Source of the DNA: Candidatus Thorarchaeota archaeon
GTDB taxonomy: Archaea > Asgardarchaeota > Thorarchaeia > Thorarchaeales > Thorarchaeaceae
Assembly: GCA_019057475.1 (NCBI GenBank)
Contig: DXJO01000026.1
Coordinates: 1 to 58,194 of the forward strand
Length of the DNA stretch: 58,194 nucleotides
Reading direction: 5' to 3'
The translations under genes and the position numbers were made by a program. The notes beneath the pieces were generated by a model that saw only the letters and a list, made by a program, of their open reading frames with translations, ran no database searches and had not been told where the DNA came from. Positions 1 to 58,194 of the stretch are shown here, piece by piece; position 1 is the stretch's first letter, and each line of letters starts with the position of its first letter.

Positions 1-154
1 GTTTTCTGTCTCCGTCCAACTGGCGGCGACCGAATTACGTGGAGGCCCTAGCAATCAGCATTGAACATCCACACCACTCAATCCTGAGCATATGTTATAA
101 CCACCTACAAAATGTCCAAGATTGTGCAAATTGTTGGCAGCTGTTGCATGCCCT
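1..154 (-). mobile_element. Left part of a non-autonomous IS607-like element (tnpB internal-deletion derivative), truncated by the window start
   Basis: Reverse complement aligns with 57927-58081 with 15 differences in 155 columns (hand count). On the minus strand it reads AGGG|CATGCAACAG, end motif TTGCACAA-N5-GACA, TATA-like TTATAA, ATGCTGATTGCTAGGGC, then GGTCGCCGCCAGTTGGACGGAGACAGAAAAC. Confidence 0.8.
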
Positions 155-178
155 ATTTCATTTGCCGCTGTTTCGTGG

Positions 179-598
179 CTAGCCTATAGTCTTGCCCACG
201 AAGGTTACCGCAACCCGTCGACTTCTCGGTCCATCGCATTCGACGAATAGAATCCTCTGCCAAGTACCCAGAGTCAGTCTGCCAGATTTGACGGTCACGG
301 TTTCGGAGGGACCTAGCAACGACGTCATTATGTGCGAATGGGCGTTGTCGTCAACTCTGTCGTGTTGATATCCTGCATGTGGTGGGACAATCTTCGACAG
401 TTGCATTTCGATATCTTGCATCAGTCCGCTCTCAGCTTCATTGATAGTCAATCCTGCAGTCGTATGAATACTAAATACAGTCAGGATTCCATCCTCCGCA
501 TTATTCTCAACAACCCAGGACTGAACCATCTCCGTTATGTCAATGACTTCCACGGACCTGTTCGATTTGATTTCAACTTGACCATGCACTACATTCAT
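179..598 (-). CDS. yjbQ: YjbQ/UPF0047 family protein
   Basis: HTTAGLTINE, HD..DDNAHSH, LGTWQRILFVECDGPR motifs. Start trimmed to ATG at 598 because the longer ORF overlaps ahcY. Confidence 0.9.
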   Translation of the reverse strand: MNVVHGQVEIKSNRSVEVIDITEMVQSWVVENNAEDGILTVFSIHTTAGLTINEAESGLMQDIEMQLSKIVPPHAGYQHDRVDDNAHSHIMTSLLGPSETVTVKSGRLTLGTWQRILFVECDGPRSRRVAVTFVGKTIG

Positions 599-696
599 CG
601 TTATTTGGCTCCAAATGGACTCACACTGCGCCTTTCTTCGTAGCGTAGCTAGAGATACACCTTTCTGATTTACGAAGGGCTCCCCAAGATGCGCGC

Positions 697-1962
697 CTAG
701 GTTCCCTCGGCATAAGACTTCGCGTACGCTGCTTGTTCCTTGGTCCATCTGTCAATACTGATGCCCATTGTCTTGAGCTTGTAGGCAGCAATCTGCTTGT
801 CCATCTCAACAGGGAACTCATAGACGGCTGGCTTGAGATTCTTGCCATGTTTGGCCATCCAAATCATTGCGTACAATTGAGCTGAGAAACTCATGTCCAT
901 TACTGATGAACTATGTCCCTCAGCCGCCGTCAGGTTGACTAGACGCCCCTCACCGAGCAAGTAGATTACACGACCGTCTTTCATCGTGTATTCATCCAGC
1001 GCATGACGAACTCGCCTTTTCCCAGTGCTCAATGCAACCAGGTCTGGCTCATTGATCTCGACATTGTAGTGACCCGAATTGCCCAAGATTGCACCGTCTT
1101 TCATGACCTTCATATGAGCGCCGGTGATCACATCCTTCATGCCTGTTACAGTAAGGAACAAGTCGCCCTCTTTCGCCGCGTCCGTCATCGGCATCACCCG
1201 ATATCCGTCCATCCGTGCCTGGAGTGCTTTCACTGGGTCTACCTCAGTCACAATCACGTCCGCGCCAAGCCCTTTCGCCCTCATTGCAAGACCTCGACCA
1301 CAGTAACCGTACCCTGCAATAACGACAGTCTTGCCAGCAATCAATATCGCTGAGGCTCGAAGGACTCCATCGAAGGAGCTCTGACCAGTCCCGTAGACGT
1401 TGTCGAACATGTGCTTGGTTTCTGCATCGTTGACTGCCATGATGGGGTACTTCAACGCGCCATCATCAGCCATCGCACGGACTCGAATCACTCCGGTTGT
1501 CGTTTCCTCGGAACCGCCGTAGAGCTTTGGTATCAATTCTTGGTGTTTGTTATGTATAGTGAAGATCAGGTCGGCTCCGTCGTCTAATGTCAGTGTAGGT
1601 TCCATCTTGAGTGTCTGGTCGATGCACCAGTAGTACTCCTCAGTATTCAGGCCGTACCACGCATAGACTGGGACGTCATTTGCAGCCAGTGCAGCTGCAA
1701 CCTTATCGTTAGTTGAGAGTGGATTGCACCCAGACCATGCGACCTCAGCGCCCGCTGCCTGCAGGGTCTCAACGAGGACTGCCGTTTCCTTTGTCACGTG
1801 TAGACAGCCTGCAATCCTCATTCCCTTGAGTGGCTTTTCCTTAGCATACTTTTCTCTGAGATGCATGAGCACAGGCATGTGCTTCTCTGCATACTCGATC
1901 AACATCCTGCCTTCCTTGGCAAGTCCAATGTCTTTGACTTTGTAATTAGCCATTGTCATCAC
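697..1962 (-). CDS. ahcY: S-adenosylhomocysteine hydrolase
   Basis: CLHVTKET, GCNPLST, EETTTG, KHMFDNVYGTGQS, GYGYCGRG, GRLVNL..AEGH motifs. True start may be ATG 1959 or 1953. Confidence 0.97.
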   Translation of the reverse strand: MMTMANYKVKDIGLAKEGRMLIEYAEKHMPVLMHLREKYAKEKPLKGMRIAGCLHVTKETAVLVETLQAAGAEVAWSGCNPLSTNDKVAAALAANDVPVYAWYGLNTEEYYWCIDQTLKMEPTLTLDDGADLIFTIHNKHQELIPKLYGGSEETTTGVIRVRAMADDGALKYPIMAVNDAETKHMFDNVYGTGQSSFDGVLRASAILIAGKTVVIAGYGYCGRGLAMRAKGLGADVIVTEVDPVKALQARMDGYRVMPMTDAAKEGDLFLTVTGMKDVITGAHMKVMKDGAILGNSGHYNVEINEPDLVALSTGKRRVRHALDEYTMKDGRVIYLLGEGRLVNLTAAEGHSSSVMDMSFSAQLYAMIWMAKHGKNLKPAVYEFPVEMDKQIAAYKLKTMGISIDRWTKEQAAYAKSYAEGT

Positions 1963-2042
1963 ACGGGCGCGGTGCTTAGCATACCTTATATGAATCCTAC
2001 ATCATATTCTAGAATCAAATGCACCATATCACGGTGTTAGTC

Positions 2043-2975
2043 ATGCAATCCATTACAGAGAGCGAAAAGGAACTTCTGAGGCTCCTCCTACAGGATTCCA
2101 GATCCAGTTTGGGAAGCTTGGCAGAGAATCTCGGGAAGGGACGCAATTGGGTTACTCGTGCCATCAAACGTCTTGTGCGCAGGAAGGTTCTGCAGGCCTA
2201 CGTGACGGTTTTCGACCCAGCTCAAGTCTACGCTGATCGGAGCACAATGTTGCTTATCAAGACCAATCCACGAGAACTTGATGTGAGCCGGGGACTCCTT
2301 GAGATGCCTGAGCTTGAGTCGCTTGACGGAATCTCGGGTGAGCACTCACTGCTGGGCCTTTTCCGTCTGCGAGGGGCCGGCGGGTTCGAAGCCTTTCTGG
2401 ATGAAGTGGACAGGGTGGTGGCCAAGTCAGGAGCCGAGAAGTACCAGCTCGTCCAGGTTCTGACCACATACAAAACTCATGGGTTCAATCTTGAAAATCA
2501 GAAGGTTCGCCCACCGCCAGTGTCGTCCAAAGATTGGGAGCTGATGAAGGCTGTCTACAGACACGCACCATCCGAAGAGCGTCCCTTTCCTCTCTCTCAA
2601 AGCGAGGTTGGCAAGAAAATGAAGCCGTCATTGAGCCAGCCTGCAGTATCCAAGGCAATGAAACGGCTCGAAACCCGTGGAGCAATTGCCGGTTACTCTG
2701 TGGATATTGGATTCAGACACCTTGGATTGCCCATCAAGTTCTTCCTACAAATCAAGTCGAAACCGGGAACGATAGCACAGACTGCGCACGAGATAAGCAA
2801 GATGAATGCAGTATGGGATCTGCACCGAACAAGCGAAGACCTAAGCCTCTTTGCTACTATTCGAACTAGGAGTGTAGATGGCTACAATCGGTTCCTTAGA
2901 GATCTGTACGAGAACGTAGACATCATTGACACTCAGTCACAGATTTCGCTTGAAGAGTGGTTCGTACCTGCATAG
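2043..2975 (+). CDS. Lrp/AsnC family regulator with two tandem HTH+RAM units, divergent from ahcY
   Basis: Two HTH segments (LLQDSRSSLGSLAENLG; LSQSEVGKKMKPSLSQPAVSKAMKRLE), each followed by an AsnC-like domain. Confidence 0.8.
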   Translation: MQSITESEKELLRLLLQDSRSSLGSLAENLGKGRNWVTRAIKRLVRRKVLQAYVTVFDPAQVYADRSTMLLIKTNPRELDVSRGLLEMPELESLDGISGEHSLLGLFRLRGAGGFEAFLDEVDRVVAKSGAEKYQLVQVLTTYKTHGFNLENQKVRPPPVSSKDWELMKAVYRHAPSEERPFPLSQSEVGKKMKPSLSQPAVSKAMKRLETRGAIAGYSVDIGFRHLGLPIKFFLQIKSKPGTIAQTAHEISKMNAVWDLHRTSEDLSLFATIRTRSVDGYNRFLRDLYENVDIIDTQSQISLEEWFVPA

Positions 2976-3003
2976 GCATTGTTTCAGCCGAAACACCTCC
3001 GCA

Positions 3004-3585
3004 CTAACCTGACGAAGGTGGGCGTTCGCCAAGCCAGATTCGCTCCCAGAGGTTTTCACCCCTGTTTCTGATGAGAATGATCAACCAGAGAACAATCATG
3101 ATCACATTGAGGAACACATTTGCTCTTAGAAACCCCAGCTGAATATCCCCCTCAAAAGCAAACAGAAGCACGAGTGGTCCCACGATGTGGAGAGGATCGA
3201 CCCATGGCCAGAATACAGGGTTGTACCAATGCATAGGAATGTCAACCAGGACATGGAAGAGTGCTCCTAACATGCATGAAAGCACAAGCAATGGAGTGAT
3301 TCTGCAGGCATTATTCAATTGTTCGCGATCAACTCCAAACAGACCTGAGATGATTGGCGGATACAGGAACCTGGTCACGAGTACAGCAAGGAGTGTTCCA
3401 AGAGTGAGGACTCCCACTAGGCTGTGTAGAACAAGGTGATCAAGCAGATTCGGAAAAAAGAAGAATAGGATTAGAACCTCTACATCCGGGATGACTGAAC
3501 CCACAATGAGTCCGGGGAATGACAATCGCCGGTCAGCCTTTGATAGACCGTAACCCACAGGGTAGTGCATTGGCGTGAAGGGCAT
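3004..3585 (-). CDS. DUF4184-like membrane-bound metal-dependent hydrolase
   Basis: MPFTPMH start, GSVIPDVE, LHS and HVLVD motifs, several hydrophobic segments. Confidence 0.75.
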   Translation of the reverse strand: MPFTPMHYPVGYGLSKADRRLSFPGLIVGSVIPDVEVLILFFFFPNLLDHLVLHSLVGVLTLGTLLAVLVTRFLYPPIISGLFGVDREQLNNACRITPLLVLSCMLGALFHVLVDIPMHWYNPVFWPWVDPLHIVGPLVLLFAFEGDIQLGFLRANVFLNVIMIVLWLIILIRNRGENLWERIWLGERPPSSG

Positions 3586-3686
3586 GATTGGTCAACTCAC
3601 GGCTCTTGCCTCAATGGGATTGGTTTGACCCTTTTCAATACTCTTAAAGACCATAAATTGAATTGACACTTTCAAGGTGGAATAGA

Positions 3687-4205
3687 TTGGGTCTATACGA
3701 GTTCGATAGCAAAATGCCAAAGGTGCACGCAAAGGCCTACGTTTCTCCAAGAGCATCGTTGATTGGGGATGTTGAGGTCGGAGAAGACTCCAGCATTTGG
3801 GAATTTGCAGTCCTTCGTGCTGATATGAACTACATCCGCGTGGGCAAAGGCACGTCCATTCAAGACAACGCGACCGTTCATACAACCTTCACTAACCCCG
3901 CAATAATTGGCGACTACGTCACCGCGGGACACAACTGTGTGATTCATGCCTGCGAGATTGGAAACCGTGTTGTAGTTGGTATCGGTGCGATAGTCCTTAC
4001 TGGGGCGAAGGTAGGCGATGACTGTGTCATTGGTGCCGGATCGGTCGTCACTGAAAACGCGGTAATCCCTCCCAACTCACTAGTTCTAGGTATTCCTGGA
4101 AAGGTCAAGAAGGACGTTCCCGAAGGGTTGAAGGACGCCTTCATGGTTGGTGCGGAGCTCTACATCGAGCTTGGCAGGAAACACAAAGAGGCATTATCAG
4201 ACTAA
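3687..4205 (+). CDS. Gamma-class carbonic anhydrase / hexapeptide-repeat protein
   Basis: LIGDV, VLRAD, IQDNATVH, GH..VIHAC with three His ligands. TTG start at 3687 follows AAGGTGGA. Confidence 0.9.
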   Translation: MGLYEFDSKMPKVHAKAYVSPRASLIGDVEVGEDSSIWEFAVLRADMNYIRVGKGTSIQDNATVHTTFTNPAIIGDYVTAGHNCVIHACEIGNRVVVGIGAIVLTGAKVGDDCVIGAGSVVTENAVIPPNSLVLGIPGKVKKDVPEGLKDAFMVGAELYIELGRKHKEALSD

Positions 4206-4300
4206 GATCAACAGGTTTCCTGCAAACCCCCAAAAGATTCGAAAAAATCTCCCGCTAATGACAATCTATTTCTGTCGAAAGACCGTATATTCTAGGGGAA

Positions 4301-6571
4301 TTGCACTTGACAAGCGCTCAGAAGTGCAGGGCCCGGGCGGTCCTGCTTCTTGTACTCTTATTCACTTTGTTTCTCAGTTCACCATCCGCTGCAGAAGCAG
4401 TCGGTACAGGACACGGTGGCTTGTCTTCACCTGATGCTATCCTCAACAGCAATTTCACCATTTGGGGTTTCAGTGGTCATGGAGGAGACCAAGATGTATT
4501 GAATATGCATATACTTGCTGAAGCAGGTATCAAAATTGTGCATACAGAAAGCTGGTGGAATGATACCGTGAACAACCCCCTTGACATCTACTACAACGAA
4601 ACCTTCAGGACCTATGCAAAAGGAGTACTGAACTTCAGCCTTGGGCTCACAGGAGAAACTGCAGTAATAGACACTGACGACCTCTGGGCTGTGACACTCG
4701 GGGATGAGGAACCTGCATGGATCCACTATGTTGACATATTCTCAAGTCTTTCACCAGAGATTGCGAAGTACAGCGACATCTACTATGCTGAAACGGGATA
4801 TCAGCTCAAGCCAATTTATGACACGAATCTGACGGAATGTGGGGTCTTTGTGGAGTGGTTGAATGAGAAGAGTGTCTGGGTCTATAACTACATGCACGAC
4901 TATGTGAAATCCTTGATGCCACACGTGCTAGTCTTCCAACCTGTGATGATGCATCCTGTTTGGGGTCTACCTTATGAACTGTGTGCCCCGTACGAGCTCA
5001 AGGCTGACGGATATGGAACGGGCTGCTACTATGCAGTTCAGGATCCGTGGCTACTCTACGATACAACCCGGAGATATAAGACATCAATGCCGGAGAGTGA
5101 GTTTCACATGACCATATGGGGCACGATATGGGACTTCGTCAACGAGGCTGGTGATGGCCTGTACTACAAGGAGGGAAGCTATGAGCAGATGAGGCGCGAA
5201 ACCTGGATATCCTACCTCTCAGGAGCTGATGTTCTAACTTGGTTCGACTGGGGTCCACAGGACAACAACAGCTATACCTGGCGTTGGGGGCACGAGCGTA
5301 CAGACATAATGGGTCGACGCAACTGGAAGTACGTTGACAACTTGGCGGGGCAGCTAGAGAAACTGCCTGTTCTGAAGTCTGAACCTGAGGTGCTTGTGAT
5401 TGGCACTGGCTATCAGACTGGTGCGCCCATGCAGAGCATCGCTGAAGTAGGCCTATTCACGGAATGCGACTTGGTCAACCAGAGGTGTTTCGCCAAGGCA
5501 GACATCGACCTCTCGAACTACTCGTTGGTCATGGTGACTGATGGGTGGTACTATGATGAAACAGTCAGGAAGCTCAACGCCTTCGTGGAGGAGGGCGGCA
5601 ATGTGATGTTTCTGGGAGGGATACGGAGTGGTGAGGGTCCAGAAGACGAAACTGAAGCTTTCCAGATTGAGCGGAACTCAACGGAGCCGTGGTGGTGGGT
5701 CGAAGGACATTTCAGAATCAACGTGACCAAACCAAACATCTTGGATTTGGAGCTCTACCAGGAAGCACCCCTTCACGCGACCCACACAATTCAGGCGGAG
5801 AATCTCTCAAGCGACTATCACCCAATCAGCGGCTTCTATCAAGTGGACGAAAACGGAACCCCCGTAGAAATTAATGACTATCCCCTACTTCTCTACCATA
5901 ACGAGTCAAGTCCTGACAGTGGTTGGGTGATGTATTTCGGAGCAGTGCACTCTTCTACTGACTTAGGAGCAACGTGGGAAACATACGACAGGGAGAAGCA
6001 GCCAGATCTGTGGTACTTGTACAGGGAGGTTGTCAAAGCCTTTGCCAAGTTCCTAGGCATCACCAACTCAATCTCGGCAAATGAAACAGAGGACATGCTC
6101 ATCACACAAGGAGTCATCGAAGACGGCACAATCATTGCGGGAATCCATAATTTTCGAAACGAGAGCCGTAACCTGACCTACAAGCTCGATCTGTCGCAGT
6201 TCGGCTTTCCTGCTGGAAACTACTGGGTACACTCACTGGACGAAAACAGGTTAGAAGGTCAGTATGAAACAAACGGACAGATCCTAAGCTTTGGAACGCA
6301 TGTTGTGGCAAATGGAACACGGCTGTTTCTAATCTCTGAGGACAGACCCGAACCCGATTACTCCATCCAGATATTCCCACATATCCCAAGTATCGCAGAC
6401 GTGACTCCAACCACTACGACAACCACACCCGCTACGTCGACGCAGACACCCGCAACTACAGCAGATGACATATTCGGTGTCTACATTATTGTAGGAGGCA
6501 CGGTCATTGGGCTCTCAGTCTTCACCATAGTCATTGTCATGAAGAAGAGAGCAAAGCAGCAACCTCCGTAG
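4301..6571 (+). CDS. Secreted, membrane-anchored protein, possibly glycoside-hydrolase-like
   Basis: N-terminal signal peptide, GDEEP motif, a domain resembling the beta-galactosidase trimerisation fold (KLNAFVEEGGNVMFLGG), Thr-rich linker, C-terminal TM helix plus basic tail. Function is inference. Confidence 0.6.
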   Translation: MHLTSAQKCRARAVLLLVLLFTLFLSSPSAAEAVGTGHGGLSSPDAILNSNFTIWGFSGHGGDQDVLNMHILAEAGIKIVHTESWWNDTVNNPLDIYYNETFRTYAKGVLNFSLGLTGETAVIDTDDLWAVTLGDEEPAWIHYVDIFSSLSPEIAKYSDIYYAETGYQLKPIYDTNLTECGVFVEWLNEKSVWVYNYMHDYVKSLMPHVLVFQPVMMHPVWGLPYELCAPYELKADGYGTGCYYAVQDPWLLYDTTRRYKTSMPESEFHMTIWGTIWDFVNEAGDGLYYKEGSYEQMRRETWISYLSGADVLTWFDWGPQDNNSYTWRWGHERTDIMGRRNWKYVDNLAGQLEKLPVLKSEPEVLVIGTGYQTGAPMQSIAEVGLFTECDLVNQRCFAKADIDLSNYSLVMVTDGWYYDETVRKLNAFVEEGGNVMFLGGIRSGEGPEDETEAFQIERNSTEPWWWVEGHFRINVTKPNILDLELYQEAPLHATHTIQAENLSSDYHPISGFYQVDENGTPVEINDYPLLLYHNESSPDSGWVMYFGAVHSSTDLGATWETYDREKQPDLWYLYREVVKAFAKFLGITNSISANETEDMLITQGVIEDGTIIAGIHNFRNESRNLTYKLDLSQFGFPAGNYWVHSLDENRLEGQYETNGQILSFGTHVVANGTRLFLISEDRPEPDYSIQIFPHIPSIADVTPTTTTTTPATSTQTPATTADDIFGVYIIVGGTVIGLSVFTIVIVMKKRAKQQPP

Positions 6572-6583
6572 AACGTATTGCAC

Positions 6584-6765
6584 TATTGGGCTATTGGTCG
6601 AGCGGGTGTGGCTGGGAACTCGGCAATTTCACCCAAGTTTCCGGTGTTAGGTGTTCTGGCAAGGTCAAGAAGAAGATCCCTGAAGGGCTGAAGGAGGCTT
6701 TCATGGCTGGTGCGGAGCTGTATGTGGAGCTAGGTAGGAAGCACGCTGAAACTGGTTCAAAGTAG
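6584..6765 (+). pseudogene. Diverged duplicate of the 3' end of the gamma-carbonic anhydrase gene
   Basis: 6661-6765 reads KVKKKIPEGLKEAFMAGAELYVELGRKHAETGSK* versus 4101-4205 KVKKDVPEGLKDAFMVGAELYIELGRKHKEALSD*. The upstream part is decayed with a 1-nt deletion. Confidence 0.9.
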
Positions 6766-6806
6766 CCGCCCTACATCGATTCATTCCTGATTCCACTCGT
6801 ATTCTA

Positions 6807-8792
6807 TCAAGCAGCATCTCTCAAACTGCGCTTTCTGAGCACATAGAACGCTAGAATCCATACTACGCCTGTAACAGCAAATGCTGCGACAAACTCCATC
6901 GGGATGGATCCCCAGAATTCGGTCAGGGAAGGTGTCCCGACAAAACGAATACTCTGAGTGCTCAACGAATCGACATCATATGAAATCAGGTCAACGAGTA
7001 TGTAGCCATCATAAAGCAGGCTCACTTCGGCTGGCTGCGTAGATACAGACAGGACGAAAGTGGTTGTGCTGTTTATCCACACAATCTCATCCAGTAGGAT
7101 TTCATTGTAGTAGCCGTAGACTCTGACTGGCACTCGCTGGGAATATGAGTATAGATTCAAGTCTTCATTCAGGTCTTCTATCGTTACGGTCAACGTATCA
7201 TCGGTCCAGTTGTAGACCACGCCAGCAAACGAATAATCAGGGAGGAACGGATTGTCGAACCAGGGTAGGAAGAACCAATCCATGTCTTGTCCACATACGA
7301 ACTCGAATGCTTCCTGCAGATCTGGCAGTGTGGCTATCTCGAAATAGTTCTGCTTGAAGAAGTGGCTCAAGCTCTCCACGAATTTCTCATGACCTATCTC
7401 CACCCTGAGCTTCTCAAGTATCAGTGGAGCTTTCGTGTAGTCAATGTATCCCACCAGTTCGGGCCTCTCATAGTTGGACTGGTTTATCACACTCCCAACA
7501 CCGAATTCCTCGTGGTGAGTTCGTACGGTGTCAAGATAGCGATAGTACTGCAAATACTCCCAATCGGAGTAGTAGACTTCACCGTAGTAATTGTGCGACC
7601 AGCAGGTCAGACCCTCGTCAAGGAAACCCCAGTCAATAGAGTCATCTCCGACCAGTTGAGACCACCACTGATGGGCGACCTCATGCACAACAACCAGCTC
7701 CAAAAACTCTGGATAAAGGCTTCCTGCTCTCACGCTCTCAAGCGCCCCACGAGTCATGTACACTTGACAGGGGTATTCCATGCCGCCATAGAATGCATGC
7801 TGCTCCACAATGTTAAGGGTCGAGTACGGATACACCCCATAAGTTTCGTTCAATAAAGTGAGTGTCAGAATGGCCCACTCCAGTACATCATCCTCCCATT
7901 CAGGTTGAGAGTCTGGGAGATAGAAACTACTCACGGTCACACCGTTCACGTTTCCAGACTCCACCTGATAGTGTCTGGATGCTGAGAAAGTGACCTCTCG
8001 CACTGGCAAAATCGGGTCGAAGTGATAGGTCGTGCTCTCTCCGTCAGAATCGCTCCCTATCAGCTCCCCCGTGGCAGCCACGGTCATACCATCTGGGGTG
8101 TTCACGCAGAAATCATAGAACGCCATGTCAATGTAGAATGGATCACCAAAACCCACGTAGGGGTCGGTATTCCAGCCATCGAACTTGTCGTACACACAGG
8201 GAATTGGGTAGCTACTAGAAAAGGTGTAGATCCGTGACTGGCTGCCATCTTCTCCGTGCACGTTCGCCCTGTCAAGGCCGTCAGGGAGGGTTGTGATGAA
8301 CTCAATGTGAAATTCCGTCCTCTCACCAGGCTGTAGAGCTTCAGTCAGGTTCACCCACATCAACTGCTGCTCCCACAGGACACCATAGGGAAGTTCCTGG
8401 GCCGGATTTCCCATTGTAGTTACATTCAAGATTGTGATGTTCCCCTGTCTACTATCATACAACATCCCAGACGGATAGAGATGAAACGGTATTCGAGAAA
8501 ATGGGACCGGATCATCATTGTAGAAATCGACCGTTAGATTGCCTTCAACAATCGACTCAACCTCGTTCAGTTTCACGGACAGGTTGAGATGTGAGAATTC
8601 AGTACCCGTGAAGTTGCCCACAGAGAACTCATCGTAGTCCGCAATGATAATTGAATCGATGACTGGAGGGGTTCCAGACGACTGATACGTATCTTGTGAT
8701 TCCAATAGGCCTTCATCCCCGTTTATCGGGACAAGACTGACAGAAACTAGCAGAACAAAGATTAGGAGCCGTGGCACACCTCTCATCGTCAT
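6807..8792 (-). CDS. M1 family aminopeptidase, secreted and C-terminally anchored
   Basis: GGMEYP, HEVAHQWW followed by LDEGL, signal peptide, C-terminal TM helix plus RKR. Confidence 0.9.
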   Translation of the reverse strand: MTMRGVPRLLIFVLLVSVSLVPINGDEGLLESQDTYQSSGTPPVIDSIIIADYDEFSVGNFTGTEFSHLNLSVKLNEVESIVEGNLTVDFYNDDPVPFSRIPFHLYPSGMLYDSRQGNITILNVTTMGNPAQELPYGVLWEQQLMWVNLTEALQPGERTEFHIEFITTLPDGLDRANVHGEDGSQSRIYTFSSSYPIPCVYDKFDGWNTDPYVGFGDPFYIDMAFYDFCVNTPDGMTVAATGELIGSDSDGESTTYHFDPILPVREVTFSASRHYQVESGNVNGVTVSSFYLPDSQPEWEDDVLEWAILTLTLLNETYGVYPYSTLNIVEQHAFYGGMEYPCQVYMTRGALESVRAGSLYPEFLELVVVHEVAHQWWSQLVGDDSIDWGFLDEGLTCWSHNYYGEVYYSDWEYLQYYRYLDTVRTHHEEFGVGSVINQSNYERPELVGYIDYTKAPLILEKLRVEIGHEKFVESLSHFFKQNYFEIATLPDLQEAFEFVCGQDMDWFFLPWFDNPFLPDYSFAGVVYNWTDDTLTVTIEDLNEDLNLYSYSQRVPVRVYGYYNEILLDEIVWINSTTTFVLSVSTQPAEVSLLYDGYILVDLISYDVDSLSTQSIRFVGTPSLTEFWGSIPMEFVAAFAVTGVVWILAFYVLRKRSLRDAA

Positions 8793-8880
8793 CACTCTCA
8801 TCAATGGTAACAAAATTCCTGAATAAGGATGCCTTTCAGCGCAGATATTCCCAACCTACGAATTAGCCGGGTGAATTGCA

Positions 8881-9050
8881 TCATTCCTGAAGCCAGCTAT
8901 CTTCTTGGCCTAGGGAACCAGTTCCGCGCCGACGCAATATGCAGAACACAATGGTACCCATAATCACTAGTCCCAGAGCTAAAAGTCCTATGATGGAAAC
9001 TACGACCATCGGTGTTTCAGTTGTAATAATCTGCAGAATCTCAATCCTCA
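8881..9050 (-). pseudogene. Orphan C-terminal membrane-anchor fragment of a lost surface protein
   Basis: IITTETPMVVVSIIGLLALGLVIMGTIVFCILRRR resembles the anchors of neighbouring surface proteins. No credible start; the frame runs back through the fadD terminator. Confidence 0.5.
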
Positions 9051-9073
9051 GTCTACTATCTACACGTGGCAAT

Positions 9074-9105
9074 AAAAGGGAGAGGGCGGGGGCTGTGCCC
9101 CCACC
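9074..9105 (-). terminator. GC-rich hairpin plus pyrimidine/U tract downstream of fadD
   Basis: Minus strand GGTGGGGGC-ACA-GCCCCCGCC followed by CTCTCCCTTTT. Confidence 0.65.
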
Positions 9106-9118
9106 TGAGGTATTGCTA

Positions 9119-9224
9119 CCGTTCATTGTAAGTTGTACAAAGTTGGACACCGAAGTCCAGTACGTCCAGAAAACGGCACTGGACTACTCCGTGAGGAACC
9201 TTCGCAGGTGTGTCATATTCCTCA
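9119..9224 (-). ncRNA. Putative structured RNA inside the mini-element
   Basis: TTTATAT box at 9253-9247, about 29 nt before hairpin 1 (TGAGGAA/TTCCTCA with inner CCT-GCGA-AGG). Hairpin 2 is AGTCCAGTGC/GTACTGGACT at 9185-9154. Confidence 0.55.
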
Positions 9225-9307
9225 GAGATCAATGTCGTATTGCTCCATATAAAGCCCACAATAGAATTGTCCACGTATGTCCAACTTTGCACCATCTGTT
9301 TACTACC
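9119..9307 (-). mobile_element. Complete 189-bp non-autonomous IS607-like element
   Basis: Bounded by GG at both ends (AGAG-GG-TAGTAAACAG ... AATGAAC-GG-TAGCAAT). Subterminal inverted repeat 9135-9150 / 9277-9292 (14 of 16). Right-end motif TGTC-N5-TTGTACAA is shared with the element at the window end. Removing it restores the fadD end AGA GGG TAG next to its terminator. Confidence 0.75.
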
Positions 9308-11036
9308 CTCTCTTCTTGAGTTCTTCTTCTCGCAGCTGTCGTCTCAATATCTTCCCGACGGCAGTCATTGGTAGCGAGTCTACAATCGCGACCTCACGAG
9401 GACGCTTGTATCCAGCTAGCCGCTCCTTAGCCCACGCAACGATCTCTTCCGGCGTTGCGGTTTCGCCGTCCTTTAGGACCACATACGCCTTCACGTACTC
9501 ATTGGTTGGGTCATCCTCTCGTGGCAATCCAATCACACCTGCCATCTTGATCTTGGGGTGCTCATACAGAGTATCCTCAACTTCCCGCGGGTACGCCTTC
9601 AAACCACCGACATTGATCATGTCCTTTTTCCTGTCCGAAATGGCAAAGAAGCCTTCTTCGTCCATGTGACCAATGTCACCTGTGAGGAAGTACCGCCTGC
9701 CACTAAATTCTCGGAACACCTCAGCTGTTTCTTTGGGTTTGTTGTAGTATCCTTTCATAACCTGCGGTCCACTGAGAGCTATCTCTCCAACCTCACCCTG
9801 GGGCAGCTCTTTGGATCCTGTTTCAATGTCGACGATTGTCGCATATGTGTTACTGATTGGCATTCCAATTGAACCAAACTTGCGAGTGGTCCTGGATGGC
9901 GGATTTCCGTGGGTCAACGGCGATGTTTCCGTCAGGCCATAGCCCTCAAACAAGGTGCCGCCTGCCACTGACTCAAAGAGTTTGGCCAATTCTGGAGGCA
10001 GAGGTGCGGCTCCAGACGCACAGACCTTGAGGCTTGAAAGGTCGAAATCTTTCACCTTTGGGTGATTTGCGATTCCTGCATATAGCGCAGGAACACAGTG
10101 CAGTATTGTGCCCTTGTTTTTCGCTATTGCTGCAAGCAAATCTGTCATTGGTGGTTTCCCTGCTCTTGGATCGGGGATGCAGATCACCCTATTGGCTTGA
10201 CGAACACAGGTTATCATTGTCAGCGTCAGACCGTAGCTGTGATACCACGGAAGGGCGCCCACGTATACTTCCTCACCTTCTATCAGGTTGTTAGGAGGCT
10301 CAAGTTGAGCCCACTCGTGCATCTGCTCCACATTGCTGGTCAAGTTATAGTGGGTCAACTCCGCACCTTTCGGTGTGCCTGTTGTCCCGCCAGTGTACAT
10401 AATCAAAGCTGCATCTTCTTTGGGGTTGACTGACACTTCAGGTGCCTTCGCCTCGTAGTTGGCCATGATGTCCTTGTAGAAGACGGTGATGTCCTCGTCG
10501 TAGGACGGACTCTTGGGGATTTTGCCTAGGAGACCTCCTATTACGGCTTTCATCTTCGAAATGAATTCCGCGGCGCTACAGACAACCACAGTCTTAACAT
10601 CGGTGCCCTTTATGGCTTCGTATGTTAATGGTGTGAACTTTTGATGGTCAAAGCAAAACACCGCGACAGCACCAGAATCCTTCAACTGAAAGTTCAGTTC
10701 ACGTGCCGTGTACGACGGATTGCACGTAACCGTGATTCCTCCGGCTTTCAAGATGCCAAAGAACACAGGAGGATAATGGGGCATGTTGGGTAAGAAAATC
10801 GCGACCCTATCGCCCTTCTTGATTCCTTTACTAGCAAGGAAATTAGCAATCCTATCAGCGCTCTCTCTCACCTGCGAGTAGGTCTGATTATTGCCGGCCC
10901 ACATTGTGTATATCTTTTCGCCGTACTTGTCGGCAGTCCTATCAAGCATTGCGAAGAGGGGTTCCTCTGGAAGCTCCAGAGATTTTTTCACTTTCTCTGG
11001 CCACTTTCCGCCTTTGTGCCATAACATTTCTTCCAT
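9303..11036 (-). CDS. fadD: Long-chain fatty acid/acyl-CoA ligase (AMP-forming)
   Basis: YTGGTTGTPKG, EGYGLTETSP, TGDIG, DRKKDMI..GG, LPMTAVGKILRR. Confidence 0.93.
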   Translation of the reverse strand: MEEMLWHKGGKWPEKVKKSLELPEEPLFAMLDRTADKYGEKIYTMWAGNNQTYSQVRESADRIANFLASKGIKKGDRVAIFLPNMPHYPPVFFGILKAGGITVTCNPSYTARELNFQLKDSGAVAVFCFDHQKFTPLTYEAIKGTDVKTVVVCSAAEFISKMKAVIGGLLGKIPKSPSYDEDITVFYKDIMANYEAKAPEVSVNPKEDAALIMYTGGTTGTPKGAELTHYNLTSNVEQMHEWAQLEPPNNLIEGEEVYVGALPWYHSYGLTLTMITCVRQANRVICIPDPRAGKPPMTDLLAAIAKNKGTILHCVPALYAGIANHPKVKDFDLSSLKVCASGAAPLPPELAKLFESVAGGTLFEGYGLTETSPLTHGNPPSRTTRKFGSIGMPISNTYATIVDIETGSKELPQGEVGEIALSGPQVMKGYYNKPKETAEVFREFSGRRYFLTGDIGHMDEEGFFAISDRKKDMINVGGLKAYPREVEDTLYEHPKIKMAGVIGLPREDDPTNEYVKAYVVLKDGETATPEEIVAWAKERLAGYKRPREVAIVDSLPMTAVGKILRRQLREEELKKRG

Positions 11037-11072
11037 GATTTATTCTACTCCACTACTCTCTCATCGAATCCA

Positions 11073-11184
11073 ATGACCGTATATGTCAAAAGACGGTCAT
11101 GAACCAATAGCTGGATATCACATCAGTGCTTGATATTTCCTTCTGCTTCCCTTTTTGAGCATGTTATGGCCGCCTAATGACCGT
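11073..11184. promoter_or_regulatory. Candidate operator in the divergent fadD / dehydratase promoter
   Basis: ATGACCGT (11073-11080) - N12 - ACGGTCAT (11093-11100), with a third ATGACCGT at 11177-11184. Confidence 0.55.
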
Positions 11185-11269
11185 TCAACACAACAAATAA
11201 GATGGTACGGCAACATAGGGCTCTATTACTAGTGTCATAGAGAGGACCCACGGCTGAAGGGATGATCGA

Positions 11270-12481
11270 GTGAGCAATGCACAGGCGACCGAGCAATCCG
11301 AACGGATATTGAAGCAGTTAGTTGACAAAGGCAAACCAATCTTAGGCTATGTGTATCCACACACTCCGCTTGAGATTATAATGGCACACGGCATGATGCC
11401 TGCACTCCTATTTGCGAATCCTACGGTGATGGGCTCCTACGAGGCGAGCCTGCAAACATTCGCCTGCTCTTTTATCCGAAATATGTTCAGCCAAAGAGTC
11501 CATGATCAGCTTCCGTATGTTGACGGAATAGTATTCCCTGGAAACACTTGTGATTCTCTCCAGAATCTTGCCGATATCTGGCATCTACGATTCCCCCAGG
11601 ACAAGATTTTTCGACTGACATATCCCGCAGGAGACCAGGGTGAAGCTGCTGTTCAATACTTTGCAGAAGAACTCAGAATCTTCAGCAATTCATTGCAGGA
11701 TGCGTATGGTTCCCCATTTTCTGATGATGCCTTCAGGCTGGCAGTCGATTTAGTCCAACGATTCCGCAACGCAGTCCAGTTTCTCTATGCGGCTCGGCTT
11801 CTTCAGCCAAGTTCAGTACCATACCACCGAATTGCGGCATTCGTAAGGGAGTTCCACTCAGCTCCTCTGGAAACGGTAGTTGACGAACTAAGGCCAATCG
11901 TGAATGATGTAGAGCGCAGCTTAGCGGAAGCAGGACGGGTCGACTCCACTAAGGCATTGCAGCACGCCCTTCTGGAGCGAAAATTAGAGGATGTTTCGCT
12001 TCCATCTGATTTGCCCACTCCACGAATTGCCATAGTAGGAGGAATGACCGAACCGCAGGCGATAGCTGAATTGGTCAACGCCGTCTCGAAAGTTTCAAGC
12101 ACTGCAATTGTGTTTGACTTACTCTCGTTTGGTTTCAAGACGATATTTACACCAATGCCGGCATTAGAGGGTGATTCATTCGAAACTATGGCACGTTCAG
12201 TGCTCGGTGCTCTGCTAGAGCCCACACAAGAAGGCCTCCCGAAGCGTCTTGAATTCCTAAAGGATGTACTCACTCACTTGGCCATTGATGGGCTGATAGT
12301 GTGTGAACAGTCTTTCTGCGATCCAGATGTGTTCGAGGCACCGTCGCTCCTAGCAGTTGCATCAGAGGTTGGGGTACGGTCTGTACGGCTTCCGGTTGAC
12401 CCGGAATTCTCGGATCGTGCACGACTAGAAGGGAGAATCCAGAGCTTCCTAGAAACTCTCGCACACGGGGGTGCAGCGTGA
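11270..12481 (+). CDS. 2-hydroxyacyl-CoA dehydratase / benzoyl-CoA reductase family subunit (HgdB/BcrC-like)
   Basis: LQTFACS, NTCDSLQNL, QSFCDP, RIQSFLETL. Confidence 0.85.
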   Translation: MSNAQATEQSERILKQLVDKGKPILGYVYPHTPLEIIMAHGMMPALLFANPTVMGSYEASLQTFACSFIRNMFSQRVHDQLPYVDGIVFPGNTCDSLQNLADIWHLRFPQDKIFRLTYPAGDQGEAAVQYFAEELRIFSNSLQDAYGSPFSDDAFRLAVDLVQRFRNAVQFLYAARLLQPSSVPYHRIAAFVREFHSAPLETVVDELRPIVNDVERSLAEAGRVDSTKALQHALLERKLEDVSLPSDLPTPRIAIVGGMTEPQAIAELVNAVSKVSSTAIVFDLLSFGFKTIFTPMPALEGDSFETMARSVLGALLEPTQEGLPKRLEFLKDVLTHLAIDGLIVCEQSFCDPDVFEAPSLLAVASEVGVRSVRLPVDPEFSDRARLEGRIQSFLETLAHGGAA

Positions 12482-13683
12482 TGTCAGAGAAGGCGTACAG
12501 AGTACTGGAATCTCATAATTTCCTACAGGGTGTAATGTACCGCTATATGCTAGAAGGACATGCTGCGAGTGAAGAAGGTAAGCTGGCATGGGTCACCTCC
12601 GGATTTCCCGTGGAGATTCCTGTTGCAATGGATGTGGGCGTATCATATCCTGAACAGTACGGGGCTATCGTTGGCTCAGAAAAGGTTGGTCCCAAGCTGT
12701 GTGGATATGCAGAGGAGTTAGGTTACTCGCAAGAGCTCTGCTCCTACGCTCGGGCGAGCATCGGATCTGTGAAATATCCCGAAGAGAGTCCATTGGAAGG
12801 ACTTCCAGCCCCCCAAGCGCTATTGGCATGCAACAACATCTGTGGAACTGTCCTGCGATGGTACGACGCCATTTCTCAAATGATTGGCGCTCCCGTATTC
12901 CTTGTAGACACACCCCCTCTTGAGGGGGAACAGCTTCCTCACCATATTGCCTATGTTCGTCATGGTCTTGATAACCTGGTTAGCTTTCTGAGTGAGCAAT
13001 TCGGCACAACACTAAAAGAGGATAAGCTTCGTGAAGTGACGGACCTATCAACAGAAACTATCGGCGTTTGGACACAGTGCCTCGAGGCGTGCAAGAACAA
13101 GCCCTCTCCTCTCAACTGTGCAGACCGCTTCTTGGCGATGGCTCCGGTCGTCGCTATTCGTGGGAGGGACTACACCTTGGAATACTATCAGACGCTTCTC
13201 AATGAGGTCAAGGACCGAGTTGCCAACGGTCTTGGGGCAATACGTGACGAAAAGGTCCGACTTCTCTGGGATAATATTCCTCCATGGTTCCGCGTATTCC
13301 GCATTATGGGATCACTTGCTAAGAGGGGCGTGGTCTTCCCCGCGGATACCTACACACATGCGTGGACAGGGTCGTTCAAGGACGAGGACCGGATGGATAG
13401 CATTGCATCTATGTACTCCAACGTATACCTGAATAAGGGACTCGAGGCCAAGATCGACAAGATGTGCGGTCTCATAAAGGACTATGACTTGGATGGCTTT
13501 GTCATGTTCTCTGTCAGGTCATGCAAACGCTATTCCTTGGGACAGCTCGTATCAAAGGAACTCGTATCGGAGAGAACCGGGGTGCCTGGAGTAGTCATAG
13601 AAGGCGATATGGTTGACTCGCGTCTCCAAAACGATGCGCAGGTGGAAACTCGTTTGGACGCACTGTTGGAGATGTTACTGTAG
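12481..13683 (+). CDS. 2-hydroxyacyl-CoA dehydratase / benzoyl-CoA reductase family subunit (HgdA/BcrB-like)
   Basis: YPEQYGA, GYSQELCSYAR, NNICGT..WY, RSCK, IEGDMVD.R, ETRLDALLE. Confidence 0.88.
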   Translation: MSEKAYRVLESHNFLQGVMYRYMLEGHAASEEGKLAWVTSGFPVEIPVAMDVGVSYPEQYGAIVGSEKVGPKLCGYAEELGYSQELCSYARASIGSVKYPEESPLEGLPAPQALLACNNICGTVLRWYDAISQMIGAPVFLVDTPPLEGEQLPHHIAYVRHGLDNLVSFLSEQFGTTLKEDKLREVTDLSTETIGVWTQCLEACKNKPSPLNCADRFLAMAPVVAIRGRDYTLEYYQTLLNEVKDRVANGLGAIRDEKVRLLWDNIPPWFRVFRIMGSLAKRGVVFPADTYTHAWTGSFKDEDRMDSIASMYSNVYLNKGLEAKIDKMCGLIKDYDLDGFVMFSVRSCKRYSLGQLVSKELVSERTGVPGVVIEGDMVDSRLQNDAQVETRLDALLEMLL

Positions 13684-13695
13684 GTTGCGATTGCT

Positions 13696-14493
13696 TTGAT
13701 ACAAGAATCGAAAATGGGCATCGGTCTTGATCTCGGTTCCACAACCACTAAGGGGGTCCTTGTGGATAAGAGTGGCAAAGTCATTGCGGCCCACCTGATA
13801 CCTACGGGAGCGATAGCATCCAAGGCTGCAGAAACTGTTCTCGAAGAGCTGACAAAACTCTCTCAACTCGAATTGGGCGATGTTTCTACGGTGAGCACTG
13901 GATATGGAAGAACACAAGTGAAGTTCGCGCACGAGTCAATCACGGAGATAACCTGCCATAGTGTGGGAGCCCATAATCTGAACCCGGGCATCAAACTCCT
14001 CATTGACGTTGGTGGTCAGGACTCAAAGGTAATACGCATCGGTTCGAATGGCAGACCAACTGACTTCGAACTCAACGATAAGTGCTCAGCAGGCACGGGT
14101 AGATTCCTCGAAGTCATGGCAAGGGTTCTAGAGGTTTCAATTGACGAGCTTGGCCCACTCGCGCTGAAGTCGAAATCTCCATGTCCAATCAGCAGCACCT
14201 GTACAGTGTTTGCTGAGAGTGAGGTTATCGGGCGTATTGGCTCTGGAGAGAGTCCGGCAAATATCGCGGCAGGGGTTCACCAAGCAATGGCTGCAAAGAT
14301 CAGCACATTATCACGACGTGTTGGTATAGCTTCTCCAATTGGCGTGACAGGGGGCGTCGCACGCAACCCAGCGTTTCGCAACTATCTCTCCGCGGCACTG
14401 AACTGTGACCTTTGGATGCCCGAAGAGCCACAGCTGACAGGGGCTCTTGGTGCAGCAATCCTTGCTATTGCGAGAGCATCCGATACAGTATGA
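13696..14493 (+). CDS. ATP-dependent CoA-substrate enzyme activase (HgdC/BcrAD family)
   Basis: GLDLGSTTTK, TGYGR, TEITCH, DVGGQDSK, NDKCSAGTGRFLE, CTVFAESE. Confidence 0.95.
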   Translation: MIQESKMGIGLDLGSTTTKGVLVDKSGKVIAAHLIPTGAIASKAAETVLEELTKLSQLELGDVSTVSTGYGRTQVKFAHESITEITCHSVGAHNLNPGIKLLIDVGGQDSKVIRIGSNGRPTDFELNDKCSAGTGRFLEVMARVLEVSIDELGPLALKSKSPCPISSTCTVFAESEVIGRIGSGESPANIAAGVHQAMAAKISTLSRRVGIASPIGVTGGVARNPAFRNYLSAALNCDLWMPEEPQLTGALGAAILAIARASDTV

Positions 14494-14679
14494 TTCATTA
14501 AGATTCTCAATTGAGAGCGCCTAAGTTCGTGTTCCGATTCGGATTTCTGTCGCGCTGTGTATCTGCGTGGTCAAAGATATCAGTCGGGACACTATGATAT
14601 GTTTCCTGACCGCCAAAGATAATAAGAAAATCTAATGCGGGCGGACTCGATATACACAGTTGAGTTGTGGTGATTCTAC

Positions 14680-15024
14680 TTGGACCTAATCCTTGGATTT
14701 GCTCTCGTACTCGTTCTGAGTCTGCTTTTCGCAGGAGTGATCATTCTATTGGGTAGGTCTGTGGCACCTAAGGCACGGACAACTGGAGCCGCAGTTGAGT
14801 CGTACGCCTGTGGTGAACCAGCCTTTGAGGGTGGCAAGATACAGTTCAACCTGCCCTTGTTCAACTATGCTCTCTACTTCCTGTTCTTTGAGAGCCTCGG
14901 GTTTGTCCTATTCCTCTCCTGGCAGAGTCCTGGACTGGTTGTGATTGCTTATCTGCTCGTGACACTCGTTGCTGCAATGTACGTTTCGCTCACTCCAAAA
15001 GAGCTAGGACAGGAGGCTGTGTAG
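14680..15024 (+). CDS. NuoA-like membrane subunit
   Basis: Three TM helices, ESYACGE loop, YALYFLFFE. Confidence 0.8.
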   Translation: MDLILGFALVLVLSLLFAGVIILLGRSVAPKARTTGAAVESYACGEPAFEGGKIQFNLPLFNYALYFLFFESLGFVLFLSWQSPGLVVIAYLLVTLVAAMYVSLTPKELGQEAV

Positions 15025-15678
15025 ATGGGCTTTTTCCAGAAATTAGTGAACAAGGCGCGTGTAAAATCACCATTCGTTTTCCACTTCAACTCAGGCAGCT
15101 GCAATGGCTGTGACATTGAAATAATTGCGTCGCTGATGCCCAGAATTGACATCGAGCGTTTCGGCATGAAGCTAGTCGGAAGCCCGCGTCATGCTGATAT
15201 CATGCTCGTGACCGGGCCTGTATCCCATCAGATTGCACCACGACTGAAGCGAATCTACGACCAGATGGCTGAACCAAAGTTCGTGGTGGCAGTGGGTTCC
15301 TGTGCTTGTAGTGGAGGCGCATTTCGTGGTGGCTATGCAACGTTGGGAGGCGTAGATCAAGTTATTCCTGTGTCTGCTTACATCCCGGGATGTGCTCCCA
15401 AGCCGTCAGCCATCGCATATGGCGCGTACAAGCTCCTTGAGCGCCTCTCGGAAGTGTGGGATCTGGTGGAATCCATCCCTATAGAGAAGATTCCAATCCG
15501 AAAACACAAGCGCAAGGCTGATTTCTTGCCTCATGATCTTGATGATATGGACCCCCCACCAAGCTCAGTGATTCAGGAGTTATTTGCACCTGACGGTGAC
15601 GAGTCAAAGAACCGGCCGCTAATTTCAGAGGATGACCCCACGATAAGAACGCGAAAGGAGTCAAAGAAAGATGAGTGA
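15025..15678 (+). CDS. Group 4 [NiFe]-hydrogenase small subunit (NuoB/EchC-like)
   Basis: GSCNGCDIE, SPRHAD, VGSCACSGG, IPGCAP; acidic C-terminal extension. Confidence 0.92.
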   Translation: MGFFQKLVNKARVKSPFVFHFNSGSCNGCDIEIIASLMPRIDIERFGMKLVGSPRHADIMLVTGPVSHQIAPRLKRIYDQMAEPKFVVAVGSCACSGGAFRGGYATLGGVDQVIPVSAYIPGCAPKPSAIAYGAYKLLERLSEVWDLVESIPIEKIPIRKHKRKADFLPHDLDDMDPPPSSVIQELFAPDGDESKNRPLISEDDPTIRTRKESKKDE

Positions 15679-16234
15679 TATAGAGGCAGAGAAGATTACT
15701 GAGCATCATCCAGCGCCAAGAGAGGGCCACGAGGCTGAGTATGAGCTTCTGGAAGAGATAATGGGTGATCTCAAAGACTCAATAATCGAAGAAGGCACCT
15801 ACGTCCACAAGCAGCCAAGGAGAATCTTTGTGCAGATTCATCCCGAGAAGATACGAAACGTAGTCCGGCACATGCTCGACAAGTACGAAATGTGGCAGTT
15901 CATTACTGTTTCAGGGAGAGACTTGGGCGATGATCTTCAGGCATGTTATCACTTCGTCATCAATGACAGGAAGATAGCCATCACGTTCAGACTCAATGTA
16001 CGGAGAAACAAGCCAGAGCATCCGACGATTTCAGATCTGGTCCCCGCTGCCGAGTTCATAGAGAATGAAGTGCGGGAGTTATTCGGCATAGTGCAGGTCG
16101 GTCATCCCAATGTTCGCCGCATAGAGCTTCCCGAGGACTGGCCGGCAAATGAATACCCGATGCGGAAAGACTGGGAAGATCTGCGAGGCCTGATGAAGAA
16201 GTCTAGGACCACGGGTCCCAAGGAGGGGGTCTGA
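15671..16234 (+). CDS. NuoC/EchD-like subunit
   Basis: PTIS..PAAEFIENEVRELFGI..GHP and LPEDWP..YPMRKD. Confidence 0.9.
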   Translation: MSDIEAEKITEHHPAPREGHEAEYELLEEIMGDLKDSIIEEGTYVHKQPRRIFVQIHPEKIRNVVRHMLDKYEMWQFITVSGRDLGDDLQACYHFVINDRKIAITFRLNVRRNKPEHPTISDLVPAAEFIENEVRELFGIVQVGHPNVRRIELPEDWPANEYPMRKDWEDLRGLMKKSRTTGPKEGV

Positions 16235-16235
16235 G

Positions 16236-17462
16236 ATGACCTCAGCTGGCAAGAGGATTGTTATTCCTCCTCGAGTGACAATACCAATCGGACCACAGCA
16301 TCCGGCTCTGAAGGAACCAGGGATGTTCAAGCTCACTGTGGAGGGTGAACACATTGTTGATGCAGTGGTGAACATTGGCTACAACCATCGGTCAATAGAA
16401 AAGATTGGCGAAAACAACACACACCTTCAGAACCTCTACCTTGCGTCACGTATCTGCGGCATATGTTCTGCTACCCATAACGGGAACTACGCTCAAGCCG
16501 TGGAATTCGCCGCTGAGGCGGAGATTCCAGAGCGTGCCAAGTTCATTCGTACGCTGATCTGGGAATTAGATCGAATACACAGCCATATTCTGTGGCTCGG
16601 AGTAGCCTTCCACGAAGTGGGCTTTGATACAGCATTCATGCTGTCCTGGCGTGATCGAGAGATTGTCATGGACATGCTAGAGAACATTTCTGGGAACAGA
16701 ATTCACCATGATATGAGCACGATAGGCGGAGTCCGAAGAAACATATCCGATGTCCAGAAGGAGCAGATGCTAAGGGGCTTTGACAAGCTTGAAGAACGAA
16801 TGGCCTTCTACCGCGATGTTGCGATACATGAGAAGACGTTCTGGAATCGTGTTGATGGCGTTGGCATGCTTGAAGCTCCAATCGCAAAGAAGACGAGTGC
16901 TGTTGGACCCACCGGCAGAGGCTCTGGTCTTAAGGTAGATGTCAGGTTCAATGACCCAACGCAGGCTTACATCCCAATGATGGATACGGGTGACTTCGAG
17001 ATGATCCTGTCGGACAGGGGTGATGTGGCAGGTAGAGCAGTAGTCAGAGTAATTGAAACAATCGAAGCCATCAATATGAGCAGATGGCTCTTGAACAACA
17101 TGCCTGATGGACCCATTCGTGAGAGGGTGCGGCCCAGAATACAACCCAATGAAGTGCTTGCTAGGCATGAAGCACCCCGCGGCGAGCTAATCCACTACTT
17201 GGTCACAAATGGCACAAACAAGCCGGACCGGTGGAAGGTGCGTGCACCTACCTACAATAACTGGACTAGCATGGCACACTGCCTACGTGGCGATTACCTT
17301 GCAGATGCGCCAATCATTCTTGCGGCTATTGACCCCTGTTACAGTTGTACTGACAGGGTAGTAATAGTCGATGGGAATGACGAAACTATGCGATTGGTCT
17401 CTTTGGACAACCTCAGAATAGAGAGCAACAAGTGGCACAAAGAACATCCAAGAAGGGAGTGA
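16236..17462 (+). CDS. Group 4 [NiFe]-hydrogenase large subunit (NuoD homologue with Ni ligands)
   Basis: GPQHPAL, RICGICS (L1), EAPRGE, DPCYSCTDR (L2), followed by a C-terminal extension. Confidence 0.93.
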   Translation: MTSAGKRIVIPPRVTIPIGPQHPALKEPGMFKLTVEGEHIVDAVVNIGYNHRSIEKIGENNTHLQNLYLASRICGICSATHNGNYAQAVEFAAEAEIPERAKFIRTLIWELDRIHSHILWLGVAFHEVGFDTAFMLSWRDREIVMDMLENISGNRIHHDMSTIGGVRRNISDVQKEQMLRGFDKLEERMAFYRDVAIHEKTFWNRVDGVGMLEAPIAKKTSAVGPTGRGSGLKVDVRFNDPTQAYIPMMDTGDFEMILSDRGDVAGRAVVRVIETIEAINMSRWLLNNMPDGPIRERVRPRIQPNEVLARHEAPRGELIHYLVTNGTNKPDRWKVRAPTYNNWTSMAHCLRGDYLADAPIILAAIDPCYSCTDRVVIVDGNDETMRLVSLDNLRIESNKWHKEHPRRE

Positions 17463-17463
17463 A

Positions 17464-18555
17464 GTGCAGACACCTTTGGACGTGACAATTCAACTGCTTG
17501 CCCAAACACTTGCTGTGTTCGTATTTCCGGGCATCCTGTTCATAACATTCCTCGCTCTGCTCTGGCAGTGGATTGACAGAAAGGCACATGCACGCTTTCA
17601 GAACAGGTTTGGTCCTCTTCACACGGGCTGGCGGGGTATTCTCCAACCGCTAATGGACTTTCTTAAGCTCCTGGGGAAGGAGGACCTCACTCCGAAGGCG
17701 GCCGATAGAAAGAGCTTTGCGGCAGTGCCTGTTGTCATGCTGGTTCTGAGTCTTGTAAGCGCCATGTTCCTTCCTATTGTTGACATGGACCCTGGGACTT
17801 CCGGTGTTCAGGGCATACTCAGTTTCGAAGGCGACCTTGTTTTCCTGTTATTCCTATCAACGCTGATGGCTGTCACGATTGTTCTAGCAGGCTACTTCTC
17901 TTCGAATCGTTATGGTCAAACGGGATCTGCGAGGACTGGCATGCTACTAATCAGTTTCGAGATACCGTTGATTCTTGCTCTGGTGACTCCAGCATTACTC
18001 ATAGGGAGTTTGCGCCTCTCAATAATCACACACGAGTTATCCAAACTTTCCCCTGCTTACATTTGGTTAATGATCCTCCCCTTCATCATCTATGTTATTT
18101 CTCTTCAGGCTGAGCTTGAGAGAATTCCCTTTGATGTTAGTCATGCTGAGGTAGAAATCGTGCATGGTTGGCAGGTCGAGTTCAGCGGAAAGAAGCTAGC
18201 CATGATTAACTTGGCTGAGGACATTATGTTGGTATTCGGCGCTGGCATGGTGACTGCGCTCTTCTTGGGAGGGCCCCTATTGCTAGAGTTCATACCGATT
18301 CCACTGTTCTCAGTAGAGTTTGCAGGATTCATGGCCACTGAATGGGTGGGATGGGTATACTACACTCTGGTGTTCATGTTCAAGTCTGCGCTGGTGATTA
18401 TTGTCTTGAGCAATATGCGAACTGCTTTTGCTCGATGGAGAATAGACCAGATTGTCCGGGCCGCTTGGAAGTTCATGGTTCCCTTAGCCATTATCAACTT
18501 GGTTCTCGTGCAGATTGCACTCACATACATTTTTCCGATATTAGGAGTGGTGTAG
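17464..18555 (+). CDS. NuoH/EchB-like membrane subunit
   Basis: DRK..ARFQNRFGP, LQPLMDFLKLLGKE, RIPFD..AE.EIV.GW.VEFSG. Confidence 0.92.
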   Translation: MQTPLDVTIQLLAQTLAVFVFPGILFITFLALLWQWIDRKAHARFQNRFGPLHTGWRGILQPLMDFLKLLGKEDLTPKAADRKSFAAVPVVMLVLSLVSAMFLPIVDMDPGTSGVQGILSFEGDLVFLLFLSTLMAVTIVLAGYFSSNRYGQTGSARTGMLLISFEIPLILALVTPALLIGSLRLSIITHELSKLSPAYIWLMILPFIIYVISLQAELERIPFDVSHAEVEIVHGWQVEFSGKKLAMINLAEDIMLVFGAGMVTALFLGGPLLLEFIPIPLFSVEFAGFMATEWVGWVYYTLVFMFKSALVIIVLSNMRTAFARWRIDQIVRAAWKFMVPLAIINLVLVQIALTYIFPILGVV

Positions 18556-18557
18556 AA

Positions 18558-18929
18558 ATGGCGCGTCTTGGTAAGATACAGCCTGAGCTGATGAAGAACG
18601 TTCGTTCCAAACAAGCAACAGTAAGGTACCCCTTCGTCAAAGCGGGGATCAATGTTCCCGAAGGTTTGAGAGCCCGCTGGGATTACAAAATGCCTGAGCG
18701 CTGTACTGGCTGTAAGATTTGCGAACGCGTCTGCCCTGCTGAAGCCATTGAGATGATCAAGTGCCGACCTGAGGATTTCCAGACCAAGACAGGCTTTCGA
18801 CCTATCTGTCATCTTGACAGATGCGTGATTTGCGGACAGTGTGTGGAGTCTTGCCCCAGAGGAGTACTAACTCTTACGGATTCCTTCGAGATGGCTTTTC
18901 TCAGCCGAGATGACATGATTGTCTATTGA
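18558..18929 (+). CDS. NuoI/EchF-like 2x[4Fe-4S] subunit
   Basis: ATVRYPF, CTGCKICERVCP, CVICGQCVESCP. Start trimmed to ATG 18558. Confidence 0.9.
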   Translation: MARLGKIQPELMKNVRSKQATVRYPFVKAGINVPEGLRARWDYKMPERCTGCKICERVCPAEAIEMIKCRPEDFQTKTGFRPICHLDRCVICGQCVESCPRGVLTLTDSFEMAFLSRDDMIVY

Positions 18930-19128
18930 ACCAGCGAGAAGCCAGACAATCCAACGTGTCCTGACATTTTCCCGCTTCTGAATTTGCATTCGCGAAGGAT
19001 TGATTAGAAACATTCCCTATTCTCGGCAGTTGTGTGGTGAGTTGGTTCTGCCTGTTTCACTGCATCTAGTTCACAATATGGTGGAAATGGCGCCGGTATT
19101 CCTGTTTCTCGCTCTAGACATTGCGTAA

Positions 19129-19692
19129 CTATTGACCTGCTAATGCCGCTTCCCCAGCCTTCAAGCCGAGCTCCAACGCCTTCAGGTTTGATTCCTTGAA
19201 TCTTGGCCAGCGCTCCTCAATCCTCTGCACAAGGCCCTCGTTCGTTACAATCTTCGTTATTGCACAGAGAACTCCCAACATGACGACGTTTGTTGCCTGC
19301 TTACTGCCAACTTCCTGTTCAGCGATGCGAGTTGCAGGAATCTTGTATACCTTGACTCCGTTAGGAAGGTCACCCTCAATCTCTACAAGGTCTTCGTCTA
19401 TGATGAGGACACCGTTTTCTTTCAGCCCTTTGATATACGCGAGATACGCCGCCCTGCTCAACGCAATGAAGACGTCAGGTTCCATTACCTTCGGATAGTC
19501 AATCTCAACGTCCCCTACTACTATCTCGCTCTTACTGGCTCCACCTCGTGCTTCAGGACCGTAGCTTTGAGTTTGTACCACGAACTTCTTCTCTATCAGT
19601 GATAGCGTTTCTCCTAGGACAACTGCCATGGTGACAACTCCTTGGCCACCAAAACCGCCGATTCGGATTTCGTACCTTGACACGAGGTTCAC
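19129..19692 (-). CDS. korC: 2-oxoacid:ferredoxin oxidoreductase gamma subunit
   Basis: GGFGGQG, QSYGPEARGGAS, NVVMLG. Confidence 0.9.
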   Translation of the reverse strand: MNLVSRYEIRIGGFGGQGVVTMAVVLGETLSLIEKKFVVQTQSYGPEARGGASKSEIVVGDVEIDYPKVMEPDVFIALSRAAYLAYIKGLKENGVLIIDEDLVEIEGDLPNGVKVYKIPATRIAEQEVGSKQATNVVMLGVLCAITKIVTNEGLVQRIEERWPRFKESNLKALELGLKAGEAALAGQ

Positions 19693-20531
19693 TTCCGTAG
19701 CTTCTCTTGCATCTGCTTCAGCACAGCAGTATACTCATCTTTCTCTATATTCACGAACTCGCCACAGACGATTCTTCTATCGTAGTCAAACTCAGCCTCA
19801 TGTGGCGGTAGACCGTTCTGAATCTCGGCGACCTTCAGGAAATGCCTGTGCATGTCGAGTCCGTCGCCGAGACGATTCATTCTGCCAAACGCTGTGGGAC
19901 AGGCACCAACTACTTCGATGAACGAGAGGCCCTTTTTCGCGATGCCCTTCTCAATTGATGCCGTAGCACGACGTGCCTGAGTTGCAGTCCATCGTGCAAC
20001 GAATGTCGCTCCCGAAGACGCTGCAAGCTGTACTAGATTGAATGGATATTCCGGGTTACCAATGGGCCGCGGGCTAGTCTGGGAGAAGCGCCCGTGTTCT
20101 GTAGTAGGACCGAATTGACCCCCTGTCATTCCATAGATGTTGTTATTGATGCACACAATGGTCAAGTCGATATTTCTACGACACGCGTGAATCAAATGAT
20201 TACCGCCAATAGCAGCGATATCGCCATCGCCGCTCACTACTATGACTTCCAACTCAGGATTGGCAACCTTTACACCTTCTGCGAATGCAACAGCTCTTCC
20301 ATGAGTGGTATGGATTGTACCTGTCTTGAAGTACCCTGAAGTTCGCCCGGTACAACCGATGCCTGATACAATGACCACCTTCGAGAAGTCCAATCCCAAG
20401 TTATCGATCGCCCGTGCGATCATCTGTGTGACTATTCCAATAGAACATCCCGGGCAATAGATAGCTGGCATTCTATCCTCACGGATGTACTTGAGCATTG
20501 GGTGCTTCAGTATGGGTGGTGTTGTCGTCAT
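19689..20531 (-). CDS. korB: 2-oxoacid:ferredoxin oxidoreductase beta subunit (TPP-binding)
   Basis: YCPGC, SGIGC, HTTHGRA, GDGD..AIGGNH, NN.IYGMTGGQ. Confidence 0.93.
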   Translation of the reverse strand: MTTTPPILKHPMLKYIREDRMPAIYCPGCSIGIVTQMIARAIDNLGLDFSKVVIVSGIGCTGRTSGYFKTGTIHTTHGRAVAFAEGVKVANPELEVIVVSGDGDIAAIGGNHLIHACRRNIDLTIVCINNNIYGMTGGQFGPTTEHGRFSQTSPRPIGNPEYPFNLVQLAASSGATFVARWTATQARRATASIEKGIAKKGLSFIEVVGACPTAFGRMNRLGDGLDMHRHFLKVAEIQNGLPPHEAEFDYDRRIVCGEFVNIEKDEYTAVLKQMQEKLRK

Positions 20532-21664
20532 AGTGAGTCAATCTCCCTGATTTTATCAAGTATCTCATGGGGTAGTTGTGGCATGCCCGCAGGCTTAGCC
20601 ATCAGATGAATCGGTGTAGGCGCTGCTGCAGCCTTCACCATGTAGTATACCTGGCCAAAGTTCTGCTCTGCAACAATGATGTGCTTGACCTCTGAGGCAA
20701 GGTCTGCAAGAGCATCTTCTGGGAACGGCCAGACAGTCTTGAGTCTGAGCATGCCCGCCTTTATGCCTGCCTCTCTGGCTTCCTTGATTGCTTTTCTGGC
20801 ACTCCTTGATGGCGTGCCATATGCAACGACAGCAATTTCGGCGTCGTCAAGCATGAATCTCTCTAAATCGATTATCTTGTCAGCATTGTGGAGAATTTTG
20901 TTGTTCAGCCGTGCGACCAACTCGAGCTGCACATCCTCCTTGTCCGTAGGATAGCCACGATAATCGTGGGTCAGACCTGTCGCATAGAACTGATACTTTG
21001 AGCCTAACAGTGCCATGGGTGGAATCAGGTCGTCATCTGGTTTGAATGGCAGGAAATCTGCTGGGTCGCCAGTAGCCAGTTTCCTGTACTCGATCTTCAG
21101 GTCTTTCTCATCGGGAATGACTAGCCGCTCTCTCATGTGGCCCACAGTTTCATCTGCAAGTACAAAGACGGGCACTCTGTACCTCTCGGAGAGGTTAAAT
21201 GCCTGCACGGTCTGGTCAAACATCTCCTGCACAGACGCTGGGGTTAGAGCAATAATCTGATAGTCACCGTGGCTTCCCCACTTGGCCTGCATGACGTCGC
21301 CCTGCTGACCACGAGTTGGCTGACCTGTACTCGGTCCGCCACGCATGATGTTGACAAGGACCAGCGGGGTCTCAGTCATCACTGCGAGTCCAATTGCCTC
21401 CAACATCAGACTGACACCAGGACCCGATGTAGCAGTCATGGATTTCACACCAGTCCAAGAGGCACCTATCACGCTCGTTATGGATGCAATCTCGTCCTCA
21501 TATTGAACGAAAGAACCTCCGACCTCCGGCATCCTGAGAGCCATCCATTCTGCAATCTCGGTTGCCGGCGTAATGGGGTAGCCTCCAAAGTACTTGCACC
21601 CTGCGCTAAGAGCTCCTTCTGCACTGGCAATGTCACCCATCGTGAACATGATACGCTCGGGCAT
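20528..21664 (-). CDS. korA: 2-oxoacid:ferredoxin oxidoreductase alpha subunit
   Basis: GYPITPATE, EDEIAS, TATSGPG, MRGGPSTGQPT. Confidence 0.93.
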   Translation of the reverse strand: MPERIMFTMGDIASAEGALSAGCKYFGGYPITPATEIAEWMALRMPEVGGSFVQYEDEIASITSVIGASWTGVKSMTATSGPGVSLMLEAIGLAVMTETPLVLVNIMRGGPSTGQPTRGQQGDVMQAKWGSHGDYQIIALTPASVQEMFDQTVQAFNLSERYRVPVFVLADETVGHMRERLVIPDEKDLKIEYRKLATGDPADFLPFKPDDDLIPPMALLGSKYQFYATGLTHDYRGYPTDKEDVQLELVARLNNKILHNADKIIDLERFMLDDAEIAVVAYGTPSRSARKAIKEAREAGIKAGMLRLKTVWPFPEDALADLASEVKHIIVAEQNFGQVYYMVKAAAAPTPIHLMAKPAGMPQLPHEILDKIREIDSL

Positions 21665-22018
21665 CTATTTGGTCGCCTCCTTTTTCTTGGCAGCTTCTTG
21701 GTCAAACTCGGGAATCACTGTACCCTCCTCAATGGACCCGGCATCGTACGCCTTCTTTGCCTCACCTCTATCGGCAAGGAAGATGGCCAGGTCAGGACAG
21801 ATAAGTTCACAGAACTCACAGTTGACGCACGCGTCAATGTCGCACGCGGTCACAGGATAGTACCCCTTCCTATTGTAGGTGTCAGTGTAGCACAGTACGT
21901 TCTTCGGGCAGAACTCAACACAAAGCCCACATTGCTTGCACTGCTCTTGGAGGATTACTAGAACCTTGTCTCTGGTTTGTGGAGGTTTCGGCATTATTGG
22001 CTTGCGAACTGCTGACAT
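21665..22018 (-). CDS. korD: 2-oxoacid:ferredoxin oxidoreductase delta (ferredoxin) subunit
   Basis: CKQCGLCVEFCP and CVNCEFCELICPDLAI. Start uncertain (22018 or 22033). Confidence 0.85.
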   Translation of the reverse strand: MSAVRKPIMPKPPQTRDKVLVILQEQCKQCGLCVEFCPKNVLCYTDTYNRKGYYPVTACDIDACVNCEFCELICPDLAIFLADRGEAKKAYDAGSIEEGTVIPEFDQEAAKKKEATK

Positions 22019-22272
22019 CGTTGTATTCTCCATGTTGTCCAGTGACATGCTCGTAAATCCTGCAAGCGGGTTGTGGGTTGACCAAGACATGTCCGAGTCA
22101 AGCTAAGGCTATCGCGTAACCTTGGCCTATTTTAGCCTTGCCTTGTCGGACTAAATCTCCGAACACCTTCTTGCAGCATCTAGGCCCATCCTTCCATGCT
22201 TCTCGTAGTGATGCGAGCAGATTTTAAGAGCCTACATGCTCCAATAATTATTCGCGATTGGAGCTATAGATC

Positions 22273-22731
22273 TTGCCTGATGATGATCTATCAGAAGAGG
22301 AGTTGGCCAAGGCAGTCAAAGGCAAGACTTTGCAGGTATATTGGTACATGCTAAGGCATCCAACGCCGATGACAGCCAGAGAGATTCAGAGGGGGACTCA
22401 GTTATCCAGCCCGTCTCTTTCAATGCATCATCTTGAGCGATTGAAAAACTTGGGACTCATCGAGAAGAACGTACATGGTGAGTATTCGCTTATTCGAGAC
22501 GTTCGCGTCGGAGTGCTCAGATACTACATTGGCAAGGGCCGGCTCATGGTTCCCAGATTCCTGTTCTACGCGACTTTCTACACATCGGTGACTGCAGCGC
22601 TACTCACACTGCTATGGTGGTTCATCGATTGGTACTCCTCTGTACTAATCATCCTCCTTGTTTCAGTGTGCGCAATGCTCTGGATTGAGGCGATTAGAAC
22701 GTGGAGAGAGCAGCCTTTCGAGGAGGAGTGA
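22273..22731 (+). CDS. Membrane-tethered winged-helix (ArsR-like) transcription factor
   Basis: KGKTLQVYWY...REIQRGTQLSSPSL..HHLERL..LGLIEK, then two TM helices. Confidence 0.75.
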   Translation: MPDDDLSEEELAKAVKGKTLQVYWYMLRHPTPMTAREIQRGTQLSSPSLSMHHLERLKNLGLIEKNVHGEYSLIRDVRVGVLRYYIGKGRLMVPRFLFYATFYTSVTAALLTLLWWFIDWYSSVLIILLVSVCAMLWIEAIRTWREQPFEEE

Positions 22732-23690
22732 TGGATTCCATGACTGGAACTGATTGGTTTGGGGACATTGGGCACAGGCAATCCATAACAGGACTCACAC
22801 TCAGAAGACTACACGTACTCCTGCTCCTACTGATGCTAGCCAGTTCCTTTGCGCTGTCTGCTGTTTCAATGATGGAAATCCATGACAGTCAATACGCAGT
22901 GACTCATACAACAAACACCAGAGCAGAAGAACCCCCTGCACTGAGTCTTACCTACTACACTCACTGGGATTCAACTAAGATCGATGTGAATGCTGGGGAT
23001 CAACTCGAAGGTGACCACATAATCCTGAATGCCACGTGGAGCCTAGGCACCGAAATCAATCGAACAAGGATTGAGGTGAATGCCACAGCAATTCCAACTG
23101 TGATCTCCAGCGAGCAATATGGTAACACTGTCGAGATTGATACACGGGCACTTAACAGCAATTTCACATGTGTGATTAACTCAACGATTTGGTTTCATAA
23201 TGGCACTACTCTGACTGAGCTGGTCCCAAACGTGTTTCTGGGTAATTTCTTTGTGCCAGTGGTCGAAGTAGTTTCACCGAACGGGTACGAAGTATGGACC
23301 GGCGCCAATAATATCACGTGGAATGCTTGGGACCTCAATGAGGATGAAGAACTGACCTTCGAGGTACTGGTTTCCTCAGACTCTGGTGTGACCTTTCAGC
23401 TTCTGTTTGCTGGCATGACCGAAACTCGGTTCTTATGGGACTGCAGTACATTCCTAAATCTTAGCACCTACGTAGTGGAAGTCCGTGTTAGTGACGGCAT
23501 CTTCTCTTCGTATGATGTTTCTGATGCACCCTTTAGAGCAGGAGAGATTGGACAACCCGATACAACGATAACAACCTCAACAACTGTGGAAGAGATTGAC
23601 GCCCGAGTAATCATGTTTCTGACAGTACTCATTATATCAAGTGGTTTCATCGCGTTTGTTGTGTACTATGCTTCCAAAAGATGGGTATGA
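22731..23690 (+). CDS. Extracellular beta-rich protein with N-terminal signal/anchor and C-terminal TM helix
   Basis: VVSPNG.EVW...NITW motif, many N-x-S/T sequons, Thr-rich linker and TM. ATG overlaps the upstream stop (TGATG). Confidence 0.65.
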   Translation: MDSMTGTDWFGDIGHRQSITGLTLRRLHVLLLLLMLASSFALSAVSMMEIHDSQYAVTHTTNTRAEEPPALSLTYYTHWDSTKIDVNAGDQLEGDHIILNATWSLGTEINRTRIEVNATAIPTVISSEQYGNTVEIDTRALNSNFTCVINSTIWFHNGTTLTELVPNVFLGNFFVPVVEVVSPNGYEVWTGANNITWNAWDLNEDEELTFEVLVSSDSGVTFQLLFAGMTETRFLWDCSTFLNLSTYVVEVRVSDGIFSSYDVSDAPFRAGEIGQPDTTITTSTTVEEIDARVIMFLTVLIISSGFIAFVVYYASKRWV

Positions 23691-23718
23691 ATGAGTTCCC
23701 TTGCTATCAGATTCCGTT

Positions 23719-24615
23719 CTACTCTGGAATTTTGTCGAGCATAGGCTGGGTCTTGATCATATGCTGATGGAAGCCCAACTCTTCGGGCTCAAGTCCCATG
23801 GCCAGTCCTAGTAGTTGTGTGTAGTAAATCACGGGCATTTGGTATTTCTTCTCGGCAAGCTCCTTATTGACCTGAGCTTGAGCGACTTCGAACTGCAGAT
23901 GGCAGAACGAACAGACGTTCAAAACACAGTCCACACCAACATCCATCATATTATCCAGTTTCTCTGTGGCGATATCATTGGAAACTGGCGCGTTGCTTCC
24001 GCGTACACCTCCGCCAGCCCCACAACACATGAACTTGTCCGTGTATGATACACTCTCAGCCCCGGTGAGTTCCACAAGTTCGTCGAGGAATGTGTGCCTC
24101 TCAGTCTGTTTCCATGGGCGATTCTTGCTAGGCTTTAGGAGATGACACCCATAGTGCACTCCAACCTTTAGGCCGGTGAGTGGACGAGTAACCTTCTTCG
24201 TCAGTTCCTCAATCCCGATATCGTATATGACTTCTATTAGATGCTTGGCTTCTGCCTTTGCTTTATACTTCAGACCGAGACCCTTGAAGACCTTCTGCAC
24301 CTCTTTGAGCCTATCAGGATGCTCACGGACTTCGAGTAGAGCCTCCTTGAATGTTCCATAACATCCATTGCATCCAGTGATGATGTCATGTCCAGCCTTC
24401 TCAGCAAGTGCCAGATTCCTTGATGCTATAGCAAGCCACGTGGGCTCGCTGAACGAGCGAATGACACCCGGCGCAGGGCAGCAGCTTGCGCCCTCTAGTT
24501 CTTCCAACTCTATTCCAATCTTCGGGAGTACAACCCTGATTGACTTCTCAATGTTAGGGAACCTGTTGGGCATGACACACCCAAGGAAGAACGAGTACGT
24601 CTGAGTTTCAGTCAT
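23719..24615 (-). CDS. hdrB: Heterodisulfide reductase subunit B (copy 1)
   Basis: FLGC, SCCPAPG, CNGC, HYGCH, CCGAGGGVR, CSFCHLQ. Confidence 0.93.
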   Translation of the reverse strand: MTETQTYSFFLGCVMPNRFPNIEKSIRVVLPKIGIELEELEGASCCPAPGVIRSFSEPTWLAIASRNLALAEKAGHDIITGCNGCYGTFKEALLEVREHPDRLKEVQKVFKGLGLKYKAKAEAKHLIEVIYDIGIEELTKKVTRPLTGLKVGVHYGCHLLKPSKNRPWKQTERHTFLDELVELTGAESVSYTDKFMCCGAGGGVRGSNAPVSNDIATEKLDNMMDVGVDCVLNVCSFCHLQFEVAQAQVNKELAEKKYQMPVIYYTQLLGLAMGLEPEELGFHQHMIKTQPMLDKIPE

Positions 24616-25157
24616 TTTTCAACCTCTTGACTTTCTATGAGGTTCTTGAATCCAGTCCGCTTCATAATGGTCTTCAAGTTATCCAACGCATCCTTGTGCG
24701 AGTGTACTGTGGGTGGGACCTCATCCAGACCCAGACTCGCACGCTTCACCCGGTTTGCATCATTAATCGGAACCGCGTGACCGGTTTCTAGAAGCTTCAT
24801 TGATGCACTCCGGTGTTCTGGGAGCATGAATCCAGCTTCCACTGCCATGTTTCTCATTATGATTATCGCATCAGTGACCTTAATCTGGCGTGGACAGCGC
24901 TCCAGACAGGTATGGCAGGTCGCACAGAGCCACAAGTCGGGAGAGCTCAGTACTTCATCCTTGAGTCCAAGTAGCGCCTTTCTAATGAGCTCACGGGTTC
25001 GGAAGGCAGTTCGGCGTCCACTAGGGCATACACTTGAGCAGGTCCCGCACTGAATGCATGTCCTTATCCTATCAGCTCCTGCTTTCACAATCTCATCGAC
25101 AAAAGTGCGGTCGGTCTTCTCTAAGTCTATGGTATCTCGAGAGATGGAATCTGGTAT
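24612..25157 (-). CDS. hdrC: Heterodisulfide reductase subunit C (copy 1); probable ATA start
   Basis: CIQCGTCSSVCP and LWLCATCHTCLERCP. The frame stays open upstream of GTG 25088 to ATA 25157, 6 nt after GGAGGT. Confidence 0.88.
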   Translation of the reverse strand: MPDSISRDTIDLEKTDRTFVDEIVKAGADRIRTCIQCGTCSSVCPSGRRTAFRTRELIRKALLGLKDEVLSSPDLWLCATCHTCLERCPRQIKVTDAIIIMRNMAVEAGFMLPEHRSASMKLLETGHAVPINDANRVKRASLGLDEVPPTVHSHKDALDNLKTIMKRTGFKNLIESQEVEK

Positions 25158-25231
25158 TCGAAGACCTCCAGTCGGAACTGTGCTACTCGCACACCGAACA
25201 GGTCGTTATAAGCATTAAGAATGAACGGTTG

Positions 25232-26305
25232 TCAGTTGAAGGAGTACTTCGCATCGGAGAGAAGAGCAACATTGCCCACCCTCACATTGGAAAGACCGGC
25301 ATCCTTTGCTGTCTGAAGAGCAGCCTTGGCGTGCTCCTTGCTGGTGCAAGGCAGGTTTCGCATGACGTGGTGGGGGTGGAAGCCGAGAAGGGCAGTGGGA
25401 ATCGTTGGGTCACTGTCCACTATGAATCCGCACAACTTGTGCACTTCAGAAACCCCGACATATCCCGGAATAAGTAGGATGCTTGCAACGAGGAACTCTC
25501 CTTCGCGTTCCTTCCCTTCAGCAGCCAATCTCTTGAAGTTCCTCAAGACAACCTTGTTCGAAACACCCGTAAGTGCAGTGTACAGCTCAGGTGTGACAGC
25601 CTTCAGGTCGAACTTGATTGTGCCTCCGCTCTCTCTAACAACTTCGGCTATTTGCCCCAGCCATTTGCTTGAGATGTTGCCATTTGTTTCATAGCACACC
25701 CGAATTTTTTTCTCTTCGTTGAGTATTCTTGAGGTCTCTATGGAGTGAGATGGATTACAGGCTGGGTCTCCTCCAAAATAACAAACACAGGCTGTTCTCT
25801 CATCAGCAGAAGATGCAAGTTCCTGAGGCGTCATCAACGGTCTGCCCTTAGCCATCATCTGTCGGAAGCTCGCGTTTTGGCAGAACAAGCAGTCAGAGTT
25901 GCAGGACCCGTAGAAGACCGCGAGGTTGTTGAGCCGTTTCGAATCCACAATCAATGAGCTCCGCGTCACTGGACAGACCCAGTCAGCAACACAGTTGGTG
26001 GGAAGTGGATCGAAATACCACGAAACAATGGCTTGTCCTGGGAACCGCTCCACAACTTCTCCATCCTCTACGCCACGGAGATGACAGAAACCCAGCTTGC
26101 CCTCTTCGATTCTGCAGTGGTTCCCACAATCAGGGCAGACGACTTCCCCTGTGGTAGGAATTGCATGGACTAGTTTGTCGATTCTCCTGTTTGCTTTGTG
26201 TGACTCCAGGGCTATTGTCATTAGTGAACTGTCAGTCTCTAAGCACTCAGCACAGTATCCAATTGAATGTGATACTGGTCTTGTATCGTGATTTGGACAG
26301 AACAT
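25232..26305 (-). CDS. Radical SAM protein, PFL-activase-like, with Cys-rich N-terminus
   Basis: CNSDCLFCQN, YFGGDP, ETNG, KFDLKA. Confidence 0.85.
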   Translation of the reverse strand: MFCPNHDTRPVSHSIGYCAECLETDSSLMTIALESHKANRRIDKLVHAIPTTGEVVCPDCGNHCRIEEGKLGFCHLRGVEDGEVVERFPGQAIVSWYFDPLPTNCVADWVCPVTRSSLIVDSKRLNNLAVFYGSCNSDCLFCQNASFRQMMAKGRPLMTPQELASSADERTACVCYFGGDPACNPSHSIETSRILNEEKKIRVCYETNGNISSKWLGQIAEVVRESGGTIKFDLKAVTPELYTALTGVSNKVVLRNFKRLAAEGKEREGEFLVASILLIPGYVGVSEVHKLCGFIVDSDPTIPTALLGFHPHHVMRNLPCTSKEHAKAALQTAKDAGLSNVRVGNVALLSDAKYSFN

Positions 26306-26417
26306 TATTGCCTAGTATGGAGATGACGCGAATGAGTCTTTGCCTTCATAGTCGCGCTCGTTTGACAATGGATTTAAGGCTGTGATTCAAGCCTCCGCGC
26401 GCAGTCGGTGCGTTACA

Positions 26418-27026
26418 GTGACCACAACTGAAGAGAAACCTGCAGTTGACGTTGATGATGATGTTGACCTCGAGTTCGTAGAGATGATCAAGAAGACTGG
26501 AGGTCCCAACATTCAGAACTGCTACCAATGTGGAACGTGCAGCGGTAGCTGCCCCGCAGGCGCCTTTACGAATTACCTAGTGAGAGGCATAATCAGAAAG
26601 GCGCTCTTAGGCCTGAAGGAGGAAGTCATCTCTTCACCGGACCTTTGGTTCTGCACTACCTGTTACGCCTGCACTGACAGGTGCCCTCAGGATGTTAAGC
26701 CGACTGATGTCATCAAGGCGATTCGTAATGTCGCCGTTGCAGAGGGATACATGTTGGGGCCGCACCAGAAGGTGGCAGCCAAAGTGGTCGAAGCAGCACA
26801 TGCTGTTCCCTTGGATAAGGAGTCCTGGCAGAATCTCAGGGTGAAAGTGGGTCTCGAACCAGTGCCGCCGAATGCCAGTGGTAATCCATGGGCTATCGAT
26901 GAGATAAGGAAGATTACAAAGAAGAGCGGTTTCGAGAAGTTGATTGGCTACGAGGAGTTCATGAAGGCTCAGAAGGAGAAGGCCAAGAAAAAGGCTGAAG
27001 AGAAGAAGTCCCAGAAAAAGGAGTGA
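26418..27026 (+). CDS. hdrC: Heterodisulfide reductase subunit C (copy 2)
   Basis: CYQCGTCSGSCP, LWFCTTCYACTDRCP; Lys/Glu-rich tail. Confidence 0.92.
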   Translation: MTTTEEKPAVDVDDDVDLEFVEMIKKTGGPNIQNCYQCGTCSGSCPAGAFTNYLVRGIIRKALLGLKEEVISSPDLWFCTTCYACTDRCPQDVKPTDVIKAIRNVAVAEGYMLGPHQKVAAKVVEAAHAVPLDKESWQNLRVKVGLEPVPPNASGNPWAIDEIRKITKKSGFEKLIGYEEFMKAQKEKAKKKAEEKKSQKKE

Positions 27027-27032
27027 TTCGGT

Positions 27033-27953
27033 TTGGCGAAGAAGCGACCTGCATTTTACCATTTCCTTGGCTGCGTCATACCCCATCGTTACCCAAGCGT
27101 TGAGAAGGCTACCAAACTAGTCTTCGAGGACCTTGGCATGGATCTTCTGGATATGGTGGGTGCAACTTGTTGCCCTGCACCTGGAGTCTTCGGTTCATTT
27201 GACAGAGTCACCTGGGCTAGTATTGCGGCACGAAACCTCACGATAGCCGAACAGGGTGGCTATCCAATTACTACTGGATGCAACGGCTGCTTCGCCAGTC
27301 TATGGGACTCAAACTACGAGCTGAAGCATGACGAAGAACTGAGAAAGGCAGTCAACGAGAACCTTGCTGAGATTGGACGGGAGTTCAAAGGTAGCATTGA
27401 GGTCACCCACTACGTTGATGCGCTATATAACACAGCAGGTCTTCCGAAGATTCGAAAACGTGTCACTCATCCGTTGAAGGGCGTGCGGATGGCATTGCAT
27501 CCGGGGTGTCACTGGATGAGACCAAAGCTCCTCAAGCAGAAGGACGAGTCTGAGAGGCCCCACATTTTTAGAGAGCTCTGTGAAGTATCAGGCGCTGAAT
27601 ACGTGCCTTACAAGGACGAACTAATCTGTTGTGGTGCTGGCGGGGCTGTTAGGACGGCTGATGTCAAAGTATCGCTGGAATTCACCAAGCAGAAGTTCGA
27701 TAGCCTCGCGGACGCAGGAGGGGCCGACATCATTGTGACGCCCTGTCCATTCTGTTTGCTGCAGCTGGATTTGGGACAAGTTGAGATCCAGAAATACTTC
27801 GGTGAAGAGTACGTTTTTGATGTGATGCATGTAACTGAATTGCTTGCTCTGGCATTTGGACATAGCCCCGAGGAGTTTGGACTAGGCACGCATTTACAGT
27901 ACATGCAGAGGAAAAGCCAGCCTAACTGGGAGCGGCTCGGGATCAAGGTTTAG
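27033..27953 (+). CDS. hdrB: Heterodisulfide reductase subunit B (copy 2)
   Basis: FLGC, TCCPAPGVFGS, CNGC, HPGCH, CCGAGG, CPFC.LQ. Confidence 0.93.
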   Translation: MAKKRPAFYHFLGCVIPHRYPSVEKATKLVFEDLGMDLLDMVGATCCPAPGVFGSFDRVTWASIAARNLTIAEQGGYPITTGCNGCFASLWDSNYELKHDEELRKAVNENLAEIGREFKGSIEVTHYVDALYNTAGLPKIRKRVTHPLKGVRMALHPGCHWMRPKLLKQKDESERPHIFRELCEVSGAEYVPYKDELICCGAGGAVRTADVKVSLEFTKQKFDSLADAGGADIIVTPCPFCLLQLDLGQVEIQKYFGEEYVFDVMHVTELLALAFGHSPEEFGLGTHLQYMQRKSQPNWERLGIKV

Positions 27954-27988
27954 AAATCATAAGAAGCCGGAGTAAAAGGCGGGTTCAA

Positions 27989-28150
27989 TCAAGCGCCATG
28001 CACTGAACGTGGTTTCTCCTGAACTGCCTGCATGAGAGCTTGAATATCCTTCTCAGTCAGCTCCAGACAGCCTGGCGCTTCCGCATACACCGGACAGCGT
28101 TCCCGGATCCTTGACAGATAGACTCGGGTGTACAGCCGGGTGGCTTTCAT
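27989..28150 (-). CDS. Putative 53-aa small protein (leaderless), below the ORF-track cutoff
   Basis: MKATRLYTRVYLSRIRERCPVYAEAPGCLELTEKDIQALMQAVQEKPRSVHGA*; TTAATA box at 28180-28175, i.e. -30 to -25 from the ATG. Confidence 0.5.
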   Translation of the reverse strand: MKATRLYTRVYLSRIRERCPVYAEAPGCLELTEKDIQALMQAVQEKPRSVHGA

Positions 28151-28323
28151 AGCTCTGATATGTTATCCACGTAATATTAAGTCCCACTGGTCCTGATTCT
28201 TCAATATCGTAAATTGGCGCCAATCGAATGTAATCCGGTTGCAAGCAACACATGGCCCGACAATAAACGTTTTTACTGGCTTTACAGACGAACGGCTCAT
28301 CAACCCGCGGAGTAAACGCTGAA

Positions 28324-31300
28324 ATGGCAGAGGCTGCAGCAAAACCAGTTGTTATAATCGGTGCAGGAATCGCAGGCATGCGGGCCGCACTGGACCTTGC
28401 CGACATGGGTGTCAAGGTATACTTGGTGGAGAGAAAGCCCTCCATCGGAGGTCACATGTCCCAACTGGACAAGACCTTCCCAACGTTAGACTGCAGTATG
28501 TGCATTCAGGGTCCCTGGATGGTGGACTGTGCGCGCAATCACAACATCGAGATTCTTGCCTACTCTGACGTGACGGAGGTCTCCGGCAAGCAGGGTAACT
28601 TCAACGTTAAGGTACTCAAGCACACACGTCGCGTGGATATTGAGAAGTGCACAGGATGCGGCGACTGTCAAAGAGTTTGTCCTATTGAGGTCTTGAACGA
28701 GTATGACGAAGGTCTCAAGATGCGGAAAGCAGCTTACATTCCATTCCCGCAGGCGGTTCCGAATGTTGCAACAATAGACATGGAGAACTGCATCGAGTGC
28801 ATGACCTGTGTCAAGACCTGCAAAGCTGAAGCCATCATCTTCGACATACCTGACGAAACAATCGAGATCAATGCTGGTTCAATCATTGTAGCCACAGGCT
28901 TTGAGCTACTCGATCCGGCAGTGGTACCCGAGTACGGCTATAGTCGCTTTCCTAACGTCGTTTCTGCGCTCGAGTACGAGCGAATGGTTTCAGCAAGCGG
29001 ACCCACCGGAGGAATCGTTATGCGCCCCTCTGACGGACGCGAACCACATAGAATCGCGTTCATCCAGTGTGTGGGGTCTCGTGATGTGAATCATTGTGCC
29101 TATTGCTCTCGGATATGCTGTACCTACGCCACCAAAGAGGCAATCATAACCAAGGAGCACACTCCTGAGGTCCACATTGACATTCTATACAACGACCTTC
29201 GCGCCTTCGGCAAGGGGTTCGAGGAGTTTCTCACAAGAGCAGAAACCGAGTACCAGATCAACTTCGTGAAGGGTCTGCCCAGCGAGATAATCGAGAACGC
29301 TGGAACTGGTGATCTCTTAGTCAAGCACAGTGACGCTAAGGGACATGAGGTTCTGCAAGACAAATACGACCTAGTTGTCCTGTGCCCCGCGATGGTGCCA
29401 TCCAAAAACTCCGAGTTATTTGCCCAGCTTGGAATAGAGGTCGATAAATACGGCTTCATCAAGTCAAAGAAACCTGGTATAGTCAGTTCCGAAACTGGCG
29501 TGCCGGGTGTGTACATGTGCGGCGCTTGTGACAGTCCGAAAGATATTCCTGATTCCGTTGCCCAAGGCAGCGCGGCGGCCTCTCTAGCGGTTCTGGATGT
29601 AATCGTGCCAGATGCTTCCGAGTCGGAGGCATTGACTGGGGAGGATTTGGAGCTCATGGCTGGAGAGCCACGAATAGGAGTCATCATCTGCTCGTGCGGG
29701 ACAAACATCGCTGGCACAGTTGATGTTGCTGCTGTAACGGAATTCGCGAGCAAATTACCTAACGTGGTATATTCCGAGAATCTTCTCTACTCATGCTCAT
29801 CTGACTCTCAGGTCGTCATTATTGATGCAATCAAAGAGCACAAGCTCAACAGGCTTGTTGTGGCTTCATGCACACCAAGAACCCATGAGCCCCTATTTAG
29901 AGCTACAATCGAAGAGGCAGGTCTCAACAAGTATCTGTTCGACCTTGCTAACATCAGAGAACATTGTTCATGGATTCACCAGGGTGCAAAGGATGAAGCA
30001 ACATCCAAGGCAATGGACCTTGTGAGAATGTCGGTTGCTAGATCAGCACTCCTTGAGCCACAAGAAGAGGCATCGACACAAATCGAGCCCTCCGTCCTAG
30101 TTATCGGAGCTGGCGTCGCCGGAATGGCAGCCGCAGACATCATTGCCTGCAAGGGCTTCAGGGTGTACTTGGTTGAGAAGGATAAGGCAGTTGGTGGTCT
30201 TGTCAAGGAGCACCGCACCATCAACTTTGACCACACACCAAGTACTAAGATAATGAAGGAATACGAGTCTAAGATTACTGGCAAAGAGAACATCGAACTG
30301 ATGCTCAACTCCGAGGTCATTGAAGCAATGGGTGCAATCGGCGATTTCGATGTCGTAGTTAAGACCGGGAAGAAAAAACAGAAACTGAAAGTTGGAGTTG
30401 TCATAGTCGCCACTGGTGCTGCTCAGCTCGAAGAGAAGGGTCTCTATGGTCTGCACAAGCTGCCTGAGGTGATGACGGAGCTTGAATTCAACAATCGCCT
30501 CGCTACAGAGGGCGGCTTCAACGACAGAGAAACCTTCGCGGTCATTCACTGTGCAGGGTCGCGTGAGGATGAGACTCTTGATGGCGCAAGAACCTGGTGC
30601 TCCGGTATCTGTTGCACAATCGCTTTGGAGCACACGTTAGAACTTCTTGAGAAGCATCCCAACTCCAAGGTATTCCATCTCTACAGAGACCTGAGAGTGG
30701 CATATGATGGTGAGGACAGGTACCGGGAGGCTCGCAAGAAAGGAGTGGTATTCATTAGGTTTGATAATGACTCACCCCCACAAGTGAAGAAGGGGAAGAA
30801 GGACTCGGGCAAGGCTTTGAGGGTGAACGTTCTCGATCAGGTGCTTGGCGCTGAGCTGCTCTTGGACGTGGATCACGTTGTCCTTGCAACTGCGATGATC
30901 CCACGGACGTCCAACAAGGAGGTTTCAGAGCTCTTCAAGCTCTCTCTCAACATGTCAGGCTTCTTCATGGAAGCGCATCCCAAGCTCAGACCAGTTGACT
31001 TCCAGACTGACGGTATATACGTGGCTGGAACAGCCACAGCACCAAAGACAATACAAGAGTCGATTGTCCAAGGCCAGGGTGCTGCTGGACGGGCATTGAT
31101 TCCACTGATTAGAGGTATCCGAAAGGCAGAGGCTATAGTTTCAGTTGTTGACCCAGAGGTCTGTGTGGGCTGTGGAACTTGCGAAATCAACTGTGTCTAT
31201 AACGCAATAGAGGTGGTTCCTGGAGATGGCAGCCACGATTATGCGGTTTCCAACCCGGTTCTCTGTCAAGGGTGTGGCAAATGTGCCGCAGGATGTCCTG

Positions 31301-31791
31301 CCGGAGCCATCACCATGAAGCACTTCACTGACGATCAGATTCTCTCACAGATTAGAGAAGCCCTCAAGGATGTGCCGGCCAATCAGCCGCGAATTCTTAC
31401 GATAATGTGCAATTGGTGTACTTACGCAGGGGCCGATCAAGCAGGAGTTTCGCGACTGCAGCAACCAACTACCGTGAGGGACATACGTGTGATGTGTACG
31501 GGACGGCTGAGTGTCACTCACATGCTGGAAGCCTTCAGACTAGGGGCAGATATGGTGTGGATATCCGGTTGCCATTTCGGGGATTGCCATTATGTAGATG
31601 GTAATGTCAGCTTCGAGCGCAGATTCGCCATTGCCAAGAAGATAATCGAGAAAGCAGGGCTCGAATCCGAGCGCCTGCAGTTCACTCAGATCAGTGCAAG
31701 TGAAGGTTCTATCTACGCTGAGAAGGTCAAGGAACTCTCAAGAATGGTTGAGAAGATTGGACCAAGTCCACTTAGGCAGAGGAGGCGGTAA
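28324..31791 (+). CDS. hdrA: Large HdrA with two FAD modules, fused to a C-terminal MvhD
   Basis: GAGIAG, QLDKTFPTLDCSMC, CVGSRD..YCSRICC, second GAGVAG / CAGSR module, ferredoxin motifs, C-terminal CNWCTYAGAD..RVMCTGR..GCHFGDCHY. Confidence 0.93.
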   Translation: MAEAAAKPVVIIGAGIAGMRAALDLADMGVKVYLVERKPSIGGHMSQLDKTFPTLDCSMCIQGPWMVDCARNHNIEILAYSDVTEVSGKQGNFNVKVLKHTRRVDIEKCTGCGDCQRVCPIEVLNEYDEGLKMRKAAYIPFPQAVPNVATIDMENCIECMTCVKTCKAEAIIFDIPDETIEINAGSIIVATGFELLDPAVVPEYGYSRFPNVVSALEYERMVSASGPTGGIVMRPSDGREPHRIAFIQCVGSRDVNHCAYCSRICCTYATKEAIITKEHTPEVHIDILYNDLRAFGKGFEEFLTRAETEYQINFVKGLPSEIIENAGTGDLLVKHSDAKGHEVLQDKYDLVVLCPAMVPSKNSELFAQLGIEVDKYGFIKSKKPGIVSSETGVPGVYMCGACDSPKDIPDSVAQGSAAASLAVLDVIVPDASESEALTGEDLELMAGEPRIGVIICSCGTNIAGTVDVAAVTEFASKLPNVVYSENLLYSCSSDSQVVIIDAIKEHKLNRLVVASCTPRTHEPLFRATIEEAGLNKYLFDLANIREHCSWIHQGAKDEATSKAMDLVRMSVARSALLEPQEEASTQIEPSVLVIGAGVAGMAAADIIACKGFRVYLVEKDKAVGGLVKEHRTINFDHTPSTKIMKEYESKITGKENIELMLNSEVIEAMGAIGDFDVVVKTGKKKQKLKVGVVIVATGAAQLEEKGLYGLHKLPEVMTELEFNNRLATEGGFNDRETFAVIHCAGSREDETLDGARTWCSGICCTIALEHTLELLEKHPNSKVFHLYRDLRVAYDGEDRYREARKKGVVFIRFDNDSPPQVKKGKKDSGKALRVNVLDQVLGAELLLDVDHVVLATAMIPRTSNKEVSELFKLSLNMSGFFMEAHPKLRPVDFQTDGIYVAGTATAPKTIQESIVQGQGAAGRALIPLIRGIRKAEAIVSVVDPEVCVGCGTCEINCVYNAIEVVPGDGSHDYAVSNPVLCQGCGKCAAGCPAGAITMKHFTDDQILSQIREALKDVPANQPRILTIMCNWCTYAGADQAGVSRLQQPTTVRDIRVMCTGRLSVTHMLEAFRLGADMVWISGCHFGDCHYVDGNVSFERRFAIAKKIIEKAGLESERLQFTQISASEGSIYAEKVKELSRMVEKIGPSPLRQRRR

Positions 31792-31794
31792 GAC

Positions 31795-32313
31795 ATGACC
31801 GAGTCGTGGGGACAGTTCAAATCGTTTGAAGGCAAGAAATTCAAAGCCTTGGATTCGGAGTTCACAGCGAAGGTCAGCAAGCTCATTGGCGGTGAAGATC
31901 TCACTGCGTGCTTCCAGTGCGCCAAGTGCAGTGCAGGTTGTCCTGTTTCTGATAAGGTGAACATTCAGATTCATGAAGTAATGAGGATGCTCGTCTTCGG
32001 CCTGAAAGAGGTGCTCCAGACTGATATGGTCTGGCTTTGCACTACCTGCTATACGTGCCAAGAGCGGTGTCCTCAGGGCATTGACATCACTGACATTCTG
32101 TTTGGACTCAAGAATATGGCGTACAAAAGGGGCATAACTCCGTCAGGCTATGTGACCTCCGCCAAAGCTCTCTACGATATCGGGAAACTGTATAGCCCAA
32201 CAGAATGGGAGCGCGAGGACTTGGGTCTTGACGATGTTCCCGAGCTAGACGTTTCAGAAACCAAGAAGATGCTGGACAAGACCAAGCTGCTCAAGCTACA
32301 GGAGGGTATGTGA
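31795..32313 (+). CDS. hdrC: Heterodisulfide reductase subunit C (copy 3)
   Basis: CFQCAKCSAGCP, WLCTTCYTCQERCP. Confidence 0.9.
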   Translation: MTESWGQFKSFEGKKFKALDSEFTAKVSKLIGGEDLTACFQCAKCSAGCPVSDKVNIQIHEVMRMLVFGLKEVLQTDMVWLCTTCYTCQERCPQGIDITDILFGLKNMAYKRGITPSGYVTSAKALYDIGKLYSPTEWEREDLGLDDVPELDVSETKKMLDKTKLLKLQEGM

Positions 32314-32314
32314 G

Positions 32315-33187
32315 ATGACTCAGAGTTACGAAGTTTTCCTTGGATGTGCCATACCGAGCCGTTTCAACAACTACGAGTCCTCCATGCGTGTAGTAGCAAA
32401 GGAGTTAGGTATCGAGCTCATCGACTTCGACGGTGCCTCTTGTTGTGGCACAGTCGTCTTGAAGTCTATCGATGAGCACAGCTGGCTGTCAATGTCAGGC
32501 AGGAATCTGGCTCTTGCAGAACAGCGCGGACACGACATAGTGACTCCATGCAACGGGTGTTTCGGCTCTCTGAAAGATACTGCTCATGTTCTTCATGACA
32601 AGAAACAGCGCAAAGCAGTCAACAAAGTGTTGTCCAGTCTTGGACTCGAGTACACTGGTAAGGTCAAGATACGTCATTTCGCGGAAGTACTGTATGATCT
32701 GAAGGATGAGATTGCAAAGAAGATAGTCAAGCCCTTGGATGGGCTGAAGGTTGCGTTCCATCCTGGGTGTCACCTCATTCGCCCGTCGAATGTCGCAGGC
32801 TTTGATGACCCGGAACTTCCGAACAAGGTTGACGAGCTTCTGGAACTCACCGGCGCAAAGAGTGTCCCTTGGGGACTGAAGCTGAAGTGTTGCGGTTCAC
32901 CTCTGCTAATAGCAAGCGAGGATGTTGCGACAGAAATTCTGAGGGAGAAGATGAAGTCTGCGAAGGAGGCAGGAGCCAACTGTGTTGTCACCAACTGTCC
33001 AGCCTGTCACACCCAGTTTGATGTGCAGGCGATTGGTCTCAAGGACGAGAATGATGAATCGTTGGAGCTACCCGCTCTATTCATTACTCAAATCTTGGGG
33101 GCAGCAATGGGCCTAGACTCTGAGCAGATCGGCTTCGAACTCAACCGGGTGTCCCTTGATCCAATCAATGATATCCTGGGCCTGTAG
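32315..33187 (+). CDS. hdrB: Heterodisulfide reductase subunit B (copy 3)
   Basis: FLGC, SCCG, CNGC, HPGCH, CCG, CPACHTQFD. Confidence 0.9.
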   Translation: MTQSYEVFLGCAIPSRFNNYESSMRVVAKELGIELIDFDGASCCGTVVLKSIDEHSWLSMSGRNLALAEQRGHDIVTPCNGCFGSLKDTAHVLHDKKQRKAVNKVLSSLGLEYTGKVKIRHFAEVLYDLKDEIAKKIVKPLDGLKVAFHPGCHLIRPSNVAGFDDPELPNKVDELLELTGAKSVPWGLKLKCCGSPLLIASEDVATEILREKMKSAKEAGANCVVTNCPACHTQFDVQAIGLKDENDESLELPALFITQILGAAMGLDSEQIGFELNRVSLDPINDILGL

Positions 33188-33206
33188 AACATCATAACAT
33201 TCGCCT

Positions 33207-34373
33207 TCAGATGTAACGCTTCATCAGTTCGCTCACAATGTGATCAATACTCTCAGCAGTGACACCATACGATTTGTAGATTTCCCGTACGCGTTTCATC
33301 TTCTGTGTATCTTTCATATCCCTTAGTGTGGAAAAGACTCCGATTCTACGGCCTATCTGATACAGACGCTGTTTCTCAGGTTTCATGGACAGGAATGCCC
33401 GCAATGGTTCGAGCATCCTCTCTTTGTCTTCGGGGAGAGTTCCTTCCACTTCTGAGAAGAGGTTCAGTATATGGTCGCTCTTGACAACACTTGTGATTCC
33501 TTTCAAGTTCTCAATCAGCGTAAGGAGTTCACCTGCTACCATCACGTCTGTGCATCTCTCAAAGCGTCCTTCCATGAGGTCCTTCGAGAGTGGTGCGACG
33601 ATTGGAATTGCCAGCTGTCTGAGCCGTATGAAGTCCGGATTGATTTGATTCAGTGCGTCCGCAGTTTCTAGTGCATGTTCTTCTGATAATCGTACTCCCC
33701 CAAGACCTGGCATAACGTATTCTGAGAGCTCCAATCCTACTCTCTTAGCTTTCAGGCCTGCGCTAACGTGAATGGCCTTAGTCGCCCCTTTCTTGGCCAT
33801 CTTCAATACGTTGTCAGAACCGGACTCGAGACCTACATGGACTCTATCCAAACCTGCTTCTCTTATCGCCTTCAAGTCCTCTTCATCTATCCTCGCTAAT
33901 GTGCTTGAACGAGAATAGGATGTCACACGATTAACGAAAGGAAAGCGGGTTCTAATGTGCTTCAGAATCTCAATCAATTCCGAGGGCCGCACTGTCAGAC
34001 TGTCTGCATCCTGCAGAAAAATGGAACTCATTCCAGCTCTGAACCATCTGAAGGCGCTATCAAATACCGCCCATTCCCCTGGTTCAAGATTATCAGTTGC
34101 ATTCCTGACTTGCGCTATTGGTGAGCCATCGTGCTCATCGGCAATCCCTTGGAGGATTTCCACACATCTGTAGACTGAGTCAATGTCCTTCTTCACATGG
34201 TCTACTGAACGTTTCGAATACCGTGCCCCCTTGTATACTGGGCAGAAGGTGCAGCGATTCCACGGGCAGTTCCTAGTCACACGCAGGAGGAGGCTATGCG
34301 CCTCGTTTGGGGGCCGTATGGGGCCCTGTTCGAAACCAAAATAAGAGTGACCACGTGGTGGAGTTTCTGTCAC
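33207..34373 (-). CDS. Radical SAM protein of unknown function
   Basis: GPIRPP.EA.SLLLRVT, CPWNRCTFC, FLQDAD, GLESG. Confidence 0.85.
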   Translation of the reverse strand: MTETPPRGHSYFGFEQGPIRPPNEAHSLLLRVTRNCPWNRCTFCPVYKGARYSKRSVDHVKKDIDSVYRCVEILQGIADEHDGSPIAQVRNATDNLEPGEWAVFDSAFRWFRAGMSSIFLQDADSLTVRPSELIEILKHIRTRFPFVNRVTSYSRSSTLARIDEEDLKAIREAGLDRVHVGLESGSDNVLKMAKKGATKAIHVSAGLKAKRVGLELSEYVMPGLGGVRLSEEHALETADALNQINPDFIRLRQLAIPIVAPLSKDLMEGRFERCTDVMVAGELLTLIENLKGITSVVKSDHILNLFSEVEGTLPEDKERMLEPLRAFLSMKPEKQRLYQIGRRIGVFSTLRDMKDTQKMKRVREIYKSYGVTAESIDHIVSELMKRYI

Positions 34374-34455
34374 GGCCTAACAACTCGTTTTCCATTCAAG
34401 TTCGCAGGCCATTTCAGGACTACACCACGCGGGTGCATGTTGCCACATTCCGAAT

Positions 34456-35799
34456 TCACAGATTCTTGATGATCTCGTCTCCAAATGCGCTCGTAGAGAT
34501 TGGCTCCACTGTTGGTTTCAGTTGCCGCGCGATATCGTAAGTGACATTCTTTGACTCGACCGCCTTGGAAACTGCGGTCTTGATCATCTCAGATGCCTCG
34601 TTCCATCCCATGTGTTCCAGCAGAAGACATGCAGACAAGGTGATAGAACCTGGGTTGATTCGGTTCTTTCCGGCATGCTTCGGAGCGGTTCCATGGGTCG
34701 CCTCGGCGAAGAAGATATCATTGCTGAGGTTTGCACCTGGCGCAAACCCGAGTCCGCCAACTTGAGCAGCCAATTGGTCTGAGAGATAGTCACCATTGAG
34801 GTTAGGCAGCGCTACGACCTCATACTCACGAGGTCTTAGAAGCACTTGTTGGAACATCGCATCCATTATGCGATCGTTTACAAGGATCTTTCCGTCGGCG
34901 TAAGCCTTCTCTCTATCGCCACCGTACTTGTCGTTCAGTTCCTTTTCCGTAACGATTTGGTCTCTGAACTCTTCGATGGCAACTTCATAACCCCAGTTTC
35001 TGAACTGACCCTCTGTAGCTTTCATGATGTTGCCCTTATGACAAAGGGTCACTACACGCCTTTTCTTGTCAATCGCATACTGGATTGCTTTCCTGACCAG
35101 TCGCTTGGTGTTCTCGGGGGACATTGGTTTCACAGAGATGCCTGCAGAGTATCGCAAGCTATCGGAGTCTGCTGGCACATTCCATTCAGTCCTAAGGAAA
35201 TCTATGAGCTTCTGTGTTCTCTTAGTTCCCGGATAGCCCTCTATGCCTGCGTATATGTCCTCTATGTTCTCTCTGAAAATTACCATATCTATTGCATCGG
35301 GATCTTTGACCGGAGCCGGGACACCTTTGATGTGCCACACCGGTCTAAGACAGACAAACAGGCCCAAGGACTTGCGGATGCCGACGTTTATCGAGGAGAA
35401 GCCCTCACCTATGGGGGTTGTGCATGGCCCCTTGATTGCCAAATGGTAGTCCCGAACGACCTTCAGCGTGTCATCGGGCAAATAGGCCATTCTCTGCTCG
35501 TCAGGGCTGAGTGCCTTAAGATCCTCATCCGTGACATCAGGGGAATAGAGCTCTCTCGCCTTATCTCCGGCAAAGATTTCGAACCATTCGAACTTCCGTT
35601 TCCCGTTGTATGCCTTCTCTACTGCGGCGTCTACGATTTTCATCATTACCTTACTAATCTCAGGGCCAATGCCGTCCCCCTCAACCCAACAGACTATGGG
35701 GTTATCGGGAATATTCCATTGACCATCCTTGATTGTAACTTTTTCTCCCTTTGTGGGGGGAACTAGTTTCTCGTACTTTGTCATTATATTCACACTCAT
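34456..35799 (-). CDS. icd: Isocitrate dehydrogenase (NADP-type, homodimeric family)
   Basis: EGDGIGPEI, IKGP.TTP.G.G..S.NV..R, FRENIEDIY.GIE, HKGNIMK.TEG, NLNGDYLSD, EATHGTAPK. Confidence 0.95.
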   Translation of the reverse strand: MSVNIMTKYEKLVPPTKGEKVTIKDGQWNIPDNPIVCWVEGDGIGPEISKVMMKIVDAAVEKAYNGKRKFEWFEIFAGDKARELYSPDVTDEDLKALSPDEQRMAYLPDDTLKVVRDYHLAIKGPCTTPIGEGFSSINVGIRKSLGLFVCLRPVWHIKGVPAPVKDPDAIDMVIFRENIEDIYAGIEGYPGTKRTQKLIDFLRTEWNVPADSDSLRYSAGISVKPMSPENTKRLVRKAIQYAIDKKRRVVTLCHKGNIMKATEGQFRNWGYEVAIEEFRDQIVTEKELNDKYGGDREKAYADGKILVNDRIMDAMFQQVLLRPREYEVVALPNLNGDYLSDQLAAQVGGLGFAPGANLSNDIFFAEATHGTAPKHAGKNRINPGSITLSACLLLEHMGWNEASEMIKTAVSKAVESKNVTYDIARQLKPTVEPISTSAFGDEIIKNL

Positions 35800-37638
35800 T
35801 CATTTTGAAGCGTATAGTATTTCATCCCACGGCTGTCGATACAGTGCAGCACGTTGGCGTTTTTGGTCGAATATGTGCCCCATCATCCCGATTGATCTCC
35901 CAAGCACAAAGAGCCCATTCAAGACCTCTGTGTCCAAGACATCTTGCTTTTCTTCAGGTGTTAGGTCAATATTCTCCATCAGGTCAAGGAAACAGATTCC
36001 AATGCAACCATCCACATTGAGAATCAGGTTATTCCTCTTTTGTGTGGTCAGCTTCTCGACCTCAAGAGCATAGTCCAAGTATGGGTGCTTCGGGAAGTTC
36101 TCATTTACGAACTTTTTCAGAAGCGTAACGCGGATATCCGGATTCTGAACGGACTTGATTCTATGACCAATTCCTGGGATGTTTATCCCTACAACGTCCT
36201 TCATGTAGTTAATGAAGTCCGGTGGATGCTTTCCGGAATCCAGAGCCATTTTGAAATACTTGGCAGCATCGGAGATGGCACCGCCGAATCTTGGGCCTAT
36301 CGTCAATATACCACTGGCCAGTGAGGCCATCAAATCCTTTCCGGCTCGCGCAGTCACAATGGCGTTGTGAGCGCCTGATACGGCTGGCCCGTGGTCCGCA
36401 GTTAACTTCAGCACTAGTTCGATGTACTTTGCGGCAAACGGAGGCAACTCCTTCTTTAGCCAGAGCAGCCCAATCACGTATCCAAGAGAGAGCTCTTCAC
36501 TGATTATCTTGTCAATCGGAACTCCATTGTACGTGAGGATGTCACCCCTCTCGTTAGAAATGGTGACTACTACGTCTGTCGGTCTTCGAACAATCCCTTG
36601 AGCTGCAGCTTTGCCATAGTCCTGAGGAATCTGTGGGGGTTCAAAGTCATCCAAGGGTTCTATCTTCCCTTCGGCCTTCAATTTCTCAAAGGTTTCACGT
36701 ATCTTGTCACCGAAAGTGTCGTATGATTCGGGGACAATAACACCCACTTCAGCTAGCGCTTTGTTCTTTGCATCTGCTGTTTCCATGTCACTTCCAGCCA
36801 TTGCACCAGCGTGACCGAATTGAACACCTGCTGGAAATATCTTGGAAGAGGTACCTGTCACCCACATCACGAGAGGTTTCTTGACACGACCATCTTTCAC
36901 GGCCTCCACAATCGAGTACTCGTCCATCCCTCCGATCTCGCCTAAACAAACAATCAGCTTCACCTCTGGATTGGCTTCATATCGAAGGATGTGGTCGATG
37001 AGCAAAGATCCAGCGTACCGATCTCCGCCAATTGCAATGCCCTCTAGTATTCCGTCGGTGTTTTGAGATATCATGAAGTTCATTTCATTGCTCATACCGC
37101 CGGACTTGGATACAAAGCCCACGCTGCCTGGTCGATAGAGCTTTGACTTGACGATATTCTCTATGGTGCCTGCTGTATTGGCAATCTTGAAGGCGCCTGC
37201 TCGAATTCCACCAACAGTGGCCGGTCCGATGATTATCTTATTCTTCTCTTTTGCAAGCTTGATGAGCTCACGGCTTTGTCGCTCCGGTATTCCTTCAGCA
37301 ATTATGACCAAGACCCGAATGCTCTCAGTTTCCAAAGCCTCTTTCGATGTTGGGTAAGATGATCGGAACGATGAGAAGTTGATTAGGACGTCTGCCGTAG
37401 TATGATTCTTTGCGGCAAGCTCCAGCTTCTTGTAGATAGGTATAACAATCTCCTTGCCACCCCAGAAAACCTTGTGGTATCCGATTGCCCCTGCTTGAGT
37501 GGGCCGGATTATCGCAGCAACACTGGGCGTTTTCCGCTTGCTGACAAAGTCAAAGTCCAGCATTCGCTGGATTGCGTTTCGCTGGAATCCATAAACAATC
37601 GCTTGGGAATCTCTATTGAATAATTCATAGTCTTCCAT
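35800..37638 (-). CDS. aclA: ATP citrate lyase alpha subunit
   Basis: QRMLDFD, IIGPATVGG, SKSGGMSNE, QFGHAGA (phospho-His), ADHGPAVSGAHN, PGIGHRIKS, LNVDG. Confidence 0.95.
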   Translation of the reverse strand: MEDYELFNRDSQAIVYGFQRNAIQRMLDFDFVSKRKTPSVAAIIRPTQAGAIGYHKVFWGGKEIVIPIYKKLELAAKNHTTADVLINFSSFRSSYPTSKEALETESIRVLVIIAEGIPERQSRELIKLAKEKNKIIIGPATVGGIRAGAFKIANTAGTIENIVKSKLYRPGSVGFVSKSGGMSNEMNFMISQNTDGILEGIAIGGDRYAGSLLIDHILRYEANPEVKLIVCLGEIGGMDEYSIVEAVKDGRVKKPLVMWVTGTSSKIFPAGVQFGHAGAMAGSDMETADAKNKALAEVGVIVPESYDTFGDKIRETFEKLKAEGKIEPLDDFEPPQIPQDYGKAAAQGIVRRPTDVVVTISNERGDILTYNGVPIDKIISEELSLGYVIGLLWLKKELPPFAAKYIELVLKLTADHGPAVSGAHNAIVTARAGKDLMASLASGILTIGPRFGGAISDAAKYFKMALDSGKHPPDFINYMKDVVGINIPGIGHRIKSVQNPDIRVTLLKKFVNENFPKHPYLDYALEVEKLTTQKRNNLILNVDGCIGICFLDLMENIDLTPEEKQDVLDTEVLNGLFVLGRSIGMMGHIFDQKRQRAALYRQPWDEILYASK

Positions 37639-37645
37639 TCTTGCG

Positions 37646-38923
37646 TCACTCCTTCAGGGCCAAAGGTACGATTCGGGTCATTGGAGTGTATCTGTCGTAC
37701 ACTTCAATGGGAATGCCCATTTCTTCTCCGACATCTTTCATAAGCTTCAGGCCCTCCTTCTCATTGGGCCCTCCACGGCGTACATAGATCTTCACGTTTG
37801 CTTTCTTTAACTTGTCAACTGATTTTCTCAGAGCGCTCACAATCCCTGTGAAAGTGGCCTTCACATCTGTGAAGTTAGCGATTCCGCCACCGATCAGGAG
37901 GATTTTCGGGCGCCCCTTTGGATCCGGCTTCTCCGTCATGAGATCGATAAGCGTCTGGGCGTACAACTCTGTGTGTTCGCGGCTGGGGTTCCCACTGTAC
38001 TCTCCGTAGTTCGCGAGTTCAGCACCGAATCCTAGGTCCACGATGGTATCGGCGTAGACAACGCTTGCACCACCTCCGGCGACCATAGTCCAAATTCGTT
38101 GGTCGCGATTGAGAATCGTCAACTTCAATGAAGAACCTGTTTGTTCGTCGATGCTTCTGATGTATTCTTCCTCTTTAGAGAACTTCTGACCGAATGAAAC
38201 TGGGAACTTGATTGGGTTATCGTAGTTGCCCCACGTGTCGGAATGCTTGAACGACGCTGTATCATCAAGACGAGCTTTGAGGTCCAGAGGAACTACCAAT
38301 TTGTCTTCAGTGACAGCGAAAGGATTGATTTCCATGAACGCGAAATCCTGGTCAATGTAGACCTGCAGTAACCCCTTGACAAAGGAAACAACAACATCTC
38401 CCAGCTCCCCAAGGTCTGGCAACTTCTCGGCCAGATTGAATGCATTGATGTCAGTCCCGATGGGTATCGGAATGTGCGACACCTTATCCCAGTTCTCCTC
38501 AACGAAAATACCTCCTTCCAACGAGAAATGGATTATGTCATTTTCGCGGTCTGACGTGATGGAAACATAGAACTCCTTGTCATGTGGAATGAACGGCTCG
38601 ACTAGGAACCTATTCAGAGTCCCTTTTGTTTCACCAACAACCATCTCCTTGCCCATCTTTTCTTTGATGAACGACTTTAGGTCGGCCAAGCTCGCATCGA
38701 GCAGTAGTAGATTCGCCTTGCCTCTCTTTCCGAATAGCTGGTCTGGTTTTGCAGCCAGTTTGTCAGTTTTCAACCACGGATTTTCTTTCACAAGCTCCTC
38801 CCATTTGGTTTCAGGAGTTATTACGGCTAGCTTCCCGTGGTAGTTGAACTCGGGGAAGTATTTCACCAGTTCTTCAGCAATCAGTTTCTTTGCTGAATAT
38901 TCATTAATTGATTTTTGTGCCAA
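37646..38923 (-). CDS. aclB: ATP citrate lyase beta subunit
   Basis: KPDQLFGKRGK, IWTMVAGGGASVVYADT, NYGEYSG.P, GGGIANFTDV..TF, RRGGPN. Confidence 0.95.
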   Translation of the reverse strand: MAQKSINEYSAKKLIAEELVKYFPEFNYHGKLAVITPETKWEELVKENPWLKTDKLAAKPDQLFGKRGKANLLLLDASLADLKSFIKEKMGKEMVVGETKGTLNRFLVEPFIPHDKEFYVSITSDRENDIIHFSLEGGIFVEENWDKVSHIPIPIGTDINAFNLAEKLPDLGELGDVVVSFVKGLLQVYIDQDFAFMEINPFAVTEDKLVVPLDLKARLDDTASFKHSDTWGNYDNPIKFPVSFGQKFSKEEEYIRSIDEQTGSSLKLTILNRDQRIWTMVAGGGASVVYADTIVDLGFGAELANYGEYSGNPSREHTELYAQTLIDLMTEKPDPKGRPKILLIGGGIANFTDVKATFTGIVSALRKSVDKLKKANVKIYVRRGGPNEKEGLKLMKDVGEEMGIPIEVYDRYTPMTRIVPLALKE

Positions 38924-38924
38924 T

Positions 38925-40871
38925 CTAGACTCCTCCCTCTTTCGTGTAATTCAGAAGACCTCCGGCCAACATGATTTTCCTCTCACGCTCAGAGAGCTCG
39001 TAGGCGACGGGAATATCGATATTCTTGGTCGTGTTCCGAATTGTTAACGCCTTTTCTCCCTTTTCTAGGGCTGTGCGAATACCCGCTATCTCCAGTGAAT
39101 CTCCAGCTTCAATCTTGTCAAAACCATCGGAGTCTGCAAACTCAACCGGAAGGATTCCAACGTTGATCAAATTCGCCTTGTGAATGCGGGCAAATGACTT
39201 CACCGCAACCACCCTGATTCCGAGATACATTGGTGCGAGCGCAGCATGTTCGCGGCTTGACCCTTGACCGTAGTTCTCGCCAGCAATGATAATTCCCCCA
39301 CCAGTCTCCTTGGACTCAAGTGCTCTCGTTGCAAATGTCGTATCCACCTGTGAAAAGACAAACTCGCTTATCTTGGGCAGATTTGATCTCAGGGGTAGGA
39401 TTTTAGCTCCTGCTGGCATGATGTGGTCAGTTGTTATGTCGTCTTCAACTTTGATTAGGGCATTCAACTTGGGCAGCTTTTCAGGAAGGGGTATAGCTTT
39501 CGGAAGCGATTGAATGTTCGGGCCACGTATTATCTCGATGTCTTCAGGATGATCGGAAGGTTCGAGAATCATCGAATCATCAATGTCGATGGAGGTTGGC
39601 ATCTCGATCTCGGGATATGAACCCAGTTTCCTTGGGTCCGTTATCTTCCCGTAGATTGCCGCCGCCACAGCGACCTCCGGACTGACAAGATAAGCTTCTG
39701 AATCTATCGTGCCGCTGCGGCCCCGAAAGTTGCGATTGAATGTTCTGATCGAAACACTTCCTGTTGGCGGTGCAAACCCCATGCCAATGCATGGACCACA
39801 ACCGCTCTCTAGGATTCTGCCTCCGCTTGAAATTATATCAGCCAACATTCCTTTCTCCGCTAAGTACTTCAACACCTGCCTAGACCCCGGTGATATTCCT
39901 AGGGTCGTTCTGGAATGGACCGTCTTGCCCTTGAGAAGGGCTGCAACCATTGCCATGTCTTTGATTGACGAGTTGGTGCACGAACCAATAGCCACTTGGT
40001 CTACTGATTTGCCTTCAAGCTCTGAAAGCGGCACAACATTCCCTGGGGAATGTGGCTTGGCTATCATAGGCTCCAGCTTGTTGAGGTTAATCTCAATCAC
40101 CTCATCGAAGTCTTCTTCCTGCCCGGCTGAAATGCTGACCCAATCGTCTTCTCGTTGCTGAAGTTTAAAGAACTCCTTTGTGATCTCATCTGATGGAAAA
40201 ATCGAGGTTGTCGCACCAGTTTCAGTGCCCATATTGGTAATGGTGGCTCGCTCAGTAACGGATAACGACTTCAGTCCAGGGCCGAAGTACTCCAAGATAT
40301 AGCCCCTTCCTCCTTTCACACCGATTCTTCTTAACACCTCAAGTATGATGTCCTTTGCTGATACGAAGTCGCGGAGTTTGCCAGTTAGTTTTATTCCCAT
40401 AATCTTGGGAACTGTTATGTAAAACAACCCGCCCCCCATCGCAACGGCCACGTCAAGTCCACCGGCACCTATGGAAATCATTCCCACTCCTCCTGAAGTC
40501 GGAGTATGGGAGTCAGATCCAATGAGAGTTGCTCCTGGCTTGGAGAACCTTTCAAGGAATACTTGATGGCAAATGCCATTTCCCGGTCGTGAGAAGAGTA
40601 TACCGTACTTGGCTGCAACTGACTGCAAGTACAAGTGATCATCAGCGTTCTTGAAATCAGATTGAAGCATATTGTGATCGACAACCGAAACGGAGAGTTC
40701 CGTCTTCACCTTGTCGAGACCCATCGCCTCGAATTGCAGGTATGCCATTGTACCTGTCGCGTCTTGTGTTAAAGTACGGTCTATCCTGATTCCAATTTCA
40801 TTGCCTGGGACGAGCTTGGAATCGCCCACTGCAACGTGTTTTGCAAGAATGCTTTTAGCAACCGACACCAT
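38925..40871 (-). CDS. acn: Aconitate hydratase
   Basis: QDATGT, GNGICHQ, DSHT, GSCTN, CGPCIG, FNRNF.GR, TTDHI.PAG, NYGQGSSREHAA. Start trimmed to ATG 40871 after AAGGTGA. Confidence 0.95.
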   Translation of the reverse strand: MVSVAKSILAKHVAVGDSKLVPGNEIGIRIDRTLTQDATGTMAYLQFEAMGLDKVKTELSVSVVDHNMLQSDFKNADDHLYLQSVAAKYGILFSRPGNGICHQVFLERFSKPGATLIGSDSHTPTSGGVGMISIGAGGLDVAVAMGGGLFYITVPKIMGIKLTGKLRDFVSAKDIILEVLRRIGVKGGRGYILEYFGPGLKSLSVTERATITNMGTETGATTSIFPSDEITKEFFKLQQREDDWVSISAGQEEDFDEVIEINLNKLEPMIAKPHSPGNVVPLSELEGKSVDQVAIGSCTNSSIKDMAMVAALLKGKTVHSRTTLGISPGSRQVLKYLAEKGMLADIISSGGRILESGCGPCIGMGFAPPTGSVSIRTFNRNFRGRSGTIDSEAYLVSPEVAVAAAIYGKITDPRKLGSYPEIEMPTSIDIDDSMILEPSDHPEDIEIIRGPNIQSLPKAIPLPEKLPKLNALIKVEDDITTDHIMPAGAKILPLRSNLPKISEFVFSQVDTTFATRALESKETGGGIIIAGENYGQGSSREHAALAPMYLGIRVVAVKSFARIHKANLINVGILPVEFADSDGFDKIEAGDSLEIAGIRTALEKGEKALTIRNTTKNIDIPVAYELSERERKIMLAGGLLNYTKEGGV

Positions 40872-40996
40872 TGTGAGATTCACCTTCTGTTTTACGACAC
40901 ATTTGTCCTCAGATTTGCTTGCATCGGACAAGAACGCCCATAAAATAGTGTCGCTTCGCACATCCAATAAGCAACAGTTAGCCCCACTACCCAGTC

Positions 40997-41563
40997 CTAC
41001 CCAATCTCACTACGGCCGTAGAAGAGTTCCCCTAGCCTCTTCATCGCATCACGAACGCATTCTTTCTTGCCGCTCACTTGCAGGTGTCTATCACCATCGA
41101 GTGATATCAATACACGACAGTCCTCCGCAAGCTCTGAAATTATCTCTACTGGAATCTCGTCGGGTAGCCGGATTCGGAAAAAACTAACATCCTTTTCCCT
41201 GGGCAAATCAGAAATGGGCATCGGTGGGTCCTCCGGAGCCACCTCTCCCCGTCCGTGAATGGCCTCATCGAATCTTGTTTCCCAGGCCTGTCTATATTGG
41301 ACACCATCCTTCTCTTCAGCCCATACCATCAGAGTTTCTCGAAGTCCTTGGACCTTGATCTCAATCTCATGCTGAAGATCGGCATCGCACTGCTCAGGCT
41401 GCTTGATTTCACTGCCGAATGACCTTAGATACTCGATAACCATCTTGCTATTCCTTAGATCTGCATAGACGAGGTTTGGAATGAAGACTCCCTTCGACCG
41501 CAGCTCTCCAAGTAGACTGTTCAGGACCATCCATCCTGCATGGAGGTCGTTAACTGACACCAA
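40997..41563 (-). CDS. DUF2096-like archaeal protein
   Basis: N-terminal W.VL..LL.ELR.KG..IP.....DLR..K pattern recalled from methanogen DUF2096. Starts 6 nt after the hdrA stop. Confidence 0.65.
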   Translation of the reverse strand: MVSVNDLHAGWMVLNSLLGELRSKGVFIPNLVYADLRNSKMVIEYLRSFGSEIKQPEQCDADLQHEIEIKVQGLRETLMVWAEEKDGVQYRQAWETRFDEAIHGRGEVAPEDPPMPISDLPREKDVSFFRIRLPDEIPVEIISELAEDCRVLISLDGDRHLQVSGKKECVRDAMKRLGELFYGRSEIG

Positions 41564-41569
41564 TGGCAG

Positions 41570-44500
41570 CTACTCCCTGAGCATCTCTTCTATCTGGTCG
41601 TAGAAGCTCTTCTCACGCCACCATCGGAGATCACGTGCTCCCGTTGGGCAGATGGAACAGCATGCTCCACATCCTTCACATGCAAGCTCGTTGGTGACGC
41701 TCTTCTTTACACCCGGCGATACTTCCACCATTGAAACTGCGTCGTAGGGGCAAATCTCCGAATAGTGGCATAGGTCACATCCAACACAGAGATCTTCGTC
41801 CACATCGGCTGTCAAAAGCTCGATGTTCACCGTACCGAGATTGAGCGGCGCACAGGCTGCGCTGGCAGCACCACGTGCCTGGTTGATTGAGTCTGACACG
41901 TTCTTTGCGTAGGTTGCACCCAAGAAGATGCCCGGGACAGTGGTTTCTACTGGTTTGAACTTCATATGGACCTCAAGCAGGAATCCATCTTGTCCTCGGT
42001 TGATTCCTAATGCCTTGGTGAGTTCGTTGACATCATGGGGTGCCTCCAAGCCAAGTGCAAGCACAACCATGTTGGATCGTATCTTGAAGGTCTCCTGGGA
42101 AAGAGTATCATATACTGTTACAATGGCCTCATCAGCATCAGGAGCTTTCTCAACGGTAACCGGTTTCTCTCTTATCCAGCGCAGATAGCTGACGCCCTTC
42201 TGACGGTTCTCCCGCCACATCTCCTCCATGTTGTTGGCGAATGGGCGGATGTGCTCCTTATAGGCCGAGAACACTCTGATGTCCGGGAACATCTCCTTCA
42301 GCTCGTGCTGCATAGTTATTACTGCAGAACAACACGCCCTCGAGCAGTATCTATTCCCCTCTCCTGGGCTCTGTCTTGAACCAACGCAGTGTATAAACAC
42401 CGGATTCTTTGGTGGCTTCTTGAGTTCTCCATTTCTTATCATGCGCTCGAGCTGGAGTGTTGTAATGACTCCTGGGACTTCCTCCCAACCGTACTCTCCC
42501 TTCTTTGGATCGTAGGTATCTGTGCCCGTTGTGATGACCATTGAGCCAATCGTGTGAACTTCCTGCTCTCCAGTTTCTGTATTCTGAATTGTTATCCCGT
42601 AGTTACCGTAGGACCCCTCCCTCAATACTGGCTTCGAGTTGAGCAGAACCTTGATCCGTTTCTCTTTCTCAACGCGTGCTGTGAGGTCGTCCACGATCTC
42701 TTGGGCGCTTTCCATCTTGGGGAATAGGTTGTATAGATCATTCAGCCTACCGCCAAGCTTGTTCTCCTTCTCAACAAGGATGACATCGAAGCCCTTCCGA
42801 GCAATGTCAAGCGCGGCACTCATTCCTGAAACCCCACCACCAACAATCATCGCAACTCGAGTCACGTCTACTGACTTGACAGGTACAATTTCATTATTGA
42901 TGGCCTTGGCGACGCCGGAACGAATCATGTCCTGCGCCTTCTCCTGACGAACATCTGGAGGGTCGTTCGCATTGACCAGCGCAATCATCTCTCTTAGCCC
43001 TACGGGCCCGACAAGATAGTAACCTGATATGCCAGCAGCCTCTAGTGCACGTCTGAAAGTGTCTTCATGTTGGAGTGGTGAGCATGAACCAACGACCACG
43101 CGATTCAGCTTGTGCTCTTTGATGGCTTCTGTAATGAACTCCTGACCGGGGTCGCTGCACATGAAAATATAGTCAATACTGTAAGCAACATTCGGAAGGT
43201 GACTAGCCCATTGTGCTAGGCCGGGCGAGTCTATTACGTTGCCAATGATTCCTCCGCAATGACAGATGAACACGCCAACTCTCGGCTCTTCTCCGACCTC
43301 CAGAGGTGGAACTGCTTCAGGTACGGGGGGGTGTGGGAGAGGTAGTATTGACTGTGCAGCCATAGCCGCACCCTTGCCCTCATTGACTGTGTCTGTGCCA
43401 TCCTTGGGTCCGTGGATGCATCCAGCCATGTATATGCCATCGCGGGTGGTCTCGAGAGCGCCGGAATTCGGGTTCTTCTCCTTCACCCAACCCGTTTCAT
43501 CGAGCTCGATGCCCAAGACCTTCGCAAGTTCCTCACTACCTTCAGCAGGCCTGAAGCTCGAGTTGAGAACGACCATGTTCACTTTGATCTCTTGAATCTC
43601 GCCTTTTTCGGTATCCTCTAGCTTCACCATGAGGTCGTGAGTGTCAGGGTCTTCATTAATCTCAGCAATCCTGCCGCGGATGAAGTCAATGTCCTGGTTG
43701 TGCTGCGAGTCCCAGAGGAACTCCTCCAGCAGTTTCCCGCAAGTGCGCATGTCCATGTAAGTGTAGATGATTTTACAGTGCTCCTTGGAATAGTGCATAC
43801 GAGTGACTTGGGCCAGCTTCAGTCCAAAAGAACAGCAGACCCTATTGCAATGATGACTATACCCCTCGATGTTTTCCCGAACGTCTCTTGACCCAACACA
43901 GTTCACGAACATGATGGTTTCAGGTTCCCTGCCATCAGAGGGACGAACCATGTGTGCATCAGTCGGTCCTGTTGGATGTGTCTGACGATCGTACTCTAGA
44001 GTTGTTACGACATTCGGAAACACACCGTAGCCGTATTCCGCATAGTCGGTTGGCTGATATTCCTCAAAGCCTGCAGCGTTTATAATTGCCCCAACGTTCA
44101 GGTCGTACTCCTTATCCTCGTCGTCGTACATGATGCAGTCCTGCGGACACACTGACGCGCATGTCCCACAGCCAATGCACGACTCTCGGTCGATGGCAGC
44201 CAACAGAGGAATCTGCTGTGGGAAATTCATGTATATCGCCTTGCGCAGCGATAGTCCCATGTCGTAATGGTTCGGGACCTCCACTGGGCAGGCCGCGATA
44301 CAGAGGCCGCAGCCAGTGCATTTGTTCTCGTCAACGTAGCGGGCTTTCTTGTGAATCGTCAGAGTGAAGTCGCCCGCTTTTCCTTTGACTTTCTTTACCT
44401 CTGAGAGAGAGTGTATTGTTATGTTCAGATGTTTGCCCACGAATGAGGTGAGTGGAGTCATGACGCAGGCGCTACATTCGAGCGCAGGAAATATTTTGTA

Positions 44501-44671
44501 GATGGCGACATAAGCCCCCCCGATGCTCACTGTCCTCTCAATCAGATGAGCATGATGACCGCCGTCAGCGAGGGCGAGGGCGGCGCTGATTCCTGCCATT
44601 CCAGCACCGATTATGGCAACGTCAGTGGGCTTGGGCTTTGCCGCTGACTTCTTTGTTGCCTTGCTGACCAT
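41570..44671 (-). CDS. hdrA: Second large HdrA-like flavoprotein (two FAD modules, no MvhD)
   Basis: GAGMAG, YKIFPALECSAC, CVGSRD..CNRVCC, GVFICHCG, GGGVSG, CVGSR..YCSRACC, ferredoxin motifs. Confidence 0.88.
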   Translation of the reverse strand: MVSKATKKSAAKPKPTDVAIIGAGMAGISAALALADGGHHAHLIERTVSIGGAYVAIYKIFPALECSACVMTPLTSFVGKHLNITIHSLSEVKKVKGKAGDFTLTIHKKARYVDENKCTGCGLCIAACPVEVPNHYDMGLSLRKAIYMNFPQQIPLLAAIDRESCIGCGTCASVCPQDCIMYDDEDKEYDLNVGAIINAAGFEEYQPTDYAEYGYGVFPNVVTTLEYDRQTHPTGPTDAHMVRPSDGREPETIMFVNCVGSRDVRENIEGYSHHCNRVCCSFGLKLAQVTRMHYSKEHCKIIYTYMDMRTCGKLLEEFLWDSQHNQDIDFIRGRIAEINEDPDTHDLMVKLEDTEKGEIQEIKVNMVVLNSSFRPAEGSEELAKVLGIELDETGWVKEKNPNSGALETTRDGIYMAGCIHGPKDGTDTVNEGKGAAMAAQSILPLPHPPVPEAVPPLEVGEEPRVGVFICHCGGIIGNVIDSPGLAQWASHLPNVAYSIDYIFMCSDPGQEFITEAIKEHKLNRVVVGSCSPLQHEDTFRRALEAAGISGYYLVGPVGLREMIALVNANDPPDVRQEKAQDMIRSGVAKAINNEIVPVKSVDVTRVAMIVGGGVSGMSAALDIARKGFDVILVEKENKLGGRLNDLYNLFPKMESAQEIVDDLTARVEKEKRIKVLLNSKPVLREGSYGNYGITIQNTETGEQEVHTIGSMVITTGTDTYDPKKGEYGWEEVPGVITTLQLERMIRNGELKKPPKNPVFIHCVGSRQSPGEGNRYCSRACCSAVITMQHELKEMFPDIRVFSAYKEHIRPFANNMEEMWRENRQKGVSYLRWIREKPVTVEKAPDADEAIVTVYDTLSQETFKIRSNMVVLALGLEAPHDVNELTKALGINRGQDGFLLEVHMKFKPVETTVPGIFLGATYAKNVSDSINQARGAASAACAPLNLGTVNIELLTADVDEDLCVGCDLCHYSEICPYDAVSMVEVSPGVKKSVTNELACEGCGACCSICPTGARDLRWWREKSFYDQIEEMLRE

Positions 44672-44737
44672 GCTCTGCATTCTCCGGGTTGTGGCTACAG
44701 CGACGGCGGGAACTAGCGGGGTGATATAATCTTTCTG
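44604..44737 (-). repeat. hdrA promoter and 5' end (intact copy of a 134-bp direct repeat)
   Basis: Aligns without gaps to 46000-46133 with 19 mismatches (hand count). Confidence 0.92.
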
Positions 44738-44780
44738 TCGGAGGCCAATACTAATGAGGGGCGGCCACTGCTAGGCGCAG

Positions 44781-45920
44781 TTAGTCGGGTGGTCCTTCCT
44801 CAGTTTTCAGCAGCGAATCGAGTTTCCAGGCCAGAAACAGTGCATAGATCAGTGGCGAGATTCCTAGGGATGCAACAGCTAGCGCTGGAAGGGGGTCTAC
44901 TCGCGGGAGGTATACGTCCCTACTGACTTCAACAGAAAATTGAATCTCAACGTCATTCTCGATTCTATCCAGTGATAGAGTGTGCGTCAACGTGTCGTTT
45001 ACAGGAAAGCTCAACCACCACTGCCCATCGATGGTGGCTTTCGCCAAGACCATCTGTTCCTCCTGAAAGCTGTCGGAGATACTGAGTAAAACCGGAGTTC
45101 CGTCATGAGTCATTGAATGCACCCGCATGGCGTAGCTCCCCGTGTCACTTGAATACGGGATTGTAAGATTGAAAGAGGCTTCAGAATGGGATTCGTTCAA
45201 AAAAGCCAAGTGTAGTTGGTCTGACACTATTTCTGTGTGTTTGATCAATCTATAGTCTTGCGCGTAATATCCTCTCAGAACCGGCGCAAACAGGGATGCG
45301 CAAAGTAGGATTAGAAGGATGACAGCTAATGGCCCTTGGCGTCGCGACCATCTTACTTGGGCTCGTGTCTCATCCCGCGATTTTCTTCTGCAATTCCTTT
45401 CAATGAGAATCAACCTATGCCCTGCATAGACACTCAATCCAAAGGATAGCAGAAGAACTCCCATATTCGATTGAATCAGAGAAACCGACCATACAATCGG
45501 AGGAGGTATTGCGTGCCATTCTCTGATTTCTATCGAAACAGCAACATCTTGGCCCTGCCAGGTGATATTTATCCACCATTCATTGACTGATGGCCTATCA
45601 ATGACGACTGGCACGCCAACAATCTCGGACACATTGCGTAGGTGCAAATAGGTTTCCGATAGACCGAGTGCCAAGATTGAAACATAGGTTTCATTTGTCC
45701 TCAGCTCGAAGAGCTCAACTCTCGTTATGTATGAAACAACATTGTGTTGAATAGTCGGACTTTCCTCGGACAGTGTAGTGCTGTATTTGTATGATTGAAA
45801 CCCCTCTATCGAATCATAAGAGTAGGAAGGCCATAGTGGAATCGAAATAGTGCCCAGTACGCCGAGGAGTAGCAAGACTGACATCATGACTACTCTGGGT
45901 CTGGAACAGTCAATTGACAT
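44781..45920 (-). CDS. Hypothetical membrane protein, apparently two TM-ectodomain-TM units
   Basis: Four hydrophobic segments separated by two beta-rich regions with similar WW motifs (NEWWINITW; GQWWLSFP). Confidence 0.6.
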   Translation of the reverse strand: MSIDCSRPRVVMMSVLLLLGVLGTISIPLWPSYSYDSIEGFQSYKYSTTLSEESPTIQHNVVSYITRVELFELRTNETYVSILALGLSETYLHLRNVSEIVGVPVVIDRPSVNEWWINITWQGQDVAVSIEIREWHAIPPPIVWSVSLIQSNMGVLLLSFGLSVYAGHRLILIERNCRRKSRDETRAQVRWSRRQGPLAVILLILLCASLFAPVLRGYYAQDYRLIKHTEIVSDQLHLAFLNESHSEASFNLTIPYSSDTGSYAMRVHSMTHDGTPVLLSISDSFQEEQMVLAKATIDGQWWLSFPVNDTLTHTLSLDRIENDVEIQFSVEVSRDVYLPRVDPLPALAVASLGISPLIYALFLAWKLDSLLKTEEGPPD

Positions 45921-45999
45921 CTAGTACTCCTCTTAAACAGAAAGCCAATGCATGTACTAGGGGAAGCTTTGCGAAAAGGTTTTCCATGGACTTCAACCC

Positions 46000-46133
46000 G
46001 CACCGATTATGGCAACGTCAGTAGGCTTGGACTTTGCCGATGACATCTTGGATGCCTTGCTGACCATGTTCTGTGTTCTCCAAACTATGGCTACAACGAC
46101 AGCGGGAACTAGCGGGGCGACACAATCTTTCTG
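46000..46133 (-). pseudogene. Decayed duplicate of the hdrA promoter and N-terminus
   Basis: Reads MVSKASKMSSAKSKPTDVAIIGAG*; the TATA box TTATAT is changed to TTGTGT. Confidence 0.9.
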
Positions 46134-46140
46134 AATATGG

Positions 46141-47535
46141 TCAGATTTTCTTGGCTAGGGAAACTACTGACACTGGTCCCTCACGGTCGGCGGCGTGGAG
46201 GTGCATTCCAACTCGGACGACGTAGACTGCTGCGGTAACGCCCGCATGCAGCATGATGGTGAAGAGTGCCCAAAGCGGAATGCCCAGAAGCACGAATACC
46301 AATATGTGAATGTTGTAGAGATTGCGTCGCCCAGCCACTCGTCGGAACCTTCGTTCAAATGGCCCGTAGTTGTCAAGGCTCTCTCCTATAGTTCTACTGA
46401 ATAAATCATAGACCATCCGGTAGAAGGCCATCAGAGTGATAGATCCAGCAGCCAGTAGGATGGGCAGCGTTCCCCAGAATGCGCTGAGGTAAGTTGCCAG
46501 TGCTATCAGCCAGGCGAATTCGAAGAGTAGATCAAAGGCGTGTTCTAGTTTGCCTAGCCGGGTGGCCTGCCGCCGGATTCGGGCCAGCTTCCCATCAACT
46601 CCATCCACTATCCCCACGACGAAAGTTAGCAGTGCTGCCGGCAGCAGCTGGCCAAAGAGAAAAAACGCAGCCGCTAGGTAGGCCACTACGTTGCTTGCCA
46701 CCGTAACCATGTTGGGGGTAACCCGTGTATCCGATAGATGGTAGGCCAGCGCAGTTTCAAGTGGTCGATTCAAATAGTGGGCTATGAAGTCCGAAGCGCC
46801 CCGCCCCTTCTGGGTGTACTTCGCCAAGATCCGCTTCGCCCGCTTCACATCCTCCTCAGTATCAACATCGACCCAGTAGTATCCGCTCACATCCAGAGTC
46901 TGCGCCTTCCCCTCTTCAGCCGCCAGTCTCACGCACTCCACAAACTCTGCTTTTCCTGCTTCCGCCGCCGCCATTGCATGCTTGAAAATCTTAGGGGAAC
47001 ACTTGAAGAAGCCTGTGTCCACACCGTTCCACACCGAAAGACCCTTGCCAGTATCGACAATCTTACCGTCGCGTTCCAGCACAAGAGTGTCATCAGGAGA
47101 ATACTGAACCCGATCCACCGCCAAGGCAAGAGCTCCGGTTAAATCCACTCGTTGTAGTTTCCTCACAATCTCTGGGTTGAAGATATGATCACCCATGCAG
47201 AGGATGAAGTCCTGATCACAGAAGCCGCGGGCCGCCAAGAAGGAATGGAGATTCCCTTGAGACCAGTGCTCAGCGCGGATGTACTGCATATTCAGCCCTG
47301 CATAATCCGTGCCAATCTGCTGCTGGACCCGATCCCCTTCACAGCCCACCACCACGTGAACTTCCACGATTCCCGCATCCCGCAAGGAACACAGCACTCT
47401 TTTCAACAGTGCAAGCCCAGCCACCGGATGTAGCTGTTTCAGTGTTTCTTCGCTCATCCGGCTGCCCTGTCCAGCTGCTAGGACTAGGGCGCACACCGTC
47501 TTGCGTTGTCCCAGAATTCCGGAGTCTGTTTTCAT
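46141..47535 (-). CDS. Bifunctional NTP-transferase / CDP-alcohol phosphotransferase (IPCT/DIPPS-like)
   Basis: LAAGQGSRM...K, MGDH, DTGFF, WVDVDT; then NRP.., TPNMVT, DGVDGKLAR and TM helices. Confidence 0.85.
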   Translation of the reverse strand: MKTDSGILGQRKTVCALVLAAGQGSRMSEETLKQLHPVAGLALLKRVLCSLRDAGIVEVHVVVGCEGDRVQQQIGTDYAGLNMQYIRAEHWSQGNLHSFLAARGFCDQDFILCMGDHIFNPEIVRKLQRVDLTGALALAVDRVQYSPDDTLVLERDGKIVDTGKGLSVWNGVDTGFFKCSPKIFKHAMAAAEAGKAEFVECVRLAAEEGKAQTLDVSGYYWVDVDTEEDVKRAKRILAKYTQKGRGASDFIAHYLNRPLETALAYHLSDTRVTPNMVTVASNVVAYLAAAFFLFGQLLPAALLTFVVGIVDGVDGKLARIRRQATRLGKLEHAFDLLFEFAWLIALATYLSAFWGTLPILLAAGSITLMAFYRMVYDLFSRTIGESLDNYGPFERRFRRVAGRRNLYNIHILVFVLLGIPLWALFTIMLHAGVTAAVYVVRVGMHLHAADREGPVSVVSLAKKI

Positions 47536-48009
47536 ACGTCCATCTTCCTACACTACCTTTCTTTCCAGCTTCTCCTAGCTCGCTCTGTGAGAATGGAGCG
47601 GTCTTGCGAGCTTAGTGCAAAGGCTTGACATTCATTGTCCTGCAAGGGGCCAAGGATTGGCAACGGTTGCATAGTACTCGAACGATCTTGGAAATTCAAT
47701 CCCAACTCTCGACACAAAAAAGGCCACGCCAACTCATCTACCGGAGTTTGCATACTCCCTTGATTCGCCGAGACGTGAACGGTCGATTATCTCATCATCA
47801 AACACTAGAATATGTTTCACCAGATAGTTTTGTGTGATAAAAGGTTTTCTCCACACGATTTCGTTACTCACAGGATTCCTCCTGTTGTTCTCATCAGGTT
47901 CGGATTTCTAGGTTTGGAACGATTCAAATAGACAGTACCATATCCTCATTCTTATTACATACTCCACGGCGCAACCCGCGTCATCATCTAGCATGGGGTG
48001 TCTGGACAG

Positions 48010-49038
48010 ATGCGCTACGTAAAGCTCCCAAAGGAAAAGGTCTGCGAGTTCCTTGAGCGATTGAAATCCATGGGGACTCTCTATGGGCCCAAGAAAATCT
48101 CAGAGAAATTCTACGACTTCAGAGAGATTGGCGATGTTAAAGAAGTGGAATTCGAGTACAACCGGACGATAACTCCCCCAAGGAAATTCTTCTTCCCAGA
48201 ACGAGAAACCGTCTTCACGTTTGACACGGCCAATGTTGAGATTCATGAAACGTTACCAACAGGAAACCGTATCATCATTTTTGGCGTGCATGCCTGCGAT
48301 ATCGTGGGCCTGCGCATTATGGACTCGCGTTTCATTGACGATTTACCAGACCCCTACTACCAGATTCGAAGAGAGAATGGAATAATCATTGGACTCTCCT
48401 GCCTTCCTGATGAGTATTGCTTCTGCAGTGTGCGACGAACCGACTTCGTTGACGCAGGCTTCGATCTCTTCCTGCATCTCCTCCCTGACGGCTATCTAGT
48501 TCGTGTGGGAACAGTGACCGGACACAAGCTAATCGAGAACTCGCCGGAGTACTTCGAGGAAATTTCAAGCGAAGATAAGGATAACTTCGCCAAATTCGAG
48601 ACCAAACGGAGGTCCATGTTCACGGTTCAAGGGAACTGGGATGATATGAGATATCGTCTTGAACTGCACCTCGACCATCCCATGTACATGCGCGAGAGCG
48701 ACAAGTGCCTTGGCTGTGGCAATTGCACACTTACGTGCCCGACATGCCGTTGCTATGAGGTCAAAGACCTGCCAACTCTTGATGGGGCTGGGGGCGAGCG
48801 TGTCAGGTTCTGGGATTCCTGCCAATTCAGATCGCACGGGCTTGTGGCGGGCGGTCACAACTTTAGACCCACAAAGAAGGACCGTTTCCTCAATCGCTAC
48901 CAATGCAAGAATGCTTACTGCGAAACCACCACAACTGCATACTGCGTGGGTTGCGGTAGATGTACGTACTTCTGCCCAGCAGACATCCAGTTCAAGGAAA
49001 ACCTGCTGGAAGTCTACGGACCTGGAGGTGGAGCTTAG
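48010..49038 (+). CDS. hydB: Group 3b (sulf)hydrogenase beta subunit
   Basis: MRYVKLPKE start, [29 protein letters not shown]...CP. Confidence 0.9.
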
Positions 49039-49899
49039 ATGTCGAAACCCGACCCAATGAAGACCTACGAGACCCACAAGTGTCGTCTCTTGAGAGTGTA
49101 CGGCCTCACTGAATATGAGAAGCTCTTCCTGTTTCGTTTTGATGACCCTGAGATAGCTCAGTCCTGGCGGTTCATGCCTGGTCAGTTTGTGGAGCTTTCC
49201 CTCCTTGGCCATGGAGAGGTGCCAATCTCAATCTGCTCTTCTGCTAGAAGGATGGGGTTCTTTGAGCTCTGCATCCGCAAGGCGGGTCGTGTCACCTCTG
49301 AGATTCACAAGCTTAAGCCTGGTGATATGGTACGGATTCGGGGACCCTATGGGAATGGCTTCCCAATGGACCGATTCTACGATAGGGACCTACTCCTCGT
49401 AGCTGCTGGACTCGGTATGGCACCGCTCAGGTCAGTCTTCCTCTACGCACTAGACAACCGCTGGCTGTTTGGCAACATCACAATCATCAACAGCTCGAAG
49501 CTGGGCAAGGAATTACTCTTTGCAAAAGAGCTGAAGGCAATGAAAGATATTGCAACAGCTGAGAACATTGAGATCATTCAGACTGCCACCAGAGACCCTG
49601 ACTGGGGTGGTTTGACAGGCCGCGCACCAACGCATCTGGATAAAGTGAATGTTGACCCAAAGAAATGTACAGCTGCGCTTTGTGGGCCGCCTCGCATGTA
49701 CAAGTCCATGTTCGAACAGATGATTGCACTGGGCTACGATCCACGATACATCTTCGTTAATCTTGAACGTCGCATGAAGTGCGGGGTTGGCAAGTGTGGA
49801 CACTGCAACATCGGCACAGCCACGTCGTGGAAGTATACCTGCAAAGACGGGCCAGTGTTCGATTATTACGACATCATCAGTATTCCGGGGTTGATCTAG
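49039..49899 (+). CDS. hydG: Group 3b hydrogenase gamma subunit (FAD/NAD(P))
   Basis: PGQF, GEVPISI, RGPYGNGF, AAGLGMAPLRS, CGPP, LERRMKCGVGKCGHC, CKDGPVF. Confidence 0.93.
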   Translation: MSKPDPMKTYETHKCRLLRVYGLTEYEKLFLFRFDDPEIAQSWRFMPGQFVELSLLGHGEVPISICSSARRMGFFELCIRKAGRVTSEIHKLKPGDMVRIRGPYGNGFPMDRFYDRDLLLVAAGLGMAPLRSVFLYALDNRWLFGNITIINSSKLGKELLFAKELKAMKDIATAENIEIIQTATRDPDWGGLTGRAPTHLDKVNVDPKKCTAALCGPPRMYKSMFEQMIALGYDPRYIFVNLERRMKCGVGKCGHCNIGTATSWKYTCKDGPVFDYYDIISIPGLI

Positions 49900-49913
49900 T
49901 GGAACGATCGAAA

Positions 49914-50744
49914 ATGACACTCCCCGACCATGAGATAATCGAGGAGTGCAGAGATGTCTGCAGGGCCACGGTAGGTGTATACGTTCTCACATCATGCTAT
50001 GGTTGCCAGCTTGTTATGGCCACGGTCGAGAAGATTATGGAGGTAGCAAACCTTGTGGACTTCAAGTGTTTCTACATGGTTTCAAGCAAGAGTTCTCTGC
50101 ATGAACCAGTTGACATCGCCTTTGTCGAAGGCTCGGTTTCCACTGAGAAAGACCTTGAGGAGTTGAAAGAGGTCAGAAAGAACGCGAAGGTGGTAGTCGC
50201 CATAGGCGCATGTGCAGTGAACGGCGGTGTTCAGAGCTGGTCTGAAGGCGACCTTAACTACGACGAACTCTATGCATCAGTCTACGGCGATTCCAAGATC
50301 AAGTACAAGGGCTTGCAGGCTGCTCCGATTGATTCCTACGTGAAAGTCGACTATTTTCTTCCCGGTTGTCCTCCAGAAGAAGACGAGATAATGTACTTCT
50401 TGAGCACATTTCTCTTTGGCTCATATCCTGAAGAAATCGACTATCCTGTGTGCGCCGAGTGTCGCCTTGAGGGCAATCCGTGCATACTGATTGAACGAGA
50501 TGCTCCTTGCTTAGGTCCAGTCACGGTGGCAGGATGTAAGGCGCGATGTCCAAGTTTCAATGTTCCCTGCATAGGATGCAGGGGTCCAGTGCCTCATGAC
50601 AATTCGTGGTTTGACTCTCTGGCGCTCACATTCAAGAACAAAGGTTACTCAAAGGATTACATCCGGGAACGCATGAAGATATTCTGCTCTTTTGATAAGA
50701 ATCTCGAAGAGCGACTGGAAAAAGTGTTCGGGAGGAAGAAGTGA
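49914..50744 (+). CDS. hydD: Group 3b hydrogenase small (delta) subunit
   Basis: LTSCYGCQL, VEGSVST, GACAV.GG, PGCPP, C.EC..C..CLGP..C...CP..CIGC. Confidence 0.92.
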   Translation: MTLPDHEIIEECRDVCRATVGVYVLTSCYGCQLVMATVEKIMEVANLVDFKCFYMVSSKSSLHEPVDIAFVEGSVSTEKDLEELKEVRKNAKVVVAIGACAVNGGVQSWSEGDLNYDELYASVYGDSKIKYKGLQAAPIDSYVKVDYFLPGCPPEEDEIMYFLSTFLFGSYPEEIDYPVCAECRLEGNPCILIERDAPCLGPVTVAGCKARCPSFNVPCIGCRGPVPHDNSWFDSLALTFKNKGYSKDYIRERMKIFCSFDKNLEERLEKVFGRKK

Positions 50745-52057
50745 TGCCTAAGAAGAAGATCACACACCCAATCACTGTTGATCACATTGCTCGGATTGAG
50801 GGAAAAGCAGGCATAGAGGTCATTCTCGATGGCAAGAAGGTGGATGTGGTCAACGTCAACGTTTTCGAAGGTCCGCGGTTCTTCGAGGCGATAGCAGTTG
50901 GGAAACATGTGGACGAGGCTGTTGCTGTCTTTCCCCGAGTGTGTTCATTCTGCGCCGCGGCTCACAAAATCACTCCGGTGCTGGCTGCTGAGAACGCTAT
51001 GGGCTTGGAGCCCAGCGAGCAGACTATGAAGATGCGCGAGCTGCTGTACATTGGCGACTTCATCCAGAGCCATACTCTGCATCTGTTCTTCCTTGCTCTT
51101 CCGGATTTCCTTGGCTTTCCAGATGTGTTCTCAATGCAAGGGGCGCACAAGGATATCCTAAATGCTGCAATCGCTCTCAAGGACATGGGTGCACATATTC
51201 AAACCGTCATAGGCTCAAGAGCAATCCATCAGGAGAACGCTTTGATAGGCGGCTTTGGCAAGATCCCTCCGAAGAAGTCTTGGGAAACGATGCGGCAAAA
51301 GCTGAGGTCTCTCCATGGCGTTGCAGAGGAAGCGCTGGAGCAGTTTGTGGGCTTCTCTCTTTGGCCTGAAGTCGAAGCTGAGCGAGTACATCTTGCGCTT
51401 AAGCCCATTGATGGGACATACACAATGTTCGGAGACACTATACTGGCTAGCGATGGTAGCAAGTTCAAGGCCAAAGCATACCAGATGCGCATCAGTGAGA
51501 AGGTCGTTCCACACTCCTTTGCGAAACATGGCGCGTACAACGGTCAGCCCTTCATGACTGGGGCACTATCTAGGTTCACTCTGTTCAGCGATGGACTCTC
51601 AAAAAGAGCCAAGCTTCTCGGTCGGACCTATGAGGAGTATCTCGATGCGAAGAATCCTCTGTCTAACAACCTCGCCCAGGCGATAGAGTTGGTCCATTAC
51701 ATACACAGAGCTGAGATCATAGCAGACGAGCTGGCTAGTTCTATCAAGCCAAATGAGCGTAGAGTGGAGCTTGAGATCACCAAGGCCGCAACTGGCGTCT
51801 GTGTTACCGAGGCTCCTCGCGGACTGCTGGCATATACTTTGAAGATTGGCAAGAACGGAGTGATTAGGGCTGCAAACATCATCACTCCAACAGCTATGTA
51901 CCTTCCGATGATGGAGGCTGATTTGAGGCGAATGGTAGAAGGCCTCCTGGAGCAGGGCATAACCGATTCCAAAACCATAGCACAGAAGCTAGAAACCGTT
52001 GTCCGCTCTTACGACCCCTGTGTTTCATGTAGCGTGCATGTGGCCCGCGTCAAGTAG
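50744..52057 (+). CDS. hydA: Group 3b [NiFe]-hydrogenase large (alpha) subunit
   Basis: RIEGK, EGPRFFE, RVCSFC (L1), EAPRG, YDPCVSCSVH (L2) plus a short cleavable tail. Confidence 0.93.
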   Translation: MPKKKITHPITVDHIARIEGKAGIEVILDGKKVDVVNVNVFEGPRFFEAIAVGKHVDEAVAVFPRVCSFCAAAHKITPVLAAENAMGLEPSEQTMKMRELLYIGDFIQSHTLHLFFLALPDFLGFPDVFSMQGAHKDILNAAIALKDMGAHIQTVIGSRAIHQENALIGGFGKIPPKKSWETMRQKLRSLHGVAEEALEQFVGFSLWPEVEAERVHLALKPIDGTYTMFGDTILASDGSKFKAKAYQMRISEKVVPHSFAKHGAYNGQPFMTGALSRFTLFSDGLSKRAKLLGRTYEEYLDAKNPLSNNLAQAIELVHYIHRAEIIADELASSIKPNERRVELEITKAATGVCVTEAPRGLLAYTLKIGKNGVIRAANIITPTAMYLPMMEADLRRMVEGLLEQGITDSKTIAQKLETVVRSYDPCVSCSVHVARVK

Positions 52058-52122
52058 ATTTCTGCAATCTTACAGCACAGGAAATATAACTGGATTCAGG
52101 CATCAGGTTATTGGTCATCAGG

Positions 52123-52455
52123 ATGGTCAAAGCCAGGATTCTCTCCCGACTTAATGAGATTGCAGGTCGGTTTGAAGACCCAAAGATCCAGCGTCGTTTT
52201 CGAGATTATAACAAGACGCTCCTGTTCAATTTTCCTGACATCGAACTATCTTTCTACTTGAAGATTGGTGACGCAGAACTCTTGGAGCTAGGAGAAGGCA
52301 CAGTGGACGCAGAACTAGCAGTCACAATGGACTCTGGGACCTTTTTCGGCATAATGGACAAGACCGAGAGCCCCATGGCCGCTTACTCATCAGGCAAACT
52401 CAAGACAAGAGGAGAGGTGCCTGACCTTCTCAAACTGCAGAAGCTGCTACTCTGA
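52123..52455 (+). CDS. SCP2 sterol/lipid-binding domain protein
   Basis: Short protein ending MDS.TF..I......PMAAYSSGKLKTRGE...LLKLQKLL. Confidence 0.85.
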   Translation: MVKARILSRLNEIAGRFEDPKIQRRFRDYNKTLLFNFPDIELSFYLKIGDAELLELGEGTVDAELAVTMDSGTFFGIMDKTESPMAAYSSGKLKTRGEVPDLLKLQKLLL

Positions 52456-52571
52456 GAATTTGCTGTTCGCATGACTATAGAGCCATTTGCAGGCCTACTG
52501 TTTCAACTTGATGAATGTTTAAAGGGTCGAAAACACCCTGAGTCACATCTGCTCTTAGGACCGTATTAACC

Positions 52572-53570
52572 ATGAGAGCGCTTGTCACTGCCCCTTTCAC
52601 AGATGATGGTCTGAACACGCTCCGTGCTTCTGGTTTGAATGTAGACTATCAGTGCTGGCTTGAAACCGGCAAGTTACATCTAGGTGACTCGCTCCTGAAG
52701 GTCATCAATAAGGGCGGATACAAAGTAGTTGTTGTCGAGGGCGATGAAGTCAAAGAGGAGGTAATCGAGGGTAGCAACCTGAAGCTGATAGGTTGTGTCA
52801 GAGGTAACCCTCGGAACATCGCAGTTGCTGAAGCGACAGCCAAGGGTATTCCGGTCATCACAGCCCCGGGGAGGAACGCAAGAGCCGTGGCTGAGCTGAC
52901 AGTGTGCCTTATGCTCAATCAAGCTCGAAATATCACGGCAGCAGATAGGTTGCTCCAACGCGAGTTCCTGGTCGATGACTTCGGGGACTTTGCGGGCATG
53001 TACAAGTCGACCATGGGCTTCGAGCTAAAAGGACGAACAATCGGACTGATTGGCCTGGGCCAAGTCGGATTCAGTGTGGCTAAGATTCTACAGTCCTTTG
53101 ACGTGAGTTTGCTCGTCACAGACCCCTACATCGATGACAGCAGAATCGCAGAGGTGGGCGCCGAGAAAGTTGCGCTTGATAATCTCTTGAGAAGGTCAGA
53201 TGTAGTATCAGTGCATTGCTTGCCAACTGAAGAAACAAACAGGATGTTGGGCAAGAGGGAATTCGAGCTCATGAAGAAGACTGCAGTATTCATCAACACG
53301 GCGAGAGCATCTATCACTGATGAATATGCATTACTTGAAGCACTCAAATCGGGCGCCATAGCTGGCGCAGGACTAGATGTATTTTCAATGGAACCCGTAG
53401 ACTGCGACAATATGTTCCTAGAACTTGATAATGTCACTGTCACCCCACATATCGGCGGAAACACGGCTGATACTGTTGAACGGCAGTCTGAGATGTTGGC
53501 TAATGATATTCGCACGTATCTAGAGGGTGGAATACCTCAACATATCGTAAACCCAGAGGTATTGAAGTAG
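52572..53570 (+). CDS. D-isomer-specific 2-hydroxyacid dehydrogenase family protein
   Basis: PGRNARAVAE, GLIGLGQVG, INTAR, DVF..EP, TPHIGG. Confidence 0.9.
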   Translation: MRALVTAPFTDDGLNTLRASGLNVDYQCWLETGKLHLGDSLLKVINKGGYKVVVVEGDEVKEEVIEGSNLKLIGCVRGNPRNIAVAEATAKGIPVITAPGRNARAVAELTVCLMLNQARNITAADRLLQREFLVDDFGDFAGMYKSTMGFELKGRTIGLIGLGQVGFSVAKILQSFDVSLLVTDPYIDDSRIAEVGAEKVALDNLLRRSDVVSVHCLPTEETNRMLGKREFELMKKTAVFINTARASITDEYALLEALKSGAIAGAGLDVFSMEPVDCDNMFLELDNVTVTPHIGGNTADTVERQSEMLANDIRTYLEGGIPQHIVNPEVLK

Positions 53571-53583
53571 ACGGAGGAATTGG

Positions 53584-55083
53584 ATGGTCGTAGCAGCGAT
53601 TGATGCTGGAACCACTGGTGTTCGGTGTATGCTGGTGGATAAATCGGGAGCAGTAATCGGAATCGGAAGAGAATCTTGGGGATGTGTAACTCCTTCTGAC
53701 CTTGACATAGCAAAGGAGATTGACACTTCGCTGTACTGGAGAAAGATATGCCGAGTAACGCATGAGGCGCTTAAGTCGGGAGGAAAATCGTCGTCGAAAC
53801 TGGAAGCTATTGCCACGACCAGCCAGAGGATGGGCATGATAATACTGGATGCAGATGGAAAGGAGCTGCGAGGTACTCCCAATATCGATGCTCGTGGTGC
53901 ATTGACACAGTATGTTGTGGAAGAGTCAGTGGGAGATCGATTCCAAGAGCTGACTGGGTGTTGGCCCCCAATGATGTTTGCTCCTGCAAGGCTCGCCTGG
54001 TTTGAGGAAGAGGAATCAGATGTGTATGAGGCCATCGCTCGTGTCCTGCCAATAGGCGATTGGATCACATACAGACTCTGCAACGCATTCGTAACAGACC
54101 CCTCGTCAGCCAGTGCCACTGGTTTTCTTGATGTTCGAAGCCGGAAGTGGAGTTCTGAGGTGGTTGATGCCTTGAATCTTGAGATGAATATCCTGCCAGA
54201 GATACATGATGCAGGGATTGTTGTGGGGGAGATTACAACTACAGCGGCGAAGGAAACCGGCCTTCCTTCAGGATTACCCGTGGTCCAAGGAGGTGCCGAC
54301 ACTCAGTGTGCGCTTCTTGCTGCAGAAGCCAACGTTGATGAAATTACAATCGTGGCTGGCAGCACATCCCCCATGATGTTGATCACGGAGAAAGCTGTCT
54401 GTACTCAGGGTCAGAAGATATGGACTGGATGTCATGTTGTCCCTAGTAGATGGGTCTTGGAGAGCAATGCCGGTCTTACGGGATCGTATATTGAATGGGC
54501 AGTCAGGTTCTTGTGTGAACGATCTGAAAACCCAGAGCAATGTTTCACTAATACTCTAAGCAACCTGTCTGATATCGTGGCGCATGTTTCTCCCGGAAGC
54601 AACGAAACGTATGCTGCTCTCGGGCCAACCATAATGGACTGCCATCGGTTCACTGATGTACGACAAGCGGTATTGTCTTTCCCCCAGCCCGCATTACCGC
54701 AAGTCATTCCCCTTGACTCGGCAAGTTTTCTTCATGCAGTACTAGAGAATATCGCCTACTCTGCCAGGGGGAACTGTGAGCAATTGGAGGAGCAAGCGAA
54801 AGTCAGCGCTATCAAGACAATCGGTGGAATGACCAAATCAACCGTCTGGGGGCAGCTACTGGCCAACGTTCTGAATCGATCTGTCCGAATTCCGGATCAG
54901 TCCGAGGGAAGTCTCTTGGGGGCAGCCATTTGCGCTGCCAAGGGCGCAGGTTGGTTTTCAGACTTGATGGAGGCGTCAGAAGCCATGGTCCAGTGGCATG
55001 CTCCTATTGTACCGGATGAACGCGCAGCACGATACAAACCATACTACTCAAGATGGAAAGAAATCTGGTACCGAGGTGATTGA
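53584..55083 (+). CDS. FGGY family carbohydrate kinase (LsrK-like)
   Basis: AIDAGTTGVRC, ATTSQR.G, PNIDARG, GGADTQC, AGST, AVLENIAY, GGMTKS..W.Q.LANV. Confidence 0.88.
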   Translation: MVVAAIDAGTTGVRCMLVDKSGAVIGIGRESWGCVTPSDLDIAKEIDTSLYWRKICRVTHEALKSGGKSSSKLEAIATTSQRMGMIILDADGKELRGTPNIDARGALTQYVVEESVGDRFQELTGCWPPMMFAPARLAWFEEEESDVYEAIARVLPIGDWITYRLCNAFVTDPSSASATGFLDVRSRKWSSEVVDALNLEMNILPEIHDAGIVVGEITTTAAKETGLPSGLPVVQGGADTQCALLAAEANVDEITIVAGSTSPMMLITEKAVCTQGQKIWTGCHVVPSRWVLESNAGLTGSYIEWAVRFLCERSENPEQCFTNTLSNLSDIVAHVSPGSNETYAALGPTIMDCHRFTDVRQAVLSFPQPALPQVIPLDSASFLHAVLENIAYSARGNCEQLEEQAKVSAIKTIGGMTKSTVWGQLLANVLNRSVRIPDQSEGSLLGAAICAAKGAGWFSDLMEASEAMVQWHAPIVPDERAARYKPYYSRWKEIWYRGD

Positions 55084-55721
55084 GCATGTATAAGGAAACA
55101 AAGGAAGAACTGCTAGAGATATGCACAGAGATGGTACGAAGAGACCTCGTGGAGGGGTCGGCTGGCAATGCAAGTGCTCGTGTCGACGATCACGTTGTGA
55201 TCACCCCGAGCTCAGTCCGCTATGTTGAGATGGCGGCTGAAGACATGATGGTGATTGACATGGATGGCAAAGTCATAGAGGGCGACAGAAACCCGAGCGT
55301 AGAGTCGCCTATGCATCTTGAAGTCTACAAGAACCGCAAGGACGCTCGAGCTATTGTACACACTCACAGTATCTATGCCTCAGCATTGACCCTTCTGAAC
55401 AGAACTCTTCCGCCAATACTAGACGAGATTGTTCCCAAGCTTGGTGGAGAGATACGTATTACGCAATACTCCATGCCAGGCACCAAAGAACTGGGCCAGA
55501 GGGTTGTAAAAGCTATGGACATGAGAAGTGCTGCTCTGATAGCGAACCACGGTGCTCTTTGCTGCGGCGGGTCATTGCGCGAAGCACTTGACGTTGCTGT
55601 GCTTCTGGAGCGTGCATGCAGAATCTACATGATTGCACTACAAGCTGGCAAACCCTCACAGCTCCCTGAGGATGTTGTAGAGGATGAAGCGACACTCTGG
55701 GAGATGATGAAGGGGTACTGA
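55080..55721 (+). CDS. Class II aldolase (fuculose-1-phosphate aldolase-like)
   Basis: GNASAR, ITPS, PSVE..MH, VHTHS, NHG. Confidence 0.9.
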   Translation: MSMYKETKEELLEICTEMVRRDLVEGSAGNASARVDDHVVITPSSVRYVEMAAEDMMVIDMDGKVIEGDRNPSVESPMHLEVYKNRKDARAIVHTHSIYASALTLLNRTLPPILDEIVPKLGGEIRITQYSMPGTKELGQRVVKAMDMRSAALIANHGALCCGGSLREALDVAVLLERACRIYMIALQAGKPSQLPEDVVEDEATLWEMMKGY

Positions 55722-55730
55722 GGTGCGCGA

Positions 55731-57506
55731 ATGAACGGGTACATGGGACAGCTCCTTGTGGTAGATTTGACCAGAGAGAAGATAAGCGAGATTCCCTTGG
55801 ACCGGGGAATCATCAAGCAATTCCTTGGTGGGGCTGGCTATGCCTGCAGGCTGCTCTACGACATGATAGATGCATCGTGCGATCCTCTGAGTCCTGACAA
55901 TATGCTCGTATTCATGACTGGGCCACTTACTGGAACAATGGCCCCGTGTACAGGTCGTCATGTTGTGTGTGGGAAGTCCCCCCTTACGGGCTATTGGGGC
56001 GAGTCGCATTCTGGCGGCCATTTTGGTGCGCATCTGAAGTTCTCAGGTTACGATGGACTGGTAGTCAAGGGCAGGGCCAAGAGCCCAGTCGTGCTTCACA
56101 TTGATGAAGGCGCACTCACGTTTCTTCCTGGCGGCGACCTCTGGGGAACAACCACAGATGTGGCTCAGGAGAGGCTTCGGAAGGACTTGGGTCCTGTGAA
56201 AGTCGCATGCATTGGTCCCGCGGGCGAAAATCTCGTTCGCTATGCCAGCATTATGAATGCAGAACGTGCAGCCGCAAGATGCGGCTTGGGTGCCGTCATG
56301 GGGTCGAAGAATCTCAAAGCCATTGCAGTCGGAGGGAGCAAGGAAATTGCACTTAGTGACGCTGAGGAATTCACTGAGATTGCTAAGAAATCCTCAGCAA
56401 TACTCCGTGAGATGATGTCTAACTTGAGTCAGTCTGGAACGGCAATGTATGTAGACATTGCAATGATGTTCAACGATATGCCCATCAAGTACTTCCAAGA
56501 GGTGGATTTCGAGTCTGACCTGATAAATGACAAGGCACTGGGCGAGATTCTAACAGGTCGCACCGCCTGCCATTCATGTCCTATAGGATGCGGTCGCAAG
56601 GTGTCACTTCCAGAGCATAATCTCAAGAACATCGGCGGTCCCGAATACCAGACCATTGCATCCCTTGGGTCAAACCTTCTGATTTCAGATATCCGCGCAA
56701 TTGCAGTCATGAATCGGCTCTGTAATCAATATGGATTAGATACCATAAGCACCGGTGGTACATTGGCTCTTGCAATCTCACTGCAGGAGCTCGGGAAACT
56801 AGATCACAATCTTGAATGGGGGGACTCTGATAGGGCGATTGAGTTGATTCATGCAATCGCTAACCGTGATGGATTTGGCAATGAGCTGGCCGAGGGTTCA
56901 ATGCGCTTAGCTGCCAAGTATGGTGCTGAAGATGCTGCTCTCCATGTCAAGGGGCTTGAGATACCTGGTCATGATCCCCGAGCATTTGCGGGCATGGCAA
57001 CTGTGTATGCTGTAGCCGCCCGAGGGGCATCCCATTTGGAAGGGGACATATACAGCATTGATATGGGAGCAGATGTTCGCGATCTTGGAATTGTCGCTTC
57101 TGACCGATTGGATGATGAGAACAAGGGCGTTACTGCAGCAAAAGCGCAGGACTACAGAGCCTTTTTCGACTCGGTGATTATGTGTCACTTCGCGTTTGTG
57201 CTTCCGCAGACCTTGCTGGACTTACTCAACACTGCACTCGGGACATCTGCTAATCTCAAGGACATCCTTAAAATCGGATCAAGACTAGTTACTCTGAAAC
57301 GTCTATTCAATCTCAAGTGTGGTCTGCAACCTCAGGAGGATACACTCCCCTCACTATTCTCTCAACCATTGCCAGATGATGTGACCGACGACTTTGTACC
57401 GGATTTGGACCGGCAGCTGGACGATTACTATTCCTATAGAAGATGGGACCGAAAGACTGGGCGGCCCACAGAAGAGGCTCTGCAGGAACTTGAGCTTGAT
57501 TATTGA
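55731..57506 (+). CDS. aor: Tungsten-dependent aldehyde:ferredoxin oxidoreductase family
   Basis: KSPLTG, CIGPAGENLV, GAVMGSKNLKA, CHSCPIGC, GPEYQT, GLDTISTG, HDPR. Confidence 0.93.
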   Translation: MNGYMGQLLVVDLTREKISEIPLDRGIIKQFLGGAGYACRLLYDMIDASCDPLSPDNMLVFMTGPLTGTMAPCTGRHVVCGKSPLTGYWGESHSGGHFGAHLKFSGYDGLVVKGRAKSPVVLHIDEGALTFLPGGDLWGTTTDVAQERLRKDLGPVKVACIGPAGENLVRYASIMNAERAAARCGLGAVMGSKNLKAIAVGGSKEIALSDAEEFTEIAKKSSAILREMMSNLSQSGTAMYVDIAMMFNDMPIKYFQEVDFESDLINDKALGEILTGRTACHSCPIGCGRKVSLPEHNLKNIGGPEYQTIASLGSNLLISDIRAIAVMNRLCNQYGLDTISTGGTLALAISLQELGKLDHNLEWGDSDRAIELIHAIANRDGFGNELAEGSMRLAAKYGAEDAALHVKGLEIPGHDPRAFAGMATVYAVAARGASHLEGDIYSIDMGADVRDLGIVASDRLDDENKGVTAAKAQDYRAFFDSVIMCHFAFVLPQTLLDLLNTALGTSANLKDILKIGSRLVTLKRLFNLKCGLQPQEDTLPSLFSQPLPDDVTDDFVPDLDRQLDDYYSYRRWDRKTGRPTEEALQELELDY

Positions 57507-57838
57507 GCCTTGAGTAGATGCTGCAGCTTGAGCAGGTCTCTTGTTGAGCCCTTTGCTACTATCCTGCCTCCCATGAATGCGCGCATTGCAGAGAGAGATC
57601 CATCCAAGACCTGTAGTATTGTGACACTATCAGTTGTCACAGTCATGTCAGGATTTTCAGGCATGCCTTCTTCAACTGTTGCAGTGCCCTTCTCAAATCG
57701 CATCTTGACATCAAATTCCAGGTCTTTGAATGACATAACCAGAACTCTATCGAAGTTTTCGAAGCGTTTCTGTAGCTTGGGTTCCCCGATTCTGCCAACC
57801 ATATTCTGCAGAGCTCGTATGATATCTTCCTTCGTCAG
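57500..57838 (-). CDS. SCP2 domain protein (paralogue of 52123-52455); probable CTG start
   Basis: AMRAFMGGRI...G...DLLKLQHLL. The extension MTKEDIIRALQN from CTG 57838 aligns with the paralogue's N-terminus. Confidence 0.85.
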   Translation of the reverse strand: MTKEDIIRALQNMVGRIGEPKLQKRFENFDRVLVMSFKDLEFDVKMRFEKGTATVEEGMPENPDMTVTTDSVTILQVLDGSLSAMRAFMGGRIVAKGSTRDLLKLQHLLKAQ

Positions 57839-57926
57839 GAAACTTCACACTCCTTTTCCTATCACGTCTTGTGTACTGTGTGCCCGTTGTACTGGGGTCT
57901 CTCTAGTATTGCAATCCCCTCAGAAA

Positions 57927-58194
57927 AGGGTATGCAACAGCTGCCAAGAACTTGTACAATTCTAGACATTTTGTAGGTGTTTATAACATACTGCTCAGGA
58001 TTGAGTGGTGTGGACGTTCAATGCTGATTGCTAGGGCGTGCATGAAATTTGGTCGCCGCCAGTTGGACGGAGACAGAAAACGCCTGTGGAGAGGACGTGA
58101 AACTAGTCGCAGATTCAGCAGGATCTGCAGAGCAGACCTCAATGAATCAGGAACCGAACATCAGTCATGGACATTGATGTCTAGGGTTGTACAA
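57927..58194 (+). mobile_element. Non-autonomous IS607-like element retaining the omega-RNA region, truncated just before its right tip
   Basis: AGGG|TATGCAACAG left end; TTGTACAATTCTAGACA (57952-57968) inverted against TGTCTAGGGTTGTACAA (58178-58194); TTTATAA box; MLIARA start fused to a TnpB-tail-like frame VAASWTETENACGEDV...SMNQEP. Confidence 0.8.
58051..58194 (+). ncRNA. Putative TnpB omega-RNA (right-end RNA) scaffold
   Basis: ACGCCTGTGGAG...GAATCAGGAA signature recalled from tnpB 3' ends. Hairpins GCAGATT/GATCTGC and AACC-ACATCA-GTC/GAC-TGATGT-GGTT. Confidence 0.6.

Follow-up and report, generated by a model that had tools for sequence, protein, structure and literature searches.

Gene-less IS607-type mini-elements of two families with predicted TnpB guide RNAs in a Thorarchaeota genome

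The window analysed here, 58,194 nt in length, is the entire contig C6 of a Candidatus Thorarchaeota genome of 3.34 Mb in 56 contigs. The Asgard affiliation suggested in the original prediction is supported by close relatives of one transposon protein (92%), which come from Candidatus Thorarchaeota. The contig carries three gene-less elements, and their AGGG flanks, left tips ending in AACAG, CAA-N5-GACA end motifs, TATA boxes and mirrored right-end motif were all found where they had been predicted. Likewise, genome-wide HMM hits placed no tnpA or tnpB on this contig. The three elements fall into two families: elements 1 and 3 are 90% alike and are designated as family A, and element 2 belongs to another family, designated as family B. 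Comparison with empty sites indicated that the elements proper begin after GGG, at positions 150, 9305 and 57931, respectively. An Rfam search of the elements gave no match.

Both family A elements are cut by assembly breaks at the contig ends, and orthologous empty sites in sister species indicated that element 1 is continued in contig C46 and element 3 in contig C13. The left half of element 1 occupies positions 1–150 on the minus strand (remainder, C46: 1–226), and its site is empty in G004 and G005. On the same strand, it comprises left-end repeats at 113–131, which are predicted TnpA sites and recur upstream of serine tnpA genes, the TATA box of the parent tnpB promoter at 94–100, a tnpB start stub (MLIARA) at 45–61, and the beginning of the omega RNA at 1–30, truncated by the contig end. 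The host flank AGGG at 151–154 (minus strand) contains the GG crossover core. Element 3 lies on the plus strand at 57931–58194 behind its host flank AGGG (57927–57930), with its last 14 bases and guide in C13; its site is empty in G003, G004, G005, and G006. Its left-end repeats (57952–57968), TATA box, again that of the parent tnpB promoter (57980–57987), and tnpB start stub (58021–58037) are followed by the omega RNA of an ordinary IS607 TnpB at 58052–58194, including right-end repeats at 58178–58194. The tnpB remnants kept by both elements are the first 5–6 codons and 3' codons overlapping the omega RNA.

Element 2 (9119–9305, minus strand) is a complete family B mini-element of 187 bp including the terminal GG. 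It is inserted at the stop codon of an acyl-CoA ligase gene (9303–11036), whose last codons form the host flank AGGG (9306–9309, minus strand), and the TAG at its tip (9303–9305, minus strand) replaces the gene's own stop codon with the same triplet. The site is empty in G003, G004, and G005 and filled in G001. Along the minus strand, left-end TGGACA repeats 10 bp apart (9268–9290) precede a TATA box (9246–9253) located 29 nt before helix P1 (9192–9224), which pairs the inherited ribosome-binding site. Helix P2 (9151–9191; 9186–9191 with 9151–9156) encloses hairpin P3 (9164–9184), and the P3 loop CCGTT (9172–9176) is the pseudoknot partner of the terminal AACGG (9119–9123). The right-end repeats (9132–9149) mirror the left end. 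The adjoining host flank (9102–9118, minus strand; guide length taken from other IS607 systems) is read as the guide, and 9118 would be the T of the putative nuclease motif described below.

The proposal that such protein-less copies are dispersed in the genome was borne out far beyond chance. Family A elements (~280 bp) are present in ~26 copies, with ~26 left and ~27 right ends when tnpB-bearing copies and halves are counted, and the covariance model proposed as a check retrieved 17 complete B-type minis, 13 of which are close to element 2. The copies are ~89% alike. Among 47 insertions in sister species, 24 correspond to a clean empty site in the source genome, and each of the three window elements is missing at its orthologous position in two to four of the sister species. 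Comparison of filled and empty sites shows GGG retained at the left junction and a gain that consists of the element body and a terminal GG, with no target duplication beyond the GG core. This is a hallmark of IS607 and agrees with the predicted family and crossover core. Both ends have short directly repeated motifs in mirrored arrangement without terminal inverted repeats, and elements with the same ends encode a serine TnpA (HTH and resolvase domains), as in IS607. GGG is nearly fixed over 61 independent sites, while A at −4 is a preference seen in about two thirds of them; of the AGGG target-adjacent motif originally proposed, GGG was thus retained and the fixed A rejected. Insertions well inside a long frame were found at only 2 of 21 rebuilt sites. 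Whether the variable first base of the left tip is taken from the target base was also examined, and no significant relation emerged (p 0.13 and 0.27, with five A rows out of register by three bases).

Family A derives, by internal deletion, from an IS607 element with tnpB as its only gene (copies in C18, C31, and C7), which encodes a 404-aa TnpB with an intact D-E-D triad. This TnpB scored 342.8 bits on NCBIfam IS607_TnpB (cut-off, 350). In the minis, the parent promoter, the initial codons and the complete omega RNA are preserved; the helices of this RNA show covariation among diverged Asgard copies. The family B right end is shared with a TnpB of 710–760 aa. Its parent, ~8.6 kb in length, consists of the left end, a serine tnpA, a giant gene on the other strand, the large tnpB, and the right end, and a tnpA–giant gene–tnpB element with B ends is present in G000, G013, and G024. 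In G000, a gene for the large TnpB is located at C42: 185.8–187.9 kb. The large TnpB has an invariant RuvC D-E-D triad and a zinc finger, is predicted by structure modelling to fold like Cas12f/TnpB, and falls below all named NCBIfam cut-offs. It was detected in 22 of the 43 genomes of this Asgard family, and a search of 157 other Asgard genomes yielded none. Both TnpB classes are represented by intact genes in the source genome. The suggested connection to Fanzors found no support: pro-Fanzors are defined by a DPG motif at RuvC-I and a shifted RuvC-II glutamate, and the corresponding motif is DLG in the family A parent and DRG in the large TnpB.

The TGGACA repeats are common to the tnpA genes of B parents and to both mini families, in line with the expectation that two scaffolds use related ends, while classical tnpA–tnpB elements with A-type RNA have other repeats. 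The shared repeats indicate that one transposase type carries two nuclease–RNA pairs. The search for tnpA and tnpB loci with the same ends, also advised beforehand, found them elsewhere with the RuvC triad intact and with tnpA intact in a sister species. Specifically, intact tnpA genes are present in G005 (the sister species, 218 aa), G013, and G024; the copy in the source assembly (C53) is frameshifted, and the assembly has no intact cognate tnpA. Together with the ~89% likeness of the copies, this makes current mobility doubtful.

The giant gene of the B parent encodes 1,750–1,860 aa. The protein has a PD-(D/E)xK-like motif and a RecA/KaiC-like domain without a clear Walker A motif, and its structure model (pLDDT 58) gave a weak match to a RecA/KaiC-like domain and no other. 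Searches against Pfam, NCBIfam, PADLOC, the ESM Atlas, and PDB profiles returned nothing. Cas1-like motifs are visible by eye, and Pfam, PADLOC, PDB profiles, and fold comparison gave no Cas1 match. Among the five giant-gene copies in the source genome, three adjoin a third TnpB class ending in GTTCACTCA, the motif given in PMC10691335 for the aCas1-linked TnpB of Asgard archaea. Given the position of the giant gene beside the GTTCACTCA-ending TnpB, the B parent is probably one of the published aCas1–TnpB groups. The giant-gene loci probably correspond to the aCas1-associated groups Cas1H-Asgard-1/-2.

B-type minis occur in 12 of the 16 genera sampled, and the comparison of diverged copies allowed their RNA to be examined. 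In most of 31 diverged B minis the TATA box lies 29–31 nt before helix P1, which places the expected transcript start at P1. P1 was seen only in minis (85% of cells paired). P2 is 98% paired, with compensatory changes in 4 of 6 pairs in an analysis whose covariation controls are inflated by related sequences, and RNAalifold finds it unaided. P2 has at least 6 bp in 28 of 29 minis and at most 5 bp in 17 of 20 tnpB-bearing ends; the other three tnpB-bearing ends have a 7-bp pairing unrelated to P2. A B-type parent with P1/P2 at its right end was sought among these 20 ends, and there was none (0/20); P1 and P2 are thus two helices of the minis that tnpB-bearing ends do not have. The usual pseudoknot, here between the P3 loop and AACGG, is 94.5% paired with almost no variation, and this near invariance of the pseudoknot and P3 leaves little covariation in them. 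Helix P4 (13 compensatory cells at one pair) was set aside as RNA evidence, as it may reflect DNA-level symmetry of the transposase sites.

Use of the RNA is also suggested by its constraint. In the protein-less copies, variation of the RNA core is about a third of that seen in the left end (0.03 vs 0.10) or in the leader. In a small sample of only 7 orthologous pairs, in which gene conversion could also lower core variation, the core differs at 6.7% of positions, the left end at 12.6%, and the far flank at 10.0% (p 0.003 and 0.024), and the first 16 flank bases differ at 3.6% against 10.0% for the far flank (p 0.026). These data bear on an alternative account, that the elements are plain MITE-like remnants, mobilised in trans by a transposase and carrying an RNA that no TnpB uses any more. 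The promoter and omega RNA of family A could simply be leftovers of the tnpB deletion, the assembly has no intact tnpA, and some B-type minis are without P1/P2 or a TATA box. We nevertheless regard this account as unlikely, given that the RNA core is more conserved than the transposase sites, that a mini-specific helix shows compensatory changes over ~10 genera, that the promoter spacing is fixed, and that both TnpB classes are intact in the same genome.

The insertion sites of family B provide a further trace. They read G-G-G-T, with T as the first flank base at 26 of 31 sites and at 50 of 55 in other genera. The corresponding count for family A, whose transposase repeats are the same, is 11 of 30 (p 2e-4 for A versus B; background 25%). 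The bias towards T might stem from the transposase, if its preference is not the same at A and B ends; on the simplest reading, a B copy is retained where its empty site can be cut by the large TnpB.

The coding start of the large TnpB points to the same motif. A copy of P3 is present at the start of the large tnpB frame, and in 27 of 35 loci it is followed inside the gene by a right-end-like sequence, the next 12 bases of which match a stretch just upstream of the TATA box of the same tnpB at 10 or more positions. These matches run 11–18 nt, and the match to the own promoter averages 11.6 of 13 against 8.6 across loci. In all 27 cases, T-G-N-T precedes the DNA target of this internal guide. 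At the last motif position the RNA has C (21) or U (6) where the DNA target has T, which suggests that the T is read as a motif and not by pairing. At −4, T is found in the promoter target and G in the insertion sites. For family B, (T/G)GNT is the probable nuclease motif, in place of the proposed AGGG, and the guide would begin at flank base 2. We infer that the B minis look like the internal cassette joined to the true right end through two P3 copies.

The same arrangement raises the alternative that the B RNAs are mainly decoys, which divert the large TnpB from its promoter-targeting internal guide so that more minis lead to more TnpB. The internal guide matches 11–18 nt just upstream of the tnpB TATA box, which is a repressor geometry, and the minis and the internal cassette share promoter, leader, and P3. 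Guide use is instead indicated by the T that opens the flank and by a slight excess in conservation of the guide (3.6% vs 10.0%), and we consider a mainly decoy role improbable; a decoy effect is compatible with the main explanation as a side effect. As predicted, each insertion creates a new guide, and the guides match the empty insertion site. For 20 of 21 guides there is no GGG plus 12-nt target elsewhere in the genome, and a search for self-targets of mini guides gave none beyond one 12-nt match. A distributed RNA-guided system at the level of the host is accordingly not supported, and its host-domesticated form, acting in defence or gene regulation, is very improbable: the copies are many in many genera and the nuclease travels with a giant nuclease-bearing partner, but insertions are polymorphic between sister species, the guides are ordinary flanking DNA essentially lacking other targets, and at least 15 of 45 genomes are without the RNA at the cut-off used.

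Taken together, we consider it likely that the elements are non-autonomous IS607 minis that live off a transposase and TnpB made elsewhere and are retained through a guide RNA loaded in trans. The loading in trans that had been postulated gains indirect support from the RNA core constraint, the P2 covariation, and the first-flank-base T; the postulated promoter is present in the minis, where it is an inheritance from parent tnpB genes. A serine transposase binding the shared TGGACA repeats would move the minis by scarless GG recombination, by analogy with IS607 biochemistry, and the inherited tnpB promoter would drive a short RNA through the right end into the flank. The family A RNA would serve as the omega RNA of the 404-aa IS607 TnpB and the family B RNA as the guide of the 710–760-aa TnpB confined to this Asgard family. 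Cutting of the empty site by TnpB, followed by restoration of the element, is established for IS605 and IS607 TnpB. Here, the loaded nuclease would cut the empty site after excision and sister-chromosome repair would restore the element, so that a copy would persist longer if its RNA is intact and its motif fits. In family B, the ribosome-binding site appears to have been folded into helix P1 and helix P2 added, by which an mRNA leader would have become a dedicated guide gene.

A bolder and tentative reading, to which we give somewhat less than an even chance, is that the minis of family B are guide-RNA genes in their own right, equipped with separate helices, and that the large TnpB which they serve, specific to Thorarchaeota, also represses the promoter of its gene by means of the coding-start guide. 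If this is true, three RNA forms on one core (internal, right-end, and mini) would constitute an RNA-guided system that is borne by a transposon and controlled by dose, comprising a 110-nt scaffold, a (T/G)GNT motif, and a giant partner that bears a nuclease. Guide supply in trans, earlier suggested on the strength of genome organisation, is here reflected in traces that can be measured in natural populations, namely constraint on the RNA and a base preference of nuclease type where the elements insert. Family B also offers a test set composed of an uncharacterised 710–760-aa TnpB, a compact scaffold that has a start site of its own, and a motif derived from natural self-targets.

The nearest parallel to the internal guide is the tracr-L autoregulation of Cas9, reported by Workman in 2021, in which a natural guide reportedly has a short match to the nuclease's own promoter. 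The internal guide described here differs in lying inside the 5' coding region of a transposon TnpB, and its repression is putative. An incomplete literature collection yielded no publication about Thorarchaeota TnpB or about self-repression by TnpB.

IS607 family members with TnpB and a right-end RNA include H. pylori IS607, ISXfa1, IS1535, and the C. botulinum IStron (PMC6188088, 10.1101/2023.08.09.552727, 10.1101/2023.11.20.567912). The elements share with them the GG core, the lack of target duplication, phased mirrored end repeats, GGG sites, a right end finishing in CGG, and a serine tnpA with an N-terminal HTH. In contrast, the minis are gene-less, one end type carries two unrelated TnpB/RNA pairs, the family B partner has 710–760 aa, and its putative motif includes the first flank base. 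An IStron identity was rejected, as Rfam gave no hit for a group I intron and the elements are just 187–280 bp.

For the Asgard aCas1–TnpB groups, aCas1 was proposed as the transposase in the main text of PMC10691335, which mentions neither mini-elements nor an internal guide. Unlike Cas1H-Asgard-1/-2 as described there, the B parent has a serine tnpA and IS607 ends, which suggests that at least one Asgard 'aCas1–TnpB' group is mobilised as cargo of IS607.

Similar in design are the PATE-like IS605 elements of Geobacillus, which are protein-less and carry omega RNA (PMC10055086), and the standalone omega RNAs (PMC10691335). Like these, the minis have no protein gene, keep both ends, occur in many dispersed copies, and have a scaffold whose homologue is the right-end RNA of tnpB elements in which the RuvC triad is intact; they would likewise be mobilised in trans and supply omega RNA for use by another element's nuclease. 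They differ from PATE in their IS607 serine chemistry, in place of Y1, and their archaeal promoter, and the B minis in having helices absent from their parent's right end. Protein-less elements supplying omega RNA in trans are an already published idea, of which family A is an ordinary new member; family B is a variant distinguished by separate RNA helices and by a nuclease that is unusually large and apparently regulates itself.

A third class of TnpB (570-600 aa), separate from the partners of both mini-element families, is encoded in the Candidatus Thorarchaeota genome (G000) on contigs C9 (21191-22933), C18 (46484-48280), C42 (34405-36123) and C54 (73675-75405), corresponding to the extracted loci L008, L009, L011 and L012. 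The ends are of the GTTCACTCA type, and a motif resembling their reverse complement lies upstream of the tnpB gene. Three copies of this class face a giant gene, of the kind that encodes the 1,750-1,860-aa partner of the large TnpB. The sequences at C39:22004-22370, at C40:43435 and at the ends of C18 and C21 comprise the left end of family A (gene-less IS607 minis of ~280 bp) joined to the 3' RNA of the third-class TnpB, as well as further copies of this RNA that lack genes. Together they constitute a third kind of mini.

The substitution spectra in the family A and family B alignments are strand-biased in opposite directions, with mostly G>A in A and mostly C>T in B (187-bp minis). A perfect GGG is absent from about 9 of the 24 sites that are filled in sister species and empty in G000, possibly due to escape after excision or to plain drift. 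The left and right flanks of the minis L037 (G006 C118), L051 and L064 map to separate places in G000, which reflects either a rearrangement at the element or a mis-assembly. In the window, the leader and first codons of an hdrA-like gene (41570-44680) are duplicated with 85% identity (44601-44737 and 45997-46133), the second copy being a stub located 1.4 kb upstream.

Among the B-type sequences of G000, L081:700-1740 (C42:98204-99239) has a left end of B type, followed by two small genes and then by a full B mini. By eye, one of these genes resembles that of a VapB antitoxin and the other that of a VapC toxin with a PIN domain, and the locus is possibly a composite element with a toxin-antitoxin pair inside. 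The sequence to the right of two different B-type minis (C51:31105 and C9:3897) is the same and may itself be repetitive. The B tip also occurs with other subterminal repeats at C29:256660, C50:4486, C51:108870 and C33:814.

Further A-type subfamilies of minis (G000 C52:33248, C35, C41, C56, C9:29724, C2 and C54:163.2-163.5 kb; L054 and L067) have their own 5' hairpin preceding the omega RNA, and this hairpin was not seen in the tnpB-bearing parent. The family A mini at G000 C24:48638-48913 is an end swap, its right end carrying the repeats of classical IS607 elements.

What the first reader, a model, noticed from the sequence alone, without database searches (positions are those of the whole stretch)
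9119..9307. Complete 189-bp element inserted silently at the fadD stop codon
Seen (minus strand): fadD ends AAG AGA GGG TAG and the element's left tip (TAGTAAACAG) supplies the TAG. After the right tip GAACGG the flank restarts TAGCAATACCTCA, followed by the GC-rich terminator. Excision through the GG core rebuilds AGA GGG TAG with the terminator 10 nt after the stop. The left tip matches the target (GGTAGTAA vs GGTAGCAA). Inference: a phenotypically neutral insertion, possibly chosen by end-target similarity. The fadD terminator would define the 3' end of a guide beginning UAGCAAUACCUCA, which targets the empty allele.
Basis: partly seen in the sequence, partly recalled or inferred. Interest (0 to 1): 0.75.

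Follow-up and report, generated by a model that had tools for sequence, protein, structure and literature searches.

The report
Guide-RNA mini-transposon at fadD stop codon
A 187-base, protein-less copy of an IS607-type jumping gene sits exactly on the stop codon of a fatty-acid ligase gene in an Asgard (Thor-) archaeon and replaces that stop with its own. Sister species still carry the untouched site, so this is a clean but fairly ordinary example of a known kind of selfish element.

Summary
The true insert is 187 bp (window 9119-9305, minus strand). The genome holds 13 full copies, and four congeners hold 11-20 matches each. Two congeners have exactly the predicted empty site (AAGAGAGGG|TAGCAATACC). 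The element is a gene-less derivative of an IS607-family transposon. The genome has two IS607 serine transposases and no Y1 transposase. Thirty independent insertions give the target A-G-G-G|T, while the right end reads ACGG. This matches the published TGGG TAM and UCGG scaffold end of the C. botulinum IStron. The element carries a TATA box and a covarying RNA scaffold shared with the 3' ends of large tnpB genes. The flank would therefore serve as a guide against the empty allele (inferred, not shown). "Target chosen by end similarity" fails as a general rule (P=0.8). Two new details emerged. Left-end tips reading TAG/TAA sit on GGG|stop of real genes in 5 of 10 events, against 1 of 23 for other tips (p=0.005). 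A fresh 8.6-kb relative carries a 13-bp target duplication, unexpected for IS607. This scan had already noted such mini-elements in this and other Thorarchaeota genomes.

The parts
9303..11036 (-). fadD-like long-chain acyl-CoA ligase gene (577 aa). Its stop codon TAG (9305-9303) is the first triplet of the inserted element.
   Evidence: ORF list. Pfam AMP-binding 1.9e-93 plus AMP-binding_C; NCBIfam long-chain-fatty-acid--CoA ligase models, below their equivalog cut-offs. Orthologues at 89-93% aa identity in Candidatus Thorarchaeota MAGs.
9306..9309 (-). Target / TAM-like motif AGGG on the left flank. Its last two G (9307-9306) are the crossover core shared with the right end.
   Evidence: Logo of 30 independent insertions: A(-4) 18/30, G(-3) 30/30, G 28/30, G 28/30, then T(+1) 28/30. 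Published IS607 IStron target and TAM is 5'-TGGG.
9119..9305 (-). The 187-bp inserted element: gene-less IS607-type mini-transposon, full length relative to the family.
   Evidence: Difference between occupied alleles (G000, G001, G006) and empty alleles (G003, G005). Family alignment.
9296..9305 (-). Left-end tip TAGTAAACAG (family consensus TTGCAAACAG). It supplies the TAG stop and a second in-frame stop TAA (9302-9300).
   Evidence: The same TTGCAAACAG tip heads tnpA-carrying elements in congeners. The orthologous copy in G006 reads CAG TAA, so fadD there gains one codon and stops at TAA.
9269..9284 (-). Subterminal TTGGAC / GTGGAC repeats of the left end. Inverted copy GTCCAA lies in the right end at 9148-9143. 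These are putative transposase binding sites.
   Evidence: Read directly from the sequence. The same TTGGAC / GTCCAA motifs stand at the ends of the tnpB-carrying element on contig C42 and the tnpA-tnpB element on C53. Binding itself is inferred.
9246..9253 (-). TATA-like box TTTATATG (TTTATATA in most copies), 134 nt before the right end.
   Evidence: Conserved in the copies. Mini-elements of five other genera have a TATA-like box 133-137 nt before their right end despite diverged sequence. Promoter activity is not tested.
9119..9224 (-). Predicted omega-RNA (guide-RNA) scaffold of about 105 nt, ending ...GAACGG. Helices: 9224-9218/9198-9192, 9183-9179/9169-9165, 9163-9160/9138-9135, 9158-9155/9148-9145.
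   Evidence: The last ~65-78 nt are shared with the 3' ends of large tnpB genes. On 51 sequences, 89% of cells pair against 27-54% when partners are slid; 8 pairs change on both sides; 0/500 shuffles reach the observed score. No Rfam family at E<=1.
9099..9118 (-). Predicted guide: the first 16-20 nt of the right flank, TAGCAATACCTCAGGTGGGG. It begins with the displaced original fadD stop codon (9118-9116).
   Evidence: The position follows published IS607 TnpB logic, with scaffold end UCGG and the guide next to it. The 16-mer occurs once in the genome, here, behind ACGG. It matches the empty alleles of G003 (16/16) and G005 (15/16) behind AGGG.
9071..9105 (-). GC-rich hairpin (GGTGGGGGC-ACA-GCCCCCGCC, 9105-9085) and T-run TTTTATT (9077-9071): the likely fadD 3' end signal, now 187 nt further from the stop.
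   Evidence: Conserved in all six congeners, with changes that keep the stem. Not called by the strict terminator scan.

Best explanation
This is a gene-less, non-autonomous member of an IS607-family transposon lineage of Thorarchaeota. It keeps the left end (tip plus TTGGAC repeats), an internal archaeal TATA box, and the right end, which doubles as the scaffold of a TnpB guide RNA (omega-RNA).

Shown: it is a dispersed repeat with presence/absence alleles. It sits between GG and T of an AGGG|T site. It duplicates nothing at this locus beyond what the GG core explains. Its tip replaces the fadD stop codon in frame.

Inferred from the published IS607 mechanism: a serine transposase encoded elsewhere in the genome excises it as a circle through the GG at both ends and inserts it at another GG. 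The RNA made from its own promoter, or from fadD read-through, ends ...GAACGG and continues into the flank as a guide. A large TnpB made in trans would use that guide to cut any allele that has lost the element (AGGG + TAGCAAUACC...), while the occupied allele is spared because the right end reads ACGG. Recombination would then restore the element.

The insertion is old: it is orthologous in three species and 7-9% diverged. Whether this copy is still active is unknown.
For: - Copies and empty sites. Three further loci have before/after alleles.
- Two IS607-family transposases score above the NCBIfam cut-off (NF033518, 125 and 142 bits).
- No Y1 transposase was found in a 96%-complete genome.
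- The tnpA-carrying element type has the same left tip, GG|TTGCAAACAG.
- The right end is shared with 3' ends of 688-763-aa TnpB-like genes (Pfam PF07282; RuvC D/E/D motifs seen in the C42 gene).
- Target logic: A-GGG|T with G(-3) in 30/30 insertions, and the right end reads ACGG. This parallels the published TGGG target and TAM, the UCGG scaffold end, and the -3 G as self/non-self discriminator (bioRxiv 10.1101/2023.11.20.567912).
- RNA helices covary.
- The TATA box stands at a fixed 133-137 nt from the right end in six lineages.
- ORF-less elements carrying omega-RNAs for TnpB in trans are described for IS605 (bioRxiv 10.1101/2023.03.14.532601).
Against: - No expression, excision, circle or cleavage data exist.
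- No Rfam family matches.
- The TnpB-like proteins score below the NCBIfam TnpB cut-offs and are about twice the usual size.
- No two copies in this genome are identical. The tree of copies is a star, so the family may be long inactive.
- This copy's TATA box and left end each carry a change from consensus.
- The guide overlaps a stable hairpin from position 14.
Confidence: 0.85

Rival explanations
1. Inert fossil. The identity is the same (IS607 mini-element), but neither this copy nor the family is mobile or used any more. The RNA and guide have no present role, and the empty alleles simply never had it or lost it long ago.
For: Copies differ by 5-16% and form a star tree. The fadD copy is orthologous in three species and as diverged as its flanks. 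This copy has changes in the TATA box and the left end.
Against: An 8.6-kb tnpA-tnpB relative is present only in this genome, and all five congeners have its empty site, so the machinery acted recently. Scaffold helices and TATA spacing are conserved across genera. On the flank tree the occupied alleles are not one clade (AU p=5e-5), so the locus changed state more than once.
Confidence: 0.3
2. Domesticated guide cassette. The host keeps this copy because a nuclease-dead or binding-only TnpB uses its RNA to regulate something (TldR-like), or because the element acts as a 3'UTR or stability element for fadD.
For: It is co-oriented with fadD, inside its 3'UTR, and retained in three species.
Against: The guide's only genomic match is its own flank. 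Three congeners lack the element with fadD intact. The C42 TnpB keeps its RuvC motifs. The element's divergence equals flank divergence.
Confidence: 0.05
3. An IS200/IS605-type palindrome-associated element (PATE), moved as single-stranded DNA by a Y1 transposase.
For: PATEs with omega-RNAs are the published precedent. TnpB genes are common to both families.
Against: No Y1_Tnp match in the genome, while the control genomes respond. The GG core at both junctions and the G-rich target are IS607 traits. The same left tip heads serine-tnpA elements.
Confidence: 0.03

Closest known systems
IS607-family transposons with TnpB and omega-RNA, best studied as the Clostridium botulinum IStron (Zedaveinyte et al., bioRxiv 10.1101/2023.11.20.567912)
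   Same: Serine transposase. GG core at both junctions and scarless donor joint. Target and TAM NGGG with an invariant G at -3. Right end / scaffold ends xCGG. The guide is the adjoining flank, so it matches the empty site.
   Different: No tnpA, tnpB or intron inside: everything acts in trans. Archaeal host with its own TATA box. Motif AGGG|T rather than TGGG. The partner TnpB-like proteins are 688-763 aa. The left tip can supply a stop codon, whereas the IStron limits harm by splicing.
PATEs of IS200/IS605 that encode omega-RNAs (Meers et al., bioRxiv 10.1101/2023.03.14.532601)
   Same: Miniature elements without genes that keep both ends and a guide-RNA scaffold, depending on TnpA and TnpB encoded elsewhere.
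   Different: A different transposase class (Y1, single-strand 'peel and paste'), hairpin ends and a T/A-rich target. Here there is a GG core and double-strand serine recombination (inferred).
Gene-less IS607 guide-RNA mini-transposons noted earlier by this scan in Thorarchaeota (e1-5537650, e1-5526498, e1-5563383, e1-5673279)
   Same: Same genome or phylum, same architecture (ends + TATA + scaffold), about 187-300 bp.
   Different: This copy is the one on a stop codon. This report adds empty alleles at four loci, the 30-event target logo, the link between stop-tips and gene ends, and the 13-bp duplication of a fresh full-length relative.

Membership tests
IS607 family (non-autonomous derivative) | Mobilised by a small serine recombinase TnpA (MerR-type HTH + resolvase domain) | tested here: inconclusive
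   Two such genes are in the genome (NF033518, 125 and 142 bits, cut-off 110). tnpA-carrying elements share the left tip GG|TTGCAAACAG. That they move this element is inferred.
IS607 family (non-autonomous derivative) | GG dinucleotide at both junctions, insertion at a GG, scarless empty site, no target duplication | tested here: met
   GG on the left in 28/30 events, and the right end reads CGG in most copies. Empty alleles at the fadD, C45 and C21 loci equal left flank + GG + right flank. Caveat: identity at the two junctions extends to 6-13 bp at three loci.
IS607 family (non-autonomous derivative) | Target / TAM NGGG, with the right end differing at -3 (xCGG) | tested here: met
   A-G-G-G|T, with G(-3) in 30/30; right end AACGG. 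Compare TGGG / UCGG.
IS607 family (non-autonomous derivative) | Circular double-stranded intermediate | not testable with these tools
   Needs PCR or reads across GAACGG-TAGTAAACAG.
TnpB omega-RNA | Structured RNA overlapping the tnpB 3' end and the right end, followed by a flank-derived guide | tested here: inconclusive
   The 3' 65-78 nt are shared with tnpB 3' ends, and the helices covary. There is no Rfam match and no expression or binding data.
IS200/IS605 PATE | Y1 HUH transposase in the genome; subterminal hairpins; T/A-rich target | tested here: not met
   No PF01797 match. G-rich target.
Classical MITE | Terminal inverted repeats and a fixed target-site duplication | tested here: not met
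   The termini TAGTAAAC... and ...ATGAACGG are not inverted repeats; only a subterminal 12-bp inverted repeat exists. There is no fixed duplication. It is 'MITE-like' in size and dependence only.

The most novel reading that the evidence does not exclude
In this Thorarchaeota IS607 lineage the first nucleotides of the left end can be rewritten with target sequence when the element is installed.

Evidence:
- A fresh 8.6-kb tnpA-tnpB element has GG+TTCCGTAACTG at both junctions, while five congeners have it once and seven sister copies carry the usual TTGCAAACAG-type tip.
- Two mini-element loci show the same pattern over 6 and 9 bp.
- Tip positions 2-4 are the only hypervariable part of the left end.

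This would contradict the textbook 'IS607 makes no target duplication'. It could be the physical scar of TnpB-guided cut-and-copy: the broken empty site primes synthesis inside the left end. As a by-product it re-creates a stop codon whenever the element lands on GGG|stop, as at fadD.
Probability: 0.25. Interest if true: 0.7.

Novelty: new member of a known kind. Interest (0 to 1): 0.45.

Why it matters
It gives a natural, allele-level confirmation in Asgard archaea of IS607/TnpB logic so far worked out in a Clostridium element: the same GG core, the same NGGG versus xCGG self/non-self rule, and a guide that matches the vacated site.

It also shows one way such elements avoid harm without an intron: landing on Gly-stop junctions with a tip that restores the stop.

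The 13-bp duplication of a recent full-length relative is a concrete lead for asking whether TnpB-driven re-installation leaves a recognisable scar. If it does, homing events would become countable in genomes.

Tried and rejected
- **Rfam:** a scan of 8500-9900 at E<=1 found nothing.
- **Y1 transposase:** none found, so the IS605/PATE reading was dropped.
- **Bacterial promoter/terminator scan:** nothing found, and not informative for an archaeon.
Mean matches were 2.57 against 2.78 at 18,577 random GGGT sites (P=0.8); own-tip pairing gave P=0.054 and tip positions 2-4 gave P=0.13.
- **Simple target-site duplication:** most copies with the TTGC tip have unrelated right flanks.
- **Tree of 44 copies, to ask whether the three fadD-site copies share one origin:** unresolved star; one origin is neither shown nor excluded.
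- **Before/after alleles for the two copies on contig C51:** the left flanks have orthologues, but the right flanks are occupied by a second repeat, so only the target could be read.
- **Genome-wide search for GG+flank upstream of every right end:** only C53 (11 nt) and C45 (7 nt) stand out. Other hits of 7-8 nt are at chance level.
- **Full ~105-nt scaffold inside a tnpB gene:** not found. In other genera it is again in ORF-less mini-elements.

Full report
**What is there.** On the minus strand the fadD-like gene (window 9303-11036, 577 aa; Pfam AMP-binding and AMP-binding_C) ends AAG AGA GGG TAG. The TAG is followed by TAAACAG..., about 180 bases of repeat...ACAATGAACGG, and then TAGCAATACCTCA. 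After that come a 9-bp GC-rich hairpin and a T-run. The net insert is 187 bp (9119-9305).

**It is a repeat family.** The genome (56 contigs, 96% complete) holds 13 full-length copies at 84-100% identity. Four of the six same-genus genomes searched hold 11-20 matches each, most of them full-length. Other genera of the family share only the last 65-78 bases. The closest fadD orthologues come from Candidatus Thorarchaeota MAGs, in line with earlier notes of this scan.

**The empty site exists.** A query spanning the locus matched G001 without a gap. G006 is also occupied, with a contig break inside the repeat. In G003, G004 and G005 the two flanks abut. FadD ends KKRG or AKRG in both states, so the protein is unchanged. 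In G006 the orthologous copy reads CAG TAA, so fadD there gains one codon and uses the tip's second stop. This shows that the element really provides the stop.

**The locus changed state more than once.** On a tree of the flanks the three occupied alleles are not one clade (AU p = 5e-5). G000 (occupied) pairs with G004 (empty), and G006 (occupied) pairs with G003 (empty). The orthologous copies are as diverged as the flanks (91-93%). The insertion is therefore old, and the locus changed state several times, by scarless loss, re-installation or recombination. I cannot tell which.

**What kind of element.**
- The partial matches to the right end lie at the 3' ends of large ORFs on contigs C53 (763 aa), C42 (711 aa, 688 from the likely ATG) and a fragment on C39.
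- These ORFs carry the Cas12f1-like TNB domain. They match TnpB/Cas12f models over their last ~200 residues only, below the curated cut-offs.
- The C42 protein shows the three RuvC motifs in an alignment to a solved TnpB-like chain.
- The C42 element has a left end, AAAAGGG|TTGCCAATAGCT...TTGGAC..., like that of the mini-element.
- The genome has no Y1 transposase. It has two IS607-family serine transposases above the NCBIfam cut-off.
- tnpA-carrying elements in congeners begin GG|TTGCAAACAG or close variants of it, the consensus tip of the mini-element.

**Target and ends.** I collected 49 copies from five genomes and reduced them to 30 independent insertions. The left flank reads A (18/30), G (30/30), G (28/30), G (28/30). 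The first base after the junction is T in 28/30 flanks and 28/30 tips. The right end reads ...GAACGG.

The published IS607-family IStron of C. botulinum gives a close parallel:
- It needs a GG core.
- It inserts at 5'-TGGG.
- Its TnpB uses the same TGGG as TAM, with the -3 G most strictly read.
- Its own right end is UCGG, which spares the occupied site.

The parallel here is AGGG against ACGG. The 16-nt flank behind the right end is unique in the genome. It matches the empty alleles of G003 (16/16) and G005 (15/16) behind AGGG. It remains an inference.

**RNA and promoter.** The last ~105 bases fold into four helices that hold in 89% of cells over 51 sequences, against 27-54% when partners are slid. 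Eight pairs change on both sides, and 0 of 500 shuffles reach the observed score. A TATA-like box lies 134 nt before the right end. ORF-less relatives in five other genera have one at 133-137 nt despite diverged sequence. No Rfam family matches. Because the element is co-oriented with fadD and lies before its 3' signal, fadD read-through would also transcribe the scaffold and guide.

**Was the target chosen by similarity to the left tip?** Not as a rule. Right flanks match the left-end consensus no better than 18,577 random GGGT sites (P = 0.8). Pairing each tip with its own flank is borderline (P = 0.054; positions 2-4 alone, P = 0.13). At fadD the shared GGTAG is the core GG, the near-invariant T, and two further bases. 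The TAGT tip recurs in three copies with unrelated flanks.

**New observation 1: stop-codon tips.** Tip positions 2-4 are the only variable part of the left end (TTGC in most copies; TAGT, TAGC, TAAT and TAAC in others).

Tips that read TAG or TAA lie directly after the last GGG codon of a long ORF in 5 of 10 independent events:
- fadD
- a TldD/PmbA peptidase (477 codons)
- a V4R protein (188)
- an acetyltransferase-like gene (163)
- a 62-aa ferredoxin

Other tips do so in 1 of 23 events. In that one case a solute-binding protein gene (its displaced stop TAG now lies behind the element) runs 27 codons into the element. Fisher's exact test gives p = 0.005. Either selection keeps only silent insertions at gene ends, or the tip is rewritten from the target (see observation 2).

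**New observation 2: target-derived tips.**
- At the C45 locus the empty allele is CGCGGG|TAACAAATGAG. The occupied allele has GGTAACAAA at both junctions.
- At C21 the repeat is GGTAAT.
- The clearest case is an 8,618-bp element on C53 (tnpA ... large tnpB). It is absent from all five congeners, whose empty site reads ...AATGGG|TTCCGTAACTGAGGG.... In G000, GG+TTCCGTAACTG stands at both junctions. Seven sister elements elsewhere carry the usual TTGCAAACAG-type tip.

So in this lineage the tip is sometimes replaced by the first 4-11 bases of the target. This is not expected from a 2-bp serine-recombinase crossover. It could be a scar of TnpB-driven repair, a reading that earlier notes of this scan also raised for other elements. 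I could not test it further.

**Verdict.** The element is a new member of a known kind, and this scan had already met the kind several times.

Noticed in passing
G000 contig C53:673-9290 (loci L046, L022, L189); empty sites in L184-L188: An 8,618-bp IS607-type element (tnpA at C53:742-1275, cargo, large tnpB at C53:7049-9283). It is present only in this genome; five congeners have the empty site. The 13 bp GG+TTCCGTAACTG stand at both junctions although IS607 is described as making no target duplication. The 10-mer TTCAATGAAC of the right end also follows the duplicated 11-mer at the left end.
   Followed up: partly
G004:C141 (L038), fadD junction: The empty allele of G004 differs from the other empty alleles at about 9 of 15 bases exactly at the junction (GAGAACAGTAATGGATCTGG versus GAGGGTAGCAATACCTCAGG), while the flanks are about 93% identical. 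The GGG motif and the guide target are both lost, and fadD ends ...REQ*. It could be a cleavage-resistant allele or the footprint of an imprecise deletion (AACAG and ATGG also occur in the left end).
   Followed up: no
G000 C51:31105-31293 and C51:75582-75770; G001:C215 (L101, L133): Three copies have an odd right end (GAACAG, GAACCG, GAATTG). In C51:31105-31293 and G001:C215 it is followed by a shared ~110-nt sequence (...ACAGTT.A..TTTTACACC.GAATGATAG.GGT.TCGAAGACTCGTAAGAG...), which C51:75582 resembles only over its first ~30 nt. A second repeat seems to sit where the guide should be.
   Followed up: no
G000: C42:185822-187888, C53, C54:173640, C9:22325, C18:47630, C42:35620, C54:74875: Fourteen TnpB-type zinc-ribbon matches in the genome, thirteen above the Pfam cut-off. 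Four lie in open frames of ordinary size (three of 408-433 aa, one of 166 aa). Seven lie in ORFs of 572-766 aa whose first ~450-500 residues match no Pfam or NCBIfam model (checked for two).
   Followed up: partly
G000 C42:98215-98269 (L025): A solitary left-end fragment (positions 10-64, 89% identity) lies about 780 bp upstream of the full copy at C42:99051-99239. It may be the rest of a longer or nested element.
   Followed up: no
G001:C8 / G004:C77 (L131): A solute-binding protein gene (387 codons) lost its TAG stop to a copy with the ordinary TTG tip and now reads 27 codons into the element. The state is conserved in two species.
   Followed up: partly

What the first reader, a model, noticed from the sequence alone, without database searches (positions are those of the whole stretch)
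9119..9253. Compact RNA of about 105 nt with a candidate 3' pseudoknot, unlike the terminal omega-RNA
Seen: a TTTATAT box about 29 nt before hairpin 1 (UGAGGAA/UUCCUCA, 9-nt bulge, CCU-GCGA-AGG GNRA loop). Hairpin 2 is a 10-bp stem whose G-U pair works only on the minus strand. CCGUUU at the stem-loop junction is complementary to the terminal GAACGG. It lacks the ACGCCTGTGGAG/CAGGAA signature of the terminal elements. Established: TnpB omega-RNAs form a pseudoknot next to the guide. Inference: a second, minimal scaffold for a different effector, or an undescribed RNA class carried between IS607-type ends.
Basis: partly seen in the sequence, partly recalled or inferred. Interest (0 to 1): 0.7.

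Follow-up and report, generated by a model that had tools for sequence, protein, structure and literature searches.

The report
Gene-less guide-RNA mini-transposon in Thorarchaeota
The flagged hairpins are the promoter-driven guide-RNA scaffold of a 187-base, protein-less jumping element that most likely borrows a large TnpB-type RNA-guided nuclease encoded elsewhere in this Asgard archaeon's genome; this is a known kind of element, in a new RNA family.

Summary
The region is real but is not a lone RNA gene. It lies in a 187-nt mobile insertion (window 9119-9307, minus strand). The genome holds 13 near-full copies. Three sister genomes and an environmental contig have precise empty sites.

The element has an IS607-type left end and a conserved archaeal TATA box 22-24 nt upstream of hairpin 1. 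An RNA of about 105 nt follows, and its last 70 nt are homologous to the 3' end of three ~745-aa TnpB/Cas12f-fold nuclease genes elsewhere in the genome.

On 49-65 diverged copies, hairpin 1, a closing helix P2 and a short hairpin P3 are kept by compensatory changes. Two further pseudoknots each have one covarying pair.

The RNA matches no Rfam family. Its core occurs in 43 of 61 genomes of the family, up to 71 copies each. No transcript was seen in the available metatranscriptome contigs.

Verdict: a stand-alone omega-RNA mini-transposon, a new member of a known kind. The scan had already reached this reading on other copies in this genome.

The parts
9119..9307 (-). Whole gene-less mini-element. 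The insertion is 187 nt. The junction is ambiguous over GGTAG (9307-9303 and 9120-9116), and the crossover is narrowed to the GG dinucleotides 9307-9306 and 9120-9119.
   Evidence: Thirteen copies of 84-94% identity share these ends. Empty sites in G005, G003 and G004 join 9303 to 9120. Environmental contigs skip 187 nt. A paralogous empty site in C40 has a 2-nt GG ambiguity.
9262..9307 (-). Left end: GGGTAGTAAACAGATGG followed by two TGGACA boxes. These boxes are inverted copies of the TGTCCA/TGTACA boxes at the right end and are probably transposase-binding repeats.
   Evidence: Inverted repeat 9278-9292 with 9135-9149. A left-end profile also finds the left end of the tnpB-bearing element at C42:185587. 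A weak reverse-strand model hit lies at 9228-9299.
9246..9259 (-). Archaeal promoter: purine-rich GUGGGC followed by the TATA box TTTATATG (9253-9246). The predicted transcription start is near 9225.
   Evidence: A TATA-like octamer lies 20-24 nt upstream of the GAGG of P1 in 44 of 49 diverged copies, although the sequence between them differs.
9192..9224 (-).
   Evidence: The five outer pairs are 91.7% paired. GAGGU/ACCUC changes to GAGGAA/UUCCUC or GAGGGU/ACCCUC in other lineages. The GNRA loop is kept as GUAA, GUGA or GCGA in the own-genus copies.
9210..9214 (-). GACAC in the P1 bulge, the 5' side of candidate pseudoknot PK3. It pairs with GUGUC at 9150-9146.
   Evidence: 92.8% paired. One pair shows CG 37, UG 5, GC 2, UA 2, for example GACAG with CUGUC in L073 and L052.
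9151..9191 (-). P2 (CGGAGU 9191-9186 with ACUUCG 9156-9151) enclosing P3 (GUCCAG 9184-9179, loop UGCCGUUUU 9178-9170, CUGGAC 9169-9164).
   Evidence: P2 is 98.3% paired, with changes on both sides in 4 of 6 pairs. P3 has changes on both sides in 3-4 of 6 pairs.
9135..9163 (-). Pseudoknot PK1: GUAC 9163-9160 (inside the P2 loop) pairs with GUAC 9138-9135. Other lineages have GGAC with GUCC.
   Evidence: The middle pair switches between G-C (37 rows) and U-A (24 rows) with 1 exception in 63 rows. Wobble intermediates are seen.
9119..9123 (-). AACGG, the last scaffold bases. It is also the right transposon terminus, ending in GG.
   Evidence: 94.6% paired with no change on both sides in the alignments. 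One two-step compensation was found in 86 genomes.
9099..9118 (-). Predicted guide (UAGCAAUACCUCAGGUGGGG), made of flanking host DNA just outside the element.
   Evidence: Sequence similarity between copies stops exactly at AACGG(T). In the empty site this stretch directly follows GAGGG, which is one of the two TAMs reported for IS607 TnpBs (PMC11061315).
9158..9158 (-).
   Evidence: For this copy the alternative fold is at -30.6 kcal/mol, against -21.6 for the nested family fold.

Best explanation
Window 9119-9307 (minus strand) is a protein-less IS607-type mini-transposon. Its only cargo is a promoter and a stand-alone omega-RNA-type guide scaffold.

Proposed mechanism:
1. Transcription starts about 23 nt downstream of the TATA box, at the foot of P1 (about 9225). 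This is inferred.
2. It yields a scaffold of about 105 nt: P1, then P2 enclosing P3, tied together by up to three pseudoknots. The RNA runs on into the flanking DNA, which becomes the guide (9118 downward).
3. The scaffold's 3' 70 nt are homologous to the RNA encoded at the 3' end of a Thorarchaeota-specific ~700-750-aa TnpB/Cas12f-fold nuclease. The genome has three intact paralogues of this nuclease, and it is proposed to load the RNA in trans. This is inferred.
4. The complex would cut element-free alleles, read as GGG TAM followed by the guide match, so that repair copies the element back (homing). This is inferred by analogy to IS605/IS607 TnpB.
5. Movement itself would be carried out by an IS607-type serine recombinase. 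It would exchange at the terminal GG dinucleotides and bind the TGTCCA/TGGACA repeats at both ends. This is also inferred.

Shown here: mobility, the element ends, homology to the nuclease-linked RNA, conservation of the promoter position, and covariation of P1, P2, P3 and PK1.
For: Mobility:
- 13 copies in the genome.
- Exact empty sites in three sister genomes, in environmental contigs and at a paralogous site.

Ends:
- GGG target, GG at both termini and no duplication. This matches IS607 (PMC6188088).
- The left end is homologous to that of the tnpB-bearing element at C42:185587.
- A MerR-HTH serine recombinase sits in the C53 element, and no Y1 transposase was found.

RNA:
- TATA spacing of 20-24 nt in 44 of 49 copies.
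- Structure 90-93% paired against 31-49% for slid controls, and 0 of 500 shuffles reached the covariation.

Effector:
- The RNA module overlaps the stop codon of ORFs ending ...HADxNAARNI.
- Pfam Cas12f1-like_TNB at 1e-13, plus sub-threshold TnpB/Cas12f2 NCBIfam hits.
- D510, E620, D713 and the CxxC pairs are invariant in 39 homologues.
- The AlphaFold model matches Cas12f, ISDra2 TnpB, ISFba1 TnpB and Fanzor2.

Co-occurrence in 25 genomes of the family:
- RNA and protein match (E <= 1e-20, some partial): 14.
- Neither: 7.
- RNA only: 4.
- Protein only: 0.

The concept of mobilised stand-alone omega-RNAs that act in trans is published (PMC10691335).
Against: - No transcript was seen. Contigs from three true RNA runs cover the neighbouring gene of relatives but not 9117-9303. 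This is weak evidence, because these were contigs only and came from relatives.
- The cognate pairing of RNA and protein is untested.
- G016 has 49 RNA cores but only a 56-aa remnant of the nuclease. G007 has only a broken fragment and G022 none. Many copies may therefore be orphans.
- This copy carries G9158, which favours a competing hairpin by about 9 kcal/mol over the nested family fold, not counting the pseudoknots.
- A paralogous empty site that matches a sister copy's guide at 21 of 22 positions survives uncut in the same genome.
- G-U cells outnumber A-C cells only 67 to 45, so the transcribed strand is not proven by wobble pairs.
Confidence: 0.78

Rival explanations
1. The element is only a DNA parasite (a MITE). 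On this reading the conserved stems and boxes serve recognition by the transposase at the DNA level, and no functional RNA is made.
For: The TGTCCA/TGGACA boxes occur inverted at both ends, as expected for IS607 subterminal repeats (PMC6188088). No transcript was detected. Near-identical copies in G016, which lacks an intact large TnpB, show that spread does not need the nuclease.
Against: IS607 transposases act on double-stranded DNA and need no hairpins. A TATA box is kept at a fixed distance from the first helix even in a P1-less subfamily, where it has moved to sit 22-23 nt before P2. The helices covary, and their sequence is homologous to the nuclease gene's 3' guide-RNA region.
Confidence: 0.12
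2. This particular copy is a dead relic. The family is functional, but the window copy is misfolded or silent and merely sits behind the acyl-CoA synthetase gene.
For: G9158 stabilises a competing 10-bp hairpin found in no other intact own-genome copy. The TATA box reads TTTATATG rather than TTTATATA. There is no RNA cover.
Against: All helices and all three pseudoknot complements are intact in this copy. It scores 96.6 bits against the family model, among the best hits. The orthologous copy is retained in G001 and G006.
Confidence: 0.25
3. The region encodes a small protein: the 59-aa ORF 9116-9295 on the minus strand, or the 89-aa ORF 8881-9150.
For: Both ORFs exist in this copy.
Against: The ATG of the 59-aa ORF arises from CAGATG, where the other copies read CAGCTG. 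The longest ATG ORF in 10 of the 12 other copies is 4-15 aa, and the other two reach 33 and 34 aa only by starting in the flanking DNA. The 89-aa ORF starts inside the element and so cannot exist at empty sites.
Confidence: 0.02
4. The host has domesticated these elements as a guide library. The many gene-less copies would supply trans-acting guides for regulation or defence rather than for transposon homing.
For: RNA cores outnumber nuclease genes: 23 to 3-4 in this genome and up to 71 in others. The nuclease paralogues are only 42-47% identical, so they are old rather than recently copied.
Against: Guides are simply the DNA next to each insertion. Apart from two paralogous or duplicated flanks, none has a further full-length match elsewhere in the genome. 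The RuvC triad is intact, unlike in domesticated TldR-type regulators. Copies are polymorphic between strains.
Confidence: 0.08

Closest known systems
Stand-alone, mobilised omega-RNAs of OMEGA systems (summarised in PMC10691335, which cites Altae-Tran et al. 2021)
   Same: It has no effector and no transposase gene and lies in the same genome as effector-bearing loci. It shares the effector locus's RNA scaffold and transposon ends. Its guide is the DNA just outside the right end.
   Different: It is archaeal (Thorarchaeota) and has its own TATA promoter. The ORF-embedded 5' part of the scaffold is replaced by a new leader hairpin (P1) whose bulge appears to pair with the 3' module. Trans activity is not tested here.
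IS607 TnpB with RAGATH-18-derived reRNA (ISFba1; PMC11061315, PDB 8IAZ)
   Same: The transposon context is the serine-recombinase type. The TAM is G-rich, and the GAGGG found at the window's empty site is one of the two reported TAMs. The scaffold has stem-loops plus pseudoknots next to a guide of about 20 nt. The protein fold matches.
   Different: There is no Rfam or RAGATH-18 match even at E = 10. The scaffold is about 105 nt rather than 187 nt. The effector is about 745 aa rather than 387 aa, with an extra ~350 aa of mostly helical N-terminal and REC-like sequence.
ISDra2 TnpB omega-RNA (PMC10097598, PDB 8H1J)
   Same: The bases just 5' of the guide form a pseudoknot with a distant loop: -5 to -3 in ISDra2, and -5 to -1 (AACGG) with the P3 loop here. 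The RNA overlaps the 3' end of the nuclease gene in the full-length elements.
   Different: The transposon type differs (IS200/IS605 with a Y1 transposase and a TTGAT TAM). There is no sequence similarity, and the helix layout is different.
The IS whose ends bracket this window (ACGCCTGTGGAG...GGGCAACGG; about 15 copies, many at contig ends)
   Same: It lies in the same genome. The last ~40 nt have the same layout (GGAC..GATGTCCAAGATTGTACAAGTT..AACGG). The left end also carries AACAGCTGC..TGGACA.
   Different: The upstream scaffold is different, and it is not detected by the covariance model of this RNA. It presumably serves the ordinary-sized TnpB.

Membership tests
Omega-RNA/reRNA guide scaffolds of TnpB-type nucleases | The scaffold is encoded at, and overlaps, the 3' end of a tnpB-type gene, ending at the transposon's right end. 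| tested here: met
   The same 70-nt module overlaps the stop codon of the C53, C42 and C54 genes and of homologues in other genomes.
Omega-RNA/reRNA guide scaffolds of TnpB-type nucleases | The guide is the variable DNA immediately outside the right end. | tested here: met
   Similarity between more than 60 copies stops at AACGG(T). The flanks are unrelated to each other.
Omega-RNA/reRNA guide scaffolds of TnpB-type nucleases | A pseudoknot involves the bases next to the guide. | tested here: inconclusive
   CCGUU with AACGG is 94.6% paired, with no change on both sides in 49-65 rows. Pattern counts give about 12 U.G copies, 2 C.A copies and 1 compensated U-A copy.
Omega-RNA/reRNA guide scaffolds of TnpB-type nucleases | The RNA is transcribed and bound by the nuclease, and it directs DNA cleavage. 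| not testable with these tools
   Only Logan contigs of relatives were available, and none covers the element in true RNA runs.
Rfam RNA families (including RAGATH-18) | Reaches the family's gathering score. | tested here: not met
   No hits at gathering thresholds over the window. At E <= 10 there were only chance hits of 13-14 bits.
IS607-family transposable elements (here a non-autonomous derivative) | Insertion at a (G)GG target, GG at both termini and no target-site duplication. | tested here: met
   The empty and occupied sites differ by 187 nt. The junction ambiguity is GGTAG at the window locus and GG at the C40 paralogue. The left flank reads GGG in 12 of 13 copies. The criterion is taken from PMC6188088.
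IS607-family transposable elements (here a non-autonomous derivative) | A serine-recombinase TnpA with an N-terminal MerR-like HTH is present in related autonomous elements. | tested here: met
   A PF00239 hit lies at C53:934-1218, preceded by MFSVSQVALRLGVCSKTFRQWDKKGHIKCLRTPGGHRR. It sits inside the element that ends with the tnpB-like gene. That copy may be truncated (179-aa frame).
IS607-family transposable elements (here a non-autonomous derivative) | Short repeated subterminal motifs at both ends. | tested here: met
   There are two TGGACA boxes at the left end and TGTCCA/TGTACA boxes at the right end. Binding by TnpA was not tested.
TnpB/Cas12 superfamily (the presumed partner protein) | A split RuvC domain with a D-E-D triad and a zinc-ribbon (TNB) insert, plus a WED/REC N-terminal part. 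| tested here: met
   PF07282 at 1e-13. D510, E620, D713 and C676/C679/C703/C706 are invariant. Foldseek gives probability 1.0 to Cas12f, TnpB and Fanzor structures. All curated NCBIfam cut-offs are missed, so the protein belongs to no named subfamily.

The most novel reading that the evidence does not exclude
In Thorarchaeota the guide RNA of a double-sized TnpB may have escaped its gene. It would have acquired its own promoter and a new leader hairpin that replaces the ORF-embedded half of the scaffold, then multiplied to dozens of copies per genome. It persists even where the nuclease gene is gone. If so, this is a natural 'effector in one place, many independently transcribed guides elsewhere' arrangement, a possible living intermediate between transposon-bound omega-RNA and free CRISPR-like guide loci. 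It would also give a compact (~105-nt) scaffold for a new Cas12f-fold nuclease.
Probability: 0.25. Interest if true: 0.6.

Novelty: new member of a known kind. Interest (0 to 1): 0.36.

Why it matters
This resolves an apparent orphan RNA into a defined system. The system has an uncatalogued guide-RNA family with more than 850 copies in 43 of 61 Thorarchaeota genomes searched. It has a lineage-specific ~745-aa TnpB/Cas12f-fold nuclease as likely partner, and IS607-type ends.

For annotation, these 190-nt repeats should be masked as mobile guide-RNA elements and not called as sRNA genes or small ORFs.

For biology, the large excess of promoter-bearing guides over nuclease genes, and their persistence where the nuclease is lost, is a usable natural case for asking whether stand-alone omega-RNAs work in trans in archaea.

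For tools, the compact scaffold and its covariation-supported fold give a starting point for testing a new Asgard RNA-guided nuclease.

Tried and rejected
- **Rfam.** Searches at gathering thresholds and at E <= 10 gave nothing meaningful.
- **Small-protein reading.** Rejected because the ORF is not conserved.
- **Expression.** Ten candidate runs each held only 4-11% of the sampled words. Laying four of them showed relatives' acyl-CoA synthetase mRNA contigs but no RNA contig on the element. One probably-DNA run gave the empty allele and another copy. Expression is therefore neither shown nor excluded, and no habitat or strain should be named from these small shares.
- **Strand test by wobble pairs.** G-U 67 against A-C 45, which is indecisive.
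- **Pseudoknot PK2 by IUPAC pattern counts.** The patterns were loose and most hits were chance. Reading the real copies by eye gave only one compensated double change.
- **Giant neighbouring genes.** I tried to confirm that the 1822-aa and 1807-aa genes next to two of the nuclease genes are Cas1-like, as earlier scan notes say. Neither Pfam nor NCBIfam gave a hit even at E <= 1. I did not fold them.
- **Y1 transposase (PF01797).** Not found in this 96%-complete genome, which argues against IS200/IS605-type single-strand transposition.
- **One failed call.** One search had wrong coordinates and gave no data.
- **Kersulyte et al. 2000.** The paper could not be read. The GG-target rule is cited from PMC6188088 instead.

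Full report
**What is at the coordinates**

The finding lies in the 490-nt gap between two minus-strand genes. One is an AMP-binding acyl-CoA synthetase-like gene (9303-11036). The other is a 668-aa gene (6807-8813).

- TTTATAT at 9253-9247.
- Hairpin 1 at 9224-9192, with its 9-nt bulge and GCGA loop.
- A 10-bp stem, 9185-9176 with 9163-9154.
- The CCGUU / AACGG complementarity.

Thermodynamics alone is unimpressive. The fold z-score is -2.04 on the minus strand and -0.87 on the plus strand. No Rfam family matches at gathering thresholds or at E <= 10.

**It is a mobile repeat**

- A DNA search of the window's own genome found 13 near-full copies (84-94% identical) of a ~190-nt unit spanning window 9118-9308.
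- Aligned with their flanks, the copies begin GGGT(T/A)GCAAACAGCTG and end ACAATGAACGG(T). Similarity stops exactly there.
- At the orthologous locus, sister genomes G005, G003 and G004 join window 9303 directly to 9120. They lack 187 nt, with a 5-nt junction ambiguity (GGTAG). G001 and G006 have the element.
- Two contigs from a public run skip the same 187 nt (9111->9299 and 9115->9303).
- A paralogous empty site inside the genome (C40:~390-424) matches the occupied C40:76333-76522 site. Its junction ambiguity is only GG.
- Combining the two cases places the exchange in the GG dinucleotides at both termini. The target is GGG (12 of 13 left flanks) and there is no target duplication.
- That is the IS607 signature as described in PMC6188088: GG at the termini, a (G)GG target, no duplication, and repeated subterminal motifs.
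- Such motifs are present. There are two TGGACA boxes at the left end and inverted TGTCCA/TGTACA boxes at the right end.
- Because the target read GGGTAG, the insertion left the synthetase's TAG stop codon (9305-9303) unchanged.

**Longer versions and the partner gene**

- Partial matches to the last ~70 nt lie at the 3' ends of long ORFs, overlapping their stop codons. These are at C53:7049-9283, C42:185822-187885 and C54:171843-173864. A truncated copy lies in C39.
- The proteins are 42-47% identical to each other and end ...HADxNAARNI.
- Pfam finds only the Cas12f1-like TNB domain (1e-13). NCBIfam gives Cas12f2, TnpB and IS607_TnpB hits far below their cut-offs, restricted to residues ~500-735. 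PDB sequence hits are Cas12f proteins.
- In 39 homologues D510, E620, D713 and two CxxC pairs are invariant.
- An AlphaFold2 model (mean pLDDT 75) matches Cas12f, ISDra2 TnpB, ISFba1 TnpB and Fanzor2 at Foldseek probability 1.0.
- Named homologues are all 'Candidatus Thorarchaeota'.
- The C42 element carries only this gene, and its left end (C42:185587) is homologous to the mini-element's left end.
- The C53 element also holds a MerR-HTH serine recombinase (PF00239, C53:934-1218) and a giant 1822-aa gene with no Pfam or NCBIfam match.
- No Y1 transposase was found in the genome.

The mini-element is therefore a deletion derivative. It keeps the left end and the right end with its guide-RNA module. 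In between lie a promoter and hairpin P1 that have no counterpart in the full-length loci.

**The RNA fold**

I fetched 60 further copies from 15 genomes of nine genera. I aligned them with MAFFT, without using structure: A1 has 65 rows of the 85-nt core, including 8 nuclease-linked copies, and A2 has 49 gene-less rows that include P1.

Pair counts:

| Helix | Pairing | Cells paired | Covariation |
|---|---|---|---|
| P1 | outer stem of hairpin 1 | 91.7% | see lineage variants below |
| P2 | CGGAGU / ACUUCG | 98.3% | 4 of 6 pairs change on both sides |
| P3 | GUCCAG - 9 nt - CUGGAC | 87% | 3-4 covarying pairs |
| PK1 | GUAC with GUAC here, GGAC with GUCC elsewhere | 93.1% (A2), 91.4% (A1) | middle pair G-C 37 / U-A 24, one exception |
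| PK3 | GACAC in the P1 bulge with GUGUC | 92.8% | one pair with four pair types |

- P1 shows the lineage variants GAGGU/ACCUC, GAGGAA/UUCCUC and GAGGGU/ACCCUC.
- Overall 92.9% of cells pair, against 33-44% for slid partners. None of 500 shuffles reached the observed covariation.
- These sequences are related, so the shuffle count overstates significance. The slid controls and the repeated independent pair types are the firmer evidence.
- For PK2, pattern counts over 86 genomes gave about 12 copies with a U.G wobble, 2 with a C.A mismatch and 1 with the compensated U-A pair (G004:C75:9877-9936). That is suggestive only.
- A pseudoknot formed by the bases next to the guide is what the ISDra2 structure shows (PMC10097598). 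ISFba1 reRNA has two pseudoknots (PMC11061315).

It is incompatible with P2, P3 and PK1. It depends on G9158, and 12 of the 13 own-genome copies have A there. Their minimum-energy folds contain P3 instead. In this copy the alternative hairpin is favoured by about 9 kcal/mol over the nested family fold, before pseudoknots and protein are counted. This copy may therefore fold less well.

**Promoter**

A TATA-like octamer preceded by a purine-rich stretch lies 20-24 nt upstream of the GAGG of P1 in 44 of 49 copies, although the sequence between them differs. In a P1-less subfamily (G016) the box sits about the same distance before P2.

**Distribution and dependence**

- A covariance model of the core (R1) finds the RNA in 43 of 61 genomes of the family and 13 of 16 genera. 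Copy numbers reach 71 per genome, with more than 850 hits in total.
- In the window it finds only 9118-9201 (96.6 bits). It does not match the window-end IS. That IS nevertheless shares the layout of the last ~40 nt.
- Among 25 genomes scored for both RNA and protein: 14 have both, 7 have neither, 4 have RNA only and none has the protein alone.
- A profile search of the four RNA-only genomes found only fragments or nothing. G016 has 49 RNA cores but only a 56-aa remnant of the nuclease.
- The RNA therefore follows the protein lineage but can outlive it.

**Function**

- By homology and anatomy this is a stand-alone omega-RNA. PMC10691335 states that such mobilised, effector-less omega-RNAs exist and work in trans.
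- The empty site reads GAGGG followed by the guide sequence. GAGGG is one of the two TAMs measured for IS607 TnpBs.
- Transcription, loading and cleavage are inferred. The only expression data available were contigs of relatives, and none covers the element in true RNA libraries.
- One paralogous empty site that matches a sister copy's guide at 21 of 22 positions persists uncut. This cautions against assuming high activity.

**Earlier notes of this scan**

- e1-5526883, on other copies in this genome, reached the same reading. My alignments and counts are independent of it and agree. The exception is the guide-adjacent pseudoknot, which I find conserved rather than clearly compensated.
- e1-5526435 calls this stretch an element inserted silently at the stop codon. 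I confirm this.
- The notes that call the giant neighbour Cas1-like could not be confirmed with HMM libraries.

**Verdict**

This is a new member, in an uncatalogued RNA family, of a known kind of system. Interest is moderate.

Noticed in passing
G000 contig C40:390-424, compared with C40:76333-76543 (outside the window): A paralogous, unoccupied target (..AGAAAGGG|TTCGTATGGAGGGAATGTATCG) matches the guide of the occupied copy at 21 of 22 positions and coexists with it in the same genome. It is either an uncut homing target or a sign of low nuclease activity.
   Followed up: partly
G000 C9:3840-4110 and C51:31050-31320 (outside the window): Two elements of different subfamilies share the same right flank (at least 60 nt, about 95% identical) and the rare AACAG terminus, but their left flanks are unrelated. 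This suggests recombination between elements or repeated use of a duplicated target.
   Followed up: no
G000 C53:~668-690 and C53:9290-9305 (outside the window): The DNA just after the right end of the full-length C53 element (GGTTCCGTAACTG) repeats the first 13 nt of that element's own left end. Its guide would therefore partly match its own left end. This may be a trace of tandem insertion or of the circle junction.
   Followed up: no
G000 C53:1344-6812 (-) and C54:166134-171555 (-) (outside the window): Giant genes of 1822 aa and 1807 aa are transcribed divergently from two of the three large tnpB-like genes. Neither Pfam nor NCBIfam gives a hit even at E <= 1. Earlier scan notes call them Cas1-like, which was not verified here.
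   Followed up: partly
window 1-154 and 57927-58194: Both contig ends are copies of another IS whose RNA tail (..ACGCCTGTGGAG..CAGGAACCGAAC..GGACATTGATGTCCAAGATTGTACAAGTTTCGGGCAACGG) recurs at many contig ends in the assembly. Its last ~40 nt have the same layout as the RNA studied here.
   Followed up: partly
genome G016 (same family, different genus): This genome has 49 matches to the RNA core, including near-identical P1-less copies with their own TATA box. Only a 56-aa remnant of the large TnpB-like gene is found in this 98%-complete assembly.
   Followed up: partly
window 8881-9012 (-): Downstream of the element, an ATG-started frame of about 43 aa encodes a single hydrophobic helix followed by RRRG (MVVVSIIGLLALGLVIMGTIVFCILRRRG...). 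The DNA is 83-89% identical in sister genomes. It may be an unannotated small membrane protein.
   Followed up: no
window 9111-9303: Contigs of one public cold-seep run (probably DNA) carry the element-free allele (a 187-nt skip), so the insertion is polymorphic in nature.
   Followed up: yes

Follow-up and report, generated by a model that had tools for sequence, protein, structure and literature searches.

The DNA analysed here (the window, 58,194 nt) is the entire contig C6 of a 3.3-Mb Candidatus Thorarchaeota genome (G000), and its 3' end falls inside a protein-free derivative, about 280 nt long, of an IS607-type element that carries tnpB only (Table 1). The initial annotation had listed at this end a GG, a TTTATAA, the codons for MLIARA, a joint of about 13 nt and a frame leading into the TnpB tail, and the sequence confirms all of these at their places. 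The tail frame (VAASWTETEN...SMNQEP) starts at 58052 and the ATG at 58021 is out of frame with it. The YTTGKACA-like motifs of the left end recur as an inverted copy near the right end and also occur upstream of an IS607 tnpA. Transcription would start near 58005-58010, judging from the TATA-like box. A TATA-like motif lies 70-80 nt before the scaffold in most other mini-elements (minis), and in the alignment of copies conservation of the box was not measurably higher than that of the neighbouring bases. The initial annotation had proposed that the deletion places the promoter directly on the RNA scaffold; the predicted promoter lies about 71 nt upstream and a leader of about 40 nt remains.

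Table 1. Parts of the mini-element and its second copy in the window
Feature	Position	Strand	Basis or remark
Target/TAM side AAGGG	57926-57930	+	Includes GG core dinucleotide (57929-57930); empty site in four relatives; NRGGG consensus
Left end with three YTTGKACA-like motifs about 10-11 bp apart (57951, 57961, 57970)	57931-57978	+	Alignment; putative TnpA sites
TATA-like box (TTTATAA, 57980-57986) of former tnpB promoter	57980-57987	+	Sequence; predicted only
First six tnpB codons, MLIARA (ATG CTG ATT GCT AGG GCG), ending at the deletion junction	58021-58038	+	Identical parent starts in C18, C7, C31 and C41
13-nt remnant of parent A-C-N-L codons	58039-58051	+	Highly variable among copies; corresponding RNA part dispensable in ISFba1
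Scaffold stem-loop 1	58052-58074	+	Register as PK2 of ISFba1; covariation
RAGATH-18-like omegaRNA core overlapping old tnpB tail	58083-58153	+	Sub-threshold match to Rfam RF03064; covariation
3' long hairpin and right end with inverted TnpA motifs	58154-58194	+	Truncated by the contig end; the tip would lie 14 nt further on (virtual position 58208)
Second copy of the ~280-nt mini (left end, junction, scaffold start)	1-152	-	Cut by the other contig end

The termini of the element had been read as the start and the extreme C-terminus of an IS607-type TnpB, and parents with exactly these termini were found in the same genome. The full-length parents are about 1.34 kb long with tnpB as their only gene (404 aa), begin with MLIARAF and have the tail of the window copy; their nearest tnpB relatives (91-92% identical) come from Ca. 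Thorarchaeota genomes of the same genus. The parent TnpB passed the NF040570 profile and scored best with NF038280 (IS607_TnpB), at 342.8 bits against a cut-off of 350. The RuvC acidic residues (D/E/D) and the zinc finger are intact, the tnpB ORFs are open in 7/7 cases over the compared region, and dN/dS is 0.21 at a dS of 0.22; by this sequence comparison the protein is under purifying selection. The mini differs from the parent by a clean deletion of about 1,060 bp at a 2-nt microhomology, with the 13 linking nucleotides taken from the parent's own tail, and the essential 5' end of the omegaRNA (58052) is spared by 13 nt. Intermediate forms of 328 and 351 nt are also present. The unit of about 280 nt has GG at both borders and unrelated flanks (BLAST and alignment); the junction occurs in at least 18 copies in G000 and in further copies in five sister species of the genus. 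tnpA, which is expected of an IS607 element, is absent from both the mini and its parent, and without this serine recombinase the mini is classed as a non-autonomous derivative. G005 has an intact tnpA whose left end is similar and which passes NF033518, whereas in the G000 assembly this tnpA is frameshifted; a second resolvase gene in G000 (contig C19) was not linked to the mini ends.

Several related elements were noted beside this family, here called family A. Family C minis (L093, L105, L122) are about 320 nt long and combine a different leader with the same scaffold. Near-identical copies occur in G000 and in G068, a different genus, which suggests recent activity and horizontal transfer; some family C copies are A/C chimeras. 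Decayed forms were also seen, one in G000 (C39:22001) running from left end to junction and then into unrelated sequence, and one in G014 (L157) that has lost the leader and stem-loop 1. The element at 9119-9307 (minus strand) of the window, which the initial annotation had used as an analogue, proved to be of another kind, family B (about 187 nt), of which the genome has at least 13 close copies. Family B shares only end motifs with the mini; the true second copy is the one at the opposite contig end (Table 1). Elements that carry long genes of TnpB type (710-745 aa) have a right end matching that of family B, which may therefore be the guide cassette of a second nuclease. Long TnpB-like frames (570-770 aa) with a TNB zinc finger lie at C42:187607, C9:22325, C18:47630, C54:173640, C42:35620 and C54:74875 in G000. 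An IS607-like composite of about 8.6 kb (L164, G000:C53:669-9291) holds a frameshifted tnpA and a 745-aa TnpB/Cas12f-like gene, with the same 11 nt after GG at both ends; its 1,822-aa ORF had no match in Pfam or NCBIfam. The window also contains a pair of 137-nt repeats (44601-44737 and 45997-46133), 85% identical and 1.4 kb apart.

The missing end of the window copy could be traced. In sibling copies the tip GTTTCGGGCAACGG ends exactly 14 nt beyond the window with the predicted GG, and the tip (CAACGG) and guide of the window copy itself lie on contig C13 (L165:2391-2453, minus strand), whose head consists of the element tip followed by the guide TGCCTAAAGTTGGTTTAATT, which matches the right side of the empty site. 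Four relatives show the empty site at this locus. Over its final ~30 nt the window departs from the C13 head at about 5/29 positions, so the window tail may be an assembly mosaic of copies. The end of C34 was also considered as the continuation (137/140 nt matching) and was rejected, as its flank is unlike the empty site whereas that of C13 fits. C34 and C53 have one guide in common, probably an assembly overlap. Of the relatives' 39 insertions, 20 have an empty counterpart in G000, and in 18 cases the join is exact with only one GG. Insertion thus occurs at GG without target-site duplication. The element also has a subterminal inverted repeat, which is imperfect and lies unequally far from the two ends, and short motifs spaced by 10-11 bp; all of this is the pattern of IS607 elements. 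The five bases left of 54 elements gave the consensus N-R-G-G-G, which resembles GAGGG and TGGG, two measured TAMs of IS607 TnpBs; GAGGG is one of RAGATH-18-type IS607 TnpBs (PMC11061315). The filled right end reads AACGG, which is not a TAM, and the element therefore does not target itself. As to whether guides match only empty sites or also viruses and host promoters, a question raised at the outset, chromosomal empty sites were matched, scanning of guides over G000 gave no second TAM-flanked target above 12/20 nt (weak matches only), and a viral scan with the guide of the window copy gave no match.

The suggestion that the tail overlaps an omegaRNA was strengthened by the layout of the scaffold, by covariation and by the selective constraint described below. 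In the ISFba1 reRNA the first 21 nt are dispensable, the working scaffold runs from G22, and bases two positions from the 3' terminus pair with a loop close to the 5' end (PMC11061315, PDB 8IAZ). With the numbering checked against the printed sequence, G22 maps to 58052, 13 nt past the junction. The mini shares with ISFba1 the order and register of a 5' stem-loop, core, 3' hairpin and terminal pseudoknot (PK2), in which CAAC, located two bases ahead of the tip, can pair with the GTTG loop (58062-58065); the PK2 letters are unlike those of ISFba1 on both sides while the register is the same. The TAM, purine-rich and near GAGGG, is shared as well, and the parent TnpB is homologous to that of ISFba1 (E 6e-55). 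In contrast to ISFba1, the mini has no protein gene in cis, and its scaffold overlaps the tnpB tail, stays below the Rfam cut-off and lacks the stem-loop SL2 of the SL2/PK1 pair; SL2 was absent between core and 3' hairpin in minis and full-length relatives alike, as it also appears to be in ISBce (PMC11061315 table). The core matched Rfam RF03064 (RAGATH-18) with 27.9 bits (E 0.0036; 27.2 bits in a full-length relative), under the gathering score of 44.9, and we therefore call the scaffold RAGATH-18-like only.

Over 19 Asgard scaffolds 94% of the alignment cells pair, and 16/43 pairs show two-sided change, above all shuffles and slid controls, a count that is inflated by the relatedness of the scaffolds; in the stem-loop 1 and PK2 helices 98% of cells are paired. 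A first, hand-drawn 3' hairpin fitted poorly and the alignment-derived hairpin was used instead. Folding of the scaffold only gave a z of -2.6, and that of the whole transcript was not significant (z -1.6). A covariance model search found the scaffold in 34/86 genomes of the family, and five scaffold-rich genomes all have tnpB. In G000 the core is kept in 23/23 genuine right ends with enough upstream sequence. Minis made up 10/24 sampled scaffolds in G023 and other more distant genomes, with several leaders and a full scaffold in all 10, and in G014 two further collapses join first tnpB codons to the tail.

The mini has no protein to encode, and the scaffold was nevertheless more conserved than the rest of the element. 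Diversity among 33 minis was 0.04-0.065 in stem-loop 1 and core, and 0.12-0.16 in the 5' half, compared to a neutral yardstick from tnpB near 0.22. Relative to the 5' half, private mutations were 2-3 times less frequent in the scaffold core, and private changes numbered 17 in 102 core sites as compared to 29 in the 64 sites just upstream (p=0.001, approximate, as copies are not fully independent). In the 20 nt on either side of the scaffold start the counts were 16 vs 3, and a control at mirrored positions gave 40 vs 18; the diversity step is sharp at the scaffold start and distance from the ends does not explain it. The G014 minis, with their unrelated leader, replicated the constraint (8/99 vs 38/160, p=0.003), and the signal in family C was marginal (p=0.055), both p-values being approximate for the same reason. 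Stem-breaking private changes were only halved, 15 vs 31 expected, and substitutions showed no codon-position bias (17/22/23). These sequence comparisons suggest that the copies keep their guide RNA better than their remaining sequence, as would be the case if each borrowed its cutter from full-length relatives and thereby defended its own insertion site.

The copies are near-equidistant. Those of one genome are as divergent (about 10%) as those of different species, which makes family A old. Any two family A copies in the same genome differ by at least 6.9%, and the cognate tnpA carries a frameshift in the G000 assembly; nothing thus points to mobility at present. One locus was found in three forms: G001 has the full element there, G004 a form of 351 nt and G000 the 283-nt mini, showing that forms also switch in place. 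The G000 and G004 copies there share three rare left-end alleles, and the G000 junction has mini-type alleles; this allele pattern indicates replacement in place by recombination. Long to short would be the simpler direction, short of proof. At a second locus a 328-nt form stands opposite the mini, with weaker allele support. The shared junction had been taken as a sign that the form has spread. One junction has indeed spread, by in-place switching as well as by insertion.

We propose that the mini is a non-autonomous, protein-free IS607 transposon acting as a standalone omegaRNA cassette, and that such standalone guides are probably used in trans by TnpB to recut vacated sites. A serine-recombinase TnpA, presumably encoded elsewhere, would insert the element at GG, the pattern that we observed, and excise it without a scar. 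The old tnpB promoter would transcribe the intact scaffold together with about 20 nt of right flank as guide, and TnpB from the few full-length copies could load this RNA in trans and cut TAM plus guide, a sequence present only at the vacated or empty allele. Repair from the filled copy would then restore the element, by analogy with IS607/IS605 experiments; cutting of empty alleles and repair from filled ones have been demonstrated for CboIStron (10.1101/2023.11.20.567912) and ISGst (PMC10055086). The short form replaces longer forms in place through recombination between copies, the switch itself being observed and its direction presumed. Under this mechanism copies with a damaged scaffold would lose protection, which would explain the measured constraint. 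The mini is mobilised, carries neither nuclease nor transposase in cis and has a compatible nuclease in its genome, as described for standalone omegaRNAs, and the constraint lends indirect support to expression of the mini RNA and its guiding of the nuclease in trans.

The main rival is homogenisation without function: the minis would be inert or merely mobile relics that carry the scaffold as it adjoins the right end, kept similar by gene conversion from constrained full-length copies. In-place switching and the A/C chimeras show that conversion occurs, and it could homogenise the scaffold without selection on each copy; tnpA is moreover broken in G000, the copies are old and the promoter is not visibly conserved. 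Yet full-length donors match the 5' 112 nt of the mini too and this part stays diverse, with the drop in diversity falling sharply at the scaffold start. None of the family C alleles at four diagnostic stem-loop 1 sites was found in family A. Different minis also share the boundary at which they stop, even though in IS1535 the last tens of bases suffice for TnpA (PMC6188088). We consider relics unlikely, though they deserve the most weight among the alternatives. It is a good deal less likely that the host has co-opted the elements, with guides aiming TnpB at promoters, RNA titrating TnpB or read-through driving neighbour genes. The window copy does lie between a divergent pair of genes and faces a transporter gene 92 nt beyond the tip, and scaffold constraint is compatible with any RNA function. 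Most sites, however, are filled in one species only, the scans of G000 and of viruses described above speak against further targets, and the catalytic residues of TnpB are kept.

A small peptide read from the old tnpB start could in principle be what is maintained, as in 17/30 copies, among them that of the window, 51-62 codons can be read from the ATG before a stop. A stop after 8 codons in 12/30 copies, the lack of third-position bias (17/22/23) and the unrelated leaders of other minis make this very improbable. The frame opens at consensus position 120 (window 58045), where the base of the 8-codon stop is changed to C, A or G in many copies. Equally improbable is an assembly artefact in which a collapsed repeat fused two halves of full-length elements: the element does sit at a contig end and its tail mismatches C13, but the junction is also present in the interior of long contigs, flanked on either side by unique sequence, and five other species have it too, confining the doubt to the tail of the window copy.

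By comparison with other systems, the mini is the IS607 counterpart, in Asgard archaea, of the known standalone omegaRNAs (PMC10691335) and the omegaRNA-bearing PATE-like elements of Geobacillus ISGst (PMC10055086). Like these, it is protein-free and mobilised, has kept both ends and the omegaRNA, and has a co-resident compatible nuclease that would act in trans. It differs from them in its IS607 chemistry (GG core and serine recombinase in place of Y1 and palindromic ends) and its archaeal host, and in that minis outnumber nuclease genes and that constraint on orphan scaffolds and in-place form switching have been measured here. Classification as a classical MITE or PATE was rejected, since there is no duplication, the repeats are subterminal and IS200/IS605 palindromic ends are lacking; in behaviour the mini is like a PATE. 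With IS607, IS1535, ISC1926 and CboIStron (PMC6188088; 10.1101/2023.11.20.567912) it shares GG crossover without target duplication, a subterminal inverted repeat with short repeated motifs and a scaffold ending in CGG; unlike these, mini and parent have no tnpA, and there is no intron. We found no prior report of IS607 minis in Thorarchaeota or Asgard archaea in the literature, of which our coverage was incomplete.

No new mechanism is indicated by these data. PMC10691335 calls the role of standalone omegaRNAs unknown, and in PMC10055086 the use in trans, by TnpB, of omegaRNAs encoded by PATEs appears as a proposal. Here the many old copies, the empty sites that match them, the neutral yardstick supplied by tnpB and the independent replicates provide sequence evidence that orphan scaffolds are maintained, and the natural deletion series marks a minimal scaffold of about 157 nt and an NRGGG TAM for a compact Asgard TnpB. 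More tentatively, and as a possibility to which we would not yet commit, Thorarchaeota may repeatedly have divided the work between a few tnpB genes and dozens of scattered guide cassettes, each transcribed separately, with the cassette form spreading partly by conversion of full-length elements, whose tnpB is thereby erased. If so, this would be a natural separation of guide and nuclease, a step proposed on the way from TnpB to Cas12, in which selection on orphan guides would be directly measurable.
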